This document shows, piece after piece, positions 1-64,000 of a stretch of 64,000 nt of DNA. The DNA is from an uncultured Acidimicrobiales bacterium (lineage in GTDB: Bacteria; Actinomycetota; Acidimicrobiia; Acidimicrobiales; VFJN01). Each line of letters opens with the position of its first letter. Position 1 is the stretch's first letter. Location of the stretch: assembly GCA_963842015.1 (NCBI GenBank), contig CAWJFG010000021.1, positions 253,284 to 317,283 of the forward strand. Reading direction: 5' to 3'. The translations under genes and the position numbers were made by a program. A model generated the notes under the pieces. That model saw only the letters and a program-made list of their open reading frames with translations. It ran no database searches and was not told the origin of the DNA.

Positions 1-154
1 TGAACACGTCCTCGCCTCGCTGGAGGAACAGGTAGAGCGGCAGGTCGGGCGCGAACCGGTGCTCGCCGGTCACCGTGAAGCCGAGCCGGGCGTACCACGC
101 GGCGGTCGCGTGGCCGTCCGCCACGCGGAAGATCGGGGCGATGCTCTCGGGCAC
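1..154 (-). CDS. VOC (glyoxalase/bleomycin-resistance fold) protein, N-terminal part only; runs off the window start
   Basis: Reverse reading from GTG at 154 gives VPESIAPIFRVADGHATAAWYARLGFTVTGEHRFAPDLPLYLFLQRGEDVF, which looks like a first VOC module. It is absent from the ORF track because there is no stop inside the window. Confidence 0.4.
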   Translation of the reverse strand, partial: MPESIAPIFRVADGHATAAWYARLGFTVTGEHRFAPDLPLYLFLQRGEDVF

Positions 155-308
155 GGGCCGACCGTAATCCGGGGGTCCACCGGCCGGCGCCGCTCGGACG
201 CCAAGATCGCACCGTGCGCTCCTCGTCTCGCCGCGGTCTGCCCGGCAGGTGCCGCCGTCGGCTGATGCTGATGTTGCACATGAGGCTCCTGGTAGCTTTG
301 TTGTCGTT

Positions 309-2855
<2,547 letters not shown>

Positions 2856-3039
2856 GCCCGGACCGCCGGCGCGCGCCGGCGACGCTCACCGACCGCGAGG
2901 GGACGACGCAGTGGTGGTCACACCCGGTCGCCGATCGGCCGCGCCACGTTGCCGGGGGGCTCGACGTCGTCCTTCCGGATGACGCGCATCAGCGTGAATG
3001 GTGACGACACCCCCTCGCGCGCGGCCTACCGTCGCTGGA

Positions 3040-3831
<792 letters not shown>

Positions 3832-3833
3832 TC

Positions 3834-6380
3834 GTGCTCAAGGTCGCACTCCGGGGCCTGATGGCCCACAAGGGGCGCATGCTCACGACGTTCGCCGCGG
3901 TGGCGCTGGGCGTGGCGTTCATGGGCGGTGTCCTCGTGCTCACCGACACCATGAACCGGTCGTTCGACGATCTGTTCGCGGACGTGTTCCGCGACACCGA
4001 CGCCGTGGTCCGGTCGAACCAGACGTTCTCCAGCGACTTCGGCGACATCCGTGGCCTGATCGACGCCGACCTCCTGCCCGACGTCGAGTCGGCCGATGGC
4101 GTGCGCGCCGCGGCCGGCAGCAGCGACGGCTTCGCCCAGATCATCGACAAGCAGGGGGACCCCGTGGGCGACCCCGCGTTCGGGGCCCCGACGTTCGGGT
4201 CCACGTGGATCGCCGACGACGAGCTCAACCCGTTCGACCTCACCGACGGACACGCTCCCGAGGCCGACGACGAGATCGTGATCGATCGCAAGTCCGCCAA
4301 GGACACCGGCTACCAGGTCGGCGACACGGTGACCGTGCAGTCGCCGGGTGGCGTCAGCGACTTCGAGCTCGTCGGCATCGCCCGCTTCGGCACCACCGAC
4401 AGCCCGGGCGGCGCGTCGTACGTGATGTGGACCGAGGAGGCCGCCATGCGGTGGGTGGGCGAGGCCGGCCGCTTCTCGTCCATCTCGGTGTCGGCCGACG
4501 ACGGCGTGTCCCAGCAGGAGGTGGCCGACTCGATCGACACGACGCTGCAGGCCGAGGACGTCTCGGGCGTCGAGGTCGTCACCGGCACCGAGATCACCGA
4601 GGAGACCCAGAGCGACATCAAGCAGTCGCTGTCCTTCATCACGACGTTCTTCCTCGTGTTCGCCGTGATCGCCCTCGTCGTGGGCACCTTCGTGATCTAC
4701 AACTCGTTCTCGATCATCGTGGCCCAGCGCACCCGTGAGATGGCCCTGCTGCGAGCGATCGGCGCCCGTCGCCGCCAGGTGCGGCGGGCGGTGATGGTCG
4801 AGGCCGTGGTCGTCGGCCTGGTCGGCGCGTCCGTGGGCTTCGTCATGGGGTTGGGCGTGGCCACCCTGCTCGGGTCGGTGCTGGGCATACCCGGCGACGG
4901 CCTCGCCATCGTGCCGACGTCGGTCGCCGTGGCGATCGTCACCGGCGTGATCGTGACGGTCGTGTCGGCTCTGCTGCCGGCGTGGCGGGCATCCCGCGTG
5001 CCGCCCCTCGCCGCCATGCGCGAGGTCGCCGTCGACCGGACGGGTCGATCCCGGGTCCGGTTCGTCGTCGGGCTCGCCGTCCTGGCTGCCGGCCTCGTCG
5101 CGGTCGTCGTCGGGGCCACGGGCAGCACGATCGAGACCGTGGGGCTGGGCGTCGGGCTGGTGTTCCTCGGCCTCATCCTCGTCTGCCCCGGGCTGGCCCG
5201 GCCGGTGAGCCGAGCCATCGGAGCGCCGGTCCAGCGGTTCCGGGGTGCCTCCGGGCGCATCGCCCGCGACAACGCCAGCCGCAACCCGCGGCGCACCTCC
5301 GCCACCGCGCAGGCGTTGATGATCGGCGTCGGCCTGGTGGCCCTGCTCCTCGTGGTGAACTCGTCGATCCGGGCCTCGATCGACAAGACGCTCGACGACA
5401 GCTTCGCGGGCGACTTCGTCATCCAGTCGGGGGCGTTCGGGATGATCGGCCTGCCGCCCACCGTGGCCGCCGACATCGAGCAGATCCCCGACGTCTCGAT
5501 CGTGGCGCCGGTGCGGTTCTCGCCGGCGACGGTCGACGGCGACGACGAGGGCGTGACCGGCACCAACGAGGGCGCGTTCGAGCTGCTGGACCTGACCCTG
5601 GTCGAGGGGAACGCGGACCTGGCGTCCGGCGAGATCGTGATCACGAAGGGCCGGGCCGACGACAGCGGGCTCTCCATCGGCGACGAGATCCCCGTCACCC
5701 TCGTCGACGACGACCGGCCTGCGTCGGCACAGAACGCCACCGTCGCGGGCATCTACGAGGCGCCGGAGGGGGCTCCCGACCTGGGTGCCTTCATCATCGG
5801 GCTCGACGACTTCACCGCCGCCGCCCCGAGCTCGAGCGACGCGCAGATCTTCGTGCAGATCGCCGACGGGGCGACGATCGCCGAGGTCGAGCCCGAGATC
5901 GAGCAGATCGTGGCGCCGTACGCGGCGGCCGACGTGCAGAGCGTCGACGAGTACAAGGACAGCATCAAGAGCCAGCTGAACGTCTTCCTGCTGCTGCTCA
6001 TCGGGTTGCTGCTGCTCTCGGTGGTGATCGCCGTGCTCGGGATCGCCAACACGATCGCCCTGTCCGTCCTCGAGCGCACCCGCGAGATCGGCCTGCTCCG
6101 GGCCGTGGGGATGCGTCGTCGCCAGGTGCGGGCGACCGTGCGATGGGAAGCCGTGATCATCTCGCTCTACGGGACGGTCCTCGGCCTGGCCTTCGGCCTG
6201 GTCGGCGGGTGGGGCCTGGTCCGAGCCCTGCGTGACGAGGGGTTCGGCGTGTTCGAGGTCCCCGTGGTGCCGTTCATCGCGGTCGCGTTCCTGGGTGCCG
6301 TGATCGGCGTCCTGGCCAGTGTCCTGCCCGCCTGGCGGGCCAGCCGGATGAACGTCCTCGACGCCATCTCGACCGAGTGA
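3834..6380 (+). CDS. ABC transporter permease with two FtsX domains (MacB-type)
   Basis: GTG 3834 sits 2 nt after the ATPase stop and in frame with ORF 3468..6380. Two repeats of the 4-TM FtsX pattern are present (REMALLRAIGARRRQV and REIGLLRAVGMRRRQV), separated by large extracytoplasmic loops. Confidence 0.85.
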   Translation: MLKVALRGLMAHKGRMLTTFAAVALGVAFMGGVLVLTDTMNRSFDDLFADVFRDTDAVVRSNQTFSSDFGDIRGLIDADLLPDVESADGVRAAAGSSDGFAQIIDKQGDPVGDPAFGAPTFGSTWIADDELNPFDLTDGHAPEADDEIVIDRKSAKDTGYQVGDTVTVQSPGGVSDFELVGIARFGTTDSPGGASYVMWTEEAAMRWVGEAGRFSSISVSADDGVSQQEVADSIDTTLQAEDVSGVEVVTGTEITEETQSDIKQSLSFITTFFLVFAVIALVVGTFVIYNSFSIIVAQRTREMALLRAIGARRRQVRRAVMVEAVVVGLVGASVGFVMGLGVATLLGSVLGIPGDGLAIVPTSVAVAIVTGVIVTVVSALLPAWRASRVPPLAAMREVAVDRTGRSRVRFVVGLAVLAAGLVAVVVGATGSTIETVGLGVGLVFLGLILVCPGLARPVSRAIGAPVQRFRGASGRIARDNASRNPRRTSATAQALMIGVGLVALLLVVNSSIRASIDKTLDDSFAGDFVIQSGAFGMIGLPPTVAADIEQIPDVSIVAPVRFSPATVDGDDEGVTGTNEGAFELLDLTLVEGNADLASGEIVITKGRADDSGLSIGDEIPVTLVDDDRPASAQNATVAGIYEAPEGAPDLGAFIIGLDDFTAAAPSSSDAQIFVQIADGATIAEVEPEIEQIVAPYAAADVQSVDEYKDSIKSQLNVFLLLLIGLLLLSVVIAVLGIANTIALSVLERTREIGLLRAVGMRRRQVRATVRWEAVIISLYGTVLGLAFGLVGGWGLVRALRDEGFGVFEVPVVPFIAVAFLGAVIGVLASVLPAWRASRMNVLDAISTE

Positions 6381-6387
6381 GCTCCCC

Positions 6388-6419
6388 GGGGGCGGCCGTC
6401 CACTGCTGCGGCCGCCCCC
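6388..6419 (+). terminator. Hairpin after the ABC permease (intrinsic-terminator-like, no U tract)
   Basis: GGGGGCGGCC (6388-6397) pairs perfectly with GGCCGCCCCC (6410-6419) around a 12-nt loop. It starts 8 nt after the stop codon. Confidence 0.5.
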
Positions 6420-6473
6420 GACGAGTCCGAACCTTGCGTGCGCGGTCAGCCGCGCAGCGTAGTATCAGCCCCC

Positions 6474-7017
6474 GTGGAGACTGTGGCGGTCGGCGACCTC
6501 GTCTCGCGGGCTCGCGAGGGCGACCAGCGGGCGTGGGACGACCTGGTCGAGCGGTACCTCGGCATGGTGCACGCCATCTGCCGTGGGCACCGTCTCGCGG
6601 GCGACGATGCCGCCGACGTCAACCAGGTGGTGTGGCTGCGCCTCGTCGAGCACCTCGATCGCATCCACACGCCCGATGCCGTCGGCGGCTGGATCGCGGC
6701 CACCACCCGCAACGAGTGCCTGCGCGATCCTCCGCACCTCGGGTCGCTGCGTGCCCACCGGCGACGAGGCCAGCCTCGACGTCGCCGACGTCCGCGACGC
6801 CGGCATCGACACGGGCCTGCTGGTGTACGAACGCGACCGGGCGCTGATGACGGCGTTCGGACGGCTCGGCGACCGGTGCCAGCAGCTGTTGCGCCTGCTC
6901 ATGGCCGATCCTGCCCCGGCGTACGACGAGATCGCGGCTGCCCTCGACATGCCGGTCGGCAGCATCGGCCCGACGCGGGGACGATGCCTCGAGCAGCTCC
7001 GCCACCTGCTCGGATGA
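6474..7017 (+). pseudogene. Sigma-70 family (ECF-like) sigma factor with one +1 frame break at about 6724-6733
   Basis: Region 2 reads in frame 0 (DQRAWDDLVERYLGMVHAICRGH...VVWLRLVEHL...AATTRNECLR). Region 4 reads in frame +1 (LVYERDRALMTAFGRLGDRCQQLLRLLMADPAPAYDEIAAALDMPVGSIGPTRGRCLEQLRHLL). Removing one nt in cgcgatcctc joins them. Confidence 0.75.
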
Positions 7018-7090
7018 TGGCGGACATGTATCACGGGCCGCACAGCAGTCTCTTTGACCTCGGTGGGCCCGCCGCCCAGGAGCCATCCCG

Positions 7091-7588
7091 ATGACCGACA
7101 ACGCCGCCTCCGCCGACCTGCCGGCCGACGACGCCGACGACCTGCTCGTCGCCGAGCTCGGTCGCGTCGCAGGTGTCGCCGACCCGGTGCCCCCGGGGTG
7201 GGCGGGAACGGCGCACGACGCCTTCGCCTGGGCGGGCGTCCCCGGCCTGGAGGCTCGCCTCACCTACGACTCGCGGTCGGCGGCCGGACGCCGGGGAGAC
7301 GTCCTCCTCGGCGGTCCCGCGCAGCGCACCGTGCGCTTCACCGCGGGGGCCGGCCCGGCCCGGGTCGAGGTCGAGCTCGAGCTCGACGTCGGCGCCGACA
7401 AGGTGCGCCTGCTCGGCCACGTCCGTCCCGCCCGCCGCGCCACGGTCGTCGTCGTGTCGACCGCCGGCCGCACGACCGTGCCGGCCGACGAGTCCGGCCG
7501 GTTCCGGATCGACGAGCTGGCCTGCCGACCGTTCTGCGTGGTGGTGGACGGCCCGCAACCCCTGAAGACGGGCTGGGTCGTCACGTGA
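7091..7588 (+). CDS. Hypothetical protein downstream of the sigma factor (possible anti-sigma or partner)
   Basis: 165-aa ORF with coding-like composition. I recognise no motif; the partner role is suggested by position only. Confidence 0.5.
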   Translation: MTDNAASADLPADDADDLLVAELGRVAGVADPVPPGWAGTAHDAFAWAGVPGLEARLTYDSRSAAGRRGDVLLGGPAQRTVRFTAGAGPARVEVELELDVGADKVRLLGHVRPARRATVVVVSTAGRTTVPADESGRFRIDELACRPFCVVVDGPQPLKTGWVVT

Positions 7589-7651
7589 CGCGGCGACGGC
7601 GCCGCCCTGCGGATGCCCGCCGTCCCGGCCTCGACAAGTAGCCTGCGCTCG

Positions 7652-8908
7652 ATGTCCCGCTCCTTCTGGATCGAGACGCTGGGCTGTCCGAAGAACCAGG
7701 TGGACTCGGACAAGCTCACGGGCACGATGCTCCGAGACGGGCTGGTCCCGGCCGGCGCGCCCGAAGCCGCCGACCTGGTCGTCGTCAACACGTGCGCCTT
7801 CATCGACGAGGCGCGCCGCGAGTCGATCGACGTCATCCTCGAGCTGTCCGATCGCCGGTCCGCCGGGGCCGAGCTGGTCGTCACGGGCTGCATGGCCGAG
7901 CGCTACTCCGGCGAGCTGGCCGACGCCCTGCCCGAGGCCGATGCCGTCGTGGGCTTCGGGGTCCCGGTCACGCTCGGGCCGACCCGCGACCGGGTCACGG
8001 CGCCGTCGCTCGACCTGTTGAACCTGCCCCGCCCGGCCGCGGCCGCCCCGTGGGCCTACGTGAAGGTGGCCGAGGGCTGCGACCGCGCCTGCGGGTTCTG
8101 CGCCATCCCGTCCTTCCGGGGCAAGCAGCGCAGCCGCCCCGACCAGGCCGTCGTCGACGAGGTCGACGCGCTGGCCGCGTCGGGCGTGCGGGAGGTCGTC
8201 CTGGTCGCGCAGGACCTGGCCGCCTACGGCCGGGACCAGGGCCAGGGTGAGCGGCGCATCGTCCCGCTGGTCCAGACGCTGGCCCGGCGGGTCGATCGTG
8301 TCCGCCTGCTGTACCTGTACCCCTCCGACCTCACGCCGGCGCTCGTCGACACGATCTGCGCCACGGGCGTGCCGTACTTCGACCTGTCGCTGCAGCACGT
8401 CGCCGCCCCGCTGCTGCGGCGCATGCGCCGCTGGGGCGACGGCGACCGCTTCCTCCGCCGCATCGAGCAGATCCGGGCCCACGAGCCCGACGCCGCCTTC
8501 CGGTCGAGCTTCATCGTCGGCTACCCGGGCGAGACCGAGGAGCACCACGACGAGCTCCTCGACTTCGTGGCCGCGGCCGACCTCGACTGGGCGGGCTTCT
8601 TCGCCTACAGCCGCGAGGACGGCACGTACGCCGCCGACCTCGACGGCCACGTCGCCCCCGACCTGATGGCCGAGCGCCTGGCAGAGCTGCGCGACCTGCA
8701 GGACGGCATCACGGCGCGCAAGCGTGACGCGCTCATCGGCACGGTCGCGGAGGTGCTGGTCGACGCGCCCGGAGTGGCACGCAGCCACCGTGAGGCCCCT
8801 GAGATCGACGGCATCGTCGTCGTGCCCGAAACGTTGCGCGTCGGCGAGCTCACCAAGGTGCGGTTCGAGGGGGCGGCCGGCCCCGACCTCGACGCCGCAC
8901 CGTTGTGA
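7652..8908 (+). CDS. rimO: Ribosomal protein S12 methylthiotransferase RimO
   Basis: MSRSFWIETLGCPKNQVDSDKL N-terminus, radical-SAM CDRACGFCAIP motif and a C-terminal TRAM-like end. Confidence 0.9.
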   Translation: MSRSFWIETLGCPKNQVDSDKLTGTMLRDGLVPAGAPEAADLVVVNTCAFIDEARRESIDVILELSDRRSAGAELVVTGCMAERYSGELADALPEADAVVGFGVPVTLGPTRDRVTAPSLDLLNLPRPAAAAPWAYVKVAEGCDRACGFCAIPSFRGKQRSRPDQAVVDEVDALAASGVREVVLVAQDLAAYGRDQGQGERRIVPLVQTLARRVDRVRLLYLYPSDLTPALVDTICATGVPYFDLSLQHVAAPLLRRMRRWGDGDRFLRRIEQIRAHEPDAAFRSSFIVGYPGETEEHHDELLDFVAAADLDWAGFFAYSREDGTYAADLDGHVAPDLMAERLAELRDLQDGITARKRDALIGTVAEVLVDAPGVARSHREAPEIDGIVVVPETLRVGELTKVRFEGAAGPDLDAAPL

Positions 8909-9483
8909 GCGGAGCTGTGGCCACCTCGTTCGGGCCGTCCGCCCTCGCCACCCCCGCCAACGCCGTCACCTTCGCCCGGCTGCTGTGCGCGCCCGCGCTG
9001 TGGCTGCTGATCCTCGCCTCGGCCCCGTCCTACGCCGTGCTCGCGGTGTGGATCGTGCTGGCCGCCACCGACGGGGTCGACGGCTACCTGGCCCGCCGCC
9101 ACGGCACCACGCGGTCCGGCGCCTTCCTCGACCCGCTGGCCGACAAGGCCCTCGTGCTCGGGGCGATGTGGGCGCTCGTGGCCGCCGACACCTTCGGGTG
9201 GCTGCCCGTCGCGCTCATCACCGCTCGCGAGCTCGGCATCTCCGTGTTCCGCTCGTACTGGGGTCGCCGGGGGCTCGCCGTGCCGGCGTCGTACTGGGCC
9301 AAGGTCAAGACCGTCGTCCAGGCGGTGGCGGTGGGCCTGGCGCTGCTGCCCCCCGTGGCCGAGGACCACGCCTGGCTGGCGTCGACGGCCCTGTGGGTGG
9401 CGGTCGCGCTCACGCTCGCCACCGGCTTCCAGTACCTGGCCGAGGGCAGCCGGGCCACCGCGTCCGGTGGGGTCCGGACCTGA
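8905..9483 (+). CDS. pgsA: CDP-diacylglycerol--glycerol-3-phosphate 3-phosphatidyltransferase
   Basis: CDP-alcohol phosphatidyltransferase motif DGVDGYLARRHGTTRSGAFLDPLADK, multi-TM, and a GTGA overlap with the rimO stop. Confidence 0.85.
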   Translation: MSGAVATSFGPSALATPANAVTFARLLCAPALWLLILASAPSYAVLAVWIVLAATDGVDGYLARRHGTTRSGAFLDPLADKALVLGAMWALVAADTFGWLPVALITARELGISVFRSYWGRRGLAVPASYWAKVKTVVQAVAVGLALLPPVAEDHAWLASTALWVAVALTLATGFQYLAEGSRATASGGVRT

Positions 9484-9522
9484 CCGGCGTCCCGGCACGG
9501 GTGGCCCGAGGAGGAGGGGTTC

Positions 9523-10761
9523 GTGCGGTGTGAGGTGGTGGCCGTCGGCACCGAGCTGTTGCTCGGCCAGATCGTGGACACCAACTCGGCCTGGCTGGGC
9601 GAACACCTCGCCCTCGCCGGCATCGACCGCACGCACGGGCAGGTGGTGGGGGACAACCTCGACCGCATCGTGGCGGCGCTCGAGCTGGCGCTGAGCCGCG
9701 CGGACGCGGTGATCGTGTGCGGGGGCCTCGGGCCGACCCAGGACGACATCACCCGTGACGCCCTCGCCGCTGTCATGGGCGTCGACCTGGTCACCGACGA
9801 TGCCGCCGCCGACCGCATCCTCGAGCGCTTCGCGGCGCGGGGGCGGCGCATGCCCGCCAACAACCTGCGGCAGGCGCTCGTGCCCGCCGGCGCCACCGCC
9901 ATCGCCGACCCGCAGCCGGGCACCGCCCCCGGGCTGATCTGCCCGGTGGGCGACAAGGTCGTCTACGCGGTGCCGGGCGTCCCCTACGAGATGCAGGAGA
10001 TCGTGCGGGGCGCGGTCCTGCCCGACCTGGCACGGCGAGCCGGGACCGTGGCCGTCATCCGCTCGCGCACGCTGCGGACCTGGGGCGACAGCGAGTCCGG
10101 CCTGGCCGAGAAGCTGGCCGACCACATGGCCGCCCTCGACGAGGGCGGGCCCACCGCCCCCACGTTGGCGTTCCTCGCCAGCGGCATCGAGGGCCTCAAG
10201 GTGCGGATCACCGTCAAGGCCGACGACGAAGCCACGGCGCTGGCTCGTCTCGACGCCGAGGACGCGGTCGTCCGCGGCATCGTCGGTGACATCGTGTTCG
10301 GGGTCGACGGCGAGACGATGGAGCACGCCGTCGGGCAGGCGCTGGAGGCGCGGGGCCTCACGCTGGCGGTGGCCGAGTCGCTCACCGGCGGGCTCGTGGC
10401 GGCCCGGCTGGTCGACGTGCCCGGAGCCAGCGCCTGGTTCCGGGGCGGCGTCGTCTCGTACGCGTCCGACGTGAAGGTCTCGGTCCTCGGCGTGCCCGAG
10501 GGGCCGGTCGTCACGTCCGAGGCGGCCGCGGCGATGGCCTCGGGCGTGCGCAACCTGCTCGGCGCCGAGGTGGGCCTGGGCGTCACCGGCGTGGCCGGGC
10601 CCGAGAGCGCCGAGGGTCACCCGCCCGGCACGGTCTACCTGGGCGCGGTGGTGGGCGACGCCGACCCGGTGACGGCGCAGGTCATGCTGCCCGGCGACCG
10701 TGTCCGGGTGCGGCAGTTCGCCTGCATCTCGCTGCTCGACATGCTGCGCCGCCTGCTCTGA
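9523..10761 (+). CDS. cinA: CinA family protein (MoCF-binding N-terminus plus nicotinamide-nucleotide amidase C-terminus)
   Basis: MRCEVVAVGTELLLGQIVDTNSAWLGEHL start and ESLTGGLVAARL in the C-terminal domain. A GGAGGAGGGG RBS lies upstream. Confidence 0.9.
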   Translation: MRCEVVAVGTELLLGQIVDTNSAWLGEHLALAGIDRTHGQVVGDNLDRIVAALELALSRADAVIVCGGLGPTQDDITRDALAAVMGVDLVTDDAAADRILERFAARGRRMPANNLRQALVPAGATAIADPQPGTAPGLICPVGDKVVYAVPGVPYEMQEIVRGAVLPDLARRAGTVAVIRSRTLRTWGDSESGLAEKLADHMAALDEGGPTAPTLAFLASGIEGLKVRITVKADDEATALARLDAEDAVVRGIVGDIVFGVDGETMEHAVGQALEARGLTLAVAESLTGGLVAARLVDVPGASAWFRGGVVSYASDVKVSVLGVPEGPVVTSEAAAAMASGVRNLLGAEVGLGVTGVAGPESAEGHPPGTVYLGAVVGDADPVTAQVMLPGDRVRVRQFACISLLDMLRRLL

Positions 10762-10779
10762 CGGCGCGTGCCCGCCGGG

Positions 10780-11679
10780 TCAGCGGGCCGCGTTGGCCAG
10801 GTCGAGCCGCCCGTAGAAGAAGTTGCGGGTCTCGTCGAGGATCTGCGTCCGGTGCGTGGTGTAGGGCACGTGGCCGGTGCCCTCCCAGGTGCGGAGCACG
10901 ACCATCAGGCCCGCCGCCCTCGCCTGGTCGACGGTCGTGGTCGCCCACGAGTAGGCCACGAGCGGGTCCTGTGTGTTGTGGAACATCAGGGCCGGCGCGT
11001 CGCCGGCGTTGATGGGCCCGCTGGCGAGCTGCGCGCCCGAGATCGACTGGACCGCCCGCACCGCTGACGAGAAGCCCTGGTGGTCACCCGGCCCCGGGTT
11101 CTCGGGGCTGTAGCCCACGTTGAGGGCCGTGATGGCGCCGGCGGACGACCCACCGATGGCGATGCGGTCGGGGTCGATGCCGTACGTCGTCGCCTGCGAG
11201 CGGAGGAACCGCACCGCCGTCTGGGCGTCCTCGCGGGCGTGGCCGATGGCGGTCACGCAGCGGACGATGTCGGCGGTGCCGGTGCAGCCGCCGGACGCCA
11301 ACCGGTAGTCGATGGACACCGTCACGTAGCCCTTGCGGGCGAACACGTTGGCCTCGTCGACGATCTCGGTGGAGGTCTTCGACCCGCAGCAGAAGCTGCC
11401 GCCGTGCACCCACACGATCGCCGGGCGTGCGGTGACCGTGTCGCCGGCCGGCTGGTACATGTCGAGGCGCAGCGTGACGGTCTGCCCGTCCTGGTTGACG
11501 GCGCGGCCATAGGTGATGTTCGACGACTTGGTCACCGAGGTGAACACGTCGTCGCGGTAGCGCAGCGGCGCGTCGCCCTCCGGCGTGGCCAGCGGGTCGC
11601 ACCCGACCAGCACCAGTGCGAGCACCACGGCTGCGGCGCTCGTGAGCAGCCGGCGGCCCGGCGTGCGGTGACGACCCAT
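10780..11679 (-). CDS. Secreted/lipoprotein alpha/beta hydrolase (carboxylesterase-like)
   Basis: The ATG at 11679 lies inside the long ORF 10780..12894. Lipobox LVLVGC, oxyanion VWVHGGSF and nucleophile elbow GGSSAG are present. Confidence 0.8.
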   Translation of the reverse strand: MGRHRTPGRRLLTSAAAVVLALVLVGCDPLATPEGDAPLRYRDDVFTSVTKSSNITYGRAVNQDGQTVTLRLDMYQPAGDTVTARPAIVWVHGGSFCCGSKTSTEIVDEANVFARKGYVTVSIDYRLASGGCTGTADIVRCVTAIGHAREDAQTAVRFLRSQATTYGIDPDRIAIGGSSAGAITALNVGYSPENPGPGDHQGFSSAVRAVQSISGAQLASGPINAGDAPALMFHNTQDPLVAYSWATTTVDQARAAGLMVVLRTWEGTGHVPYTTHRTQILDETRNFFYGRLDLANAAR

Positions 11680-11753
11680 CTGACCCCCTCGAGCCGGGCG
11701 GGCGCCCGACCGGGCCCCGCCTCGCCCCGGGAACCTAGTGGGAACGACGGCGA

Positions 11754-12894
11754 TCAGGGCAGGATGGCGGTGGTGCCGGGCTCGGGCAGCTCGACCCACG
11801 TGCGCCCGGGCGTGAGGCGGATCGGCGTGCCGGCCGCGTCGAGGTACCGCGTCGGCGAGTTGGCCGCCGTCTTCACCCAGCGGGCCGTGTAGGCGACGCC
11901 ACCGGTCAGCACCAGCGCCTCGCCCTGGCCGACGAGCTGGGCCTCGCGGATCGGCACGCCGAACTGGTCGTTGGTGCCGCTGCTGGCGTAGGGGGTGTAC
12001 TGCACGATCACGTTCTCGGGAGCGATCTGGTGGCCCTCGGAGTCGACGTGGGGCGTGCCGTTCTGCCACCGGGCCCACCCGGTGCCGTTCCACGCGTAGT
12101 CGACGGGGGCCGACCCGGCCCCGACGGCGAACACGATGCGCACGCCCTTGATCGAGGTGCCCCCGGGCGCCGGTGCCGCGCCGACGGCGCGGTGGGCGAA
12201 CAGCGGGGTGGGAGGCCGCGTCGCCGCGGGATAGCTGCCGGCCCACACCTCCATCGTGCTCTCGAGCATGAGGTTGTGCGGCGCCCTGCGGTCGCCCGCC
12301 CGGGCGTAGAACTGCGGCGCGACCGGCGCGCCGACGTCGACGATCCCCGCGGACCTGATGCCGCGCCTCGAAGATGGCGTTGGCGCCCGACCAGGCGAAG
12401 AGCGGCCGGTGGAGCGGCTGGAACAGGCCGATGTCGGACGTGCGCGCCGAGCGCACGGGACCGATCGGCATGGCGTCGTGGGAGTGGTAGATGGCCATGA
12501 AGCGCGTCACGGCGCCCTCGACCCGCTCCTCGTACACGACGTCGGCGTTGTTGATGCCCGCCTGCGGGCGAGATGCCGGTTCGGCGTTGTCGATCTTCAC
12601 GATCAGCGTCGGCCGGGCGAGGGCGGCGGGGTCGGTGACCGGCAGGCCGGTGAGCGGGTAGACGGGCGGCGGCGGGGGAGGGGGCGGAGCGGTGGTGGTG
12701 GTGGTGGTCGACGACGAGGTGGTCGTCGTCGTGGTCGGCGCGCTCGCCTCGGACGACGTCAGGCTCACCGCGGTCACCGCGCACACCGCCAGGACGACGA
12801 CGGCGACGACACCCGTCACGACCTTTCCGCGGGGCGTCGACAGGAGGGCCGTGAGGCGGGCCCGCGGCCCGATCGGGGTCGGTTCACCGGTCAC
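11754..12894 (-). pseudogene. DUF3048-like membrane-anchored protein with one +1 frame break at about 12355-12366
   Basis: The N-terminal frame reads a TM segment, a Thr/Pro-rich linker and LTGLPV...IVKIDNAEPASRPQAGINNADVVYEERVEGAVTRFMAIYHS...FAWSGANAIFEA. It continues in the frame of ORF 11754..12269 (IRSAGIVDVGAPV...WVELPEPGTTAILP). Confidence 0.7.
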
Positions 12895-12973
12895 GGGCGA
12901 TGAGAGTGGCGCGGGCGGCCGTCATGACGCCAATCACCACCGCACGCCGGGTGCGCAGGTGCACACTGCGGGG

Positions 12974-13492
12974 GTGCGCCTGTTCGTCGCCGTCGTCCCG
13001 CACGAGCGTGTCCTGGCGGCGGTGGCGGCGCTCGATCGCCCCGAGGCGCCGGGTGTGCGCTGGACGACCGCCGACCAGTGGCACGTCACGCTGCGGTTCC
13101 TCGGTGAGGTCGAGGACCCGGGCCCCGTCGCCGCCGCGCTCGACGCCGCCGCCCTGGCGCCGACCACCGCGACGCTCGGCCCCCGTGTGACCGCCCTCGG
13201 GCGAGGGGTGCTGGTGGTGCCGGTCACGGGGCTCGACGCCCTGGCCGGGGCGGTGGTGGCCGCCACCGCGGGCATCGGGCGACCGGCGGCGGATCGTCCG
13301 TTCCACGGGCACCTCACCCTCGCCCGCGCACGCCGGGGGACCACGGTGCGGGCGCTGGCCGGAGCGGCGGTGGCGGGCACGTTCCCGGTGGACGAGGTGC
13401 GGCTGGTGCGGAGCCGTCTCGGGCCCGGCGGCTCTCGGTACGAGGACGTGCACGTCCGGCGGCTCGGCGAAGGAACCCGACGAGGTCCTTGA
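12974..13492 (+). CDS. thpR: RNA 2',3'-cyclic phosphodiesterase (2H phosphoesterase, ThpR/LigT)
   Basis: Two HxT motifs are present (WHVTLRFLG and [10 protein letters not shown]). GTG start at 12974, with 12959 as the alternative. Confidence 0.8.
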
Positions 13493-13493
13493 A

Positions 13494-13507
13494 CGAACAG
13501 GCGTTCG
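13494..13507. promoter_or_regulatory. SOS (LexA) box upstream of recA
   Basis: CGAACAGGCGTTCG is a perfect GAAC-N4-GTTC palindrome of the actinobacterial/Gram-positive LexA type. It lies about 220 nt upstream of the recA start. Confidence 0.7.
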
Positions 13508-13599
13508 AAACTACAGTCGTGTCGTTCCTCGAAAGCTGTCGGTCGGTGCTCTCGGATCCTCCGGTGTTCCGGTGTTCCGCGGTTCCGGCGGCCGCAAAG

Positions 13600-13621
13600 T
13601 GTCACACCCCGTCCTTAGGGT
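13600..13621 (+). promoter_or_regulatory. RecA-NDp-like (PafBC-type) promoter motif upstream of recA
   Basis: TGTCACAC-N8-TAGGGT resembles the mycobacterial tTGTCRgtg-N8-TAnnnT motif as I recall it. It is embedded in a 19-mer repeated at 33700-33718. Confidence 0.5.
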
Positions 13622-13725
13622 CGGCAGCAGTCGGTCGGGCGCCCGCCGCCCTCCGTCCTCGCAAGGTCGGCCTTCGGGTCGAGCTCCGCCTCACACCTGC
13701 ACCACCGCACGAAAGGACCACACCG

Positions 13726-14793
<1,068 letters not shown>

Positions 14794-14802
14794 TCCGCTC
14801 GC

Positions 14803-14838
14803 GGGTGTGGGGGTGGCGCGGCGGCCGCCTCCACACCC
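14803..14838 (+). terminator. Hairpin after recA
   Basis: GGGTGTGG (14803-14810) pairs with CCACACCC (14831-14838) around a GC-rich inner palindrome. A second hairpin, CCCCGAG/CTCGGGG, follows at 14848-14868. Confidence 0.45.
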
Positions 14839-14913
14839 GTGCGGTGACCCCGAGTGGGGCTCTCGGGGCCACTAAGGTCCCCCGACGTACGACGAGCGTG
14901 GCTCTGGGGGACG

Positions 14914-17900
14914 ATGACCGTCGTGAGCACTGCGACGCGCGGCACCGCTTCGGCGGCCGCACTCCGGTCCTACGGGCCGGCCATCGCCATCGTGGCGGTG
15001 CAGCAGATCTTCTTCCCGGCGCCTGCGGGGATCGTCGTGCGCGGGCTCGTGGTGGGCGGGCTCACGGCATTGATCGCCCTGGGCATGGCGCTCGTCTACC
15101 GGGCCAACCACATCATCAACTTCGCCCAGGCCGACCTGGGGCTGGCGCCGACGATCCTGGCGTTCCTGCTCATCGACCAGTCGGACGTGCCGTACCCGGT
15201 GGCCGTGGTCGTCGGCCTGGCGGCCGCGGTCCTCCTCGGGGCCACGACCGAGCGGGTCGTGATCCGGCGCTTCTCGCACTCGCCCCGCCTGCTCGTCACG
15301 GTGGCGACCATCGGCCTCAGCCAGGTGCTGGTGGCCGTCGCCATGCTGCTGCCGCGGCTCTGGGACCTCGACCTCGTGGCCGGGCGCATCGCGCCGCCGT
15401 TCGACGCCACCCGCCAGATCGGGGCGATCACCTTCGACGCCAACGACCTGCTCGGGCTCGTCGTCACCCCGATCGTCCTCGTGGCGGTGACCGCCTTCCT
15501 CCGGCGCAGCGCCGCCGGCACGGCCATCCGGGCCAGCGCCGACAGCGCCGATCGGGCCGCTCTGCTCGGCGTGCCGGTGGCGCGGCTGCAGACGCTCGTG
15601 TGGTCCGTCGCCGGGGCGCTCGCCTTCACGGCCGTGTTCCTGCGCAGCGGCATCCTCGACCTGCCGACGACCACGGCGCTGGGCTTCGGCGTGCTGCTGC
15701 GCGCCCTCGTCGCCCTCGTGCTCGGGCGCCTCACCGACCTGCCCGGGGTCGCCTCGGCGGCCGTCGCCCTCGGCGTGCTCGAGCTCGGCATCGGGTGGGA
15801 CCACGACATCTCTCTGATCGACCCCGTTCTCGGTCTGGTCGTGATCGCCGCGCTGGTGTGGCGGCGGCGCGAGGTCGGTCGGGTCGACCTGGCCGACGCC
15901 GCGGCCTGGCGGGCGGCCGACGAGGTCCGGCCGGTCCCGGCCGTGCTGGCCGCCGCGGGCGGTGCCCGGGCCGCCCGTTGGGGCGTCGTCGCCGTCGCGG
16001 CCGTGGTGGCCCTGGCCCTGCCTGCCGTCCTCAGCGCGGATCAAGAGTTCAAGGCCGCGGCCGTCCTGGTGTACGCCGTGCTGGGGCTGTCCCTGGTGCT
16101 GCTCGCCGGGTGGGGCGGCATCGTGTCCCTCGGGCAGGTCGCCTTCTTCGCCATCGGCGCCGCCGTGACCGGCTTCGTGGTCTCCGAGTGGGGGGCCGAC
16201 CTCTTCGGCGGGCTGGTGATCGCCATGGTCGTGGGGGCCGTGGTGGCCGCACTCGTCGGCATACCGGCCCTCCGGCTCCGTGGCCTCTACCTGGCGGTGA
16301 CCACGTTCGCGTTCGCGCTGGCGACGACGTCCTACCTGCTCGACGACGACCGGTTCGGCTGGGTGCCCGACGCACGCATCGAGCGCGCCCCGTTGCTGGG
16401 CGGGTTCGAGGTCTCGTCCGAGGCCGCGACCTACTACCTCGCCCTCGGGGTGTTCGTGCTGGTCGGCCTCGGCCTGCGCGGCGTGCGGACCGGCCGCTTC
16501 GGCCGCGCGCTCGTGGCGGTGCGCGACAACGAGCCGGCCGCCGAGTCGTACGCCGTCGACCCGATCCGCCTCCGCCTGGTGGCCTTCAGCCTGTCGGGCG
16601 CGATCGCCGCCCTGGCCGGTGGGCTCTTCGTCCACCACGAGCGCGCTTTCGACCCGTCGTCGTACTCGTCCGTCGAGAACCTCGTCGTGCTCACGATGGT
16701 CGTGATCGGGGGCATGACCTCCGTCGCCGGCGCGCTGCTCGGTGCCCTGGCGCTGCTGGGCTCCCGGTGGTTCCTCGATCCCGAGTGGCAGTTCCTCGCC
16801 TCGGGCCTCGGCGTGCTGCTGATCCTGCTGTTGGCGCCGGGCGGCCTCGCGGGCCTGGCCTACCGGGCCCGTGACGCGTGGCTGCGCCTCGTCGCGATCC
16901 GAGGCGGTCTGCGGGTCCCCGGCTTCGGAGCGCCGGCACCCGGTCCGGCGTCCGAGGCGACGGCCGACACGGCCGACGTCCGCGCGCCCGTCGCCGAACC
17001 GGCCGGCCACGGCTCCGGCTCCGGCGCCGTGCTCCTGCGGGTCCAGGGCGTCGAGGCGGGGTACGGCGGCGTGCCGGTCCTCACGGGTGTCGACCTGGTC
17101 GGTGCACGAGGGCGAGGCCGTGGCCCTGCTCGGCACGAACGGGGCCGGCAAGTCGACCCTGCTCCGCGCCGTCTCGGGGCTGGTCCCCGTCACCGAGGGC
17201 TCGATCGTCTTCGACGGCGACGACATCACGGGGCTGGCACCGCACCTGGTGGCGGCCCGCGGCGTCGTGCAGATGCCCGGCGGCGCGGGCGTGTTCCCGT
17301 CGTTGACCGTGGCGGAGAACCTGCGGGTGGCCGGGTGGCTCCACCGCCACGACGCCGTGGCCGACCCGCTGAGCGCCGACCTCGGCGAGCTGTTCCCCAT
17401 CCTCGACGCCCGTGCCGACGAGCACGCGGCCAACCTGTCCGGTGGCCAGCAGCAGATGCTGGCCCTGGCGATGGCCGTCCTCATGCGGCCGCGACTGCTC
17501 ATGATCGACGAGCTGTCCCTCGGCCTGGCCCCGGCCGTGGTGGCCGACCTGCTGCGCTTCGTCGACCGCCTGCGCGACGAGGGCACGACGCTGCTGATCG
17601 TCGAGCAGTCCGTGAACGTCGCGCTCGAGCTCGCCGACCGGGCGGTGTTCCTCGAGCGGGGCCGCGTCCGCTTCTCGGGGCCCGCGTCCGACCTCCTCGG
17701 CCGCACCGACCTGCTGCGCTCGGTGTTCCTCGGCTCGGCCTCGTCAGCCCCGATGGCCGCCGCCCCGCCGGCGCACGATGCTTCCGCCGCGCCTGCCGAG
17801 GTGCAGCCCGCGTCGGGCGGCGCGTTGCTGCGGGCGGTCGAGCTCAGCGCCTCGTTCGGCGGCGTGCGGGCGGTCGACGGCGTCTCGTTCGACGTGGCGC

Positions 17901-18632
17901 CGGGCGAGGTGGTCGGGATCATCGGGCCCAACGGGGCGGGGAAGACCACCGTGTTCAACCTGCTCGGCGGGGCGCAGCCCGTCGACGCAGGTCGGGTCGT
18001 CCTGGCGGGTGACGACGTCACCGCGCTGCCGGCCGCCGCCCGGGCCCGCCGGGGTCTGGGCCGCTCGTTCCAGGACGCCCGGTTGTTCCCGGCGCTCACG
18101 GTCGACGAGACGATCGCACTGGCCCTCGAACGCTGGGTCGAGGTCGGCGATCCGCTGTCGGCCGCCTTCCACCTTCCGAATGCGGTCAGCAGCGAGCTGG
18201 CCGTCGGCACGCGGGTCGACGAGCTGGTCGAGCTGCTCGGCCTGGGGGACGTGCGTCCCCTGTTCGTGCGCGAGCTGTCGACGGGCACCCGGCGCGTCGT
18301 CGACCTCGCGTGCCTGCTGGCGTTCCGGCCCCGTGTGGTGCTGCTCGACGAGCCGGCCGCGGGCATCGCCCAGCGCGAGGTCGAGCAGCTCGCGCCGCTG
18401 GTGCGCCGCATCCGGGACGAGACCGGTGCCAGCCTGGTCGTCGTCGAGCACGACCTGCCGTTCGTGCGGGCGATCGCCGATCGTGTGGTGGCGATGGACC
18501 AGGGCAGGGTGCTGGCCGACGGCGCGCCCGACAGCGGTGTTGTCCGCACCCGAGGTGGTGGCCGCCTACATCGGTGACGACGTGCGCGCCGCGAGCCGGT
18601 CGGGTCCGATCGGCGCAGGCCAGGCACCGTGA
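14914..18632 (+). pseudogene. Branched-chain-amino-acid-type ABC importer read as one LivH-LivM-LivF-LivG fusion, with two +1 frame breaks (about 17095-17098 and 18531-18537)
   Basis: No stop separates the modules: LivH-like (ALGMALVYRANHIINFAQADLG), LivM-like (LGLSLVLLAGWGGIVSLGQVAFFAIGA), ATPase 1 and ATPase 2. ATPase 1 carries GTNGAGKSTLL, LSGGQQQML and LLMIDELSLGLAP. ATPase 2 carries GPNGAGKTTVFN, VLLDEPAAG, VVVEHDL and the ending PEVVAAYIG. Confidence 0.8.
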
Positions 18633-18651
18633 GCGGGGGAGCGATCCGACG

Positions 18652-20445
18652 ATGAGCGAGTCCGAGTCACAGCCCGAGCAGCAACCACAGCCCGAGTCCG
18701 AGTCACGGCCCGACCAGCAACCACAGCCCGAGACCGAGTCACGGCCCGAGCAGCAACCACCGCCCGGGCCCGATCGGCACCTCCTGCGTCGCTACGGCCC
18801 CATCGGGGCGGTGATGGTGGTCGTCGCCGCGCTCGTGGGGGTGTCGTTCCTCGGCGACGACGAGCCGTCGTCGACGAGCTCCGCCACCACGGCGCCGACG
18901 GCCACGGCCGAGGGCGAGCTGCCCGAGGGCGTCACGACCTGGACCATGGCCGAGCAGCAGGGCCTCGAGGTCGACTGGCCCGCGACGTGCGACACCGAGA
19001 CCGGCCGGGTCGCCATCCCGTTCTTCTTCCGCGCCGAGTGCGTGGCCGGCGGCGACGAGAACGACGGCGCCACGGCGCCCGGGGTCACGGGCGACACGAT
19101 CACCGTGGTCGCCTGGCTGCCCAACGACTCCGATCCGATCTACGGCATCGTCCGCCAGGCGCTCGGCATCGACGACTCGGTCGACGAGATCCGCGCCACC
19201 TACGAGGGGCTGGCCGAGGTCTTCCAGGCGTCGTACGAGACCTACGGTCGCACCGTCGAGCTCGAGTTCGTGCAGGCGTCGGGCACGATGCTCGACCCCG
19301 TGGCCGCGCGGGCCGACGCCATCCGGGCGGCCGAGTACGAGCCGTTCGCGGTCTGGGGCGGTCCTCTGCTCGCGTCGACGTGGACCGAGGAGCTGCACGC
19401 TCGCGGCATCGTGTGCATGGCCTGCCCGGGCATCGACGACTCGGCGCCCACCTCGTTCGGCATCCAGCCCAGCCAGTCGCAGATCCAGGCGCACGTCGTG
19501 TCCTACGTGACCGAGAAGTTGGCGGGTGGCACCGCCGAGTTCGCGGGGGAGGGCAGCCAGGGCGACGAGCGTGTGTTCGGCCTGCTCTACCTCACCCAGA
19601 ACGACGCCGACGAGCGCCGGGTCGACCGCTACGTCGAGGCGTTCGACGAGGAGGGGATCGAGATCGCCGAGACCGGCATGTTCCCGCTCGACCCCGGCCG
19701 GGCGCAGGAGCTGGCCACCGGCATCATCGCCCGCATGAAGGACGCGGGGGTGACGACCGTGATCGTCCGGGCCGACCCGATCACGCTGCCGGCGTTCACC
19801 CGCGAGGCGACGAAGCAGGGCTGGTACCCCGAGTGGGTCATCGGGGGCTTCCAGTTCACCGACACGTCCACGTTCGCCCGCACGTTCGACCAGGAGCAGT
19901 GGGCCCACGCCTTCGGCCTCAGCTTCCTGCCGCCGTCGGCACCCCCCGACATCACCCCGGCGTACAGCCTGTACCAGTGGTTCCACGGCGAGCCGCCGCC
20001 GGCCGACGACAGCCTGATCCTCACCTACCCGCAGGTGGCCCTGTTCTTCACCGCGCTGCACCTCGCAGGTCCCGACCTCACCGCCGAGCACTACCGCGAC
20101 GCCCTGTTCGCCTTCCCACCCACACCCGACGCCCGCACCCAGCCGTCGGTCGACTACGGCTTCGGCATCTGGCACGACCCCACCAAGCCCCGCGACGAGT
20201 ACGAGGGTGACTACGAGGGCATCGACGACATGGTCGAGCTCTGGTGGGACGCCGAGGCCGAGGGCCCCGACGAGACGGGTGCCGAGGGAACCGGGCTGTA
20301 CCGGTATGTGAACGACGGGCAGCGGTACCTGCCGAGCGACTACACGTCCGAGATCGAGGTGTTCGATCGCGAGCGGTCGGTGACCCAGATCGTCGACCCG
20401 CCGGCGGCCGAGATCCCGCCCGATTACCCGCCGCCCGCGGGCTGA
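18652..20445 (+). CDS. ABC transporter substrate-binding protein (type I PBP, Liv family-like), membrane-anchored
   Basis: The ATG at 18652 lies inside ORF 18310..20445. An acidic/Gln-Pro repeat N-terminus and a TM anchor (IGAVMVVVAALVGVSFLG) precede the PBP-like body (GVTGDTITVVAWLPN...). It lies directly downstream of the transporter. Confidence 0.8.
   Translation: MSESESQPEQQPQPESESRPDQQPQPETESRPEQQPPPGPDRHLLRRYGPIGAVMVVVAALVGVSFLGDDEPSSTSSATTAPTATAEGELPEGVTTWTMAEQQGLEVDWPATCDTETGRVAIPFFFRAECVAGGDENDGATAPGVTGDTITVVAWLPNDSDPIYGIVRQALGIDDSVDEIRATYEGLAEVFQASYETYGRTVELEFVQASGTMLDPVAARADAIRAAEYEPFAVWGGPLLASTWTEELHARGIVCMACPGIDDSAPTSFGIQPSQSQIQAHVVSYVTEKLAGGTAEFAGEGSQGDERVFGLLYLTQNDADERRVDRYVEAFDEEGIEIAETGMFPLDPGRAQELATGIIARMKDAGVTTVIVRADPITLPAFTREATKQGWYPEWVIGGFQFTDTSTFARTFDQEQWAHAFGLSFLPPSAPPDITPAYSLYQWFHGEPPPADDSLILTYPQVALFFTALHLAGPDLTAEHYRDALFAFPPTPDARTQPSVDYGFGIWHDPTKPRDEYEGDYEGIDDMVELWWDAEAEGPDETGAEGTGLYRYVNDGQRYLPSDYTSEIEVFDRERSVTQIVDPPAAEIPPDYPPPAG
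18658..18765 (+). repeat. Three tandem 36-nt coding repeats
   Basis: The units are 18658-18693, 18694-18729 and 18730-18765. They encode ESESQPEQQPQP / ESESRPDQQPQP / ETESRPEQQPPP. Confidence 0.9.
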
Positions 20446-20523
20446 GGGGCGGCGGAGCGGGTCGCGTAGCCTGGGGCGGTCCCTGCGGCCGAACCCGGCC
20501 GCTCCTCCCGCCCGAAGCGACCC

Positions 20524-21946
20524 ATGAGCGACAAGACCTACATCGTCCGCACCTACGGGTGTCAGATGAACGAGCACGACTCCGAGCGCATCGCCGGGCT
20601 GCTCGAGGCCGACGGCCTGCGTCCGGCGGCTGGGCGTCGACGACGCCGACGTCGTGGTCCTCAACACCTGCTGCATCCGCGAGAACGCCGACAACAAGCT
20701 GTACGGCCACCTCGGGCAGCTGAAGGCGATGAAGGCCGAGCGCCCCGACATGCAGATCGTCGTCGGCGGGTGCCTCGCCCAGAAGGACCGCGACCTCATC
20801 GTCGAGCGGGCGCCCCATGTCGACGTGGTGCTCGGCACCCACAACGTCGGCCGGGCGGCCGAGCTGCTGGGCGAGCAGCGGGCGGCGGGCAGATCGATCG
20901 TCGAGATCCTCGAGGAGACGGCGGCCGACGACCACGAATCGTTCCCGAGCGCGCTGCCGGCGCGCCGCGAGGTGCCGTACGCGGGCTGGGTCACGATCCA
21001 GATCGGGTGCGACAACTCGTGCGCGTTCTGCATCGTGCCCGCGGTCCGGGGTCGCGAGATCAGCCGCACGTTCGACGACGTGGTCGGCGAGGTCGAGGTG
21101 CTGGCGGCCGACGGCGTGACCGAGGTGACGCTGCTCGGTCAGAACGTCAACAGCTACGGGCGCGACCTGACGCTGGCCCGCCGGCAGGCCGGCGACGACG
21201 TCCGGGTCCGCCCGCTGTTCGCCGACCTGCTGCGGGCGGTGGGCGAGATCGAGGGCATCCGCCGGGTCCGCTACACGAGCCCGCACCCCAAGGACCTGCG
21301 CCCCGAGACGATCGCGGCGATGGCCGAGGTGCCCGAGGTGTGCGAGCACCTGCACCTGCCGCTGCAGGCGGGGAGCGACCGGGTGCTGGCCGCCATGCAC
21401 CGGGGCTACACGGCCGAGCGCTACCTCGAGCGTCTGGCCGCGGCTCGGGCCGCCATGCCCGACCTCGCCGTCACCACCGACATCATCGTGGGCTTCCCCG
21501 GCGAGACCGAGGACGACTTCGAGCGCACCCTCGAGGTCACGGCCGAGGCGGGCTACGACAGCGCCTACACGTTCATCTACAGCCCTCGGCCGGGCACCGA
21601 GGCGGCCGAGCGCGTCGACGAGTTCGTTCCGGCCGAGGTGACCCGCGAGCGCTTCGAGCGCCTGCGGGTGGTGGTCGAGCGCTCGGCGCTGGCCCGGCAC
21701 CGGGCGCGGGTCGGCCGGGTGGAAGAGGTCATGGTCGAGGGGCCGTCCCGCAAGGATCCCGCGATGACCACCGGGCGCACCGAGCACAACAAGCTGGTGC
21801 ACTTCGCATCGCCCGAGCCGCTGCGGGCGGGGACGTACGCGACGGTCCGCGTGACCGGCGCCGCGCCACACCACCTCACCGGCGACCTCACCGAGGTCAC
21901 GGTGCCGGCCCGCCATCGCACGCGGATCCCGGTGGCCTCGGCGTGA
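20524..21946 (+). pseudogene. miaB: tRNA-i6A37 methylthiotransferase MiaB with one +1 frame break at about 20630-20634
   Basis: [36 protein letters not shown] reads in frame 1. It continues in frame 2 as [27 protein letters not shown]..., with radical-SAM [11 protein letters not shown] and a TRAM end. Confidence 0.85.
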
Positions 21947-22488
21947 GTGCGGCGGGCGGCGTCGCCGACCCGCAACCCGTGCTGGAGATCACCGCGGAGC
22001 CCTTCGACGGTCCGGTCTCGCAGGCGCTGGTCGGGGCGCTGATGGGCGACCTGGACGAGCGCTACGCGGCGGACGGTGCGGGCGACGGCGACAGCCACGA
22101 GATGATGGCGCAGTTCGCCGTGCGGGCCGACCAGGTCACCCCGCCGGTGGGGATCTTCCTGGTGGCCCGGCTCGACGGCGAGCCGGCGGGGTGCGGGGCG
22201 GTGCGCCGGGTGATCGGCGGTCCGGCCGAGGCCGGCGAGATCAAGCGCATGTACACGGTGCCGGAGGCCCGGCGCAGGGGGGTCAGCCGCGCCCTGCTGG
22301 TCAGCCTCGAGGCCGAGGCCGCTGCGCTGGGCTACACCAGCCTGCAGCTCGAGACCGGGTTGCGGCAGCCCGAGGCCATCGCCCTGTACGAGACGGCCGG
22401 GTACCACCGCATCGCGTCGTACGGGCAGTACCAGGGGGACGACCTGTCGGTCTGCTTCGCCAAGGACCTCGCACCCTTGCGTCTCTAG
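21943..22488 (+). CDS. GNAT family N-acetyltransferase
   Basis: GTGA overlap with the miaB stop. The acetyl-CoA motif [10 protein letters not shown] and YETAGYHRI are present. Confidence 0.8.
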
Positions 22489-22530
22489 AGCGTTCGCTCT
22501 AGAGTGTCCGCTCTAGAGCGATCGCTCTAC
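22482..22530. repeat. 3.5 tandem copies of a 14-bp unit, each carrying the palindrome CTCTAGAG (candidate operator array)
   Basis: CTCTAGAGCGTTCG (22483), CTCTAGAGTGTCCG (22497), CTCTAGAGCGATCG (22511) and CTCTAC (22525). The third copy extends to the perfect 12-bp palindrome CGCTCTAGAGCG. Confidence 0.85.
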
Positions 22531-22562
22531 CTGCGGTCGCCGACGAGCCGAGGAGCGAACCC

Positions 22563-23453
22563 ATGCCCGCCATCGAGCTGTCCGCCGGCACGATCGACTA
22601 CCTCGACACCGGGGGCGACGGCCCGGTCGTGGTCCCGGTGCACGGTGTGATGATGGACGCCACGGTCTGGCGAGAGGTGGTCGCCGACCTGCGCACCGAC
22701 CACCGCTGCGTCGTCCCGACCCTGCCGCTCGGCGCCCATCGCCGGCCGATGCGGCCCGGCGCCGACCTGTCGATGACCGGCCAGGCCGACCTGCTCGGCG
22801 AGCTCATCGAGCGCCTCGGCCTCGACGACCTCACGCTGGTCGCCAACGACTGGGGCGGCCCGCTCGTCACCGCGGTGCGGCATGCCGACCTCGTCGACCG
22901 CCTGGTCGTGACGCCGTGCGAGGCGTTCGACAACATGCCCCCGGGCCTCCCGGGCCGGTTCGCCGAGATCGCGGGGAAGATGCCGGGCGGCGTCTTCCTC
23001 GCCGTCCAGGCGCTGCGGGTGCCGGCGCTGCGCCGCCTGCCGACGACCTTCGGGCCGATGGCCGCCTCCCCGATCCCGGGCGACCTCGCGGCCGGCTGGA
23101 TCTCTTCTGCCCGCCACCAGCGGGCCGTGCGCCACGACCTCGAGACCTACATCCGCTCCACCGAGCGCGGCGTGCTCGACGCCATCGTCGACGACCTGGC
23201 CGCGCTCGACATCCCGACCCTCGTCGCCTGGACCACTGACGGTCGGGTCATGCCCGCCGAGCACGGTCCGCGCCTCGCCGAGCTGCTGCCGCACGGCCAC
23301 TACGCGGAGATCCCCGACGGTCGCGTCCTCGTCCAGCTCGACCAGCCCGGCACCGTCGCCGGCATGATCCGCACCTTCATCTCCGACCATCCCCTGGCCG
23401 ATCCGCGGCCCCCTCGCCCCGCGGTGCACGCGTGGGTCGAGCCCCGGCCGTGA
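22563..23453 (+). CDS. Alpha/beta-fold hydrolase (haloalkane dehalogenase/epoxide hydrolase-like)
   Basis: VVVPVHGVMMD and the nucleophile elbow VANDWGGPL are present; the length of 296 aa is typical. Confidence 0.8.
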   Translation: MPAIELSAGTIDYLDTGGDGPVVVPVHGVMMDATVWREVVADLRTDHRCVVPTLPLGAHRRPMRPGADLSMTGQADLLGELIERLGLDDLTLVANDWGGPLVTAVRHADLVDRLVVTPCEAFDNMPPGLPGRFAEIAGKMPGGVFLAVQALRVPALRRLPTTFGPMAASPIPGDLAAGWISSARHQRAVRHDLETYIRSTERGVLDAIVDDLAALDIPTLVAWTTDGRVMPAEHGPRLAELLPHGHYAEIPDGRVLVQLDQPGTVAGMIRTFISDHPLADPRPPRPAVHAWVEPRP

Positions 23454-24022
23454 CCGAGACCCGCGACCGCATCGTCGACGCGGCCGTCGACCTGTTCCGG
23501 GTGCACGGTTACACGGGCACGGCCATGAAGCAGGTCGTCGCCGCGGCCGACGCGCCGTTCGGCTCGGTGTACCACCACTTCCGCGGCGGCAAGGAGGAGC
23601 TGGCGGCGGCGGCCATCGAGCGGGCCGGCGTCGTCTATCGGGACCTCGTCCTCGAGATTCTGGACGCGGAGGACGACGTGGTGACCGGGACGCGGGCGGT
23701 CTTCGACGCGGCCGCCGCCGTCCTCGAGGCCACCGACTACGCGGACGTGTGCCCCGTCGCCACCGTCGCCCTCGAGGTGGCGAGCACCAGCGAGCCGCTG
23801 CGGGCCGCCTGCGACGCGGTCTTCGCCGACTGGATCGACACGCTCGCGGGGCGGATGGAGGCCGGGGGTGCGCCGCCCGCGGCGGCGCGGTCCGCCGCCA
23901 TCGCCTTCATCTCGTTGGTCGAGGGTGGGTTCCTGCTGTGCCGGACGGCCCGGACCCCCGAGGCGATGCGCGCCAACGGTGACGCCGCGGTGGCGGTCGT
24001 GGCCGGGGCCGTCGATCGCTGA
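23450..24022 (+). CDS. TetR family transcriptional regulator
   Basis: TRDRIVDAAVDLFRVHGYTGTAMKQVVAAADAPFGSVYHHFRGGKEEL HTH. GTG 23450 overlaps the hydrolase stop as GTGA; ATG 23432 is the alternative start. Confidence 0.85.
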   Translation: MTETRDRIVDAAVDLFRVHGYTGTAMKQVVAAADAPFGSVYHHFRGGKEELAAAAIERAGVVYRDLVLEILDAEDDVVTGTRAVFDAAAAVLEATDYADVCPVATVALEVASTSEPLRAACDAVFADWIDTLAGRMEAGGAPPAAARSAAIAFISLVEGGFLLCRTARTPEAMRANGDAAVAVVAGAVDR

Positions 24023-24046
24023 CGGCCCCGCCCCGGCCCCTCCGGA

Positions 24047-24883
24047 TCAGGGGAGCTCGTCGATCGGCCCGGGTGGCCCCGTGCGCACGTACCACTCCCA
24101 CCCGTAGACCTCGGCGAAGTGGTGGGCGGGGAGCTGCAGGGCCGAGGTCGACTCGGGGATCTGGCTGGCGTGGGCGCCCATCGCCTCCCGCTTGACGTCG
24201 AGCACGGCGCGCACGTCGACCGTGGCGCCGATCTCGACCGACGCCACCCCGATGTGCGAGCGGACGAGTCCCAGGTCGCCGGCGAGGATCGCCTCCTCCA
24301 CCAGGTGGGTCTCGACGAAGTGCAGGTACTCGCGGTCGACCGTCGCCTCGTAGACGGTGGTCACGCCGGCAGACGTGGCGGCGCGGCGTCCAACGCGATG
24401 GACCTGCACGTGGTCGGGGTGCCCGTAGATCCCCTCGGCGTCGTAGACGACGACGGCGGCCGGATCCTCCTCCGCGAGCACCGCCCCCAGGCGGCCCGCA
24501 GCCTCGGCCTCGTCGGCCGACCAGAACGATCCGTCGGCGTGGTTGGCGGGGTCGCCCGCCATGCCCGAGTCGTGGTAGCCGAGCCAGGCCACGCGGGCGA
24601 CGCCCAGGAGGGCGGCCGCCGTGTCCGTCTCTGCGGTCCGCCGGGCCGCCAGCGCCGCCGCCGCCCGGCCCCGGACACCCCTGGCGACGCCGTCAGGGAC
24701 GAGCCCGAGCTCGCCGCCCGTGGCGACGACGAGCACGACCCGGTGACCGGCCGACGCGAGCCGCCGCATCGTCCCGCCCGTGAAGATCGCCTCGTCGTCG
24801 GGATGGGCGTGCACGAAGACGACGGTCTGTCCCGGACGGCTCACCGCCCCCAGTCTGGTCGCGCCCCCGGCGCGGTCGCGCAC
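24047..24883 (-). CDS. PIG-L family deacetylase (LmbE/MshB-like)
   Basis: VVFVHAHPDDEAIFTGG and HPDHVQVH motifs. Confidence 0.85.
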   Translation of the reverse strand: MRDRAGGATRLGAVSRPGQTVVFVHAHPDDEAIFTGGTMRRLASAGHRVVLVVATGGELGLVPDGVARGVRGRAAAALAARRTAETDTAAALLGVARVAWLGYHDSGMAGDPANHADGSFWSADEAEAAGRLGAVLAEEDPAAVVVYDAEGIYGHPDHVQVHRVGRRAATSAGVTTVYEATVDREYLHFVETHLVEEAILAGDLGLVRSHIGVASVEIGATVDVRAVLDVKREAMGAHASQIPESTSALQLPAHHFAEVYGWEWYVRTGPPGPIDELP

Positions 24884-24985
24884 CGGCGAGGGGCGGTCGC
24901 CCGGCCATGCCTACCGCACCTCTGGGGTGCGGCTGCCGGTCAGGGCTTGGGGCCCGGCCGGGCGACCGCGAACCTGGGTCGGCGC

Positions 24986-25444
24986 TCAGACGTGGAGCGC
25001 CACCGATCGGCCGAGCGCCGATTCGAGCGAATCGGCCGCGGCCACGACGAGCTGGTGCGAGACGTCGGCCAGGGCGCGGGCCACCGCCAGCTCCTCGCCC
25101 ACGACCGGCATCTCGGGGTCGGCCGGGTGCCGGCGGGCGCGGCCCCAGCCGGAGAACTCGCGGCCCCGCACGTGGAGGCGGGCCACGGCCTCGCAGTGGT
25201 GGGAGTCCTCGGCCACGCTGACGTCGACGTGCATGGTCGCCCTCTCGAGCGGCGGCGCGTCGCCCGCCTCGATGTACGTGTCGGGCCCAGGTGCCAGCAC
25301 GGTCTCGTGGGCCGTGTCGTCCCACCGCACGCGCAGGCGCGGCCCGCTGGCGCCCTGCAGGATCTCGACGACCTCGCCGCGCCGGCGGCCCTGGCCGACC
25401 CTGGCGCCTTCGACCACGAGGTGGTCGCCGACATGCGCTTCCAT
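24986..25444 (-). CDS. DUF1918 plus DUF1876 two-domain protein
   Basis: ATG at 25444 with a GGAGGTG RBS. The N-terminus is GDHLVVEGARVGQGRRRGEVVEILQG..RLRVRWDD. The C-terminus is MHVDVSVAEDSHHCEAVARLHVRGREFSGWGRARRHPADPEMPVVGEELA. Confidence 0.75.
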   Translation of the reverse strand: MEAHVGDHLVVEGARVGQGRRRGEVVEILQGASGPRLRVRWDDTAHETVLAPGPDTYIEAGDAPPLERATMHVDVSVAEDSHHCEAVARLHVRGREFSGWGRARRHPADPEMPVVGEELAVARALADVSHQLVVAAADSLESALGRSVALHV

Positions 25445-25561
25445 GGTCACCTCCTGCGACAGATGGGAGGTCCGCGGTGCCCGTTGCCACGCGAGCGTAG
25501 GGCGCGCCCGGCGGGTTCCGAAAGGGGCAGGCCGTGTCGCGACGGGTACGGTCCGTCGGCG

Positions 25562-26536
25562 ATGGCCTCGGCCCCCTCCGCCCCCCGGCCCGTCGCCCTC
25601 GTCGGCACGACGGCGTCGGGGAAGTCGGCGCTCGCCCTGGCCCTGGCCCGGCGCGACGCGGTCGTGGAGATCGTGTCGGTCGACTCGATGCAGGTCTACC
25701 GGGGCATGGACATCGGGACCGCCAAGCCGACCCCCGCCGAGCGGGCCGAGGTCCGGCACCACCTGCTCGACATCGCCGACCCGTGGGACGAGTTCACGGT
25801 GACCTCGTTCGCCGCCGAGGCCCGGGCGGCCGTCGACGACATCGCCTCACGGGGTCGGCGGGCGCTGCTCGTCGGCGGCACGGGGCTGTACCTGCAGGCC
25901 ATCGTGGACGACCTGCAGGTGCCGGGTCGGTTCCCCGACGTGCGCGCGACCCTCGACGCCGAGCCCGACACCGTCGCCCTGCATCGGCGGCTCGCCGCCC
26001 TCGACCCCACCGCCGCCGGGCGGATGGAACCGACCAACCGCCGCCGGGTCGTCCGGGCACTGGAGGTGACGCTGGGCAGCGGCCGTCGGTTCTCCTCCTT
26101 CGGGCCCGGCCTCGGGGCGTACCCGCCGAGCCCGTTCCACCTGGTCGGCGTGCGCCTGCCGCACGACGTCGTCGCCGCCCGCATCTCCGCTCGCTACGAG
26201 CAGCAGATGGCGGCCGGCTTCCTGGCCGAGGTCGAGCGGCTGCTGGCCGATCCCCGGGGCCTGTCGCGCACGGCCCGGCAGGCGCTCGGGTACCGCGAGC
26301 TGGCGGCGCACGTCACCGACGGCGTGCCACTCGCCGAAGCACTCGATCTGGCAGTCCGGCGGACGCGACGGTTCGCCCGGCGCCAGGCATCGTGGTTCCG
26401 CCGCGATCCCCGGATCCGCTGGCTGGACGCGGCTGCCGACCCGTCGACGCTGCTGGGCGCCCTCGAGGGCGAGGTGGCGGCCGCGGGCGACGGAGGGGAA
26501 ACGGGCACGCACGCCGCCCGCCGTCGGGCAGACTGA
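25562..26536 (+). CDS. miaA: tRNA dimethylallyltransferase
   Basis: VALVGTTASGKSALALALA P-loop, SVDSMQVYRGMDIGTAKP and LVGGTGLYLQA. This is the last part of the long ORF 24119..26536. Confidence 0.9.
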   Translation: MASAPSAPRPVALVGTTASGKSALALALARRDAVVEIVSVDSMQVYRGMDIGTAKPTPAERAEVRHHLLDIADPWDEFTVTSFAAEARAAVDDIASRGRRALLVGGTGLYLQAIVDDLQVPGRFPDVRATLDAEPDTVALHRRLAALDPTAAGRMEPTNRRRVVRALEVTLGSGRRFSSFGPGLGAYPPSPFHLVGVRLPHDVVAARISARYEQQMAAGFLAEVERLLADPRGLSRTARQALGYRELAAHVTDGVPLAEALDLAVRRTRRFARRQASWFRRDPRIRWLDAAADPSTLLGALEGEVAAAGDGGETGTHAARRRAD

Positions 26537-26544
26537 ACCCCGAC

Positions 26545-27378
26545 ATGCGTCTGACCAAGCACCACGGCCTGGGCAACGACTTCCTCGTCCTGCTCGACCC
26601 CGACGCCTCCCACCCCCTCGATGCCGAGATGGCGCGCGCCCTGTGCGAGCGGCACACGGGCATCGGCGCCGACGGCGTGATCCGGGCCACCCCGGCGGCG
26701 GCGGGCGAGGGCGCGCCGACGCGGATGGAGCTGCGCAACGCCGACGGCTCCCGGGCCGAGATGAGCGGCAACGGCATCCGGTGCCTGGCCCAGGCGCTCC
26801 TGCTCGCCGATGCCGGGCTCGGCCCCACCATCCCCATCGCCACCGACGCCGGGTTGCGCACGGTCACCGTCCACGGCCAGGTCGACGCCGTGACCCACAG
26901 CCTGTCCGTGGCGATGGGCGCCGCCCGAGTCGAGGGGGAGGCCCCCGAGTGGGAAGGCGGCGCGGTCGGCCGCACGCTGCTCGTCGACATGGGCAACCCG
27001 CACCTGGTGCTCGACGTGTCAGCCGCCGGTCCGGGGGCGCTCGACGCCGTCGACCTCGTCGAGCTGGGCGACACGGTCAACGGCAAGGTGCCGGGGGGCG
27101 CCAACGTGCACCTGCTCACCGTGGCCGACGAGCCCGGAGCCGTCGCGATCCGCACCTATGAGCGCGGGGTCGGGCCCACGCTGGCCTGCGGCACCGGGGC
27201 GTGCGCGGCCGCGGCCGCCGCCCGGGTCTGGGGCCTGGCCGGCGACCGGGTGCCGGTCGCCCAGCCGGGCGGCACCGCCGAGGTCACACTCGGGACGGGC
27301 CCCGGCGACGACGTCGTCCTGCGGGGGCCGGCCACCTACGTGGGCGAGATCATCCTCGGAGCGACGCCGTGGCGCTGA
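26545..27378 (+). CDS. dapF: Diaminopimelate epimerase
   Basis: MRLTKHHGLGNDFLVLLD is present, with the two catalytic Cys contexts SGNGIRC and ACGTGACAAA. Confidence 0.9.
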   Translation: MRLTKHHGLGNDFLVLLDPDASHPLDAEMARALCERHTGIGADGVIRATPAAAGEGAPTRMELRNADGSRAEMSGNGIRCLAQALLLADAGLGPTIPIATDAGLRTVTVHGQVDAVTHSLSVAMGAARVEGEAPEWEGGAVGRTLLVDMGNPHLVLDVSAAGPGALDAVDLVELGDTVNGKVPGGANVHLLTVADEPGAVAIRTYERGVGPTLACGTGACAAAAAARVWGLAGDRVPVAQPGGTAEVTLGTGPGDDVVLRGPATYVGEIILGATPWR

Positions 27379-28655
27379 TCGAACGGTCCTTCCGCGAGAA
27401 GATCGTGCTGGTCGGCGTCACCATCCCTCCCGAGACGGTCGAAGGCACCGAGCAGTCGGTCGACGAGCTGGCCCTGCTGGTCGACACCGCCGGCGCCGAC
27501 GAGGTCGGACGGGTGTACCAGCGCCGGCAGTCCCCCGATCCGCCCACCTACGTGGGCAAGGGCAAGGCCGAGGAGCTGCGCGAGGTGGCGCTCGCCACCG
27601 ACTGCGACACGGTCGTGTTCGACAACGAGCTCACGCCCGCCCAGCAGTTCAACCTCGAGAAGATGCTCGGTCGCACCGCCATCGACCGCACGGCCGTGAT
27701 CCTCGACATCTTCGCTCAGAACGCCCACAGCCAGGAGGGCAAGGCCCAGGTCGAGCTGGCCCAGCTGCGCTACCGGCTGCCGCGGCTGCGGCGCCGGGCC
27801 GGCGCGCTGTCACAGCAGGCCGGCGGCATGTCGGCCGCCGGCGGGGCCCGCATCGGCACCCGGGGCCCGGGCGAGACGCAGCTCGAGGTCGACCGGCGGC
27901 GCATCGTGCGCCGCATCCACAAGCTCGAGGGCGACCTGCGCGAGATCGACCGCCACCGCTCGACCCAGCGGCGGGCGCAACGCCGGGGCCAGCTGGCCAA
28001 GGTCGTCATCGTCGGGTACACGAACGCCGGGAAGTCGACGCTGCTCAACCGCATGACCGACGCCGGGGTGCTGGTCGAGGACCGCCTGTTCGCCACGCTC
28101 GACGCCACCACCCGCCGGCTCGAGCTGCCGGGCGGCGAGGCCGTGCTGCTCACCGACACCGTCGGCTTCATCCGCAAGCTGCCCCACCAGCTCGTCGAGG
28201 CGTTCCGGTCGACGCTCGACGTGGCGGTCGACGCCGACCTCCTGGTGCACGTGGTCGACGCCAGCGCTCCCGACGTCGGCGGCAACATGCGGGCCGTCCG
28301 CGACGTCCTCGCCGAGATCGGCGCCGATCATGTCCCCGAGATGGTGGCGTTCAACAAGTCCGACCTGGCGCCCGACGAGGCCGAGCGGCTGCGGACCACC
28401 CACGAGGGGTCGGTGGCGGTCAGCGCCGTGACCGGCGAGGGCATCGACCGGCTGGTGGCCACGATCGGCGACCGGCTCCGCTCGCTGACGACCGTGGTCG
28501 AGCTCGTGATCCCCTTCGACCGCGGCGATCTGATGGCCGCCGTCCACCGGGCCGGTGAGGTGCTCGAGGAGGAGGCCGGCGAGGGCGGCATGCGCCTGCG
28601 CGGCCGCTTCGACGACGCCTCGGTCGGCCGCTTCCGCGAGTACGTGGTCGGCTGA
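27369..28655 (+). CDS. hflX: GTPase HflX
   Basis: HflX N-domain (LTPAQQFNLEKMLGRTAIDRTAVILDIFAQNA), RGPGETQLEVDRR, G1 GYTNAGKSTLLN and DTVGF. GTG 27369 overlaps the dapF end. Confidence 0.9.
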   Translation: MALIERSFREKIVLVGVTIPPETVEGTEQSVDELALLVDTAGADEVGRVYQRRQSPDPPTYVGKGKAEELREVALATDCDTVVFDNELTPAQQFNLEKMLGRTAIDRTAVILDIFAQNAHSQEGKAQVELAQLRYRLPRLRRRAGALSQQAGGMSAAGGARIGTRGPGETQLEVDRRRIVRRIHKLEGDLREIDRHRSTQRRAQRRGQLAKVVIVGYTNAGKSTLLNRMTDAGVLVEDRLFATLDATTRRLELPGGEAVLLTDTVGFIRKLPHQLVEAFRSTLDVAVDADLLVHVVDASAPDVGGNMRAVRDVLAEIGADHVPEMVAFNKSDLAPDEAERLRTTHEGSVAVSAVTGEGIDRLVATIGDRLRSLTTVVELVIPFDRGDLMAAVHRAGEVLEEEAGEGGMRLRGRFDDASVGRFREYVVG

Positions 28656-28656
28656 C

Positions 28657-29757
28657 GTGGGCGCACCCCGCGGCTTCGAGCCGCCGCCGTATCCGTACGA
28701 CCGCCTCGACGTGCTCTACAAGGAGGCCGAGAAGGTCGCCGGTGGTGTCGTCGACCTGTCCATCGGCACCCCGTACGACCCGCCGCCGGCGGTCGTCGTC
28801 GAGGCGCTCGGGTCGTCGGGCGCCGAGCGCGGCTACCCGCCGTCGGTCGGCACCGCAGCGTTTCGCGAGGCGGCTGCGGGCTGGCTCGACCGACGCTTCG
28901 GCGCCGCCGTCGATCCACAGCACCTGGCCGCCTGCATGGGCACGAAGGAGTTCGTGGCCGGCGTCCCCCACTGGCTGCGCCTCCGCTCGCCCGAGCGCGA
29001 CACCGTGCTGTACCCACGGATCAGCTACCCGTCCTACGCCATGGGGGCCACTCTGGCGGGGTGCCGGGCCGTGCCCTACGCCACGCTCGCCGACATCGAC
29101 CCCGGTGACGCGGCGCGGGCGCTGTGCGTCTGGGTGAACTCTCCGGCCAACCCGACCGGCGAGCTCGACGACCTCGCCGCCGCTGCGGCGTGGGGCCGGT
29201 CGCACGACGTCCCGGTCCTGTCCGACGAGTGCTACATCGAGTTCACCTGGCGCGGACCCGGTCGCACGATCGTGGCCGAGGGCCTCGACGGCGTGCTGGC
29301 GGTCCATTCGCTCTCGAAGCGCTCCAACCTCGCGGGCGCCCGGGCCGGCTTCTACGCCGGCGACCCCGACCTCGTCCACTACCTGTCCGAGGTGCGCAAG
29401 CACGCCGGGTTCATGGTGCCGGGGCCCGTGCAGGCCGCGGCGGTGGCCGCCTTCGGCGACGACGCTCACGTGGACGACCAGCGGGCCCGCTACCAGCGCC
29501 GCCTCGCTCTCATGGTCGACGCCCTCGCCGCGGCCGGGGTCGACTGCCCGCCGCCCGACGGGGCGTTCTACCTGTGGGCGCCCGCACCGGGCGGCGACGC
29601 CTGGGCGCTGGCCCACCGGCTCGCGGCCGAGGGCGGGGCCATCGTGGCGCCCGGCGAGCTGTACGGCGAGGCCGGCGCCGGTCACGTGCGCATCGCCGTC
29701 GTGCAGCCCGACGACAAGATCGCCCTCGTCGCGCAGCGACTCGCCGGGTCGCAGTGA
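28657..29757 (+). CDS. dapC: Succinyldiaminopimelate aminotransferase (class I aminotransferase)
   Basis: PYPYDRLD start, YPPSVGT and the PLP-Lys context SLSKRSNLAGARAG. It sits in a dap gene neighbourhood. Confidence 0.8.
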   Translation: MGAPRGFEPPPYPYDRLDVLYKEAEKVAGGVVDLSIGTPYDPPPAVVVEALGSSGAERGYPPSVGTAAFREAAAGWLDRRFGAAVDPQHLAACMGTKEFVAGVPHWLRLRSPERDTVLYPRISYPSYAMGATLAGCRAVPYATLADIDPGDAARALCVWVNSPANPTGELDDLAAAAAWGRSHDVPVLSDECYIEFTWRGPGRTIVAEGLDGVLAVHSLSKRSNLAGARAGFYAGDPDLVHYLSEVRKHAGFMVPGPVQAAAVAAFGDDAHVDDQRARYQRRLALMVDALAAAGVDCPPPDGAFYLWAPAPGGDAWALAHRLAAEGGAIVAPGELYGEAGAGHVRIAVVQPDDKIALVAQRLAGSQ

Positions 29758-29852
29758 CGAGCTGACCGCGATGTACCCATCGCCGACCGGCTCCGCCGCA
29801 CCGCCGGGCTGGCCCGCATCGACCGCCCCTGTCGCGGCACGCACGCCCGCCG

Positions 29853-30638
29853 GTGGGGCCATCGGGGTGGTGGTTCGCGGTCGCCGGACTGGTGGCTGCC
29901 CTCGGCGTGGCCGTCGGGGTGGCCGTGATCGTGGCCGGCGCCGTCGGCTTCGCCGACAAGGTCGAGGACTTCGATCGCGCCTTCATGCCCACGACCCTCG
30001 AGGTCGAGATCACCGATCCCGGCGGCTACTCGATCTACCACGAGTTCGACGGGATCTCGTCGGTCGAGCTCCGGGACGACCCGAACGTGGTGGTCACCGA
30101 TCCGTCCGGGCGTGACGTGCCCGTCCGGCCCTACAGCTCGTCGGTGAGCTACGCCGTGAGCGGCCACGACGGCGTCGGCGTGTACACGTTCCGGGCCGAC
30201 CAGCCCGGGACCTACGAGGTCGAGGCCTCGATGCCGTTCTCGGACACGAGCGGCGACGTGATCGCCGTGGGGCCCGGGCTCGGCACGGGCCTGGCGGTCG
30301 CCATCGTCGTGGGCATCGCCCTGATCGGTCTGGGTGTCGTCGCGGGCATCGTCATCGCCATCGTGGTCGGGGTGATGCGGGGGCGCCGCCGTCGTGCGGC
30401 GATGCCTCCGCCGGTCATCGGGTGGGGTCCGCCGGCCGGCCAGTGGGGGCCGCCCGCCTGGCCGGCGGCGCCCGCAGCACCCGGGTGGGCGCCCGGAGCT
30501 CCCACCTCCTCGACCCCGGGAGCCTGGTCGTACCCGGCGCCACCGCCGCCTCCCGGTCCACCCGTGGACGCCCCCGGGCGCGACGCCCCACCGGGCGACG
30601 CGTCGCCGCCCGACGCCACGTGGGGCGACCGCGCCTGA
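29853..30638 (+). CDS. Membrane protein with two TM segments and a Pro/Trp/Gly-rich tail
   Basis: TM WWFAVAGLVAALGVAVGVAVIVAG, a beta-rich middle and a second TM, then the tail PPPVIGWGPPAGQWGPPAWPAAPAAPGWAPGAP. The N-terminus may extend to ATG 29771 through a +1 break near 29851-29857. Confidence 0.6.
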   Translation: MGPSGWWFAVAGLVAALGVAVGVAVIVAGAVGFADKVEDFDRAFMPTTLEVEITDPGGYSIYHEFDGISSVELRDDPNVVVTDPSGRDVPVRPYSSSVSYAVSGHDGVGVYTFRADQPGTYEVEASMPFSDTSGDVIAVGPGLGTGLAVAIVVGIALIGLGVVAGIVIAIVVGVMRGRRRRAAMPPPVIGWGPPAGQWGPPAWPAAPAAPGWAPGAPTSSTPGAWSYPAPPPPPGPPVDAPGRDAPPGDASPPDATWGDRA

Positions 30639-30644
30639 GGACGG

Positions 30645-31685
30645 TCAGTCGTTGCTGTGCAGGGCGGCGTTGAGCTCGACCTGGCCGCCGGCACGGTTGA
30701 GCGCCTCCACGGCGCCGCTCGTGCTGTTGCGCCGGAACAGCAGCCCGTCGGCGCCGCTGAGCTCGGCCGCCTTCACCACGGTGCCGTCGGGGAGGGTGAC
30801 ACGTGTCCCGGCGGTGACGTAGAGGCCCGCCTCGACCACGCAGTCGTCACCGAGTGAGATGCCGATGCCGGCGTTCGCGCCGATGAGGCACCGCTTGCCG
30901 ACGCGGATCACCTCCTTGCCCCCGCCCGACAGCGTGCCCATGATCGACGCGCCGCCCCCGACGTCCGACCCGTCGTCGACGATGACCGCCGCGCTGATGC
31001 GGCCCTCGATCATCGCCGTGCCGAGGGTGCCGGCGTTGAAGTTCACGTAGCCCTCGTGCATGACCGTCGTGCCCTCGGCCAGGTGCGCCCCCAGCCGGAC
31101 GCGGTCGGCGTCCGCGATGCGCACGCCCGTCGGCACCACGTAGTCGGTCATCCGGGGGAACTTGTCGAGGCCGAAGACCTGCACCGGGGCTCCCGAGGCC
31201 CGGAGCGCCAGCCGGGTGCGCTCGAACCCGTCGGGCGAGCACGGCCCCGCGCTGGTCCACACCACGTTGTTGAGCACGCCGAAGAGGCCGTCGAGGTTCA
31301 TGGCCCGGGGGCGGACGAGCCGGTGCGACAGCAGGTGGAGGCGCAGGTACGCGTCGTGCGCGTCCACCGGCGGGTCGGCGAGCGAGGCGATGCCGGTCAC
31401 CACGGCCACGCGGTCGACGCCCCGCGCCTCGTCGGGACCGCAGAGCCGGTCGACGTCGACACCGAGCTGGGCCGATGCCGCCGCGGCATCGAGGCGGGCG
31501 GTGCCCGGGGCCCCGCCGTCGCCGAGGGCGGCTCCGCCCGCGTCGGAGACCGCCCGGTCGACGTCGCCGGCGCCGCCGTCCACGAGGGCGGGGGAGGGGT
31601 ACCAGGTGTCGAGGACCAGGCCATCGCCGGTCACGGTGGCCAGGCCGACGCCCCAGGCGCCGGCGTTCGTCGAGGAGTCAGTCAC
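30645..31685 (-). CDS. dapD: 2,3,4,5-tetrahydropyridine-2,6-dicarboxylate N-succinyltransferase (long actinobacterial form)
   Basis: Left-handed beta-helix hexapeptide repeats are present ([38 protein letters not shown]...). GTG start at 31685. Confidence 0.85.
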
Positions 31686-31786
31686 GGCCGAACACGGTAT
31701 TCGGGCGCCGTCCCGACCGGCGACACAGATGTCGCGCCCGTCGACCCCGCCTGACCGCACCTGGCACGGCACTAGCCTCGATCGCC

Positions 31787-32851
31787 GTGACCGACCTGAT
31801 CGAGGCGACCGCCGCCCTCGTCGCCGTGCCGTCCGAGAGCCATCACGAGGGTGCGCTGGCCGACCTCGTCGAGCAGCGGCTCGGGGCCGCTGCCCACCTG
31901 CGCGTCGACCGGGTCGGCGACAACGTGGTGGCCCGCACCGACCTCGGGCGTGAGCAGCGACTCGTCGTCGCCGGCCACCTCGACACCGTGCCCGCCGACG
32001 GCAACGGCAGCCCCCGCGTCGACGGTGACGTCCTGTGGGGCCTGGGGTCCGCGGACATGAAGGGCGGCCTCGCCGTCATGATCGAGCTCGCCACCACGAT
32101 CGCCGAGCCCGCGGTCGACGTCACGTGGGTGTTCTACGCGGGCGAAGAGGTGGCGGCGGAGCACAACGGCCTCCGCGCCCTGCTGGCAGAGCGGCCCGAC
32201 CTCGTCGACGGCGACGCGGCCCTGCTGGGCGAGCCCACCGACGGCGTGCTCGAGGTCGGGTGCCAGGGCTCGATGCGCCTCGAGGTGACGCTGCGCGGGG
32301 CGCGGGCCCACACCGCCCGCCCGTGGATGGGCCGCAACGCCCTGCACCGGGCCGGCCACCTGCTGGCGGCGCTCGACGCCTACGAGGGCCGCCGCCCGGT
32401 GCTCGACGGCTGCGAGTACCGCGAGGCCCTCCAGGCGGTGTTCGTCCGTGGTGGCGTGGCGGGCAACGTCGTGCCCGACCTCGCCGTCGTGACGGTGAAC
32501 CATCGGTTCGCTCCCGATCGCACGCCGGCCGAGGCCCGTGCGCACGTCGAGCAGGTCATCGCACCGCACCTCGAGCCGGGCGACGACGTCGAGCTGGTCG
32601 ACGTGGCCGACGCGGCCCCGCCGGGGTTGGGCCACCCGCTGCTGGCTGCGCTGCGGGCGCGCAACGACCTCGACGTGCGGGCCAAGCTGGGTTGGACCGA
32701 CGTCAGCCGGTTCGCAGCGGCCGGCATCCCGGCCGCGAACTTCGGCCCCGGCGACTCGGCGTTGGCGCACACACGCGACGAGCGTGTCGAACGCTCGTCG
32801 CTCGAGGTCGTCCGCGACGCGCTGGGCGACCTGCTGCGCCGCGGGGCCTGA
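31787..32851 (+). CDS. dapE: Succinyl-diaminopimelate desuccinylase (M20 peptidase)
   Basis: [17 protein letters not shown] and YAGEE metal-site motifs. GTG 31787 lies inside ORF 31475..32851. Confidence 0.85.
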
Positions 32852-32917
32852 CCTGCACGTGTGGGACCGGCGCCGTGGACCAGCGGCGCCGGTCCCCACG
32901 AGACCGGGCCGCGCCGT

Positions 32918-33553
32918 TCAGAGGCGACGCATCACCGTGACCACCCGTCCGAACACCTGGACCTCGGCGGGCGAGTAGACCATCGGACCGAGGCGCGGGT
33001 TCGCCGGTTGCAGGACGACCCGGCTGCCGTCGGTGGTGAAGGTCTTGACCGTGGCCTCGTCGCCGGGGATGCCCGCGACGACGATGTCGCCCTCGTCGGC
33101 GGTCGACTGCGAGCGGCACACGACGTAGTCGCCGTCGAGGATGCCCGCCTCGATCATCGAGTCACCGCGCACCCTGAGCATGAAGAGGTCGCCCTCGCCC
33201 GTGAAGTCGGCCGGGAGCGGCAGCACCTCCTCGACGTTCTCCTGGGCGAGGACGTCGGTGCCGGCGGCCACGTCGCCCACGAGCGGGACGTGGCGGACCG
33301 GGCGCCGGTCGACGACCGCGTCGGACGTCGGGTCCCACCGGACCTCGAGGGCGCGCGGCTTGGTCGGGTCGCGCCGGAGGTAGCCGCGCTTCTGCAGGGC
33401 GGCCAGGTGGGCGTGGACGGTGGAGGGCGAGGTGAGGCCGACGGCTTCGCCGATCTCGCGCACCGACGGCGGGTACCCCCGCTCGCGCATGTGCTGCTCG
33501 ATGATCTCGAGGACCTCACGTTGGCGGGCGGTGAGTGTCTGCTGCTGGGCCAT
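32918..33553 (-). CDS. lexA: LexA repressor
   Basis: MAQQQTLTARQREVLEIIEQHMRERGYPPSVREIGEAVGL wHTH, cleavage site VAAG, catalytic GDSM Ser and downstream Lys. Confidence 0.95.
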   Translation of the reverse strand: MAQQQTLTARQREVLEIIEQHMRERGYPPSVREIGEAVGLTSPSTVHAHLAALQKRGYLRRDPTKPRALEVRWDPTSDAVVDRRPVRHVPLVGDVAAGTDVLAQENVEEVLPLPADFTGEGDLFMLRVRGDSMIEAGILDGDYVVCRSQSTADEGDIVVAGIPGDEATVKTFTTDGSRVVLQPANPRLGPMVYSPAEVQVFGRVVTVMRRL

Positions 33554-33577
33554 GGTGCGCTCCTTCACGCAGAACGG

Positions 33578-33591
33578 CGAACGCACGTTCT
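33578..33591. promoter_or_regulatory. SOS box 1 in the lexA/lysM divergent region
   Basis: CGAACGCACGTTCT (GAAC-N4-GTTC), 25 nt upstream of the lexA ATG. Confidence 0.65.
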
Positions 33592-33654
33592 GGCGGGAAC
33601 GTACCATCGGCCCCTCGCGAAGACAAACACCCGTTCGGGGGAAACGGTTGACGG

Positions 33655-33668
33655 CGAACGCAGGTTCG
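33655..33668. promoter_or_regulatory. SOS box 2
   Basis: CGAACGCAGGTTCG (GAAC-N4-GTTC). Confidence 0.65.
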
Positions 33669-33682
33669 TGGTTTGGTGGCAG

Positions 33683-33698
33683 TCGAACGGGCGTTCGG
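33683..33698. promoter_or_regulatory. SOS box 3
   Basis: TCGAACGGGCGTTCGG (GAAC-N4-GTTC with TCGAAC extension). Confidence 0.65.
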
Positions 33699-33707
33699 CC
33701 CGCAAAG

Positions 33708-33729
33708 TGTCACACCCCCTCAGGAGACT
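33708..33729 (+). promoter_or_regulatory. RecA-NDp-like motif upstream of the LysM gene
   Basis: TGTCACAC-N8-GAGACT sits within the same 19-mer as at recA. The -10-like hexamer ends 6 nt before ATG 33736, so the transcript could be leaderless or nearly so. Confidence 0.4.
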
Positions 33730-33735
33730 GGGCCC

Positions 33736-34152
33736 ATGGTCGCCATCCAGATCCCCCGCCCGGCAGTCGAATGGGCTCCGGTCCCCCAACCCTCGCCCGA
33801 CGTCGCACCCGGGGTCGCCCCGTCGCGCCGCCCCGCCCGCCGCCTGCCCGACCGGGCCACCCGCGTCCGCCGACGGCGGCTCGTGGCCCTGCTCGCCGTC
33901 GTCGTGCTCGCGTTCGCCCTCGTCGCCGCCGTGCGGGCGGTGTCGGGCCTCGCATCGGTCGACGGCTCGCCCCGGCCCGAGCCGATCTCGGGCACCGAGT
34001 ACGTCGTCCAGCCGGGCGACACGCTGTGGTCGATCGCGGGGCGCATCGCGCCCGATGACGATCCGCGGGCGGTCGTCGATGCGCTCCGAGCCGCCAACGG
34101 TGGCCGCGCGGAGCTCGAGGTGGGGACGCGGCTCGACCTCGCGGTCGGCTGA
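33736..34152 (+). CDS. LysM-domain membrane protein, ChiZ (Rv2719c)-like by position and architecture
   Basis: Arg-rich N-terminus, TM LVALLAVVVLAFALVAAV and C-terminal LysM (YVVQPGDTLWSIAGRI...). It is divergent from lexA, as in mycobacteria. Confidence 0.75.
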   Translation: MVAIQIPRPAVEWAPVPQPSPDVAPGVAPSRRPARRLPDRATRVRRRRLVALLAVVVLAFALVAAVRAVSGLASVDGSPRPEPISGTEYVVQPGDTLWSIAGRIAPDDDPRAVVDALRAANGGRAELEVGTRLDLAVG

Positions 34153-34791
34153 TCAGGGCTTGGGCGTCAGCTTCTCGAACTCGTACGAGAGCGCCTCTCG
34201 TGCGGTGCGGAGCTGGGTCTCGACCGATTCGAGCGAGGCGAGGAACGTGCGGGCCCAGGCGAGGCGGCGCTCGAGGTCCTCGAGCTCCGGCGAGTGGTTC
34301 TCGCCCTCGCGGGCTCGTAGCTCGACGACCGCCTGCTCCGCCGCGGCGTCGGCCCGCGACGTCGCATCGTCGAGCACCTGTTGCGCGTGGTCATGCGCCT
34401 CCGCCGCCAGGCGGCGGCAGTACTCCTGCGTCTGGGCGACGTAGGCGTCGGCTTCCTGCTGCGCCCGCGACAGGATGTTCACGGCGTCGACGGTGGCCGA
34501 CGAGGTGTCGGGCGATCGACCGTTCACGTCCTCGGTGCGCGACTCGCTCTGCTCCCGCTGCCACTGCACCAGCGTGTTCTTGTAGTGCGTGACCTTGGCC
34601 CGCAGCGACGTCTCGGCCGCGTCGCGGGTGGCGATCTCGTCGGCGACGCGCTGGAGGAACGACGCCACCTCGTCGTCGGCCAGGCCGCGGCGCCCGATCG
34701 GGGTGCGCGAGAACTGCATGGACCGCACTCGGTCGGGGGTGAGGCGCTGGACCGTCCGCCTGGCGTACTGCTCGTCGGCGGCATCGGTCAT
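34153..34791 (-). CDS. DivIVA-domain protein
   Basis: LTPDRVRSMQFSRTPIGRRGLADDEVASFLQRVADEI is a DivIVA N-terminal domain, followed by long coiled-coil-like sequence. Confidence 0.8.
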   Translation of the reverse strand: MTDAADEQYARRTVQRLTPDRVRSMQFSRTPIGRRGLADDEVASFLQRVADEIATRDAAETSLRAKVTHYKNTLVQWQREQSESRTEDVNGRSPDTSSATVDAVNILSRAQQEADAYVAQTQEYCRRLAAEAHDHAQQVLDDATSRADAAAEQAVVELRAREGENHSPELEDLERRLAWARTFLASLESVETQLRTAREALSYEFEKLTPKP

Positions 34792-35918
34792 GGCGTCGTC
34801 TCCTGGCTCCCGAACTCCTCGACATGGACGAGCGTGCCTGTGGCGCCCGCCTGCATCACCGCCTCACGGGTACCGCGCACCATCTCGGGCGACCCGCAGA
34901 TGTAGATCTCGTGGTCGGGCCAAGCCCCGGTGCTCAGCGCCACGTCGACCACCGTGCCCGACTCGACGGGCCCGCTGCGACTCGGCTCCTCCGACACGCA
35001 CGGCACGAGGCGCAGCCAGTCGAGCCTGTCGGCCAGCGCGGCCATGGCCGGCAGGTCGTAGAGCTCGCGGTGGTGGCGGGCGCCCCAGAACAGGTGCACG
35101 CGGCGGAACCCGCCGTCGGACTCGATCTGGGCGATCAGCGCCTTCATGGGGGCCAGCCCCGTCCCTCCCGCCAGCATCACGACGTCACGCCCGGGGCCGG
35201 GCGGCATCGTGAGGCTGGTGCCCACGGCCGCGCCCCCGCGCAGGACGTCACCGGTGTGCGTGCTCTGCACGATGGCCGTGCTGACGGGGCCGCCGCCCAC
35301 GAGGCGCACGTGCAGCTCGAACGAGCCGTCGGGCGCCGGCAGGGACGCGGGCGTGTAGTACCGCCACAGCCGCGGGCGTTGCGGCACCTCCACGGCGATC
35401 GACTGCCCGGCGAGGTAGGGGAGCGGGGCGTGCGGCGCCAGCCGCAGTACCGCGACGTCGACGCTGCGCCGCTCGACGTCGACCACCGTGAGGTCCCACC
35501 ACGGCGGCTGGTCGACGACGGCGTCGGCGGCGCCGATCATCACCTCGGCGACGATGCCGTAGGCGCTCGCCCAGTCCTGTGCCACGTCGGTGGTCCAATC
35601 GGAGCCGCTGAAGTGCTCGAGGGTGGCCAACAGGGCCTGGCCGACCGCGGGGTAGTGGTCGCGGACGACCGCGAACTTCCGGTGGTCGCGCCCGAGCTGC
35701 TGCAGGACCGGCACGACCGAATCGAGGTCGTCGACGCGGCTGACCACCTGTCCGAGGGCGGTGACGAGCTTGTCGCGCTGGTTCGCCATGCTGACGGGGA
35801 ACATCTCGCGCGTGTGGGGATGGTGGAGGAAGAGGTACGAGTAGAAGAACAGCGGGACCTGGTCGCCGTGCGCGGCGACCAGGCCCCAGCTCTTCTTCAG
35901 GCGTATCGGGTCGACCAC
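34788..35918 (-). CDS. Globin-domain plus FNR-like FAD/NAD(P)-binding oxidoreductase (flavohaemoglobin-like, type II)
   Basis: N-terminal globin (LKKSWGLVAAHGDQVPLFFYSYLF...LGRDHRKFAVVRDHY). FAD motif RYYTPAS, NAD motif AGGTGLAP and a C-terminal YICGSPEMV are present. Confidence 0.85.
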   Translation of the reverse strand: MVDPIRLKKSWGLVAAHGDQVPLFFYSYLFLHHPHTREMFPVSMANQRDKLVTALGQVVSRVDDLDSVVPVLQQLGRDHRKFAVVRDHYPAVGQALLATLEHFSGSDWTTDVAQDWASAYGIVAEVMIGAADAVVDQPPWWDLTVVDVERRSVDVAVLRLAPHAPLPYLAGQSIAVEVPQRPRLWRYYTPASLPAPDGSFELHVRLVGGGPVSTAIVQSTHTGDVLRGGAAVGTSLTMPPGPGRDVVMLAGGTGLAPMKALIAQIESDGGFRRVHLFWGARHHRELYDLPAMAALADRLDWLRLVPCVSEEPSRSGPVESGTVVDVALSTGAWPDHEIYICGSPEMVRGTREAVMQAGATGTLVHVEEFGSQETTP

Positions 35919-35920
35919 GC

Positions 35921-36322
35921 CTACGCGGTGGCGGGGTTCTCGACGATGTCGGCCTTGACCCCTGCCACGACGCCCCCGGCCGCGGCCAGCAGCTCGTCGT
36001 CGGCGCCGAGCTCGGTGAGCACGGCGACCAGGTGGCCGACCACCTTGTCGTAGTGGTCGCTCGTGATGCCGAGGCCGCGATGGGCCTCGCCGAGGTCGCG
36101 GCCGTCGTACTCGGCCGGGCCGCCGAACACCTGCGACAGGAGCAGGACCTGGTGGCGCTTCACCCGGGAGACGTCGGCGTCGGTGAAGTACGGCGCCAGC
36201 TCGTCGTCGGCGAGGACGCGGGCGTAGAACTGCTCGACGACCTCGCGGATCGCCGGCGCCCCGCCGACCCGGTCGTAGTGGCTCTCAGGGGTCGTGGACG
36301 CGTCGGTCGTCTCGCCAACCAT
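35921..36322 (-). CDS. glbN: Group I truncated haemoglobin
   Basis: YDRVGGAPAIREVVEQFYARVLADDELAPYF...VKRHQVLLLSQVFGGP...LGEAHRGLGITSDHYDKVVGHL. The ATG at 36322 is preceded by GGAGG. Confidence 0.85.
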   Translation of the reverse strand: MVGETTDASTTPESHYDRVGGAPAIREVVEQFYARVLADDELAPYFTDADVSRVKRHQVLLLSQVFGGPAEYDGRDLGEAHRGLGITSDHYDKVVGHLVAVLTELGADDELLAAAGGVVAGVKADIVENPATA

Positions 36323-36460
36323 GGGTGGACCTCCCAGCACTCAGTCCGTGAGCGTCGCGGCAACGCCCGAAGAGGACGCTACCGCACTCCCCGGGGTGCC
36401 GAGCCAAACGCTGCGCGTGGGCGGGACGGGGAGGTGTTACCTGGCGTATAGCTTGCAGAC

Positions 36461-36931
36461 GTGCGCTGCGCCGCCTGTGGGCATCTCGACTCGAAGGTGG
36501 TCGACTCGCGCCAGTCCGACGACGGCGGGGCGATCCGTCGCCGTCGTCAGTGCCTGGCGTGCGGCACCCGGTTCACGACCTTCGAGCGGCCCGAGTCGTC
36601 GGGCCTGACGGTGCTCAAGCGTTCGGGCGATCGCGAGGCGTTCGACCGCGCCAAGGTCGTGTCCGGCATCCAGGCCGCGGTGAAGTCCCGCCCGGTCGGC
36701 TCGGGCGAGGCCGAGGCCCTCGCGCTCTCGGTCGAGGACGAGATGCGGGGGCTGCCGAGCGGCGAGGTCACGAGCGAGCGCATCGGTCGGGCCGTGCTCG
36801 AGGGCCTGCGCGAGCTCGACGTCATCGCCGCGGTGCGGTTCGCCTCGGTCTACAAGGGGTTCGACGACCTCGCCGACTTCGAACGCGAGCTGACGCTGCT
36901 GACCAAGCGGACTGCGCCCAAGCGGCACTGA
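36461..36931 (+). CDS. nrdR: Transcriptional repressor NrdR
   Basis: MRCAACGHLDSKVVDSRQ...RRRRQCLACGTRFTTFE zinc ribbon followed by an ATP-cone. Confidence 0.95.
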   Translation: MRCAACGHLDSKVVDSRQSDDGGAIRRRRQCLACGTRFTTFERPESSGLTVLKRSGDREAFDRAKVVSGIQAAVKSRPVGSGEAEALALSVEDEMRGLPSGEVTSERIGRAVLEGLRELDVIAAVRFASVYKGFDDLADFERELTLLTKRTAPKRH

Positions 36932-36941
36932 TCGCGCCGGC

Positions 36942-37721
36942 TCAGCGGGCGCGCACGTACCGCAGGAAGAGGTTGTCGTCGGCCAGGAGCACGCGGGCGA
37001 GGGAGTGGTGACGGCCGACCACGGGCGCCGGGCCGTGGGCGATGCGCGCTCCGGTGCCCGCCACCATCGAGGGCGCGATCGTCAGGCACAGCTCGTCGAG
37101 CAGGTCGTCGGTCACGAGCTGGCCGAGCGTGCGGGGCCCGCCTTCGCACACCACGACACGGGCGCCCAGCTCGTCGTGGAGCAGCGCGAAGGCGCGTGCC
37201 CAGTCGACCTGCTCGTCGCCGACGACGTGGACGTCGGCCACCTCCTCGAGAGCGCGGCGCCGAGCCGGGTCGGCGGACGCCACGGTGAGGACGAGGGGGC
37301 GGGCGTCGGGCGTCGCCTCGGCGAAGAACCGGCGTGTCGGCTCGATGGCGAGCGACGCCGACGTGACCGCGATGCGCGGCGTCGGCGACTGACCCCGGGC
37401 GACCCGCTGCTCGCGGACGCGGGCCGCCGGGCGGCTGGGCCCGTAGTCCTCGGTCGTGACCGTGGCGGCTCCGGCGACGATGACGTCGGCCACCCCGCGG
37501 ATGGCGCCGAACATGGCCTTGTCGTCCTGCCCCGCGAGTCCACCCGAGCGGCCCTCCGTGTCGGTGGCGCTGCCGTCGATCGATGCGATCATGTTGGCGA
37601 GGACCCACGGGCGGCCCGAGGGTGCGGGGCGATCGTCGGCGGCGACGACCGCCACCGGATCGAGCGGGTCGTCGTCTCCCCGGTCGTCGTCGGTCGGAGG
37701 GGCCGGCCACAGCATCCGCAT
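36942..37721 (-). CDS. RibD C-terminal-domain / dihydrofolate-reductase-family reductase
   Basis: VLANMIASIDGSATDTEGRSGGLAG..DKAMFGAIRGVADVIVAGAATV...VVCEGGPRTLGQLVTDDLLDELCLTIAP. Confidence 0.75.
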   Translation of the reverse strand: MRMLWPAPPTDDDRGDDDPLDPVAVVAADDRPAPSGRPWVLANMIASIDGSATDTEGRSGGLAGQDDKAMFGAIRGVADVIVAGAATVTTEDYGPSRPAARVREQRVARGQSPTPRIAVTSASLAIEPTRRFFAEATPDARPLVLTVASADPARRRALEEVADVHVVGDEQVDWARAFALLHDELGARVVVCEGGPRTLGQLVTDDLLDELCLTIAPSMVAGTGARIAHGPAPVVGRHHSLARVLLADDNLFLRYVRAR

Positions 37722-38192
37722 GCAGCGTGCACGGTAGCGAGGCCGGCCGGACCGGTGGACAAGATGGCCGGCTGGGGAAATCGCGGTGACCTTTCCACCT
37801 CCAATTCACAGGTTCATCCTCTAGTCGTCCACAGCCCATTCCCCGTAGGTTGCCCCTCGTGCAACTGTGCTCCGGCGCGGACGAGCGGAATGGCGGTTGT
37901 CGCTTCCGAGTCTGTGGTGGGCTGAGCGACTCCTGAGGGCGAGCCGTCCACCGGGTGGTGGGGGGTTGCGGTCTTCAACCTGCGAGTCCGCGCCGGGCCG
38001 GTCGCACGAGAGCTGGGTTGGGTCGACGGGGGGCATCCTTCGGGGGTGTCTGCGCCGTCGCCACACCGCCGCGTCTCGTGCGCTCGACGCCGTCCGCGCC
38101 GGGGACAGGGGCACCGATCCGGGAAGGTTCAGGGTCCCCGCAGCGTTGAACAAGTGCTGTCCGGAACGGGTGGGCGACGATGTCGGAAGCCC

Positions 38193-38221
38193 TTGACGAT
38201 GTAGTTACACGGCTGTAGTTT
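38193..38221 (+). promoter_or_regulatory. Candidate sigma-A promoter of nrdJ
   Basis: TTGACG (38193-38198), a 17-nt spacer, then TAGTTT (38216-38221). This is about 105 nt upstream of the nrdJ ATG. Confidence 0.5.
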
Positions 38222-38238
38222 CCACCCACATCTTGTGG
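38200..38238. promoter_or_regulatory. Two NrdR-box-like palindromes overlapping the nrdJ promoter
   Basis: TGTAGTTACA (38200-38209) lies in the promoter spacer. CCACATCTTGTGG (38226-38238) lies at the predicted start site. They only loosely resemble the acaCwAtATaTwGtgt consensus as I recall it. Confidence 0.35.
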
Positions 38239-38247
38239 CTCCCCGGT

Positions 38248-38272
38248 CAGCTACCACAAGCCCTGGTAGCTG
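38248..38272 (+). other. Stem-loop in the nrdJ 5' leader
   Basis: CAGCTACCA (38248-38256) pairs perfectly with TGGTAGCTG (38264-38272) around a 7-nt loop. Confidence 0.5.
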
Positions 38273-38326
38273 GCTCAGGTCGCAACTCTCCCCACCGCGA
38301 TCTCCGAACGACCTGGAGGAATCCCC

Positions 38327-41206
<2,880 letters not shown>

Positions 41207-41217
41207 TCCACCACAGA

Positions 41218-41708
41218 TCACGTCATCTCGCCGGGCAGCCTGCTGGCCTGCTCGATCCAGGAGGACGAGTCGGTCTTCGTCGATGTCGTCGGCCTCGTGG
41301 ATGTCGAAGTAGCGCACCTCGTCGTGCTTCGAGGCCTTGGGCGGGGCCGGGTCGAGTGATGTCCCTCGGAAGAACGTCAGCTGGACGTACTGGGTGTAGC
41401 AGCGAGAACGCGAGGAACCAGCCTTCTCCCTCGAAGCCGTAGAACGGTTGGTTCCACTTCACGGCCTTGTGCACGTGCGGGACCGTGCGAACGATGAGGT
41501 CGTCGAGACGCTGGCCGATGCCTCGTTTCCATCCGGGCATGGCGGCGATGTAGTCCTGAACGGGGCCGTCACCTTCCCCTTTGGGGATCTGCGGGTTGCC
41601 GCCCGACAACAGCCTGGGTCCCGAGCCGGACTTCGCAGGACGGGTCCGGGACCTCTTGTCGCTCGAGTTCGTGCGGTCGCTCATCGGCTCTCCATCGTCG
41701 GTCGGCAC
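41218..41708 (-). pseudogene. DUF1801 (YdhG-like) protein with two +1 frame breaks (about 41398-41410 and 41257-41266)
   Basis: Frame A reads ...VQDYIAAMPGWKRGIGQRLDDLIVRTVPHVHKAVKWNQPFYGFEGEGWFLAF. Frame B reads CYTQYVQLTFFRGTSLDPAPPKASKHDEVRYFDIHEADDIDEDRLV. Frame C reads WIEQASRLPGEMT followed by a stop. Confidence 0.7.
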
Positions 41709-41742
41709 CCCGCGGTGGGGTTGTGGGGCGAGGTTCTCGTCA

Positions 41743-42141
41743 TCACGGCAGGCTGAGCTGCCAGGTCACCCCATAGCGATCACCGACCCAGCCGAAACGG
41801 GTGCTGAACCCGTAGTTGTCGAGAGGCATGAACACCTGGCCGCCATCGCTGAGTCGATCGAAGAGTCGCTGAAGTTCGTCGTTGTCGTCGCAGTCGATCC
41901 AGAGTGACACTGCAGGGGTGAAGCCCCATTGGTGACGGACGGGGCTGTCGGAACAGCTGAAGTCGCTGCCGGCGAGACGGAACATCGCGACCTTGACGGT
42001 GCCCTCGGGTCCGCCGTCCCCCGGGCCGTAGTGGTCGATCTCGATGAGTTCGAAGTCGTCGAAGACGTCGCGGTAGAGATCGAGTGCTGCAGTGGCGGCG
42101 CCATCCTGGAACGTCAGGAAGGTTCGGAGACCCTGGGTCAT
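41743..42141 (-). CDS. VOC family protein (PhnB/3-demethylubiquinone methyltransferase-like fold)
   Basis: Intact 132-aa ORF: TFLTFQDGAATAALDLYRDVF...GFTPAVSLWIDCDD..ELQRLFDRLSDGGQVFMPLDNYGFSTRFGWVGDRYGVTWQL. Confidence 0.8.
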   Translation of the reverse strand: MTQGLRTFLTFQDGAATAALDLYRDVFDDFELIEIDHYGPGDGGPEGTVKVAMFRLAGSDFSCSDSPVRHQWGFTPAVSLWIDCDDNDELQRLFDRLSDGGQVFMPLDNYGFSTRFGWVGDRYGVTWQLSLP

Positions 42142-42218
42142 GGGATCGACCCTAACGACCGGCGTCCGGCCGATGCTCGGGTCGCCGAATGAGCTCCACC
42201 GAGGGCGAGCGGCGGGGA

Positions 42219-42572
42219 TCAGGGCTGCACGACGACCCAGCCGCGCCGCTGCAGCTCGGCGGCCAACAGCTCGGCCGGCATGTGGCGCAGTGCCTGCTCG
42301 GCGGCCGACTGCCGAGGGTTCGAGGGCGGAGGTGCGGCGGGCTCGCCCGACGCCTCGGCCTCCTCCAGCTGGGCGATGAACGCCGCTGCCTCGTCGCGGG
42401 TGAACTTGCCCGCCGCCTGACGCTGGGTGAACCCCATCGGCCCTCGGGCGTCGCGAAAGTCGGTGTGTCCGGCGTCCTGGAGCAACGTGAGCAACTTCTC
42501 CACCTCGCGCCGGACGCCGGCGGCCCTGCCTGCTGTCCGAATGCCATGCCCCCAGTGTCCCCGCCCGGCCAC
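42219..42572 (-). CDS. Hypothetical protein
   Basis: 117-aa ORF with coding-like composition (..LLTLLQDAGHTDFRDARGPMGFTQRQAAGKFTRDEAAAFIAQLEE..LAAELQRRGWVVV). I cannot name a family and the start is uncertain. Confidence 0.5.
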   Translation of the reverse strand: MAGRGHWGHGIRTAGRAAGVRREVEKLLTLLQDAGHTDFRDARGPMGFTQRQAAGKFTRDEAAAFIAQLEEAEASGEPAAPPPSNPRQSAAEQALRHMPAELLAAELQRRGWVVVQP

Positions 42573-42600
42573 GCAGTCCCGGGATGGGCCCGGCTCACCA

Positions 42601-43188
42601 TCAGGTCGCCTCGAGCGCAGCTCCAGCGCACCGACCGGTCAGATCCAGCAGCCGGTCCAGCGGGCTGGCCCCGACCCCGACACGTCCGCAGGGTTCGATG
42701 CCGAAGCCCATGCCGGGCGCCTCTCGTTCGATCACGTCGAGCACGTCGTCGACCAGGTCGTCGTCGAGGCCGGCGTCCCGACCGAGCGCTGCCGCGAGAT
42801 CCCACACGTGGACGGTGACGTCGAAGACGCGGATGCCGAGGAAGCGCACGCCGGGCATGTCGCCGAGGGGATGGCTGACGATCCCCCCGAGTGCGCCGTC
42901 TGCACGGAACCGAGTCCGCTGGGCCTCGGCGCTGTCGTCGTAGTCGCCGAGCGGGTCGGTTCCGAGCTGGGCCGAGCCCATCACGGACTCCATCGCCTCG
43001 GCGGCCGTGTCGCCACCCAGGATCATCGAGGCGAACCGGTTGCCACCCACGACGTGAGCCACGAGGTAGCGCACGTCCCACTCCGTGCAGGGCGTCGCCC
43101 GGGCCCAGTCCCCGGCGGAGACCGCGACGAGGTGTCCCCGGAACGTCGCCGCCGTTCGGTCGAGGGCACGGAGGAGCTGGTCGCTCAT
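42601..43188 (-). CDS. DinB-like / mycothiol maleylpyruvate isomerase N-terminal domain protein (TIGR03086-like)
   Basis: Intact 195 aa from ATG 43188: LDRTAATFRGHLVAVSAGDWARATPCTEWDVRYLVAHVVGGNRF...VFDVTVHVWDLAAALG. Confidence 0.75.
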   Translation of the reverse strand: MSDQLLRALDRTAATFRGHLVAVSAGDWARATPCTEWDVRYLVAHVVGGNRFASMILGGDTAAEAMESVMGSAQLGTDPLGDYDDSAEAQRTRFRADGALGGIVSHPLGDMPGVRFLGIRVFDVTVHVWDLAAALGRDAGLDDDLVDDVLDVIEREAPGMGFGIEPCGRVGVGASPLDRLLDLTGRCAGAALEAT

Positions 43189-43316
43189 CCGGCGAGTCTC
43201 GCAGTCCGGGCCGTCCAGTCCTGCGTGTCCGGCCGTGCCGCTTGGGCGCCGGGCACGGCCACGCCTCGAGCGTGTGGTGACCACGTGGCCGCGACCGGGT
43301 TCTCGACCGAGGCGGT

Positions 43317-43962
43317 TCAGGCGGCCGCACGGGTGAACGTCACGTGCGTGACTCCGCTGGGCGAGGACGTGGCCTCGATGTCGTAGTCCTTCTCGAGGCC
43401 CTCCAGCCCGTCCCAGAGGCGCACGCCTCGGCCGAGCAGGATCGGGACCACCGACGATGTGCATGTGGTCGACGAGCCCGGCCGCGAGGAAGTCGCGGAT
43501 CATGGTGGGACCCCCGCCGAGGCGTACGTCCTGGCCGCCGGCAGCCTCGCGGGCCGTCTCGAGCGCCTCGGCCGGCGAGGCGTCGATGAAGTGGAACGTC
43601 GTGCCGCCCTCCATCTCGATCGACGGGCGCGGGTGATGGGTGAGGACGAACGTCGGCGTGTGGAACGGCGGGTTGGGACCCCACCAGCCCTTCCACTCCG
43701 GGTCCTCGTGCCATCCGGGCGGGCCGAACTTCCCGGCGCCCATGATCTCGGCGCCGATCCCCGGAGCGAACTGCCGCAGGAAGGCGTCGTCGATGCCGCC
43801 GGTGCCGCCGGGCTCGCCGACCTCTCGTGCCACCACCGGGTGGCGAACATCCACTCGTGCAGCCGTCGCCGGCGTGACCGAACGGTGCGTCGCGGCTCAG
43901 GCCCTCGCCGGTGCCAAAGCCGTCGAGCGAGACGGAGAAGATTGGACGCGGGCGAGTGACAT
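43317..43962 (-). pseudogene. Dihydrofolate-reductase-family (RibD C-terminal-like) protein with at least 4 frame breaks
   Basis: Pieces lie in different frames. They are MSLARVQ, FSVSLDGFGTGEGLSRDAPFGHAGD, LHEWMFATRWWHE, then EVGEPGGTGGIDDAF...GPNPPFHTPTFVLTHHPRPSIEMEGGTTFHFI...LVDHMHIV, and finally VPILLGRGVRLWDGLEGLEKDYDIEATSSPSGVTHVTFTRAAA. Confidence 0.7.
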
Positions 43963-44059
43963 GGCTGTTGCTCCTTCGGTCGTCGGGTCATCGCTGACCC
44001 AGGTTCTTCACCCCTGAGTCGGAGCCGCCAGCGCGTATCCGACACGCCAACGCCTGGTG

Positions 44060-44531
44060 TCACGCCGTCCCGTCGGCGAGCTTCGAAGACGACCACGGGC
44101 GTTTCGGTCGACCGCCGAACCGCATACGCGTCGAGCTTCGGGTCGACCGCCACCCAGCGTTGCCACAGCCGGTCGTGCTCCTCGCCCGCGGGTGGGCGTG
44201 CGCCCGGCGCGGGTGCTGGTGCGCCAATCGAACGACGGCATCGTGGTGCGCCTCGAGGTTGAGCCACCAGGCGGGATGGCCCTCGTCCCAGCCGTTCATC
44301 GTGAGCGCGACGAGGTGAGGACCGTCTTCGATGTAGCCGACGATGACGCTGCTCCTGCCCGGATCTCCGCCCGGTGGTCGTGAGGAGGAGCGCACCCCAG
44401 CCGCGCTCGTTCGAGGTGGTCCACAGGAACCGGCCGCCACTGAGCCGGTACAAGGCGCGGTGAGCGCGCCAGGCCGTGTGCACGAACCACGGCGGCGGGA
44501 CTCTCGGCGGTCGACCCACCGCATCGCTCAT
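44060..44531 (-). pseudogene. Deazaflavin(F420)-dependent nitroreductase family (Ddn-like) with about 3 frame breaks
   Basis: The segments alternate between two frames. They are PPWFVHTAWRAHRALYRLSGGRF...LLLTTTGRRSGQE, then SVIVGYIEDGPHLVALTMNGWDEGHPAWWLNLEAHHDAVVRLA, then GEEHDRLWQRWVAVDPKLDAYAVRRSTETPVVVFE. The start overlaps the upstream gene's stop (ATGA). Confidence 0.7.
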
Positions 44532-45023
44532 GGCGTGTCGGACAGGGTCGACTCTGCTTCGCGGTTCAGGTTGGCCAGCGTCTCGGGCATCCCGCTCTCC
44601 GCCATCGCTTTCATGAAGTCGAGGCGCTGCTCGAGCGTCATCCCGGGGTTCTCCTCGGCGCCGAAGCCGTCGACATAGGCGGGAAGCACGTCCCAGGTCT
44701 GCGTGACCTCGGTGCCGCCGCCAGGCGACGGCTCCAGGAAAAGCCCCACCGCACCATCTCGAAGCGACCGTCGCGGCCGTGGTTCACGAAGGCGAACTGG
44801 CGGCCCTGATCGGCGGCGACGACCCGGCAGCGGGTCTCCCACGCGGTGTCACCGATCGTGTTGGTGCCCGTGAACCACTCGCGGCTGTCGTCGTCGTAGC
44901 GCCCACCGGTGCACACGGACTTCACCTCCCCATGCGCGACACGTCAGCGAGGAGGTCGTAGACGGCGCCTGGCGGCCGGTCGATGGTGGTCGACGAGCGA
45001 TGGCGATAGGCGTCGAGGTCCAT
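44528..45023 (-). pseudogene. SRPBCC-fold protein with 2 frame breaks
   Basis: Three segments in different frames: MDLDAYRHRSSTTIDRPPGAVYDLLADVSRMG, EVKSVCTGGRYDDDSREWFTGTNTIGDTAWETRCRVVAADQGRQFAFVNH...MVRWGF, and LEPSPGGGTEVTQTWDVLPAYVDGFG...ANLNREAES. Confidence 0.65.
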
Positions 45024-45132
45024 GTGCTGACACTACGGGCAGTCGCGGCCGGGTTCGTGGGCACTGCCGATGGTGTCACGTCCGACGGGGGAGCGGTGTC
45101 TTCATGGCGAAACACCGACGCAAGGAGGACAC

Positions 45133-45726
45133 ATGTCCAGCACCCCACGGGTTCCGCAGGCCGAGATCACCGGTGTGTACGGGTGGTTGTTGAAGCGACT
45201 CAGCCGAAAGCACCTCGGCCAGGTCCCCGAGGCCGCCGGGAGTGATGTGGCACAACCGTGCCGTCCTCTTCAGCTCCATGGGGTTCGGTCGCAAGGTCGA
45301 GAAGTGGGACCAGCTCGATGCCGATCTCACGACGTACGCCCACATGGCGGTCGCCTCGCTGGTCGGTTGCTCCAGGGGCGTCGACTTCAACTACTTCAAG
45401 GCCCACAACGAGGGACTCGACGAAGCGAAGGCCAGCGAGGTGCCCCTGGTGGCGCGAGTCGACCGTGTTCTCGCCGCTCGAGCGTGACGTCATGGAGTAC
45501 GCCGAAGCGATGAGCGAGACGCCGCCGCGGGTCACCGACGAGCTGTCCGCCCGGCTGCTGAAGAAGCTCTGTGGTGCCGGCCCTGGTGGAGCTCACGGCT
45601 GTGGTCGGGTTCGCGAACTCCTCGACGAGGGGCAACACGGCCTTGGGCATCGAGTCCCAGGGGTTCTCCAAGGCGTGCAGGCTCCCGCTGGCGCAACCCT
45701 CGGTCAGGTCCGCGGCGTCGGCGTGA
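45133..45726 (+). pseudogene. Carboxymuconolactone decarboxylase (AhpD-like) family protein with 3 consecutive +1 frame breaks
   Basis: ATG 45133 follows an AAGGAGG RBS. The reading moves through frames 1, 2, 0 and 1. The segments are MSSTPRVPQAEITGVYGWLLKRLSRKHLGQVPEAAG, VMWHNRAVLFSSMGFGRKVEKWDQLDADLTTYAHMAVASLVGC, WRESTVFSPLERDVMEYAEAMSETPPRVTDEL and VPALVELTAVVGFANSSTRGNTALGIESQGFS. Confidence 0.7.
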
Positions 45727-45751
45727 GCGGCTGGACCAGCCGTCTGCCAGG

Positions 45752-46556
45752 GTGGCCGTGCTGGCCGAGCAGCGCCTCGATGGCGGGATCGCGGACGCGG
45801 GCCTGGTTGTATTCGTCGGTCCGCACGTGCTTCGCCCGTCGAGTCCACACACCGGTTCGATCCACGCCTTCCTGCGGGCGGTGAGACACGCCGGGTTCGA
45901 GGGCGCGCTCGTTGCCGGTCGGCATCGACGAGGACGGACGCGAGCGCCTCGTGTTCATCGACGGCGACGTCCCCGTGGCGCCCTATCCGGACTGGAGCCA
46001 GTCCGACGCCGCGCTGGCGTCCATCGCCCGGCTGCTGCGCGGGCTGCACGACGCCGCTCGCGGGTTCGACCCTCGAGGTCTCACCTGGAACGACGCGCTG
46101 GCCGACCCGGCGGGCGGCTCGCTCGTGTGCCACAACGACGTCGAGCTCTCGAACGTCGTCTTCCGTGACGGCATCGCGGTGGCGCTGCTCGACTTCGAGT
46201 TCGCGGCCCCCGGCCGCCCCGTCTACGACCTCGCCCAGCTCGCCCGCCTCTGCGTGCCGATCGACGACGACGCTCGACCAGGCCCGGCTCGGCTGGCGCC
46301 CCGCCGACCGGCCGGCCCGGCTCCGACTCGTCGCCGACGCCTACGGACTGGACCGGCGACGGTCGGCGCGGAGCTGCTCGGCGCCATGGACGATGCCATC
46401 GACCGCATCGAAGCGGCCGTCCGGCGCAGCGTCGACGCCGGCGACCCGAACGCCGTCGCGCATGTGGAACCGGACCGGTGGCAGCGAGCGCTACGACCGC
46501 CGGCGCCGCTGGTGGATGCGACCACCACGACCGAGTTCGCCGCCGCCCTCCGCTGA
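45752..46556 (+). pseudogene. Aminoglycoside/choline-kinase-type phosphotransferase (APH family) with about 5-6 frame breaks
   Basis: The pieces are spread over frames. They are HTGSIHAFLRAVRHAGFEGA, then VGIDEDGRERLVFIDGDV...LVCHNDVELSNVVFRDGIAVALLDFEFAAPGRPVYDLAQL (Brenner HxDxxxxN and DFE motifs), then LGWRPADRPARLRLVADAYGL, AELLGAMDDAIDRIEAAV, MWNRTGGSERYDRRRRWW and finally ...EFAAALR. Confidence 0.65.
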
Positions 46557-46562
46557 CGCCGG

Positions 46563-47061
46563 TCAGGTCGGCGCGGAGCGGGCCCGAGGAGCTCGACGCC
46601 GTAGCGGGCGGCGATCGGCCGAGAGCCTGCCCATCTCGCTTCCGGGGATCGGCGTCCGGCGTCGCGATCGCCGCGACCTCCTCGAAGAACGCCTCGAAGC
46701 CTCCTGGCATGGCGAGGCTCAGGTGCCGGCCGTGGTCCGAATGGACCTGGTAGCCGTGCGGCACACCTCGCGGTCCCCACACCCAGGTGCCTGGGGACGC
46801 CGTGATCACGTCGTCGCCGACGAACACGCGGTAGTCACCCTCGAGGACGTAGAACGCTTCGTCCTCGCGGTGATGCACGTGGAGAGGGGGGACGGACCCT
46901 CTCGGACCGGCGATTTCGACAGCACCGACGGAGCCGTCGGTGTCGCTCGTCGTCGCGAGGATACGCGATGCTTTGCTTGAAGAACCGGATCGGCACCTCG
47001 ACCTCCTTGCCGACGCTTCTCGTGCACCAGGGTGTTCGAGCAGGGCTCGGGACTCCAGCAT
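46563..47061 (-). pseudogene. Cupin-domain protein with about 4 frame breaks
   Basis: The core is GSVGAVEIAGPRGSVPPLHVHHREDEAFYVLEGDYRVFVGDDVITASPGTWVWGPRGVPHGYQ. The N-terminal (GKEVEVPIRFFKQSIA) and C-terminal (IAARYGVELLGPAP) pieces lie in other frames. The ends are approximate. Confidence 0.6.
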
Positions 47062-47216
47062 CGAGTTGGTTCCGACCCATACGTGTCGCCAGCATTCCCG
47101 CCTGACCGCCGGTAGGACATCCCGCAATCGAGGGGTGGGACATCACACGCCGTTCGGCAGCCGCCTGGGCGCGGGACATCGGTCGGACCCGTGGCGCGCC
47201 ACCGTACGATTCCACG

Positions 47217-47884
47217 GTGCCGTCTGCGCGTCGCAACGTCCCGAGTGAGCCCGTGCGAGGAGGCCACGTCGACCCCGGGTTCCCGGCCACGGCGTCGGAC
47301 CACCCGGCCACCTGGAAGTTCGACTTCCCGATCTACCACCCGCCGGACCTGGCGGCCTGGCGGGCGTGGCTGGCGCGAACCACGAGACCGCCCGCGGCGT
47401 GTGGGTCGCGTCGTGGAGGAAGGCCAGCGGGCGCGACCGGGTCCCCTACGAGCAGCTCGTCGAGGAGGCGATCTGCTTCGGCTGGATCGACTCGACGGTG
47501 AACACCCTCGACGACGAGCGCGGCCTGCAGCTCATGACGCCCCGCAAGCCCAAGAGCGGCTGGACCCGGCTCAACCGGCGGCGCTTCGCCGGCGCTGGAG
47601 GCGCAGGGGCGGATGACCGACGCCGGTCGCCGGGCCGTCGAGGTCGCCAAGGCCAACGGCTGGTGGACGATCTACGACGCGGTCGAGGACCTGATCGAGC
47701 CCGACGACCTGGCCGCGGCGCTCGACGCCTCCCCCGCGGCCCGTGCCGCGTGGGACGGCTTCCCGCCGTCGGCCCGCAAGCAGATGCTCTGGTGGATCGT
47801 CAGCGCCGGCAGGCCCGAGACCCGGGCCAGCCGCATCGCCAAGATCGTCACCGAGGCGAGCACGGCCGCCGCGCCGCCGGCTGA
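47217..47884 (+). pseudogene. YdeI/OmpD-associated (bacteriocin-protection-like) family protein with about 3 frame breaks
   Basis: The pieces are DLAAWRAWLA, then NHETARGVWVASWRKASGRDRVPYEQLVEEAICFGWIDSTVNTLDDERGLQLMTPRKPKSGWTRLNRRR, then MTDAGRRAVEVAKANGWWTIYD...FPPSARKQMLWWIVSAGRPETRASRIAKIV. The true start is uncertain. Confidence 0.6.
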
Positions 47885-47928
47885 CATCGTCGGGGCCGCC
47901 GGTCGACCCGAACCGTACGGTGGTCCGC

Positions 47929-48817
47929 ATGACCGGCGACCTGCGCGGCGCCATGACCTACCTGCAGGCCTCGATCGACGTCGGTGGACCGGAGCGGGAG
48001 GTGCGGCTGGCCGCGCCGCTGGACCGGGCTCCGAGCGGCTGGGGGGTCGTCGGCGTGCTGGGTCAGCCTCGACGACCCGTCCAGCCCTGGGGGAGCGCCC
48101 ATGGGTCGCCCGCCGGGTATCGAGAACGAACCTCGGCATGTGCCGGCTGTCTAAAAGGCGGCGTGGCGGCACACCGAAGCGTCGCACGAGGCGGAGGGGC
48201 AGCGCGGGTTACTGGGGGGCCAGGGCGCGGTCGAGGTGCACGCGGTCCAGCATCTCAAACGCCGACTCTAACACCACTGCGCTGCCGCTCCAGCGCTGCA
48301 CGTCGCCCACCCGAGCTGCGCGGCTCGCCCCGAGGCCGAGCAGACGTCGTCATCACCAACCGGCTCCGGTCCGTCTGGACCGTCGGCCTGCCGTGGCGCT
48401 ACCACCCGTTCCGTCCCCTTTCGGTGATGGCCGACGACTGGGTCGCGGGCGTGGTTAAGCGCGCACCTCGACGCGTACCCGGAGTCGATCCCGACGCCGG
48501 GGGCCGGCTCGCGAGGGAGTCTGCGCTGTTCCGCGAGCTGCCCGGAACTGGACCGACCGAGGTCCGGCCGTTCACCGACCTCCATGTGGTCTATGCGCTG
48601 TCCGGCCAGCGCTGCCCATGGCTGCTCATCGACCCCAAGCCGTACGTCGGCGATCCCCACTACGACGTCCTGCAGCACCTACTCAACTGCAACGGCTTGC
48701 CGCGGGCGCGGGCCGACCCGATCGGGCTGCTTGCCTCAGGTCGCCGATCTGGCCGGTCTGAACGCCTGACGGGTCCGGCAATGGCTCTTCGCGCGATCAG
48801 TCCAGGAAGAGCCTTGA
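47929..48817 (+). pseudogene. APH(6)/streptomycin-kinase-like phosphotransferase, heavily broken (many frame switches and two in-frame TAA)
   Basis: Recognisable pieces are PAV*KAAWRHTEASHEAEG..GGQGAVEVHAVQ, YHPFRPLSVMADDWVAG, PWLLIDPKPYVGDPHYDVLQHLLNC, VADLAGLNA and RVRQWLFARSVQEEP. The ends are approximate. Confidence 0.5.
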
Positions 48818-49124
48818 AGCCGACGTGACGTGGGGCCGGGGCTCGACGAAGTGCGCTGGCAGGGGCTGGGCGGCCCGTAGTCGACCACCTCGGCGGCCCG
48901 GCTGGCTCGGCACGGAGACCGTGCGACGTCAGACGCTCCACCACCAGCGGTTCCAGCGCCGCCTTGCCTCCCGCCACCCTCAACGTACGACGGGGCGGGG
49001 GGATTGCTGCAAGTCGGGTTTGCCGCTTCACTCGACGGGTCGTGCTCGTGATCGGTCGGAGAGCACGGGACACATCCACCGCGCGCCGAGCGGTCGCGCG
49101 TCCGAGAGTCCGGGGGAGAACGTC

Positions 49125-50713
49125 ATGGACCTCACCAGCGCCTCCGACGAGCTGGACGCCGACGTGATCATCGTGGGCGCCGGCCCGATCGGCCTGATGC
49201 TGGCCGGTGAGCTGGGCCTGGCCGGCGTGCGACCGCTGGTGCTCGAGCGGCGGCCGCAGCCCAGCGAGATCCCGAAGGCCGGCGGTCTCAGCGGGCAGAT
49301 CCTGGAGCTGTTGCGCTACCGAGGCGTGCTCGAGCGATTCGAAGCCGCCAGCACCGGCCCCCGGCCGGCTCCCCGATTCCCGTGGGGCGGCATGCACGTG
49401 GACTTCACCCAGCTGGCCGATCCCCCGATGGAGGCGATGCCGCTCCCACAACCGCTGCTCGAGCGCCTGCTCGCCGAGCTCGCCGGCGAGCTCGGTGCCG
49501 AGATCCGCCGCGGGCAGCGAGGTCATCGGGCTGAGCCAGGACGACGCCACGGTGACCGCGGACGTGCGCGGCCCGGACGGGCCGTATCGGGTGACCGCCC
49601 GCTACCTCGTCGGCTGCGACGGCGCGCAGCAGCCGGGTGCGCGACCTGGCCGGCATCCCGTTCCCCGGCATCACGTACCCGGAGGTCCAGCGGCTCGCCC
49701 AGGTCACCGTGCCCGACTCGGTGACCGTGCTCGACAACGGCGACATCGACGTCGCCGGCGTGGGCAGGATCACCTTCGGCTTCACACGGACCGAGCGCGG
49801 TGAGTTCGCCCTCGGGTCGACCGACCCCGCGCTCCTGGGGCTGTTCACCAGCGAGGACGAGTCCGCCGACTACGACGACGACGAGCCGATGACCGTGACC
49901 GAGCTCCGGGACAGCATCCGCCGCGTGCTCGGCGTGGATCTGCCCTTGGGAGAACCGACGCGGCTGACGCGCTTCACCTTTCACGCCCGACAGGTCGAGC
50001 GATACCGCGACGGGCGGATCCTGCTGGCCGGCGATGCCGCCCACCTGTTCCCCGCCCCCGGCGTGGCCCTCAACGCCGGCCTGCTCGACACCGTCAACCT
50101 CGGCTGGAAGCTGGCCGCCGCCATCCACGGCTGGGCGCCGGCCGGCCTGCTGGACACGTATCACGACGAACGCCACCTCGCCGGCGAACGCACCTTGCTC
50201 CACACCCGAGCCCAGGTGGCGCTGCGGCGCGGCCACGACCCGGCCGCCGACGCACTCCGGGAGCTCTTCCAGGAACTGCTCGTCGACGAGCAGCCGCTGC
50301 GCCGCATCGGCGCCCTCATGGCCGGCTCCGACGTCCGCTACCCGCCACCCGGCCACGACCACCACGCCTTGATCGGCACCTTCGCACCCGACCTCGCCCT
50401 GCGCACCGACCAGGGCGCAACGAGCGTCGCGGAGCTCATGCACACCGCACGGCCCATCTTCCTCGACCTCGCCGACCGCGCCGACCTCCGCGAGATCGCC
50501 CGAGACTGGCGGCATCGCATCGACATCCACACCGCCGAAACCGATCACCGACCAGCCGACGCCATCCTGATCCGCCCGGACGCCCACATCGCCTGGGCCG
50601 CGACCATCGACGAACCCACCGACACCGCCGCGCCCGCGCTGCGAGAGGCGCTCTCCGACTGGTTCGGCACACCCGCGAGAGCGACAATGCCCTTCCCCGA
50701 TCGGCCCTCCTGA
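49125..50713 (+). pseudogene. FAD-dependent aromatic-ring monooxygenase (rifampicin-monooxygenase/Rox-like) with two +1 frame breaks (about 49505-49515 and 49625-49640)
   Basis: DVIIVGAGPIGLMLAGELGLAGVRPLVLER dinucleotide fold, YLVGCDGAQ, RILLAGDAAHLFPAPGVALNAGLLDTVNLGWKLAA and LLDTYHDERH are present. The reading moves through frames 0, 1 and 2. Confidence 0.8.
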
Positions 50714-50741
50714 TCGGGACCGAACCCGCTGGAGGTGTCAG

Positions 50742-51232
50742 ATGGCCGTCTCGTACCAGTTGGTGATCGACTGCACGTCACCCGAACCGCTGGCGCTCTT
50801 ACGGGCCGAGGCGTTGCACTACGTCGTCGCACCTCCGCCGCCGGGCTTCGACTCGTGGGACGACTACTTCAGGTCACTCGGTGTGCCCGAGGACGAGCTC
50901 GGCCGCGGCATCGATCGGATCGAGGATCCCAAGGGTGAGGGTCCGAGCATCTGGTTCCAGATCGTCCCCGAGAAGAAGATCCGGATCAAGAACCGCATCC
51001 ACATCGACGTGCACGCGAGCGGTGATCGCAGCTTCGTGGCCGAGCTTCGGCGCGAGCGGGTCGAGGCCGAGGGGGCGCGTCTCGTGTCGCTGGGTGCCGA
51101 CGCGGCTGCACACGATCGTCGAGGAGGGTTTGGACCACGACCGCGGTGGCGCTGTCGGATCCCGAAGGCAACGAGTTCGACATCAACGAGGGGGGGCACG
51201 AGCTCTCGTCGCCGGCGAGATGGACGACCTGA
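50742..51232 (+). pseudogene. Glyoxalase-like (VOC) domain protein with two +1 frame breaks
   Basis: Three segments in different frames: MAVSYQLVIDCTSPEPLA...IWFQIVPEKKIRIKNRIHIDVHASGD...VEAEGARLVSLGA, TRLHTIVEEGLDH and VALSDPEGNEFDINE. Confidence 0.6.
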
Positions 51233-51433
51233 CACGCAGCCACCCGGCACCACCGCTCGATCGGCGAGACCGAATCGGCCGCCACCATCGAGCGGCAGGC
51301 CGAGCTCCTGCGCCAGATCCTGACAACTGCACCGTGAGCGCAGCCCTCCCACGAACCTCGGCGGACAGCAGCTCCAGCCACACGGCGGCGCTTCTCATTC
51401 GGGCCCCGTCTCGCGGGCCTTATCGTTCACGGC

Positions 51434-52268
51434 GTGGTGCGACTCGGCTCGGGAGAGCGGGCGAGGCTCCCGGATCGTGCCTTCGCGCACGTCGACGGCC
51501 ATGGCCGGCGGCTGCTGCCGATCCATGACGCCAGCCACGTCCGCAATGCCCTCGCTCGGTTCAACCAGGTCAGGTTCGAGAACGACGCCGCCCGGGATCG
51601 TGCCCGCAAGCGGCTCCTCAACGCGGCCAAGAGGTTCAGGATCGTGCCGGTCGGGTTCATCTCCAACGAGCTTCGCTCCGAGCGCGAGCTCGGGCGCCGG
51701 GACCACGAGCCGAGGCGGTTGCCCTCGGGGTTCGTGACCATGCTCCTCACCGACATCGAGGGATCGACTGCGCTGGTCCGTCGCCTCGGCGACAGCTATG
51801 GCGACCTGCTCGAGCGCGTCAGGGCCCTACTCGGGACTCGGCGGCTCGGGACCGGTGGCCAGGTGGTCGAGACCCACGCCGACGAGTTCTTCGCCGTGTT
51901 CGAACGACCCGCGGTCGGCCTCGCCACGGCGTTGGCCGTGCCGCGGGAGCTGCGGGCGAGGACGCTCGCCGGCGACGAGGACGTCCGCGTCCGGGTCGGG
52001 ATCCACAGCGGCTACCCGACGCTGGCCAAGGCGAACTACCTCGGCCTCGCCGTCCACGTGGCAGCGCGGAACTGCGACGCGTCGCACGGTGGGCAGATCG
52101 TCGTGTCCGGCGACTCGGCACCACGATCCGAGGCCACCTGCCGGACGGCGTGCGCTGCAGAAGCTCGGGACGTACACGCTCCGGGGCCTGCCCGAGGACG
52201 TCGAGCTCTCCCAGGTCGCGGCCCCGGGACTCGTGCGCCGCTTCCCCCCGTTGAGGGCCTCCCGGTAG
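51434..52268 (+). pseudogene. Class III adenylate/guanylate cyclase with an unusual N-terminal module; two -1 frame breaks near 52105-52150
   Basis: The cyclase core is VTMLLTDIEGSTALVRRLGDSYGDLLE...ETHADEFFAVF...VRVGIHSGYP...GLAVHVAARNCDASHGGQIVVSGD. It continues as TTIRGHLPDGVR, then LQKLGTYTLRGLPEDVELSQVAAPGLVRRFPPLR in other frames. Confidence 0.7.
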
Positions 52269-52289
52269 CGCCGGTGCGCGGGGCGGACA

Positions 52290-53196
52290 TCACGGTTGGA
52301 GGACATACCTTCCGCGCACGCCGCCGTTCGGCGACCACGCGGTGGGTGGCGGCGACCTGGTCGAGCGGTACGACGGCGTGCACCCGGGCCGGCAGGCGGC
52401 CGCTCGCGGTGACATCAAGGAGCGGGGCGAGCCGGGCACCGTCGGGCGCGGTGACCACCACCCGGACCGTGACGCCGCGTTCCCTGCGGGGGCCGCACCG
52501 GGCTGTATGCCGACGAAGAGGCCGCCGTCGCGGACCAGCGCGAAGCCGCGCTCCTGGAGCACAGCGCCGTCGCCGACCACGTCCCAGCCGGACGCGGCCT
52601 GTGCGGTGAAGTCGGCGCCGAGGCTGCGGACGAACGTCTCGTCGTCGGCCCGGGCCAGTCCGGTGACCCGCCAGCCACGGTCCTGGGCGAGCGGGATCAC
52701 GTAGCCGCCGACCGCACCGGCGGCCCCGGTGACCAGCAGGCGCCGGCCTTCGCCGTCGCCGAGCAGGTCGACCATCTGGGCGGCGGCCAGGCCGTTGAGG
52801 GGGACCGTCGCGGCCGTGGTCAGGTCGAGACCGTCGGGCACGAGGGCCACGTCGCTCGCCGGGAGGACGAGCTGCTCGGCGTAGGTGCCGAAGTCGCGGT
52901 CAAACCCGTCGATCAGCCCCGCGACCCGGCTGCCGAGCGGGAGGTCGACGCGAGACCGAAGGCGGTGACGGTGCCGGCGAAGTCCCAGCCCAGGCCGGTG
53001 TGATCGGGCTGGTGGCTCACCCGCGCCGGTGGAACAGACCGGCGGCGACGGCCACGTCGACGGGGTTGACCGCGGCAACGGCGATCTCGACCCGAACCTG
53101 GCCCGCCCGGGTTCGACGACGGGGACGTCGATGATCTCGATGGAGTCGGGGCCGTCCGGGGGTGCGGACGAGGGCGGCGCGGAAGGTGCTTCCCAT
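52290..53196 (-). pseudogene. Zinc-independent MDR-family NADPH:quinone oxidoreductase with at least 5 frame breaks
   Basis: ATG 53196 has an AGGAGA RBS. The pieces are IEIIDVPVVEPG, HQPDHTGLGWDFAGTVTAFG, then SRVAGLIDGFDRDFGTYAEQLVLPASDVALVPDGLDLTTAATVPLNGLAAAQMV..RLLVTGAAGAVGGYVIPLAQDRGWRVTG, then LPARVHAVVPLDQVAATHRVV, ending in GGVRGRYVLQP. Confidence 0.7.
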
Positions 53197-53265
53197 GTTC
53201 GTCTCCTGTGGAAGGGTCGGTGTTGGTCCCCCACGATGGACCTGTTACTCTCCTTTGGGAAGTAG

Positions 53266-53288
53266 GCACCTCGAGGTGCGTTTCGCAC
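53266..53288. promoter_or_regulatory. Overlapping palindromes in the qor/hxlR divergent region (candidate HxlR operator)
   Basis: GCACCTCGAGGTGC is a perfect 14-bp palindrome (53266-53279). It overlaps GTGCGTTTCGCAC (53276-53288). Confidence 0.4.
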
Positions 53289-53312
53289 CGAGCGGTGCGG
53301 GAGGAGCGGTCG

Positions 53313-53765
53313 ATGGCGTCGATGACGGCAGCCCAGAAGCGGGCGCAGGCGAAGGCGGACTACGACGCGTTCCTGGCCGGCTGCCCCAGCCGGCAGCTGC
53401 TCGACCGGATCTCCGACAAGTGGGTGGCGCTGGTCCTCGCCACGCTGGGCGGCGACGGGCCGCACCCCGGGGGAGACTGCGCGGGCGAGCCGCGGTCGAT
53501 GCGCTATTCCGAGCTGGCCCGCCGGCTGGCCGGGGTAAGCCAGAAGATGCTGACCCAGACGCTGCGCTCGCTGGAACGCGACGGCCTGGTCGGCCGCACG
53601 GTGACGCCGACCGTGCCCGTCACGGTCACCTACGAGCTGACCGACCTCGGGTCCTCGCTCCACGACGTGATGCGCGACCTCAAGCTGTGGGCGGAGGCGC
53701 ACATGGACGAGGTGCTCGCCAGCCGCGGAAGATACGACGTGGCTAGCCTTCGATCGGAGGGATGA
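53313..53765 (+). CDS. HxlR family winged-helix transcriptional regulator
   Basis: Intact ORF: CPSRQLLDRISDKWVALVLATL...MRYSELARRLAGVSQKMLTQTLRSLERDGLVGRTVTPTVPVTVTYELTDLG. A GGGAGGAG RBS is present. Confidence 0.85.
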   Translation: MASMTAAQKRAQAKADYDAFLAGCPSRQLLDRISDKWVALVLATLGGDGPHPGGDCAGEPRSMRYSELARRLAGVSQKMLTQTLRSLERDGLVGRTVTPTVPVTVTYELTDLGSSLHDVMRDLKLWAEAHMDEVLASRGRYDVASLRSEG

Positions 53766-53818
53766 TGAGGCGAAACGTGCCACGGACAACGGCTGCATCG
53801 AAGATCTCGGCGAACGGC

Positions 53819-54195
53819 TCAGCCGTCCAGGGCTTTGAGCATGCGCTTCGCACAACCCAGGCGGTACGACGCATCCGCGAGCTCCGCGCGCACCTCGTCC
53901 CAGTCGACGGGAGCGGCCTGGAATCGAGAGCAAGCCAGCCGCTCGGACCGAAGTACGGCGGCGAGTAGAAGCGCTCGTCCTCGAGCAGGGGCGCCCGCTC
54001 GTCGCTGTCCGGCTTGAAGATCCGGCCCCAGGGGCGTTCTTCCGTTCCGGAGAACACGCCGAAGATCTTCTTGCCGGCACGGAAGGTGGGCCGGCCCCGC
54101 GCCTCGACCTCGACCGACTCGGGGAAGGCCAGGAGCACCTCGCGGAGTCCCGCCAGATACGGGTCGTCGTCCTGGTACATCCGGGGATGAGCCAT
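53819..54195 (-). pseudogene. MmcQ/YjbR family protein with one -1 frame break at about 53925-53935
   Basis: MAHPRMYQDDDPYLAGLREVLLAFPESVEVEARGRPTFRAGKKIFGVF...YFGPSGWLALD, then FQAAPVDWDEVRAELADASYRLGCAKRMLKALDG in another frame. Confidence 0.65.
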
Positions 54196-54331
54196 GCCCG
54201 GGGAGCGGTCTTGGACGAAACGAACAGGTGGGGTGCCACGCCCGGCGCCGCCGTCGTGGGGATTTCTCCCGTGGCCTGTCGATCTCGGCGGGCCTCGTTG
54301 GTCGTCACCACAGGAACGAAGGGAGACCACC

Positions 54332-54873
54332 ATGCGCACGGTCGTGCTGTACCAACTGCTCTCGCTCGACGGAGTGGCCGAAGAGCCCGGGGGACTGGTT
54401 CGCCGACGACGGCCCCGAGATGTTCGACAACCTGCGTGCCGTGATCGAGCCGCAGGAGACCGTGCTGCTCGGCCGCGGGACCTACGACTACTGGGTGGAC
54501 TTGTGGCCAACGTCGGGATCTCGAGCCGTTCGCCAGCTTCGTCAACGGAACCGACAAGCACGTGTTCACCTCGCACCCACCGTCCGATGCGTGGCCGAAC
54601 ACGACCTTCGTCACGACCTCGGCGGTCGATCACGTCGCCGAGATCAAGCAGGGAGACGGCGGGGACATCGGCATCCACGGGAGCATCTCGGTCGCCCGCT
54701 CGCTGCTGAGGGCGGGCCTCGTCGACGAGCTGCGGCTCGTCGTGGCCCCGACGGTCGCCGGCCGCGGTCGGCGCCTGTTCGACGACGACGCGCCGATGCA
54801 GCGGCTCGACCTGGACGAGGTCGAACGCACGCCTGCGGGGTCGCTGTTCCTCACGTACCGCCGCCGCGGATGA
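54332..54873 (+). pseudogene. Dihydrofolate-reductase-family (RibD C-terminal-like) protein with two +1 frame breaks
   Basis: Three segments in different frames: MRTVVLYQLLSLDGVAEEPG, DWFADDGPEMFDNLRAVIEPQETVLLGRGTYDYWVDLWPTSG, and FVNGTDKHVFTS...GDIGIHGSISVARSLLRAGLVDELRLVVAPTVAGRGRRLF...GSLFLTYRRRG. Confidence 0.7.
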
Positions 54874-56165
54874 GCGCGGCAGCGGGCGACGTCTGGTCGG
54901 TCCTCCCGACTCGGGCGGGCGTGGATCGCGTCGAGCCGGGCTCGCAGATGCGTCCGTTCGACGTCGTTGGAGCACAGGCCGATCGCCTCGCGGTAGGAGG
55001 CCCGGGCGAGCTCGATGTCGCCGGCGCGTCGAGCGAGTTCGGCGCGCACGGCGGGGACACGGTGGTTGTCGCGCAAGACATCGTCGAGTCCCGCGATCAG
55101 GGCGAGGCCGGCCCGGGGACCCTGGGCCTCGGCGACCGCGACCGCGCGGTTGAGCCGAACGATCGCGGAGCCGGTTCGTGCTTCGAGGTCTGCGTAGTGC
55201 CCGGCGATCGCGTTCCAGTCCGTCGCCGCGGCGGTGGGTGCCCGCGCGTGCTCGGCCGCGATGAGGGCCTGGAGTCGGAGCTCCTCGGCGAAACCCTCAT
55301 CTGGCGGGAGCCCGGCGGCGAGCCCGAGCCCGGCCCGGATCTCGTCGTGGTTCCAGATCGAGCGGTCCTGGTCGGCGAGGGTCACCAGCCGGCCGTCTCG
55401 TAGGCGGGCGTCGCGACGCGAGTGTTGGAGCAGCAAGAGTGCGAACGTCGCTCGGACCTGGGTGGCGTGGGGGACGAGGTCGTGCAGGATGGCGGCGAGC
55501 CGCACGGCATCACCCGCCAGGTCAGCACGCAACAGGTTAGGCCCGGCGCCGGGGGTGTACCCGGCGGTGAAGGCGAGATAGATCGTGCGGCACACCTCGT
55601 CGAGACGTGAACGGAGCTCGTCCTCGAGCGGGGCGCCGAGCGGGATGCCGGCGAGCACGATCTTCTTCTTCGCTCGGGTCAGGCGCGCCGCCATCGTCGA
55701 TGGCGACACGAGGAACAGGCGGGCGATCTGCTCGGTCGGTGTCCCGATGACGAGGCGGAGCGCCAGCGCTGACCGTGATTCGCGCGGGAGTGCCGGGTGA
55801 CAGCACGACAAGATGAGCTGCAGACGATCGTCGGCCAACTCCTCCAGTGGATCGCCGGTTGGCACCCATCCGGGTCGGACGGCGAGGAGCGGCGCCTTGC
55901 GCCCCGCGACGGCCTCGGTCCGGAGCCGCCCGACGACGTGCCGGTAGGCGGTGGCGTACAGCCAACCGGCGGGATTGGCCGGCACTCCTTCGTCCCTCCA
56001 GCGGTCCGATGCCCGGGCGAAGGCCTCACCCAAGGCGTCTTCGGCCAGATCGAGACGACGGGTCCGCGATACGAGCAGCGACAACAGGCGGCCCCACTCG
56101 GCCCGAAAGATCTGCTCGATGACTCGATCAGGACACGTCGAGGACCGGTCGGATGTCGATGTCAT
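54630..56165 (-). CDS. ECF-type RNA polymerase sigma factor with a long C-terminal extension domain (the type usually paired with YciI-like proteins); 3' end uncertain
   Basis: About 414 family-like codons read in one frame. They run from MTSTSDRSSTCPDRVIEQIFRAEWGRLLSLLVSRTRRLDLAEDALGEAF...NPAGWLYATAYRH...PTEQIARLFLVSPSTMAARLTRAKKKI... to ...ERTHLRARLDAI. No stop follows, and the ORF continues about 97 more codons antisense into the neighbouring gene. Confidence 0.75.
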   Translation of the reverse strand: MTSTSDRSSTCPDRVIEQIFRAEWGRLLSLLVSRTRRLDLAEDALGEAFARASDRWRDEGVPANPAGWLYATAYRHVVGRLRTEAVAGRKAPLLAVRPGWVPTGDPLEELADDRLQLILSCCHPALPRESRSALALRLVIGTPTEQIARLFLVSPSTMAARLTRAKKKIVLAGIPLGAPLEDELRSRLDEVCRTIYLAFTAGYTPGAGPNLLRADLAGDAVRLAAILHDLVPHATQVRATFALLLLQHSRRDARLRDGRLVTLADQDRSIWNHDEIRAGLGLAAGLPPDEGFAEELRLQALIAAEHARAPTAAATDWNAIAGHYADLEARTGSAIVRLNRAVAVAEAQGPRAGLALIAGLDDVLRDNHRVPAVRAELARRAGDIELARASYREAIGLCSNDVERTHLRARLDAIHARPSREDRPDVARCRAHPRRRYVRNSDPAGVRSTSSRSSRCIGASSSNRRRPRPATVGATTSRSSSTRPALSSERATEMLPWMPMSPPSPCLISAT

Positions 56166-56481
56166 AGGCGGGCAGGATCCTGCACAACTCGATGACGGTG
56201 TCGAGGCCGGGCGCATCGAGAAGGTAGTAGCCACCGATCTGCTCCGCGGCCTCGGCGAACGGCCCGTCGGTGATGGTCATCTCACCGCTGCGAGTGCGCA
56301 ACGTCGTGGCCATCGAGCCGTCCCCCAACGACTCTTCACTCAGGATCTCCACTCCCGGCTCGGCCGCGCACGCCTCGTCGAAGGCGACGTGCTTGGCCAT
56401 CAGTGCCTCCTGCTCGTCGGCCGTCAGCGCATCCCATGACGGCAGCTCACCGAAGCCCGCGAGCAGAACGAAATACTTCAT
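56128..56481 (-). CDS. YciI family protein
   Basis: Intact ORF: MKYFVLLAGFGELPSWDALTADEQEALMAKHVAFDEA...MTITDGPFAEAAEQIGGYYLLDAPGLDTVIELCRILP. Confidence 0.85.
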   Translation of the reverse strand: MKYFVLLAGFGELPSWDALTADEQEALMAKHVAFDEACAAEPGVEILSEESLGDGSMATTLRTRSGEMTITDGPFAEAAEQIGGYYLLDAPGLDTVIELCRILPAYDIDIRPVLDVS

Positions 56482-57445
56482 CGCAACTCCTCTCCCTCAG
56501 CGCCGGCGACCACCGCCGGCACCACCATGACGCGCCGGACCACCCCGAATCGACAACTCCGACGAGAAAACCGGCCGGGTGAACGGCGAGCGGGTCGACC
56601 GGCGTGGTGAACGGGTCGGTCAACCGGCGCCACCTGCGCGCGGGGATGGCTGTCCAGCAACCGCTCGTAGTGCCGGGGCGGGGCCACGGCGGACGGGTCG
56701 TAGTCGGGCTGGTACACCCACTCGCGCGCCTCGGCGGAGAGCGCCGCCACCGCGGCGGCCGCCTCCAGCGCACGCTGGTCGGACGCCTCCCGTTCTTCGT
56801 CGGCCATCCCCGCCTGGTCGATCCCGGTGATGTGGACGGCGGCGGCCAGGACGTGCTCGGCGTTGTGTCGACGGTTGAAGGTGGCCCCCTCGGTCCGGAG
56901 CCGGAACGCCTCCTCGGGGCCGAAGAGCCGGTGCAGCACGTCGTGCACGACGCTGCGGTGCTCGAACTCCTCGGCCAGGTGCCACATCCACAGCCGCATG
57001 GGCTCGGAGCCGTGGTCGCCGCACATGCTGCGATGTGGCCGTCGAGCAAGGCCTCGGCCAGCGCGCGGCCGGAGGACTCGAAGCCCTCGCCGTAGCCAGG
57101 TTCCAGGCCAGCGAGCGGTGGCCAGGAACTCGTCGAGGTCGGCCTCGAACGCGGCCTCGAAGTCGCGGATGCGCGGGTAGCCGGTGCGTCAGCATCTCCA
57201 GTCAGGCCGTTGTGGAGCTTGTAGTGCTGGCCCTCCTGCTTGTTGAAGAGGCGATGTCCTCCAACAGGTCGGCGTCGGCGACCGGGTCGAGCTCCTGCTT
57301 GGCCAGGCGCATCACCTTGATCAGGTAGCGCTCGATGGGCGGCGGGATGATCGCCCCGGCGTTGATGACGTGCACGGCCTCGACGTTGTCGCCCCAGTGC
57401 GGGACGCTGCGGAGAAGTCGAAGTCGGGGCGGCGGACGGTAGCAT
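56478..57445 (-). pseudogene. Predicted metal-dependent hydrolase family protein, very heavily frame-broken (about 8-10 switches)
   Basis: The pieces lie in alternating frames. They are DFDFSA, then [52 protein letters not shown], then [57 protein letters not shown], and finally GSEPMRLWMWHLAEEFEHRSVVHDVLHRLFGPEEAFRLRTEGATFNRRHNAEHV... The ends are approximate. Confidence 0.55.
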
Positions 57446-57460
57446 CGGTGCCTCCTCGGC

Positions 57461-59193
<1,733 letters not shown>

Positions 59194-59209
<16 letters not shown>

Positions 59210-60679
59210 GGCGCACCTCCGAAGGTGAAGTCGTCGCGGTCGATCGCGCTCGGTCGCCTCCCGGTACCAGCCCGACGGTGTGCGGGAGCTGGGTGACGAT
59301 GTCGCCGGCGGCGTTGTGGAAGTAGCTGCGTGCAGCCGGCGTCGGCCCAGATCGTGCCGGCCAGGTCGCGCTCGGAGCTCGCCGGCGTAGCGGGCCATCG
59401 CCTCGGCCGTCACCTCGACCGACCGGCGCCCGCCTCGCCGCATGGCGGCGAGGGCGCTGGCCACGAACTGCGCCTGGGCCTCCAGGATGAGCAGGATCGA
59501 GTTGCCGCCCTGGTTGGTGTTGGGCCCGTAGAGCATGAAGAGGTTCGGGAAGCCGGGGACGGCGATGCCGTGGTAGGCGCGGGGCACGCCCGCCCACGCT
59601 CGTGGATGGACGTGCCGCCCCGGCCGACCACGTCGATGCCGCACAGGTAGTCGCTGGCGCGGAAGCCGGTGCACAGGACGATGGTGTCGGCCGGGCGCTC
59701 GACGCCGTCGACCGTGCGGATGCCCGTCGGCGTGATCGCGCTCGATGGCGTCGGTGACGAGCTCGACGTCGTCGCGCTGGACCGCCGGGAGGTAGTCGCT
59801 GGAGATCAGCGGTGCGCTTGCAGCCGAACGGCTGGTCGGGGGTCAGCCGCGCCCGCAGCTCGGGGTCGGGGACCTTGTGCTCGAGGTAGCCCGCGGGCGA
59901 CGTCGGCGATGGCGTCGCATCGACGGGTCGCCGGCGACGAACGCGGTGGTGCCGCTCGAACAGGTCGTGGAGCTCCTGGCGGTGCCGGGCGGCGTCGTCG
60001 GGGTGCGTCGGCGAACTGGCGCTGCTGCTCGTCGGTGTAGGGCGGGTCCTTGCGCGGCAGGATCCACGGGGCGCTGCGCTGGTAGACGTCGACGTGGGCG
60101 GCGCGCTCGGCGATCGCCGGCACGATCTGGATGGCGCTGGCGCCGGTGCCGACGACCGCGACCCGCCGGCCGGTGAGGTCGTGGTCGTGGTCCCAGCGGG
60201 CCGAGTGGAACATCGTCCCCTCGAAGTCGTCGAGGCCCGGGATCGCCGGGATCGACGGGGTGTGGAACATGCCGATGGCCGAGACGACGACCCGGGCCTC
60301 GTGCACGCTCGCCGCGCTGGTCGCGCAGGTGCCAGCGCCCGTCCGTCGTCCGACCAGGTGGCGGCCACGACCTCGGTGCCGGTCCGCACCTTGCGGCGGA
60401 CGTCGAAGCGGTCGTAGCAGTCCTCGACGTAGCGCGAGGATCTCGGGCTGGGCGGCGTAGGCCCGCGACCAGCTGGGGTTGGGGGCGAACGAGAGGCTGT
60501 AGAGGTGCGACGGCACGTCGCACGCCGCGCCCGGGTAGGTGTTGGCCCGCCACGTGCCGCCCACGCCGTCGCCCCGCTCGAGGATGACGACGTCGTCGAT
60601 GCCGTCCTGGGCGAGGCGGTGGGCGACGGCCAGGCCGCCGAACCCGGCGCCGAGGACGGCGACCTCGACCGCGCGTCAC
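59194..60679 (-). pseudogene. Flavin-containing / Baeyer-Villiger-type monooxygenase, about 10 frame breaks
   Basis: The pieces are VAVLGAGFGGLAVAHRLAQDGIDDVVILERGDGVGGTWRANTYPGAACDVPSHLYSLSFAPNPSWSRAYAAQPEIL, YVEDCYDRFDVRRKVRTGTEV, then ARVVVSAIGMFHTPSIPAIPGLDDFEGTMFHSARWDHDHDLTGRRVAVVGTGASAIQIVP, and [26 protein letters not shown]. The ends are approximate. Confidence 0.7.
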
Positions 60680-61112
60680 GGCTCGTCCCGCTCGGGCGGT
60701 GAGGTCGAGGTCGGCCGCCGCCGGTGTCGACCAGCTCGACTGCACGCCGTCGGGCCGGTACGACGGCCATGGCGACGCCGTGGCCTCGACCGGCGCGGCG
60801 CGCCGCCGAGGCCGAGCGGTCGAGCCGGCGAGGCGGCCTCGACGTCGGTCGTGACCGACAGCAGCAGGAACCCCGCGTCGCGGCCGTCGCCGGCCGGCGT
60901 CGGGACCTCGCCGAGGTCGACCAGCTCGACGATGCCGGCGCGGGTGGCCGGGTCGCCGAGGAACACCGCCCGAGCGGCGACGGCGCCCGGAGCAACGTGG
61001 GCCAGTCGCCCTCGAAGCGTGGTCCATCAGGACCTCGAGCCGAGCCCGTCACGCCAGAACCGGAGGCTGGCGTCGACGTCGGACGCGATGCGGAGTGGTG
61101 GATGGCCGGCAC
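60680..61112 (-). pseudogene. VOC/glyoxalase-like protein, several frame breaks
   Basis: The pieces are VPAIHH..ASDVDASLRFWRDGLG, FEGDWPTLL, FLGDPATRAGIVELVDLGEVPTPAGDGRDAGFLLLSVTTDVEAA and HGVAMAVV...VELVDT. The boundaries are approximate. Confidence 0.45.
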
Positions 61113-61166
61113 TGAATCGGAGTTTAGACTCTGAGTACAAGGTCTCGCCACCGAGGAGGTCGCCGC

Positions 61167-61746
61167 GTGCGACCGATGCCCGCCGGCATGCGCGAGAAGG
61201 TGCTGGCCGCGGCCGAGCTGATCGCCGACCACGGCCTCGACGCCACGAAGATGGAGGACATCGCCGCCGCCACCGGCGTGCCGAAGGCGACGCTCTACTA
61301 CTACTTCGACGGCAAGGAGGACATCCTCGCCTTCCTGTTCAACGAGATCCTCGACGAGGTCGCGCGGGCCGTCGACGCCGCCCTCCGGACCGACGGCACC
61401 GCGGCCGATCGGCTGCGTGTCGCGATCGTCGCCCACCTCCGGATCTTCGAGGCCTTTCCCGCCGCCAGCCGGGCGCTCCAGTTCGACCTCGGCCGAGCGG
61501 CGCGGATCCCCCACATCGACGAGCGGATCGAGGCCGCCTACCGCAGGCCCATCCGCCGAGCTGCTCGACGACGGCGCCGCCGACGGCAGCCTCCGCGCCG
61601 TCGAGCACCCCCGGCTCGTCGCCGTCGCCATCCTCGGCGCCGTGACGACGGTGGGCATCAACGCCCTCACGCTCGGGCCGCGCCGCTCGGTCGACGAGGT
61701 CGCCGACGAGGTCGTCGGCTTCGTCCTCGGCGGGGTGTCGTCGTGA
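61167..61746 (+). pseudogene. TetR family regulator with one +1 frame break at about 61545-61560
   Basis: MREKVLAAAELIADHGLDATKMEDIAAATGVPKATLYYYFDGKEDIL HTH reads in frame 0. The C-terminus AELLDDGAADGSLRAVEHPRLVAVAILGAVTTVGINAL... reads in frame 1. Confidence 0.75.
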
Positions 61747-62468
61747 CCGCGCGTCGTCGTCGGTGGCGGGTCGGGCATCGGCGCAGCCGTCGTCGCCGCG
61801 CAGCTGGCGCGGGGCCTCGAGGTCGTCGTGTGGGACCTCGGCGACGGCGCCGACGTCGCGCTGCGACATCACCACGCCGGAGCAGGTCGACGCGGCGGCG
61901 GCCGCCACGCTCGAGCGCTTCGGGTGCCCCGACGTCGTGACCGTCACCGCCGGGATCGGGCACGGCGGGATGCTGCTCGACGCGCCCGCCGACGACTGGG
62001 ACCACGTCGTGGGCACCAACGCCAAGGGCGCGTGGCTGGCGATGCGGGCGCTCGCTCGGCCGATGCTCGAGCAGGGCGGCGGGTCGATCGTGGTGACGAG
62101 CAGCGTCAGCGCCCTGCCTGGCCGACCGGTCGATGGGGCTCTACTGCGCCTCGAAGGCGGCGCTGGACATGGTCGTCAAGGTCGCAGCCCTCGAGTGGGC
62201 GCCGACGGTGCGGGTCAACGCGGTCGCCCCCGGGGTCACCGACACCCCGATGCTCGGACCGGCGCCCCGCGACCGGGGCTGGCTCCGCGGCGTCGCCGAC
62301 CGCACCGCCCTCGGCCGGCTCGGGACGCCCGACGACATCGCCGAGGCCATCCTCGCGGTCCACGACATGCGGTGGACGACCGGGCAGATCGTCGTGTGCG
62401 ACGGCGGTCTCTCCCGCCGCAGCCCGATCGACCCGGCCGGGGGTCCTCGACGGGACCAGATCGACTGA
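61743..62468 (+). pseudogene. Short-chain dehydrogenase/reductase (SDR) with three consecutive +1 frame breaks
   Basis: GTGA overlap with the TetR stop. The segments are VVGGGSGIGAAV, CDITTPEQVDAAAAATLERFGCPDVVTVTAGIG...IVVTSSVSAL and MGLYCASKAALDMVVKVAALEWAPTVRVNAVAPGVTDTPML...GQIVVCDGG. Together they carry the TGxxxGxG, YxxxK and PG motifs. Confidence 0.75.
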
Positions 62469-62501
62469 CGCGCCGGCCCCCCGCTTCGCGGCACGGGACG
62501 G

Positions 62502-63344
62502 TCAGGCGGAACCGTCGGTCCATTCGCTGGTGAGCTCGGGCCAGCGCCGGCGAGTGGCGCCATCGGCGGGGAAGAAGGATTCGACCCGGAGCTCCTGAGC
62601 CGTGACGTCGATGGGCGTGCCGATCGTCGATATCACCGAGAAGAAGGCCAGCTCGACATCGCCGATGGCGAAGCGCAGATCGACCACCGGCCCATCCGAG
62701 GTCGACGGGTCGGGCGTGGCGAGCAGCTCCGCGACATCGGACCGCTCGCGCAGGGTGGCGACGAGCTCGGCGGTGTGCGGGTCGAGCACACCGCTGATCG
62801 CCTCCCGCCGCGCCCGCTCGAGGAGCGCCGGCGCCACCGCGGCCCAGTTGCGAACGCTGTCACGGACGGGGCCCGGCTCGATGATCAGCCGCAGGACGTT
62901 GGCGTCGGTCGGCACGGGTTCCGGTGCGAAGAGACGGCCGAAGAGGCGTGCGGCGCCGTCGTTGGCCCGCTGGAGGTTCCACGCGCGGTCCATCACCACC
63001 GCGGGGAAGGGCTCGTGGCCGGCGAGCAGGCTCGTGAGCGCCTCGTCGACCCGGGCCATCAGCGGACTGGTCAGTGGTTCGAGCGAGTAGAGAGGCGCGA
63101 AGCCGGCTGCGAGGAGCAGGTCGTTGCGCTCCCGCAGCGGCACGTCCAGCGCCCGAGCGAGGCGGACCACCATCTGCCGGCTCGGCTGGGCCCGACCCGT
63201 CTCCAGGAAGCTGACGTAGCGCGGCGTGGTGTCGGCGTCACCGGCCAGGTCGAGCTGGCTCTTGGCCCGCACGGAACGCCAATGGCGCAGAAGATCACCG
63301 AGCCCGCCGCGAGCGGCGGCAGCGGAGGACGACGGCATCGGCAC
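62502..63344 (-). CDS. MmyB-like (XRE-HTH plus MmyB C-terminal domain) transcriptional regulator
   Basis: Intact 280-aa ORF: LGDLLRHWRSVRAKSQLDLAGDADTTPRYVSFLETGRAQPSRQMVVRLARALDVPLRERNDLLLAAGFAP...PFPAVVMDRAWNLQRANDGAARLF. Confidence 0.85.
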   Translation of the reverse strand: MPMPSSSAAAARGGLGDLLRHWRSVRAKSQLDLAGDADTTPRYVSFLETGRAQPSRQMVVRLARALDVPLRERNDLLLAAGFAPLYSLEPLTSPLMARVDEALTSLLAGHEPFPAVVMDRAWNLQRANDGAARLFGRLFAPEPVPTDANVLRLIIEPGPVRDSVRNWAAVAPALLERARREAISGVLDPHTAELVATLRERSDVAELLATPDPSTSDGPVVDLRFAIGDVELAFFSVISTIGTPIDVTAQELRVESFFPADGATRRRWPELTSEWTDGSA

Positions 63345-63472
63345 CGAACGCTACGGCGGCGATCGGGGCGTGTCCCTTCCCAGCCGGGGAATCGCCGGGA
63401 CACCGTGGCGGGGAGAGGCTGCCACCAGCCGGCACGTGCCGGGACGTCCGACCACATCGAGGACACGACCAC

Positions 63473-64000
63473 ATGCAGCTGACCATCCAGACCCTCGACA
63501 GCGCACCCGCCGACTCCCGCCCGATCATGCAGTCCATCGCCGCGGATCTCGGGTTGGTGCCGAACCTCGCCGCCACCGCGGCGACCTCACCTGCCCTCCT
63601 GGCCGGATTCGACGGGCTCCGACGGGCGGTGGGCTCCACGAAGCTCGACCCCGTGCTCCGCGAGGTGGCCGGCCTGGCGGTCGGGGTCGCCGTCGACAAC
63701 CGCTACGGCGTGGCGTTCCACTCGACGATGCTCGCCGGCCTCGGCCTCGACGACGGCGACATCGATGCCATGCGCGAGGACGCGCCCCATCGGGCGAGGG
63801 CGCAGCCGCCACGCACCAGCTCGCCCGCGAGGTCACGCTCGGACGAGGCACGGTCTCCGACGCCACCGTCACGCGGGCGACCGCGGCCGGCCTCGACACC
63901 GAAGCCATCCTCGAGATCGTCCTCGAGGCCTCGTTCGCCGGTCTCGTCGGCACGATCGACAACCTCGCCGACCACGTCGACCTCGACGAATTCCTCGCCC
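63473..64000 (+). pseudogene. Carboxymuconolactone decarboxylase/AhpD-like protein, partial at the window end, one -1 frame break at about 63770-63785
   Basis: The ATG at 63473 opens MQLTIQTLDSAPADSRPIMQSIAADLGLVPNLAATAATSPALLAGFDGLRRAVGSTKLDPVLREVAGLAVGVAVDNRYGVAFHSTMLAGLGLDDGDIDAMRE. It continues as RAPSGEGAAATHQLAREVTLGRGTVSDATVTRATAAGLDTEAILEIVLEASFAGLVGTIDNLADHV in another frame. It is absent from the ORF track because there is no stop in the window. Confidence 0.7.

Follow-up and report, generated by a model that had tools for sequence, protein, structure and literature searches.

A covarying three-way-junction RNA upstream of the ribonucleotide reductase gene nrdJ in Acidimicrobiia

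Ribonucleotide reductase (RNR) sets the supply of DNA precursors, and bacteria are believed to control it through NrdR, with DnaA taking part in a few model species and riboswitches in rare cases. What role, then, is played by the roughly 470 bp (37722-38192) that precede nrdJ in a member of the Acidimicrobiia, an actinobacterial class with many, mostly uncultured members that abounds in soils, fresh waters and the ocean? Positions here refer to the window, the whole 64-kb stretch of DNA that was analysed, and the features discussed are collected in Table 1. A preliminary description had read the 470 bp as a structured RNA of no recognised family rather than as spacer, and had placed the structure mainly in helices between 38003 and 38139. 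A coding role was rejected by that description and again by us: the ORFs are rich in Arg, Pro and Gly, indels of 1, 2 and 3 nt between the window and its relative L001 break the frames, and in the longest of them the substitutions are, by inspection, mostly non-synonymous. The gene on the far side encodes a RibD_C-domain protein (the earlier "ribD-like" gene), for which an exact-sequence look-up returned no record. The TAnnnT of its possible -10 hexamer is kept in L001 as TACGGT, and its mRNA would be nearly leaderless if that hexamer is indeed the -10.

Table 1. Features of the nrdJ locus, in window coordinates
Feature	Position	Strand	Remarks
nrdR	36461-36931	+	Pfam Zn_ribbon_NrdR 6.6e-21, ATP-cone 3.7e-15
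RibD_C-domain gene	36942-37721	-	Pfam RibD_C 3.8e-27; divergent from nrdJ
Possible RibD_C-gene -10	37731-37736	-	TACCGT; 9 nt before ATG; read from sequence
Box a	37802-37810	+	CAATTCACA; DnaA-box-like
Box b	37814-37822	+	TCATCCTCT; DnaA-box-like
Box c	37825-37833	+	TCGTCCACA; DnaA-box-like; covers distal promoter -35 position
Distal -10 hexamer	37846-37851	+	TAGGTT
Three-way-junction RNA	37856-38010	+	~155 nt; fold energy and covariance model
P1, closing stem	37856-37882 with 37986-38010	+	
P1, top	37885-37888 with 37980-37983	+	GCGG with CUGC
J1/2	37889-37894		AAUGGC
P2	37895-37933	+	
P3	37934-37977	+	
J3/1	37976-37979		CAAC
Hairpin H2	38000-38088	+	contains 38003-38011/38074-38082, 38024-38029/38055-38060 and UUCG-loop hairpin
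"Switch" sequence	38091-38108	+	CGUCCGCGCCGGGGACAG; includes second 12-mer copy
Hairpin H3	38095-38145	+	CGCGCCGGGGAC/GUCCCCGCAGCG; GGGGAC/GTCCCC; inverted repeat
Proximal nrdJ promoter	38193-38221	+	TTGACG 38193-38198; palindrome TGTAGTTACA 38200-38209; -10 TGTAGT/TAGTTT 38214-38221
NrdR-box-like palindrome 1	38225-38239	+	CCCACATCTTGTGGC
NrdR-box-like palindrome 2	38253-38268	+	ACCACAAGCCCTGGTA; degenerate
nrdJ Shine-Dalgarno	38315-38321	+	GGAGGAA
nrdJ, class II B12-dependent RNR	38327-41206	+	Pfam Ribonuc_red_lgC 2.9e-142, Ribonuc_red_2_N, TSCPD

Folding against shuffled sequences locates the structure. The 605-nt intergenic region as a whole is not significant (z = -0.84 on the + strand, -0.10 on the - strand), nor does the segment 37998-38150, which holds most of the helices first drawn, fold better than its shuffles (z = -0.54). 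The segment 37856-38010 folds far better (z = -5.07; none of 200 shuffles as good), and its minimum-free-energy structure is also the centroid: three helices around a junction, closed by a very long and stable P1 of at least 24 bp. The same three helices are predicted independently when relatives are folded together with RNAalifold. The idea of a structured RNA is thus borne out for a core that the preliminary description had not drawn, and its emphasis on 38003-38139 was misplaced. Nor is the whole 470 bp RNA structure, the first ~130 bp (37722-37851) being promoter DNA.

The description had also reported a 12-mer occurring twice. Both copies are present and the repeat is not random: GTCCGCGCCGG occurs exactly three times within 230 nt and nowhere else in the 64 kb. 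The third copy, which had been missed, is reverse-complemented (37872-37882), and because of it there is a conserved closing stem, the core of P1 being this copy paired with the first copy of the 12-mer. The other strings listed earlier all lie at the positions given, with one imprecision: 38037-38044, described as a C(UUCG)G hairpin, reads CCTTCGGG. GTTGC/GCAAC overlaps the last bases of the distal -10 hexamer and the beginning of the RNA, and does not belong to the conserved fold. CCACAG/CTGTGG joins box c to the P2 loop and is treated here as a chance complement.

Is the fold maintained in evolution? MAFFT alignments of diverse members mis-registered the 5' junction, and for this reason a seed of four sequences was used and the covariance model iterated, ending with a seed of 25. 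The model finds the RNA in 25 of 91 related nrdJ loci. In the 25-sequence alignment, 85.4% of cells are paired as against 35-47% with slid partners, double changes occur in 31 of 33 pairs as against 13-16, and none of 500 shuffles does as well; sets of 11 and 16 sequences give the same picture. All three helices change sequence yet stay paired, P2 and P3 being kept by compensatory changes. A control that needs no alignment agrees: the variable part of P1 pairs with its own partner at -28.3 kcal/mol as against -15.5 kcal/mol with the partners of other loci, and the own partner ranks first in 11 of 16 loci.

What is fixed is the junction, 5'-CGG/A(A)UGG ... NAAC/CUG-3', with strands of 4-5 nt (AUGG), 0-2 nt and 4 nt (NAAC) across members, and a G.U pair atop P1 in 24 of the 25 sequences. 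Strong conservation is limited to about a dozen nucleotides; the loops are not conserved, and members differ in the lengths of P2 and P3 as well as in their loop sequences. Compact members such as L025 and L041 measure 97-98 nt.

In the window the model matches 37865-38003. Model R3 scores it at 43.5 bits (E 4e-5), and model R2, trained without the window, gives 14.6 bits at the same place. R3 also detects the RNA in nine of ten newly fetched relatives outside its training set, and gives 36 bits to L001, likewise untrained. A second match in the window (22622-22710; 18 bits, E 2.6) lies inside long ORFs and was set aside as chance. A metagenome scan with the pattern CGGATGG-N45-75-CCTGAACCTGYG returned chance matches, none of the 80 loci among the matches listed fitting the model.

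These results bear on the simplest explanation, that the region is GC-rich spacer with chance helices. The shuffle results for the whole region and for 37998-38150 are what such spacer would give, but the folding of the core, the covariation in 25 sequences, the threefold 11-mer and the detection in independent relatives all speak against it. As an account of the stretch we find it hardly tenable: it is already refuted for 37802-38108, and may hold for 38146-38192.

The structure belongs to the + strand, as indicated by the G.U pair, the model scores and the folding energies. At the same loci the covariance model gives 77-98 bits on the + strand as against 15-16 on the - strand, a drop of ~60-80 bits, and the core folds at -93 kcal/mol on + as against -77 on -. 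The strand preference matters for another possibility, that only the DNA is functional, as sites for a regulator or as a cruciform, and that the folding of the RNA is a by-product. In its favour, the first 130 bp clearly consist of DNA signals, the core folds well on the reverse strand too (z = -4.98), and loci without the full RNA keep ...CGCGAACGGCCTCTGACCTG immediately before the proximal promoter, a sequence that a protein may recognise. G.U pairs, however, are mismatches on DNA, and they are pervasive in this RNA; helix sequence is free to change as long as pairing holds, and the model discriminates strongly between strands. We consider a function in DNA alone very improbable.

Where does the RNA stand relative to genes? 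All 25 matches lie upstream of nrdJ and on its strand, a count that applies to loci sampled, as here, around nrdJ. This placement is constant whatever gene lies on the other side. The upstream neighbour is the RibD_C gene in the window and close relatives, nrdR (judged from its C-terminus) in L013, and what looks like a sugar-kinase gene, by inspection, in L008 and L014. In L208, with a DivIVA neighbour, the RNA is absent. The nrdR gene order of the window recurs in L201, L203, L205 and L207.

Does the RNA belong to a known family? Rfam 15 (4227 families) gave no match at gathering thresholds in the 64-kb window or in 16 homologous loci; at E<=10 the window and homologues gave chance matches only, none overlapping the junction RNA on its strand. 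The earlier failure to place it in a family thus stands. Several classes were weighed individually. The cobalamin riboswitch has a B12 box and a conserved GGGAA / GGUGAAAxUCC / GCCACUG core; RF00174 and its variants gave no covariance-model match even at E<=10, and the sole resemblance is presumably a short ACCUGC string. In purine and 2'-deoxyguanosine (2'-dG) riboswitches the stems meet in a three-way junction, P1 is short, the junction strands are conserved, and the likewise conserved loops L2 and L3 kiss. The three-way junction is shared, and in the purine/2'-dG class the junction nucleotides form the pocket; but a P1 of at least 24 bp, P2 and P3 of varying length and loops, and the lack of a match to the RF00167 type set this RNA apart. 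In the hammerhead ribozyme CUGANGA joins stems I and II, GAAA joins stems II and III, and the third junction is one nucleotide long; order and sequences do not fit, and Rfam gave no match. Resemblances to the fluoride and guanidine-III riboswitches were rejected on junction order, absence of a model match, or both.

Riboswitches of RNR genes are known, the 2'-dG type in Mesoplasma and the cobalamin type upstream of nrdAB in Streptomyces. Like them, the present RNA is structured, lies 5' of an RNR gene on the same strand and, in the clade of the window, comes with two mutually exclusive pairings. Unlike them, it has unconserved loops, usually a complete second promoter between RNA and gene, and no sequence or covariance-model similarity to them; its stable P1 also differs from the short, ligand-dependent P1 of a typical riboswitch. 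A B12 OFF switch would make no sense for a B12-dependent enzyme. No paper pairing nrdJ with an RNA motif was found in the library searched. In its covarying helices, its conserved core and its steady link to a single gene family within a single lineage the RNA resembles orphan structured motifs defined by comparative genomics, both riboswitch candidates and unassigned ncRNAs (e.g., PMC7266159; PMC11109978); it is absent from Rfam 15. Judged from sequence, it is a previously uncatalogued RNA common to many Acidimicrobiia.

The DNA in front of the RNA has the look of a promoter. Three 9-mers lie head-to-tail, spaced 3 and 2 bp, and a TAnnnT follows the last by 10-13 nt in all 24 listed instances as well as in 11 members of the window's clade, in which the box block is nearly invariant. 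The consensus of the 24 instances is AATtCAca..gT..TCC.CTTcC..tCCACAGG, and by HMM the box motif occurs on the nrdJ strand, 220-1040 nt upstream of the gene, in 28 of 80 loci. With the usual spacing of 6-8 nt after a -10, the start of transcription is predicted at about 37857-37859. In the window the promoter-like block gives way to the RNA within ~5 nt, and in at least 20 loci the closing stem starts 0-10 nt after the -10. The same promoter also occurs without this RNA (e.g., L013, L048, L050 and L054-56).

Which protein might bind the boxes? In E. coli, double DnaA boxes spaced 2-3 bp are found, among other places, at nrdA and nrdD (PMC11317965), and nrdAB is regulated by DnaA (PMC8203912). 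The likeness to the nrdAB promoter lies in an RNR gene with head-to-tail TTATCCACA-type 9-mers 2-3 bp apart (PMC11317965; PMC8203912); where E. coli nrdA has TTATCCACAaagTTATGCACT, low-GC Acidimicrobiia have AATTCACAgggTTATCCACTtcCTCCACACA, and low-GC relatives carry TTATCCACT. The window differs from nrdAB in having three boxes, the last over the -35, and in a promoter that lies far upstream and feeds a structured RNA; its boxes, moreover, match the consensus (TTATCCACA / TTGTCCACA) at 6/9, 7/9 and 8/9 positions. Single DnaA-box matches are not enriched in the window. By resemblance to nrdAB the box-binding protein is most likely DnaA, and this assignment is putative; the 11-bp direct repeats of an OmpR-family regulator would give the same arrangement.

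A second promoter lies beyond the RNA. The preliminary description had picked out the proximal nrdJ promoter, and it is real and widely conserved: a homologous TTGACA-N4-TGTAAYTACA-N4-TGTAAT precedes nrdJ in ~60 of 81 sources, with CCACAACATCTTGTGG-type boxes after the -10 in most loci. The two NrdR-like boxes of the window fall outside the stretch 37722-38192. They recall NrdR operators (PMC13584703; PMC12051234) in that paired CCACA...TGTGG boxes follow the nrdJ -10 and nrdR is nearby. The canonical operator consists of two partly palindromic 16-bp boxes 15-16 bp apart (PMC13584703), and against this the window has a 13-bp linker and a degenerate second box. No intrinsic terminator (GC-rich hairpin plus U-tract) was found in 37400-38500, nor after the RNA in the low-GC loci L042 and L041. 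Simple promoter and terminator scans also returned nothing, a result of little weight because they miss the conserved TGTAAT-type -10 as well.

With two promoters, does the RNA belong to the nrdJ message or is it a gene of its own? The description had thought the stretch not obviously the nrdJ leader. That argument does not hold in view of the conserved promoter 37802-37851, which points at nrdJ, and of L036 and L065, which have no proximal promoter and carry the RNA directly in the nrdJ 5' UTR, 105-126 nt before the ATG. The main rival is nevertheless an independent small RNA of ~150-250 nt that ends before the proximal promoter, acts in trans or binds protein, and shares no more than its location and regulation with nrdJ. 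In most loci a complete promoter, NrdR boxes included, stands between RNA and nrdJ; riboswitches seldom show this arrangement, which would suit a separate RNA gene just as well. Such a gene would also account for a conserved promoter directly in front of the RNA, for a long stem that brings both ends of the RNA together, a trait of many stable small RNAs, and for a gap between RNA and proximal -35 that is free to vary (6-200 nt); in L055 and L056, moreover, what comes after the same distal promoter is a short hairpin plus a T run. It is harder to square with the strict constancy of orientation and placement towards nrdJ in all 25 loci, with L036 and L065, where nrdJ has no other promoter, with the lack of a recognisable terminator after the RNA (window, L042 and L041), and with the absence of a conserved single-stranded seed or loop for base pairing. 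We rate an independent small RNA as rather unlikely.

Downstream of the core, the clade of the window has further structure. The main nested helix of the preliminary description reappears as H2, a single hairpin made of CGCACGAGA/TCTCGTGCG, CGACGG/CCGTCG and the inner hairpin, and compensatory changes support it: 33 pairs kept between window and L001 with 5 double changes and none broken, and, among 11 clade members, three helix segments 81-90% paired with double changes in 15 of 33 pairs. H2 is specific to this clade (it is absent in L209) and is not the conserved fold; its folding energy is unexceptional, as the shuffles of 37998-38150 indicate. Its base is in competition with the nine outermost base pairs of P1.

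Next to H2 lies a sequence that can pair over 18 bp with the 5' strand of P1 (37865-37883), excluding P1. This alternative helix is the minimum-free-energy and centroid choice of the full 337-nt leader, and its duplex (-38.2 kcal/mol) exceeds the matching part of P1 (-29.7 kcal/mol). Of 11 clade members, 8 retain the sequence, an island of conservation whose flanks diverge, and in L202 a C>U at 37882 is compensated by a G>A at 38092. In the clade alignment 31 of 500 shuffles reach the observed paired fraction; what suggests the helix is mainly conservation in close relatives and this one clean compensatory change. H3, whose GGGGAC/GTCCCC the description had listed, can form only when the switch sequence is unpaired from the 5' strand of P1. 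It is weakly supported: within the clade its cells are 68% paired, and the sequence after it has no U-tract. Outside the window's sub-clade, duplexes between either P1 strand and downstream sequence are no better than cross-locus controls, which gives no family-wide expression platform.

The last result is what one would expect of a passive leader, one whose long 5' stem stabilises the mRNA from the distal promoter or offers a site to RNase III while nothing is sensed. The stem begins at about +1, and at least 24 bp is long enough for RNase III. A stabiliser, though, needs no fixed junction, and here junction and G.U pair persist in 24-25 of 25 sequences through changes in all three helices; P2 and P3, too, are maintained by compensation. 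A passive leader strikes us as distinctly improbable.

We lean, with moderate confidence, towards the view that this DNA forms the regulatory front end of nrdJ, that most of it is transcribed towards the gene, and that it includes a new cis-acting leader RNA, riboswitch-like or protein-binding. Transcription would start near 37857 under the control of the box-binding protein, most likely DnaA, and would pass first the RNA and then the NrdR-controlled proximal promoter before entering nrdJ; because of this read-through, which we infer, the RNA is taken as a cis-acting 5'-leader element. The invariant junction may be the binding pocket for a small ligand or a protein, whose occupancy would lock P1. 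In the lineage of the window the leader has gained H2 and the 18 nt at 38091-38108, able to take the 5' strand of P1, so that a locked or unlocked P1 may decide the downstream fold, H3 or the long-range helix, and this fold may set how many transcripts from the distal promoter reach nrdJ. Probably, then, the RNA helps to control the amount of NrdJ enzyme made.

A more specific version makes the junction RNA an aptamer, the first of its riboswitch class, reporting a nucleotide-pool or cofactor signal to nrdJ from behind a DnaA-driven, replication-coupled promoter; candidate signals include a dNTP or deoxynucleoside, ATP/dATP, and adenosylcobalamin in an ON role. Two of the features by which riboswitches are generally recognised are present: a covarying, aptamer-like fold whose core is conserved, and a constant same-strand position 5' of nrdJ. 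Of a third, an expression platform whose alternative pairing couples the aptamer to termination or translation, the only candidate is the alternative helix of the window's sub-clade. Even so, we hold this version to be unlikely.

What would the RNA mean for the Acidimicrobiia? A conserved folded leader between a promoter of the DnaA-box type and an NrdR-controlled nrdJ promoter suggests a third, RNA-based layer of RNR control in this class. Should the RNA turn out to bind a protein or to be a gene apart, the RNA family remains new, well supported and tied to a definite genetic location. A metabolite bound at the junction would make it a new riboswitch class linked to DNA-precursor synthesis, and, should the aptamer reading be true, a single leader would combine the status of replication initiation with that of the DNA precursors.

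The finding lies in a divergent intergenic region of 605 bp between a RibD_C-domain gene and nrdJ, in a gene order (nrdR, antisense RibD_C gene, intergenic region, nrdJ) that is common to close relatives. Among species-representative genomes, the first 400 residues of NrdJ find their top match in a MAG (91% identity), and the 80 loci retrieved via NrdJ are all from Acidimicrobiia-like MAGs. The RibD_C gene seems to have been inserted between a paired nrdR and nrdJ, because in one locus (L013) nrdR, from our reading of its C-terminus, appears to precede the nrdJ control region directly. In a relative whose NrdJ is 97% identical (L202, 121-1500), no RibD_C gene is called in the nrdR-nrdJ gap of about 1.4 kb, which may reflect a pseudogene or a missed gene call. 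Some close NrdJ homologues (P0042, P0043, P0098, P0110) reach 1250-1400 aa and carry intein or homing-endonuclease domains (PF14528, PF14890). In one close relative (L206, 4686-5874), a gene with a reverse-transcriptase domain (a weak RVT_1 match) lies immediately 3′ of nrdJ.

Features of the nrdJ control region and its flanks, in window coordinates
Feature	Position	Strand	Remark
nrdR	36461-36931	+	just past RibD_C gene, upstream
RibD_C-domain gene	36942-37721	-	one flank of intergenic region
Extra TTGTCCACC	37754-37762	-	reverse orientation
Box a CAATTCACA	37802-10	+	head-to-tail 9-mer
Box b TCATCCTCT	37814-22	+	head-to-tail 9-mer; 3 bp after box a
Box c TCGTCCACA	37825-33	+	head-to-tail 9-mer; 2 bp after box b
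TAGGTT, -10 of predicted distal promoter	37846-51	+	3′ of the three boxes
P1	37856-37882 with 37986-38010	+	closing stem
P1 top	GCGG 37885-88 with CUGC 37980-83	+	across GA/GA internal loop
J1/2	37889-94	+	junction strand
P2	37895-37933	+	hairpin
P3	37934-37977	+	hairpin
J3/1	CAAC 37976-79	+	junction strand
H2	38000-38088		hairpin, window's clade only
H3	38095-38145		hairpin, weak
TTGACG	38193-98	+	proximal promoter
Palindrome TGTAGTTACA	38200-09	+	proximal promoter spacer
TGTAGT/TAGTTT	38214-21	+	-10 of proximal promoter
NrdR-like palindromes	38225-39 and 38253-68	+	13 bp apart
nrdJ, class II B12-dependent ribonucleotide reductase	38327-41206	+	other flank of intergenic region

The preliminary description saw in 37722-38192 an ORF-free stretch of nested helices, more like a structured RNA than spacer. 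The strings it listed are all in place, and there is no credible ORF: indels of 1, 2 and 3 nt occur throughout the alignment with L001, the closest relative in the genome set. As drawn, the observation would not survive its own shuffling control, because the whole region (z = -0.84 on the + strand and -0.10 on the - strand, against dinucleotide shuffles) and the segment with most of the listed helices (37998-38150, z = -0.54) fold no better than shuffles. A structured RNA is nevertheless well supported: the core, 37856-38010, folds alone at -93.2 kcal/mol with the MFE and centroid structures identical (z = -5.07), and none of 200 shuffles is as good.

This core is a three-way junction. Loci seemingly unrelated in sequence each fold alone, 3′ of an upstream -10, into the same shape. 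Its long closing stem, P1, begins 0-10 nt past the -10; two hairpins, P2 (variable) and P3 (short), are framed by the junction strands ...CGG/A(A)UGG on the 5′ side and NAAC/CUG on the 3′ side, the latter returning into P1. A covariance model was seeded with four sequences of hand-checked structure and iterated twice. The second model, untrained on the window, had its sole upstream-of-nrdJ match there at 37865-38003 (14.6 bits, weak alone). With a cut-off of E <= 0.2, the third found 25 instances among 91 sources, each of them 5′ of nrdJ and on its strand; this fixed link is counted within nrdJ loci only, the related loci having all been gathered through nrdJ. Weaker matches occupy the syntenic position in four further loci, and the RNA is present in nine of 10 newly fetched relatives, none of them used for training. 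An unbiased scan beyond nrdJ loci gave chance matches only among the matches listed. The preliminary description could name no family; neither the window nor any of 16 homologous loci matches a family in Rfam 15, and full-text literature searches returned no paper tying nrdJ to an RNA motif.

Could the helices be due to chance, or the conservation to DNA sites only? Both explanations are contradicted by the G.U pairs, strand asymmetry and covariation. In the 25-sequence alignment, standard pairs fill 85.4% of cells; sliding the 3′ partners by 1-3 columns lowers this to 35-47%. Both partners have changed in 31 of 33 pairs, vs. 13-16 in the slid controls. None of 500 shuffles reaches any observed covariation measure, and sets of 11 and 16 sequences agree. 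It should be noted that these alignments were fitted to the model, which biases them towards the structure; two controls are independent of the fit. RNAalifold predicts the same three helices, and the variable part of the P1 5′ strand forms a mean duplex of -28.3 kcal/mol with its own 3′ strand, vs. -15.5 with those of other loci (its own ranks first in 11/16, the exceptions being close relatives). The RNA strand, which the preliminary description could not assign, is +, because a G.U pair tops P1 in 24 of 25 sequences, the second model scores the same loci at 77-98 bits on + vs. 15-16 on -, and 37856-38010 folds better on + by 16 kcal/mol. The fixed junction makes a passive stabiliser, or an RNase III site, less likely.

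Nine loci without the full junction RNA (L004, L007, L008, L011, L014, L015, L017, L023, L029) keep GCAAAC..TTCGCGARCGSCCYNTGACCTG, 25-60 nt upstream of the proximal -35. It is the counterpart of the P3 3′ strand, J3/1 and P1 top in L002/L003, and may be a reduced RNA or, because TTCGCGAA is palindromic, a DNA site.

The intergenic region aligns in blocks with L001 (79% identity), and its promoter-like 5′ block recurs in more distant loci. A profile of this block matches 28 of 80 loci, in every case in the orientation of nrdJ and 220-1040 nt ahead of it, with the shared pattern AATTCACA-N3-(G)TTRTCCNCT-N2-..CCACAG(G)-N10-13-TAnnnT; the RNA begins at about the predicted +1. The middle box is TTATCCACT in low-GC relatives, and other Actinomycetota nrdJ promoters of the set have a perfect TTGTCCACA. 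E. coli DnaA binds same-orientation box pairs with a spacing of 2 or 3 bp in front of several genes, nrdA and nrdD included (PMC11317965), and regulates nrdAB (PMC8203912). Because the spacing and head-to-tail order of the window's boxes match these double boxes, we read 37802-37851 as a distal, activator-type promoter directed at nrdJ and probably DnaA-dependent. That DnaA is the binding protein is our inference: single DnaA-box matches are not enriched in the window, and an OmpR-family regulator would also suit direct repeats spaced by about 11 bp. Perfect TTGTCCACA and TATCCACA boxes in more distant Actinomycetota nrdJ promoters (L070, L071, L078, near 3859-3930) support a general link of DnaA-type boxes with nrdJ. 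The extra TTGTCCACC, about 40 nt upstream of the triple box, has 8/9 positions of the actinobacterial DnaA box and is not kept in L001. L020, L033 and L040 have their distal promoter, with a variant long-stem RNA, 930-1040 nt upstream of nrdJ and their proximal promoter 570-670 nt upstream, which would leave an unusually long 5′ UTR. Two low-GC freshwater lineages (L055, L056) lack the junction RNA; after their distal promoter come a short hairpin (AGTCAT-TT-ATGACT) and seven T, which looks like a short terminated transcript between the two promoters.

The proximal promoter proposed earlier for nrdJ is real. Its pattern, TTGACA-N4-TGTAAYTACA-N4-TGTAAT followed by NrdR-box-type CCACA...TGTGG palindromes, precedes nrdJ in about 60 of 81 sources. 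The window's palindromes we term NrdR-like only, because their spacing is not the canonical 15-16 bp. Conservation of the 10-bp spacer palindrome in the same share of sources suggests a candidate operator for a further regulator, separate from the NrdR boxes. A run of five to seven G is kept between the two NrdR-like boxes in many loci (e.g., L004, L007, L011, L016).

The chief rival reading is that of an independent small RNA gene merely co-located with nrdJ. The gap between RNA and proximal promoter varies from 6 to about 200 nt. In L036 and L065 the RNA almost has to belong to the nrdJ 5′ UTR, because no proximal promoter is present and 105-126 nt separate the RNA from the start codon.

Of the helices first listed, the nested helix (38003-11/38074-82), CGACGG/CCGTCG and the UUCG-loop hairpin stand, together forming H2. 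This hairpin is well supported in the window's clade: none of the 33 pairs is lost between the window and L001, five of them having changed on both sides, and in a MAFFT alignment of 11 clade members, fitted to no structure, its three segments are 81-90% paired and 15/33 pairs show double changes. H3 (GGGGAC/GTCCCC) is weak (68% of cells paired), and GTTGC/GCAAC and CCACAG/CTGTGG fall outside any conserved fold; the latter would pair box c with the P2 loop. The 12-mer repeat is a real and significant feature: exactly three copies of the 11-mer GTCCGCGCCGG fall within 230 nt, the rest of the 64-kb window has none, and the overlooked third copy is reverse-complemented at 37872-37882.

The first 12-mer copy is the inner 3′ strand of P1; the second lies within CGUCCGCGCCGGGGACAG (38091-38108), an 18-bp complement to the P1 5′ strand (37865-37883). 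In folds of the whole 337-nt leader, MFE and centroid alike, this long-range helix forms instead of P1, its duplex being worth -38 kcal/mol vs. -30 for the matching part of P1. Eight of 11 clade members retain CGUCCGCGCCGGGGACAG as an island of conservation with divergent flanks, and in L202 a C to U change at 37882 is matched by G to A at 38092, preserving the pair; statistically, the helix shows mostly conservation among close relatives. A search across the family showed that it is not family-wide. With this alternative partner for P1, the lineage's leader can, by predicted folding, take two exclusive forms: junction with H2 and H3, or the long-range helix.

Transcription from the distal promoter would run through the RNA into nrdJ. 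The invariant junction may bind a ligand or protein that would stabilise P1 and, in the window's lineage, so pick between the two folds and set the number of distal transcripts reaching nrdJ. Several features point against a classical riboswitch: P1 is very long, the conserved core is small, a family-wide search found no general expression platform, and a promoter intervenes between RNA and nrdJ.

The structure suspected earlier is thus real, and the case for it stronger than the first reading could see. A new structured RNA family with its own predicted promoter, before nrdJ in Acidimicrobiia, is well supported; we file it as a structured leader or regulatory RNA of a ribonucleotide reductase gene, a kind already known.

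Follow-up and report, generated by a model that had tools for sequence, protein, structure and literature searches.

Single-base frame breaks beyond nrdJ in an Acidimicrobiales metagenome assembly very probably reflect local consensus error

Pseudogene-rich, decaying regions are found, for example, in the reductive evolution of Mycobacterium leprae and in recent host-restricted pathogens. Flexible genomic islands occupy conserved chromosomal positions. In Nanopore assemblies, single-base indels that truncate open reading frames have been described as consensus errors with a homopolymer-centred signature, most severe in metagenome bins of low coverage (PMC9262707, PMC12313526). Nanopore bins below 40x are said to require polishing, indels fragmenting the gene calls (Sereika et al. 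2022, PMC9262707). The MFD-LR catalogue is Nanopore-only and was assembled with Flye --meta and one round of Medaka polishing; its authors reported Nanopore-associated errors in low-coverage MAGs (PMC12313526).

We analyzed a stretch of 64,000 nucleotides (the window) located within a 573,181-nt contig of an uncultured Acidimicrobiales MAG; proteins identical to those of the window are recorded for this contig in NCBI and ENA. The window does not derive from a Streptomyces-like isolate. Related sequences come from Acidimicrobiales MAGs in the MFD series and from ENA contigs with Flye names, and NrdJ at 93-97% identity occurs in several ENA and JGI contigs. In large size and in its 'NCBI, ENA' source label the contig resembles the sister records, which are MFD MAGs made from Nanopore reads with Flye and Medaka. 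The window resembles decaying regions in having many consecutive disrupted frames beside an intact core block. It differs from them in the absence of nonsense codons, large deletions, IS elements, excess substitutions and relaxation of dN/dS, and in lesions that are insertion-biased and not inherited by close relatives. Strain-variable gene content beside the core gene nrdJ is shared with flexible genomic islands, a comparison that covers the setting of the noisy block and not the frame breaks. The likeness to Nanopore consensus errors extends to the breaks themselves: they are single-base, ORF-truncating indels not common to relatives, codon-level conservation is intact on the flanks of each break, and sister contigs of the same project behave alike, breaks in core genes included. 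Unlike the published signature, the indels of the window lie mostly outside runs and are dominated by insertions, and in a single contig their density differs about 30-fold across a strain-variable junction.

To count frame breaks, intact proteins of related contigs were aligned onto the window with a frameshift-aware protein-to-DNA procedure. In block 1 (11.7-41.2 kb) 4 breaks were found in 24.9 kb of coding DNA (0.16/kb), affecting 3 of 23 genes. Block 2 (42.2-64 kb) contained 82 breaks in 16.6 kb of coding DNA (4.95/kb), affecting 19 of 22 genes, an approximately 30-fold higher density (binomial p=6e-28). Block-2 genes lacking a close reference add approximately 15 breaks, which brings the block-2 total to about 90-100. 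The sequence-only reading, which had reported an abrupt jump in frameshift density right after nrdJ and several dozen breaks beyond 41.2 kb, was right on both points, and the recount showed no similar density in the first 41 kb.

When the whole window was segmented by a Viterbi codon model, coding segments were long in 1-41.2 kb, with solid same-strand frame switches only at 6724/5, 12343/4, 17098/9 and 20619/20. In 41.2-64 kb it placed 36 frame switches, a number from which closely spaced pairs escape. Pairwise alignment with the nearest sister contig, L062, revealed 7 single-nucleotide gaps in 10.6 kb (0.7/kb) at 30.6-41.2 kb, 35 in 4.66 kb (7.4/kb) at 42.2-46.9 kb and 13.9/kb at 47.1-48.0 kb. 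The three independent counts are concordant and confirm that the jump is real. The maximum-likelihood change point was located at 42.5-43.45 kb, while breaks beyond nrdJ start at about 41.4 kb; the change in density is placed at 41.2-43.5 kb. Within block 2 the breaks are distributed patchily (chi-square p=0.004), with a peak of 9-10/kb at 56.6-60.7 kb.

The few breaks of the clean block are listed with the other features in Table 1. Compared with the short-read contig L145, each of those in the DUF3048, Liv and MiaB genes is a lone 1-nt insertion in the window, and the inserted bases at 18531 (A) and 20631 (T) are outside any run. Four of the positions proposed from the sequence alone (12.36, 17.10, 18.53 and 20.63 kb) are thus base-exact against a short-read contig; that at 6.73 kb is indicated by the codon model only, and one at 29.85 kb was unsupported by protein alignment.

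Table 1. Genes and frame breaks in the window
Feature	Position	Strand	Frame breaks or state	Basis or remarks
Sigma gene, break	6724/5			Codon model only
DUF3048, break	12360			Protein alignment and short-read contig L145
Liv permease-ATPase fusion (1246 aa), breaks	17101 and 18527			Protein alignment and L145
MiaB, break	20632			Protein alignment and L145
nrdJ, B12-dependent ribonucleotide reductase, 959 aa	38327..41206	+	Intact
Junction	41207..42213	.		Colinearity with relatives ceases
DUF1801 gene in junction			One, ~41398	Stitched protein covers Pfam positions 5-77/85 across the break
PhnB-like VOC gene in junction	41743-42141		Intact
Small accessory genes, colinear with L062	42222..47174	.	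hyp127 1, MDMPI_N 0, RibD_C 4, F420H2_quin_red 4, SRPBCC 2, CMD 3, APH 5, cupin 5	83-97% identity to L062, L061 and L146 proteins; 0 stops
YdeI/OmdA-like gene	within 47260..49113	+	At least 2-3	Pfam OmdA
APH(6)-like gene	within 47260..49113	+	~10, and one possible stop
FAD_binding_3 / Rng_hyd_C aromatic-ring monooxygenase	49114..50710	+	~49504, 49636; then 1.07 kb clean
Glyoxalase_6 to RibD_C	50714..54864	.	Glyoxalase_6 3, guanylate/adenylate cyclase 2, zinc-ADH 7, HxlR 0, YjbR/MmcQ 1, RibD_C 2
ECF-type sigma factor with DUF6596, and YciI	54916..56481	-	0	1.6-kb clean patch
Operon BVMO, Amidohydro_3 / D-aminoacylase-like, Metal_hydrol	56643..60670	-	BVMO ~14, Amidohydro_3 / D-aminoacylase-like ~17, Metal_hydrol 7	Pfam
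TetR to CMD	61167..64000	.	TetR 1, SDR 2-3, MmyB-like regulator 0, CMD 1

The final gene of the colinear clean block is nrdJ. Its product is 97% identical in amino acids to P0001/P0002 and aligns with the NrdJ of L061 without frameshifts or stops. Nucleotide alignments of L061 and L062 to the window stop at 41207/41209, and the window, L061, L062 and L146 diverge from one another within about 50 nt past the nrdJ stop. The junction has no alignment to L062, which carries at this place 2.9 kb of different sequence that is garbled too; L146 and L061 also have other genes here than the window. Overall, the four relatives contain four different sets and orders of small detoxification-type genes immediately past nrdJ. 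The search for an integrase, a tRNA or a repeat boundary was negative. It had been proposed that the sharp boundary favours decay. The boundary is, however, where four related genomes lose colinearity, about 50 nt from the nrdJ stop, and because of this coincidence it is no argument for decay. At the same point, the assembly graph of a metagenome would fork into a strain-specific path supported by fewer reads.

The breaks in the SRPBCC gene were seen again when the short-read contig L146 was used as reference. In the monooxygenase, the stitched translation covers positions 1-345/349 of Pfam FAD_binding_3 without interruption and contains the full Rng_hyd_C domain. The BVMO-amidohydrolase-metal-hydrolase operon is the most densely broken stretch (9-10/kb). 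Its reference was the intact proteins of the JGI contig L067, to which identity is 64-82% with no stops, and the operon is intact in L065, L066, L067, L071 and L073. Break density drops toward the end of the window. The poorest-resolved stretch, and the sole candidate for real decay, is 47260..49113: the codon model switched frame at 47349, 47593 and 47899 and detected no coding signal at 48061-49113, and the reference for the APH(6)-like gene (APH_6_hur of L061) is only 63% identical. The APH(6)-like part of it (47.9-49.1 kb) could be a genuine pseudogene.

The long ORFs noticed inside the noisy block (sigma, MmyB-like, HxlR and YciI) are indeed intact. The sigma factor has full-length matches in 60 loci and contains Pfam Sigma70_r4_2 and DUF6596, and a protein identical to YciI is present in a public collection. 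Breaks spread at a uniform rate would number 5.9 in sigma and 4.1 in the MmyB-like gene; neither gene has any. Such survival, read earlier as a possible sign of selection, is statistically real. The pattern is, however, spatial and not functional: the clean patch at 49.64-50.71 kb sits within a monooxygenase gene with breaks farther upstream, the regulator TetR is broken, and neither of the enzymes MDMPI and PhnB-like has a break. Escape from lesions did not follow gene function. It should be noted that the errors are over-dispersed, with sigma and MmyB escaping, and that selection on regulators predicts the same.

Between the window and L045, 107 of 119 gaps were 1 nt in length and about 10% were longer; with L062 at 42.2-46.9 kb, 35 of 38 gap runs were 1 nt. 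Polarisation of 76 window-specific 1-nt indels gave 52 insertions and 24 deletions (about 2:1). Of the insertions 77% were outside mononucleotide runs (49% by chance), and of the deletions 67% (57% by chance). The earlier placement of the lesions in short mononucleotide runs is not supported by these figures, most of the 76 being outside runs and above the chance level. Non-homopolymer indels favouring insertions are unlike the classic polished-Nanopore signature. The lack of homopolymer clustering points to near read-level noise and not to systematic homopolymer error.

Three-way polarisation (window, L045 and L061) over 5.2 kb of block 2 assigned 15 indels of lengths other than multiples of three to the window, compared with 3 per sister. 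Over 10.6 kb of block 1, 4 such window-specific indels were found, all of them intergenic. At the breaks of the window the ORFs are continuous in L062, L061 and L045 and in the short-read contigs L067, L145 and L146. The breaks are private to the window, none being common to a 95%-identical sister. L045, a named MFD MAG and thus a known Nanopore sister, shows the same type of indel: it has about 13 breaks of its own in BVMO and amidohydrolase, at positions unlike those of the window, and its sigma gene contains two compensating breaks. The garbled sequence of L062 next to nrdJ and the four block-1 breaks compared with L145 point to the same process acting elsewhere.

These observations have to be weighed against a genuine pseudogenisation, in which the island past nrdJ is decaying by fixed frameshifts and the regulators sigma, MmyB and HxlR are kept by selection. 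This would agree with a boundary placed where conserved synteny ends, with the escape of long regulators beyond the uniform-rate expectation and with the lack of coding signal and the one possible stop in the APH(6)-like stretch. Substitutions on the window branch are also slightly less concentrated in third codon positions in block 2 (52% vs 60-63% in L045 and L061), which could result from frame mis-assignment near breaks, from some substitution error or from a slight relaxation of selection. However, the abundance of indels is not matched by substitutions: relative to one and the same sister, L062, 4.71% of positions differ ahead of the boundary and 4.68% beyond it, and dN/dS of the broken genes (~0.2-0.43) is that of their intact neighbours (0.18-0.35). 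If 4 substitutions are assumed per indel, ~95 indels correspond to ~380 neutral substitutions, which at a probability of 0.023 of a stop per random substitution would yield ~9 stops; the aligned codons of the 22 block-2 genes with a reference contain none. In bacterial pseudogenes, deletions reportedly predominate and events vary widely in size (Mira, Ochman and Moran 2001; Kuo and Ochman 2009), whereas about 90% of the events here are of 1 nt and insertions prevail. Genes with 14-17 breaks per 1.5 kb still retain 64-82% amino-acid identity to distant orthologues. The absence of the breaks from a 95%-identical sister, the presence of other breaks in the same genes of a sister MAG from another sample, a clean patch within an already broken gene and the broken TetR are likewise difficult to reconcile with decay. 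We therefore regard decay of the accessory island, one of the two explanations offered earlier, as very unlikely. Were the indels nevertheless real, they would have to be so recent that substitutions and nonsense codons have had no time to build up. A localised mutational process of such recency, introducing single-base insertions over ~20 kb of accessory DNA in one Acidimicrobiales population (e.g. error-prone repair or replication confined to the strain-variable island), appears extremely unlikely.

Programmed ribosomal frameshifting or transcriptional slippage could in principle read through the breaks. Its sole attraction is that the stitched frames yield family-typical proteins, which is nothing specific, and it would have to operate at ~90 sites of heterogeneous context, mostly outside runs and with no common motif, at up to 10 per kb and with both +1 and -1 changes, while the shift sites are missing in orthologues at 90-95% nucleotide identity; its probability is negligible. 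The noise could also come from mixed haplotypes and not from low depth, with reads of co-occurring strains or species piling up and the polisher emitting spurious indels. The project contains many co-occurring close relatives (the NrdJ contigs at 93-97%), gene content of the region varies among strains, and low synonymous divergence to L045 in the densest stretch (pS 0.07-0.13 from BVMO to SDR vs ~0.2 in the flanks) would favour cross-mapping. This source of noise seems unlikely, although not to the degree of those above: mismatches within +/-3 nt of window-specific indels are at 0.25-0.43 vs a background of 0.28-0.49, so that the indels are not enriched near positions at which sisters differ, and mismatch rates in block 2 are not raised.

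Consensus error accounts best for the data: the breaks are very probably assembly artefacts in a weakly supported, strain-variable stretch, and the organism itself probably carries these genes intact. The sequencing-error explanation put forward from the sequence alone is supported in this respect, and its homopolymer form is not, the errors being mostly single-base insertions outside runs. We infer that the window derives from a long-read MAG, most likely one assembled by Flye from Nanopore reads only and polished once with Medaka, as its nearest relatives were. The core segment, which ends at the nrdJ stop and is colinear in related strains, would have received a good consensus. From ~41.2 kb the assembly would enter an island of variable gene content with much weaker read support, owing to low depth, to a minor strain path or to the two together, and the consensus would there retain roughly read-level indel noise of ~4-10 per kb. 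Low or uneven read support is presumably the cause of this noise.

Because the breaks are attributed to single-base consensus error, genes in 41-64 kb are to be treated as intact. Taken at face value, this region would give wrong gene-content, pseudogene-count and metabolic claims for the MAG: about 19 of the 22 testable genes would be called broken though their orthologues are intact in relatives, among them the conserved BVMO, amidohydrolase and metal-hydrolase operon. Even without reads, artefact and decay can be separated by combining frameshift-aware alignment to relatives with the indel spectrum and dN/dS. The consensus quality of a long-read MAG can shift about 30-fold inside one contig, at a strain-variable junction. 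Such local error patches are masked by whole-MAG quality scores, and it is the accessory genes that are preferentially affected.

Segmentation of the window with a 7-state Viterbi model of codon usage, trained on long clean ORFs, revealed an abrupt change after nrdJ, whose stop codon ends the core block at ~41.2 kb. From 1 to 41.2 kb the coding segments were long, with abutting same-strand frame switches at 6724/5 (where the sequence-only reading had placed a sigma-factor break, ~6.73 kb), 12343/4, 17098/9 and 20619/20. From 41.2 kb onward the segments were 50-400 nt long and dozens of switches were seen. Translations stitched along the Viterbi path were family-typical proteins.

Frame breaks relative to intact orthologues were located with a frameshift-aware protein-to-DNA aligner written for the window, using as references the continuous ORFs of relatives, including three short-read JGI contigs (L067, L145 and L146). 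Plain tblastn was unsuitable for placing frameshifts: wrong frames seldom contain stops in 72% G+C DNA, and a single gapped HSP spanned all breaks. Over-extended stop-to-stop ORF references for HxlR, YciI and the BVMO and SDR N-termini were discarded, and 'hyp278' of L062, the nearest sister contig, was left out as probably an antisense gene call. The alignments gave four breaks in 24.9 kb of coding DNA in the core block (at 12360, 17101, 18527 and 20632) and 82 in 16.6 kb beyond it, where 19 of the 22 genes were broken. This ~30-fold difference in density (p=6e-28) bears out the frameshift jump after nrdJ proposed from the sequence alone. The core-block breaks read by eye at ~12.36, 17.10, 18.53 and 20.63 kb were recovered exactly; a possible one at 29.85 kb had no support in the frameshift-aware alignment. 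Once genes without close references are added, the total comes to ~90-100 breaks.

The protein-guided catalogue placed the step at 41.2-43.5 kb (maximum likelihood between 42.5 and 43.45 kb; first break past nrdJ at ~41.4 kb). A single change-point fit to the Viterbi counts put it at 57 kb and was rejected, because the Viterbi path undercounts within 42-48 kb. Single-nucleotide gaps against L062 numbered 0.7/kb in 30.6-41.2 kb, 7.4/kb in 42.2-46.9 kb and 13.9/kb in 47.1-48.0 kb. Past nrdJ the density of breaks was itself uneven (chi-square p=0.004).

Features of the window discussed in the text (window coordinates unless another contig or a Pfam profile is named)
Feature	Position	Strand	Remarks
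Branched-chain-type ABC permease (BPD_transp_2) with two ABC_tran ATPase domains	14914-18629	+	1246-aa fusion
Gene-content-variable island	41207-54900; L061 12881-22880; L062 12886-21784; L146 9873-19872
APH(6)-like gene	47929-49113 (47.9-49.1 kb)		~1 kb, no coding signal, ~10 breaks, one possible in-frame stop
YciI-like protein, then ECF-type sigma factor with DUF6596 C-terminal domain	54916-56481	-
Break density 9-10/kb	56.6-60.7 kb
Break density 6-8/kb	43.3-47.2 and 52.3-53.3 kb
Break density near zero	49.64-50.71, 54.9-56.5 and 62.5-63.4 kb
Stitched protein, FAD_binding_3	profile positions 1-345/349		one Pfam stretch over junctions
Stitched protein, Metal_hydrol	profile positions 16-244/247		one Pfam stretch over junctions
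Stitched protein, DUF1801	profile positions 5-77/85		one Pfam stretch over junctions

The lesions were almost uniformly single-nucleotide events: 107 of 119 gaps against L045, a Nanopore MAG relative of the MFD series, and 35 of 38 gap runs against L062 in 42.2-46.9 kb. Among the 76 single-nucleotide gaps that coincided with protein-guided breaks there were 52 insertions and 24 deletions. No identical base adjoined 77% of the insertions and 67% of the deletions, as against 49% and 57% for chance placement. As most indels do not lie beside an identical base, the short-mononucleotide-run signature that had been read from the sequence is not supported. Four core-block breaks compared with short-read L145 were likewise isolated 1-nt insertions, two of them outside any run. 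The same type of error was present in L045, a known Nanopore sister. An insertion-rich, non-homopolymer spectrum with a density of 4-10 per kb resembles noise close to read level, not the errors left over in a well-covered, polished consensus.

Three-way alignments assigned the lesions to the window. Over 5.2 kb past nrdJ, 15 indels of length not divisible by three fell to the window and three each to L045 and L061 (a Flye-named ENA contig, like L062); over 10.6 kb of the core block four indels were assigned to the window, all intergenic. At the break sites the sister ORFs run continuous. In short-read contigs SRPBCC and YjbR are continuous (L146), as are TetR, SDR and the BVMO, amidohydrolase and hydrolase operon (L067). 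The relatives carry lesions of their own: L045 has ~13 breaks in BVMO and amidohydrolase, at positions other than those of the window, and two compensating shifts in its sigma gene (clean in the window); in L062 the 2.9 kb straight after nrdJ are garbled, and core genes are broken as well. The phenomenon is therefore generic to this family of assemblies. That the L045 hot patch lies in the same BVMO and amidohydrolase genes was given no weight as a sign of an intrinsic cause; by our estimate a 3.3-kb and a 4.1-kb patch within ~21 kb overlap by chance about one time in three. L063 and L064, on which the YciI cluster representative lies, have just the YciI-sigma pair in common with the window and were not used as a third sequence. 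A metagenome scan with the amidohydrolase gave relatives only 64-71% identical, too distant for DNA-level polarisation, but supplied intact protein references and showed operon conservation. Garbled stretches or split genes of their own were seen in other Flye-named ENA contigs of the same project (L062 12839-15835, directly after its nrdJ, and 1-2100; L063 against L064), for example an aminotransferase that has 161 aa rather than ~365 and a beta-lactamase of 205 aa in L063 that reads as 149+264 aa in L064. Assemblies of this kind thus seem commonly to contain local patches of error.

The window, with a G+C content of 69-76%, is an Acidimicrobiales MAG contig and not an actinomycete isolate. 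For six of ten clean ORFs the public protein collection has an exact translation, all from a single 573,181-nt contig in NCBI and ENA. In a genome-collection scan the intact sigma factor retrieved 60 loci; most belong to MAGs of uncultured Acidimicrobiia or other Actinomycetota, many of them in the MFD series, and L045 (91% aa) and L001 (88%) came top. The YciI-sigma pair recurs across 60 genome loci, among which Acidimicrobiia MAGs predominate and bins labelled Myxococcota, Rhodothermales and Thermomicrobiales also occur. NrdJ relatives at 97% identity lie on L061 and L062. We infer that the window came from the same pipeline as the MFD long-read catalogue, which is Nanopore-only, was assembled with Flye --meta --nano-hq and received one Medaka round; its authors noted errors associated with Nanopore data in MAGs of low coverage (PMC12313526). 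According to an earlier publication of this group, Nanopore bins below 40x require polishing because gene calls are fragmented by indels (PMC9262707).

The sharp boundary had been taken as an argument for decay. The window's alignments with L061 and L062 end within ~50 nt of the nrdJ stop codon, colinearity with L062 resumes at 42.2 kb, and past nrdJ the small genes differ in set or order in each of four relatives. Thus nrdJ closes the core block and a strain-variable island follows. At the 3' end of nrdJ the assembly graph would pass from a shared, well-covered edge to strain-specific edges; with such a branch a sharp boundary would be expected under an artefact and would not favour decay. 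The island holds small genes of detoxification or stress type (Glyoxalase_6, SRPBCC, DUF1801, YjbR, RibD_C, CMD, APH and an F420H2-dependent quinone reductase); a two-component system is also among the genes that follow nrdJ in the relatives. Neither an integrase nor a tRNA or repeat was seen to bound it, and Rfam and tRNA scans gave nothing at the boundary or elsewhere in the window. Upstream of nrdJ, 645 nt at 37695-38339 lack coding signal and have no Rfam match even at E<=1; their conservation suffices for alignment with L061 and L062, and they carry three window-specific 1-nt indels.

The survival of long ORFs had also been said to fit decay with some regulators kept under selection. The escape is statistically real (sigma, 0 breaks observed against 5.9 expected; MmyB, 0 against 4.1), but what is spared follows position: one clean patch takes up two-thirds of a monooxygenase gene whose upstream part is broken, the MDMPI and PhnB-like enzymes are unbroken, and the TetR regulator is broken. 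In the core block, the permease-ATPase fusion is a single ORF in short-read L145; the fusion is therefore real and only its two breaks in the window are artefacts.

In a divergent cluster at 56643-62465 (L067 4234-10050), SDR and TetR lie on the strand opposite to BVMO, Amidohydro_3 (D-aminoacylase-like, ~575 aa) and Metal_hydrol (PF10118). Five JGI metagenome contigs (L065, L066, L067, L071 and L073; 56-76% aa identity) carry the cluster in colinear, unbroken form, and it appears to be a conserved catabolic module. Synonymous divergence (pS) from L045 was 0.07-0.13 in BVMO, SDR, TetR and amidohydrolase (59.2-62.5 kb) and about double, ~0.19-0.21, in the flanking sigma, YciI, MmyB, cyclase and HxlR genes. 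The halved value suggests that lineages have exchanged the module recently.

Decay of an accessory island would mean ~95 fixed frameshift mutations past nrdJ, and this is not supported. So many should be accompanied by neutral substitutions, and none had accumulated: mismatch to L062 was 4.71% ahead of the boundary and 4.68% past it, and dN/dS against L045 was similar in broken genes (0.21-0.43) and intact neighbours (0.18-0.35). Nonsense codons were absent from the aligned codons of the 22 referenced genes, whereas ~9 are expected from a stop probability of 0.023 per random substitution here and our assumption of four substitutions per indel. Bacterial pseudogenes reportedly show a deletional bias (Mira et al. 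2001; Kuo and Ochman 2009); the lesions here have a 2:1 insertion bias, and events above 1 nt are nearly absent. Genes with 14-17 breaks still align over their full length with distant orthologues at 64-82% aa identity. A slight lean towards decay comes from third codon positions, which hold 52% of the window-specific substitutions past nrdJ; in the sisters the share is 60-63%. Frames mis-assigned close to breaks, or slight substitution error, could also explain this. The APH(6)-like stretch, whose reference is only 63% identical, is the sole candidate for a real pseudogene in this block. Spurious indels could have arisen from low depth or from a mixed-strain pileup; the association with mismatches that mixed haplotypes would produce was tested beside the indels and not found. 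Of the two explanations first offered, consensus error is supported, though not in its homopolymer form, and decay of an accessory island is not supported by substitutions, dN/dS, stops or insertion bias. Overall, the breaks after nrdJ are very probably an assembly artefact, of practical interest only.
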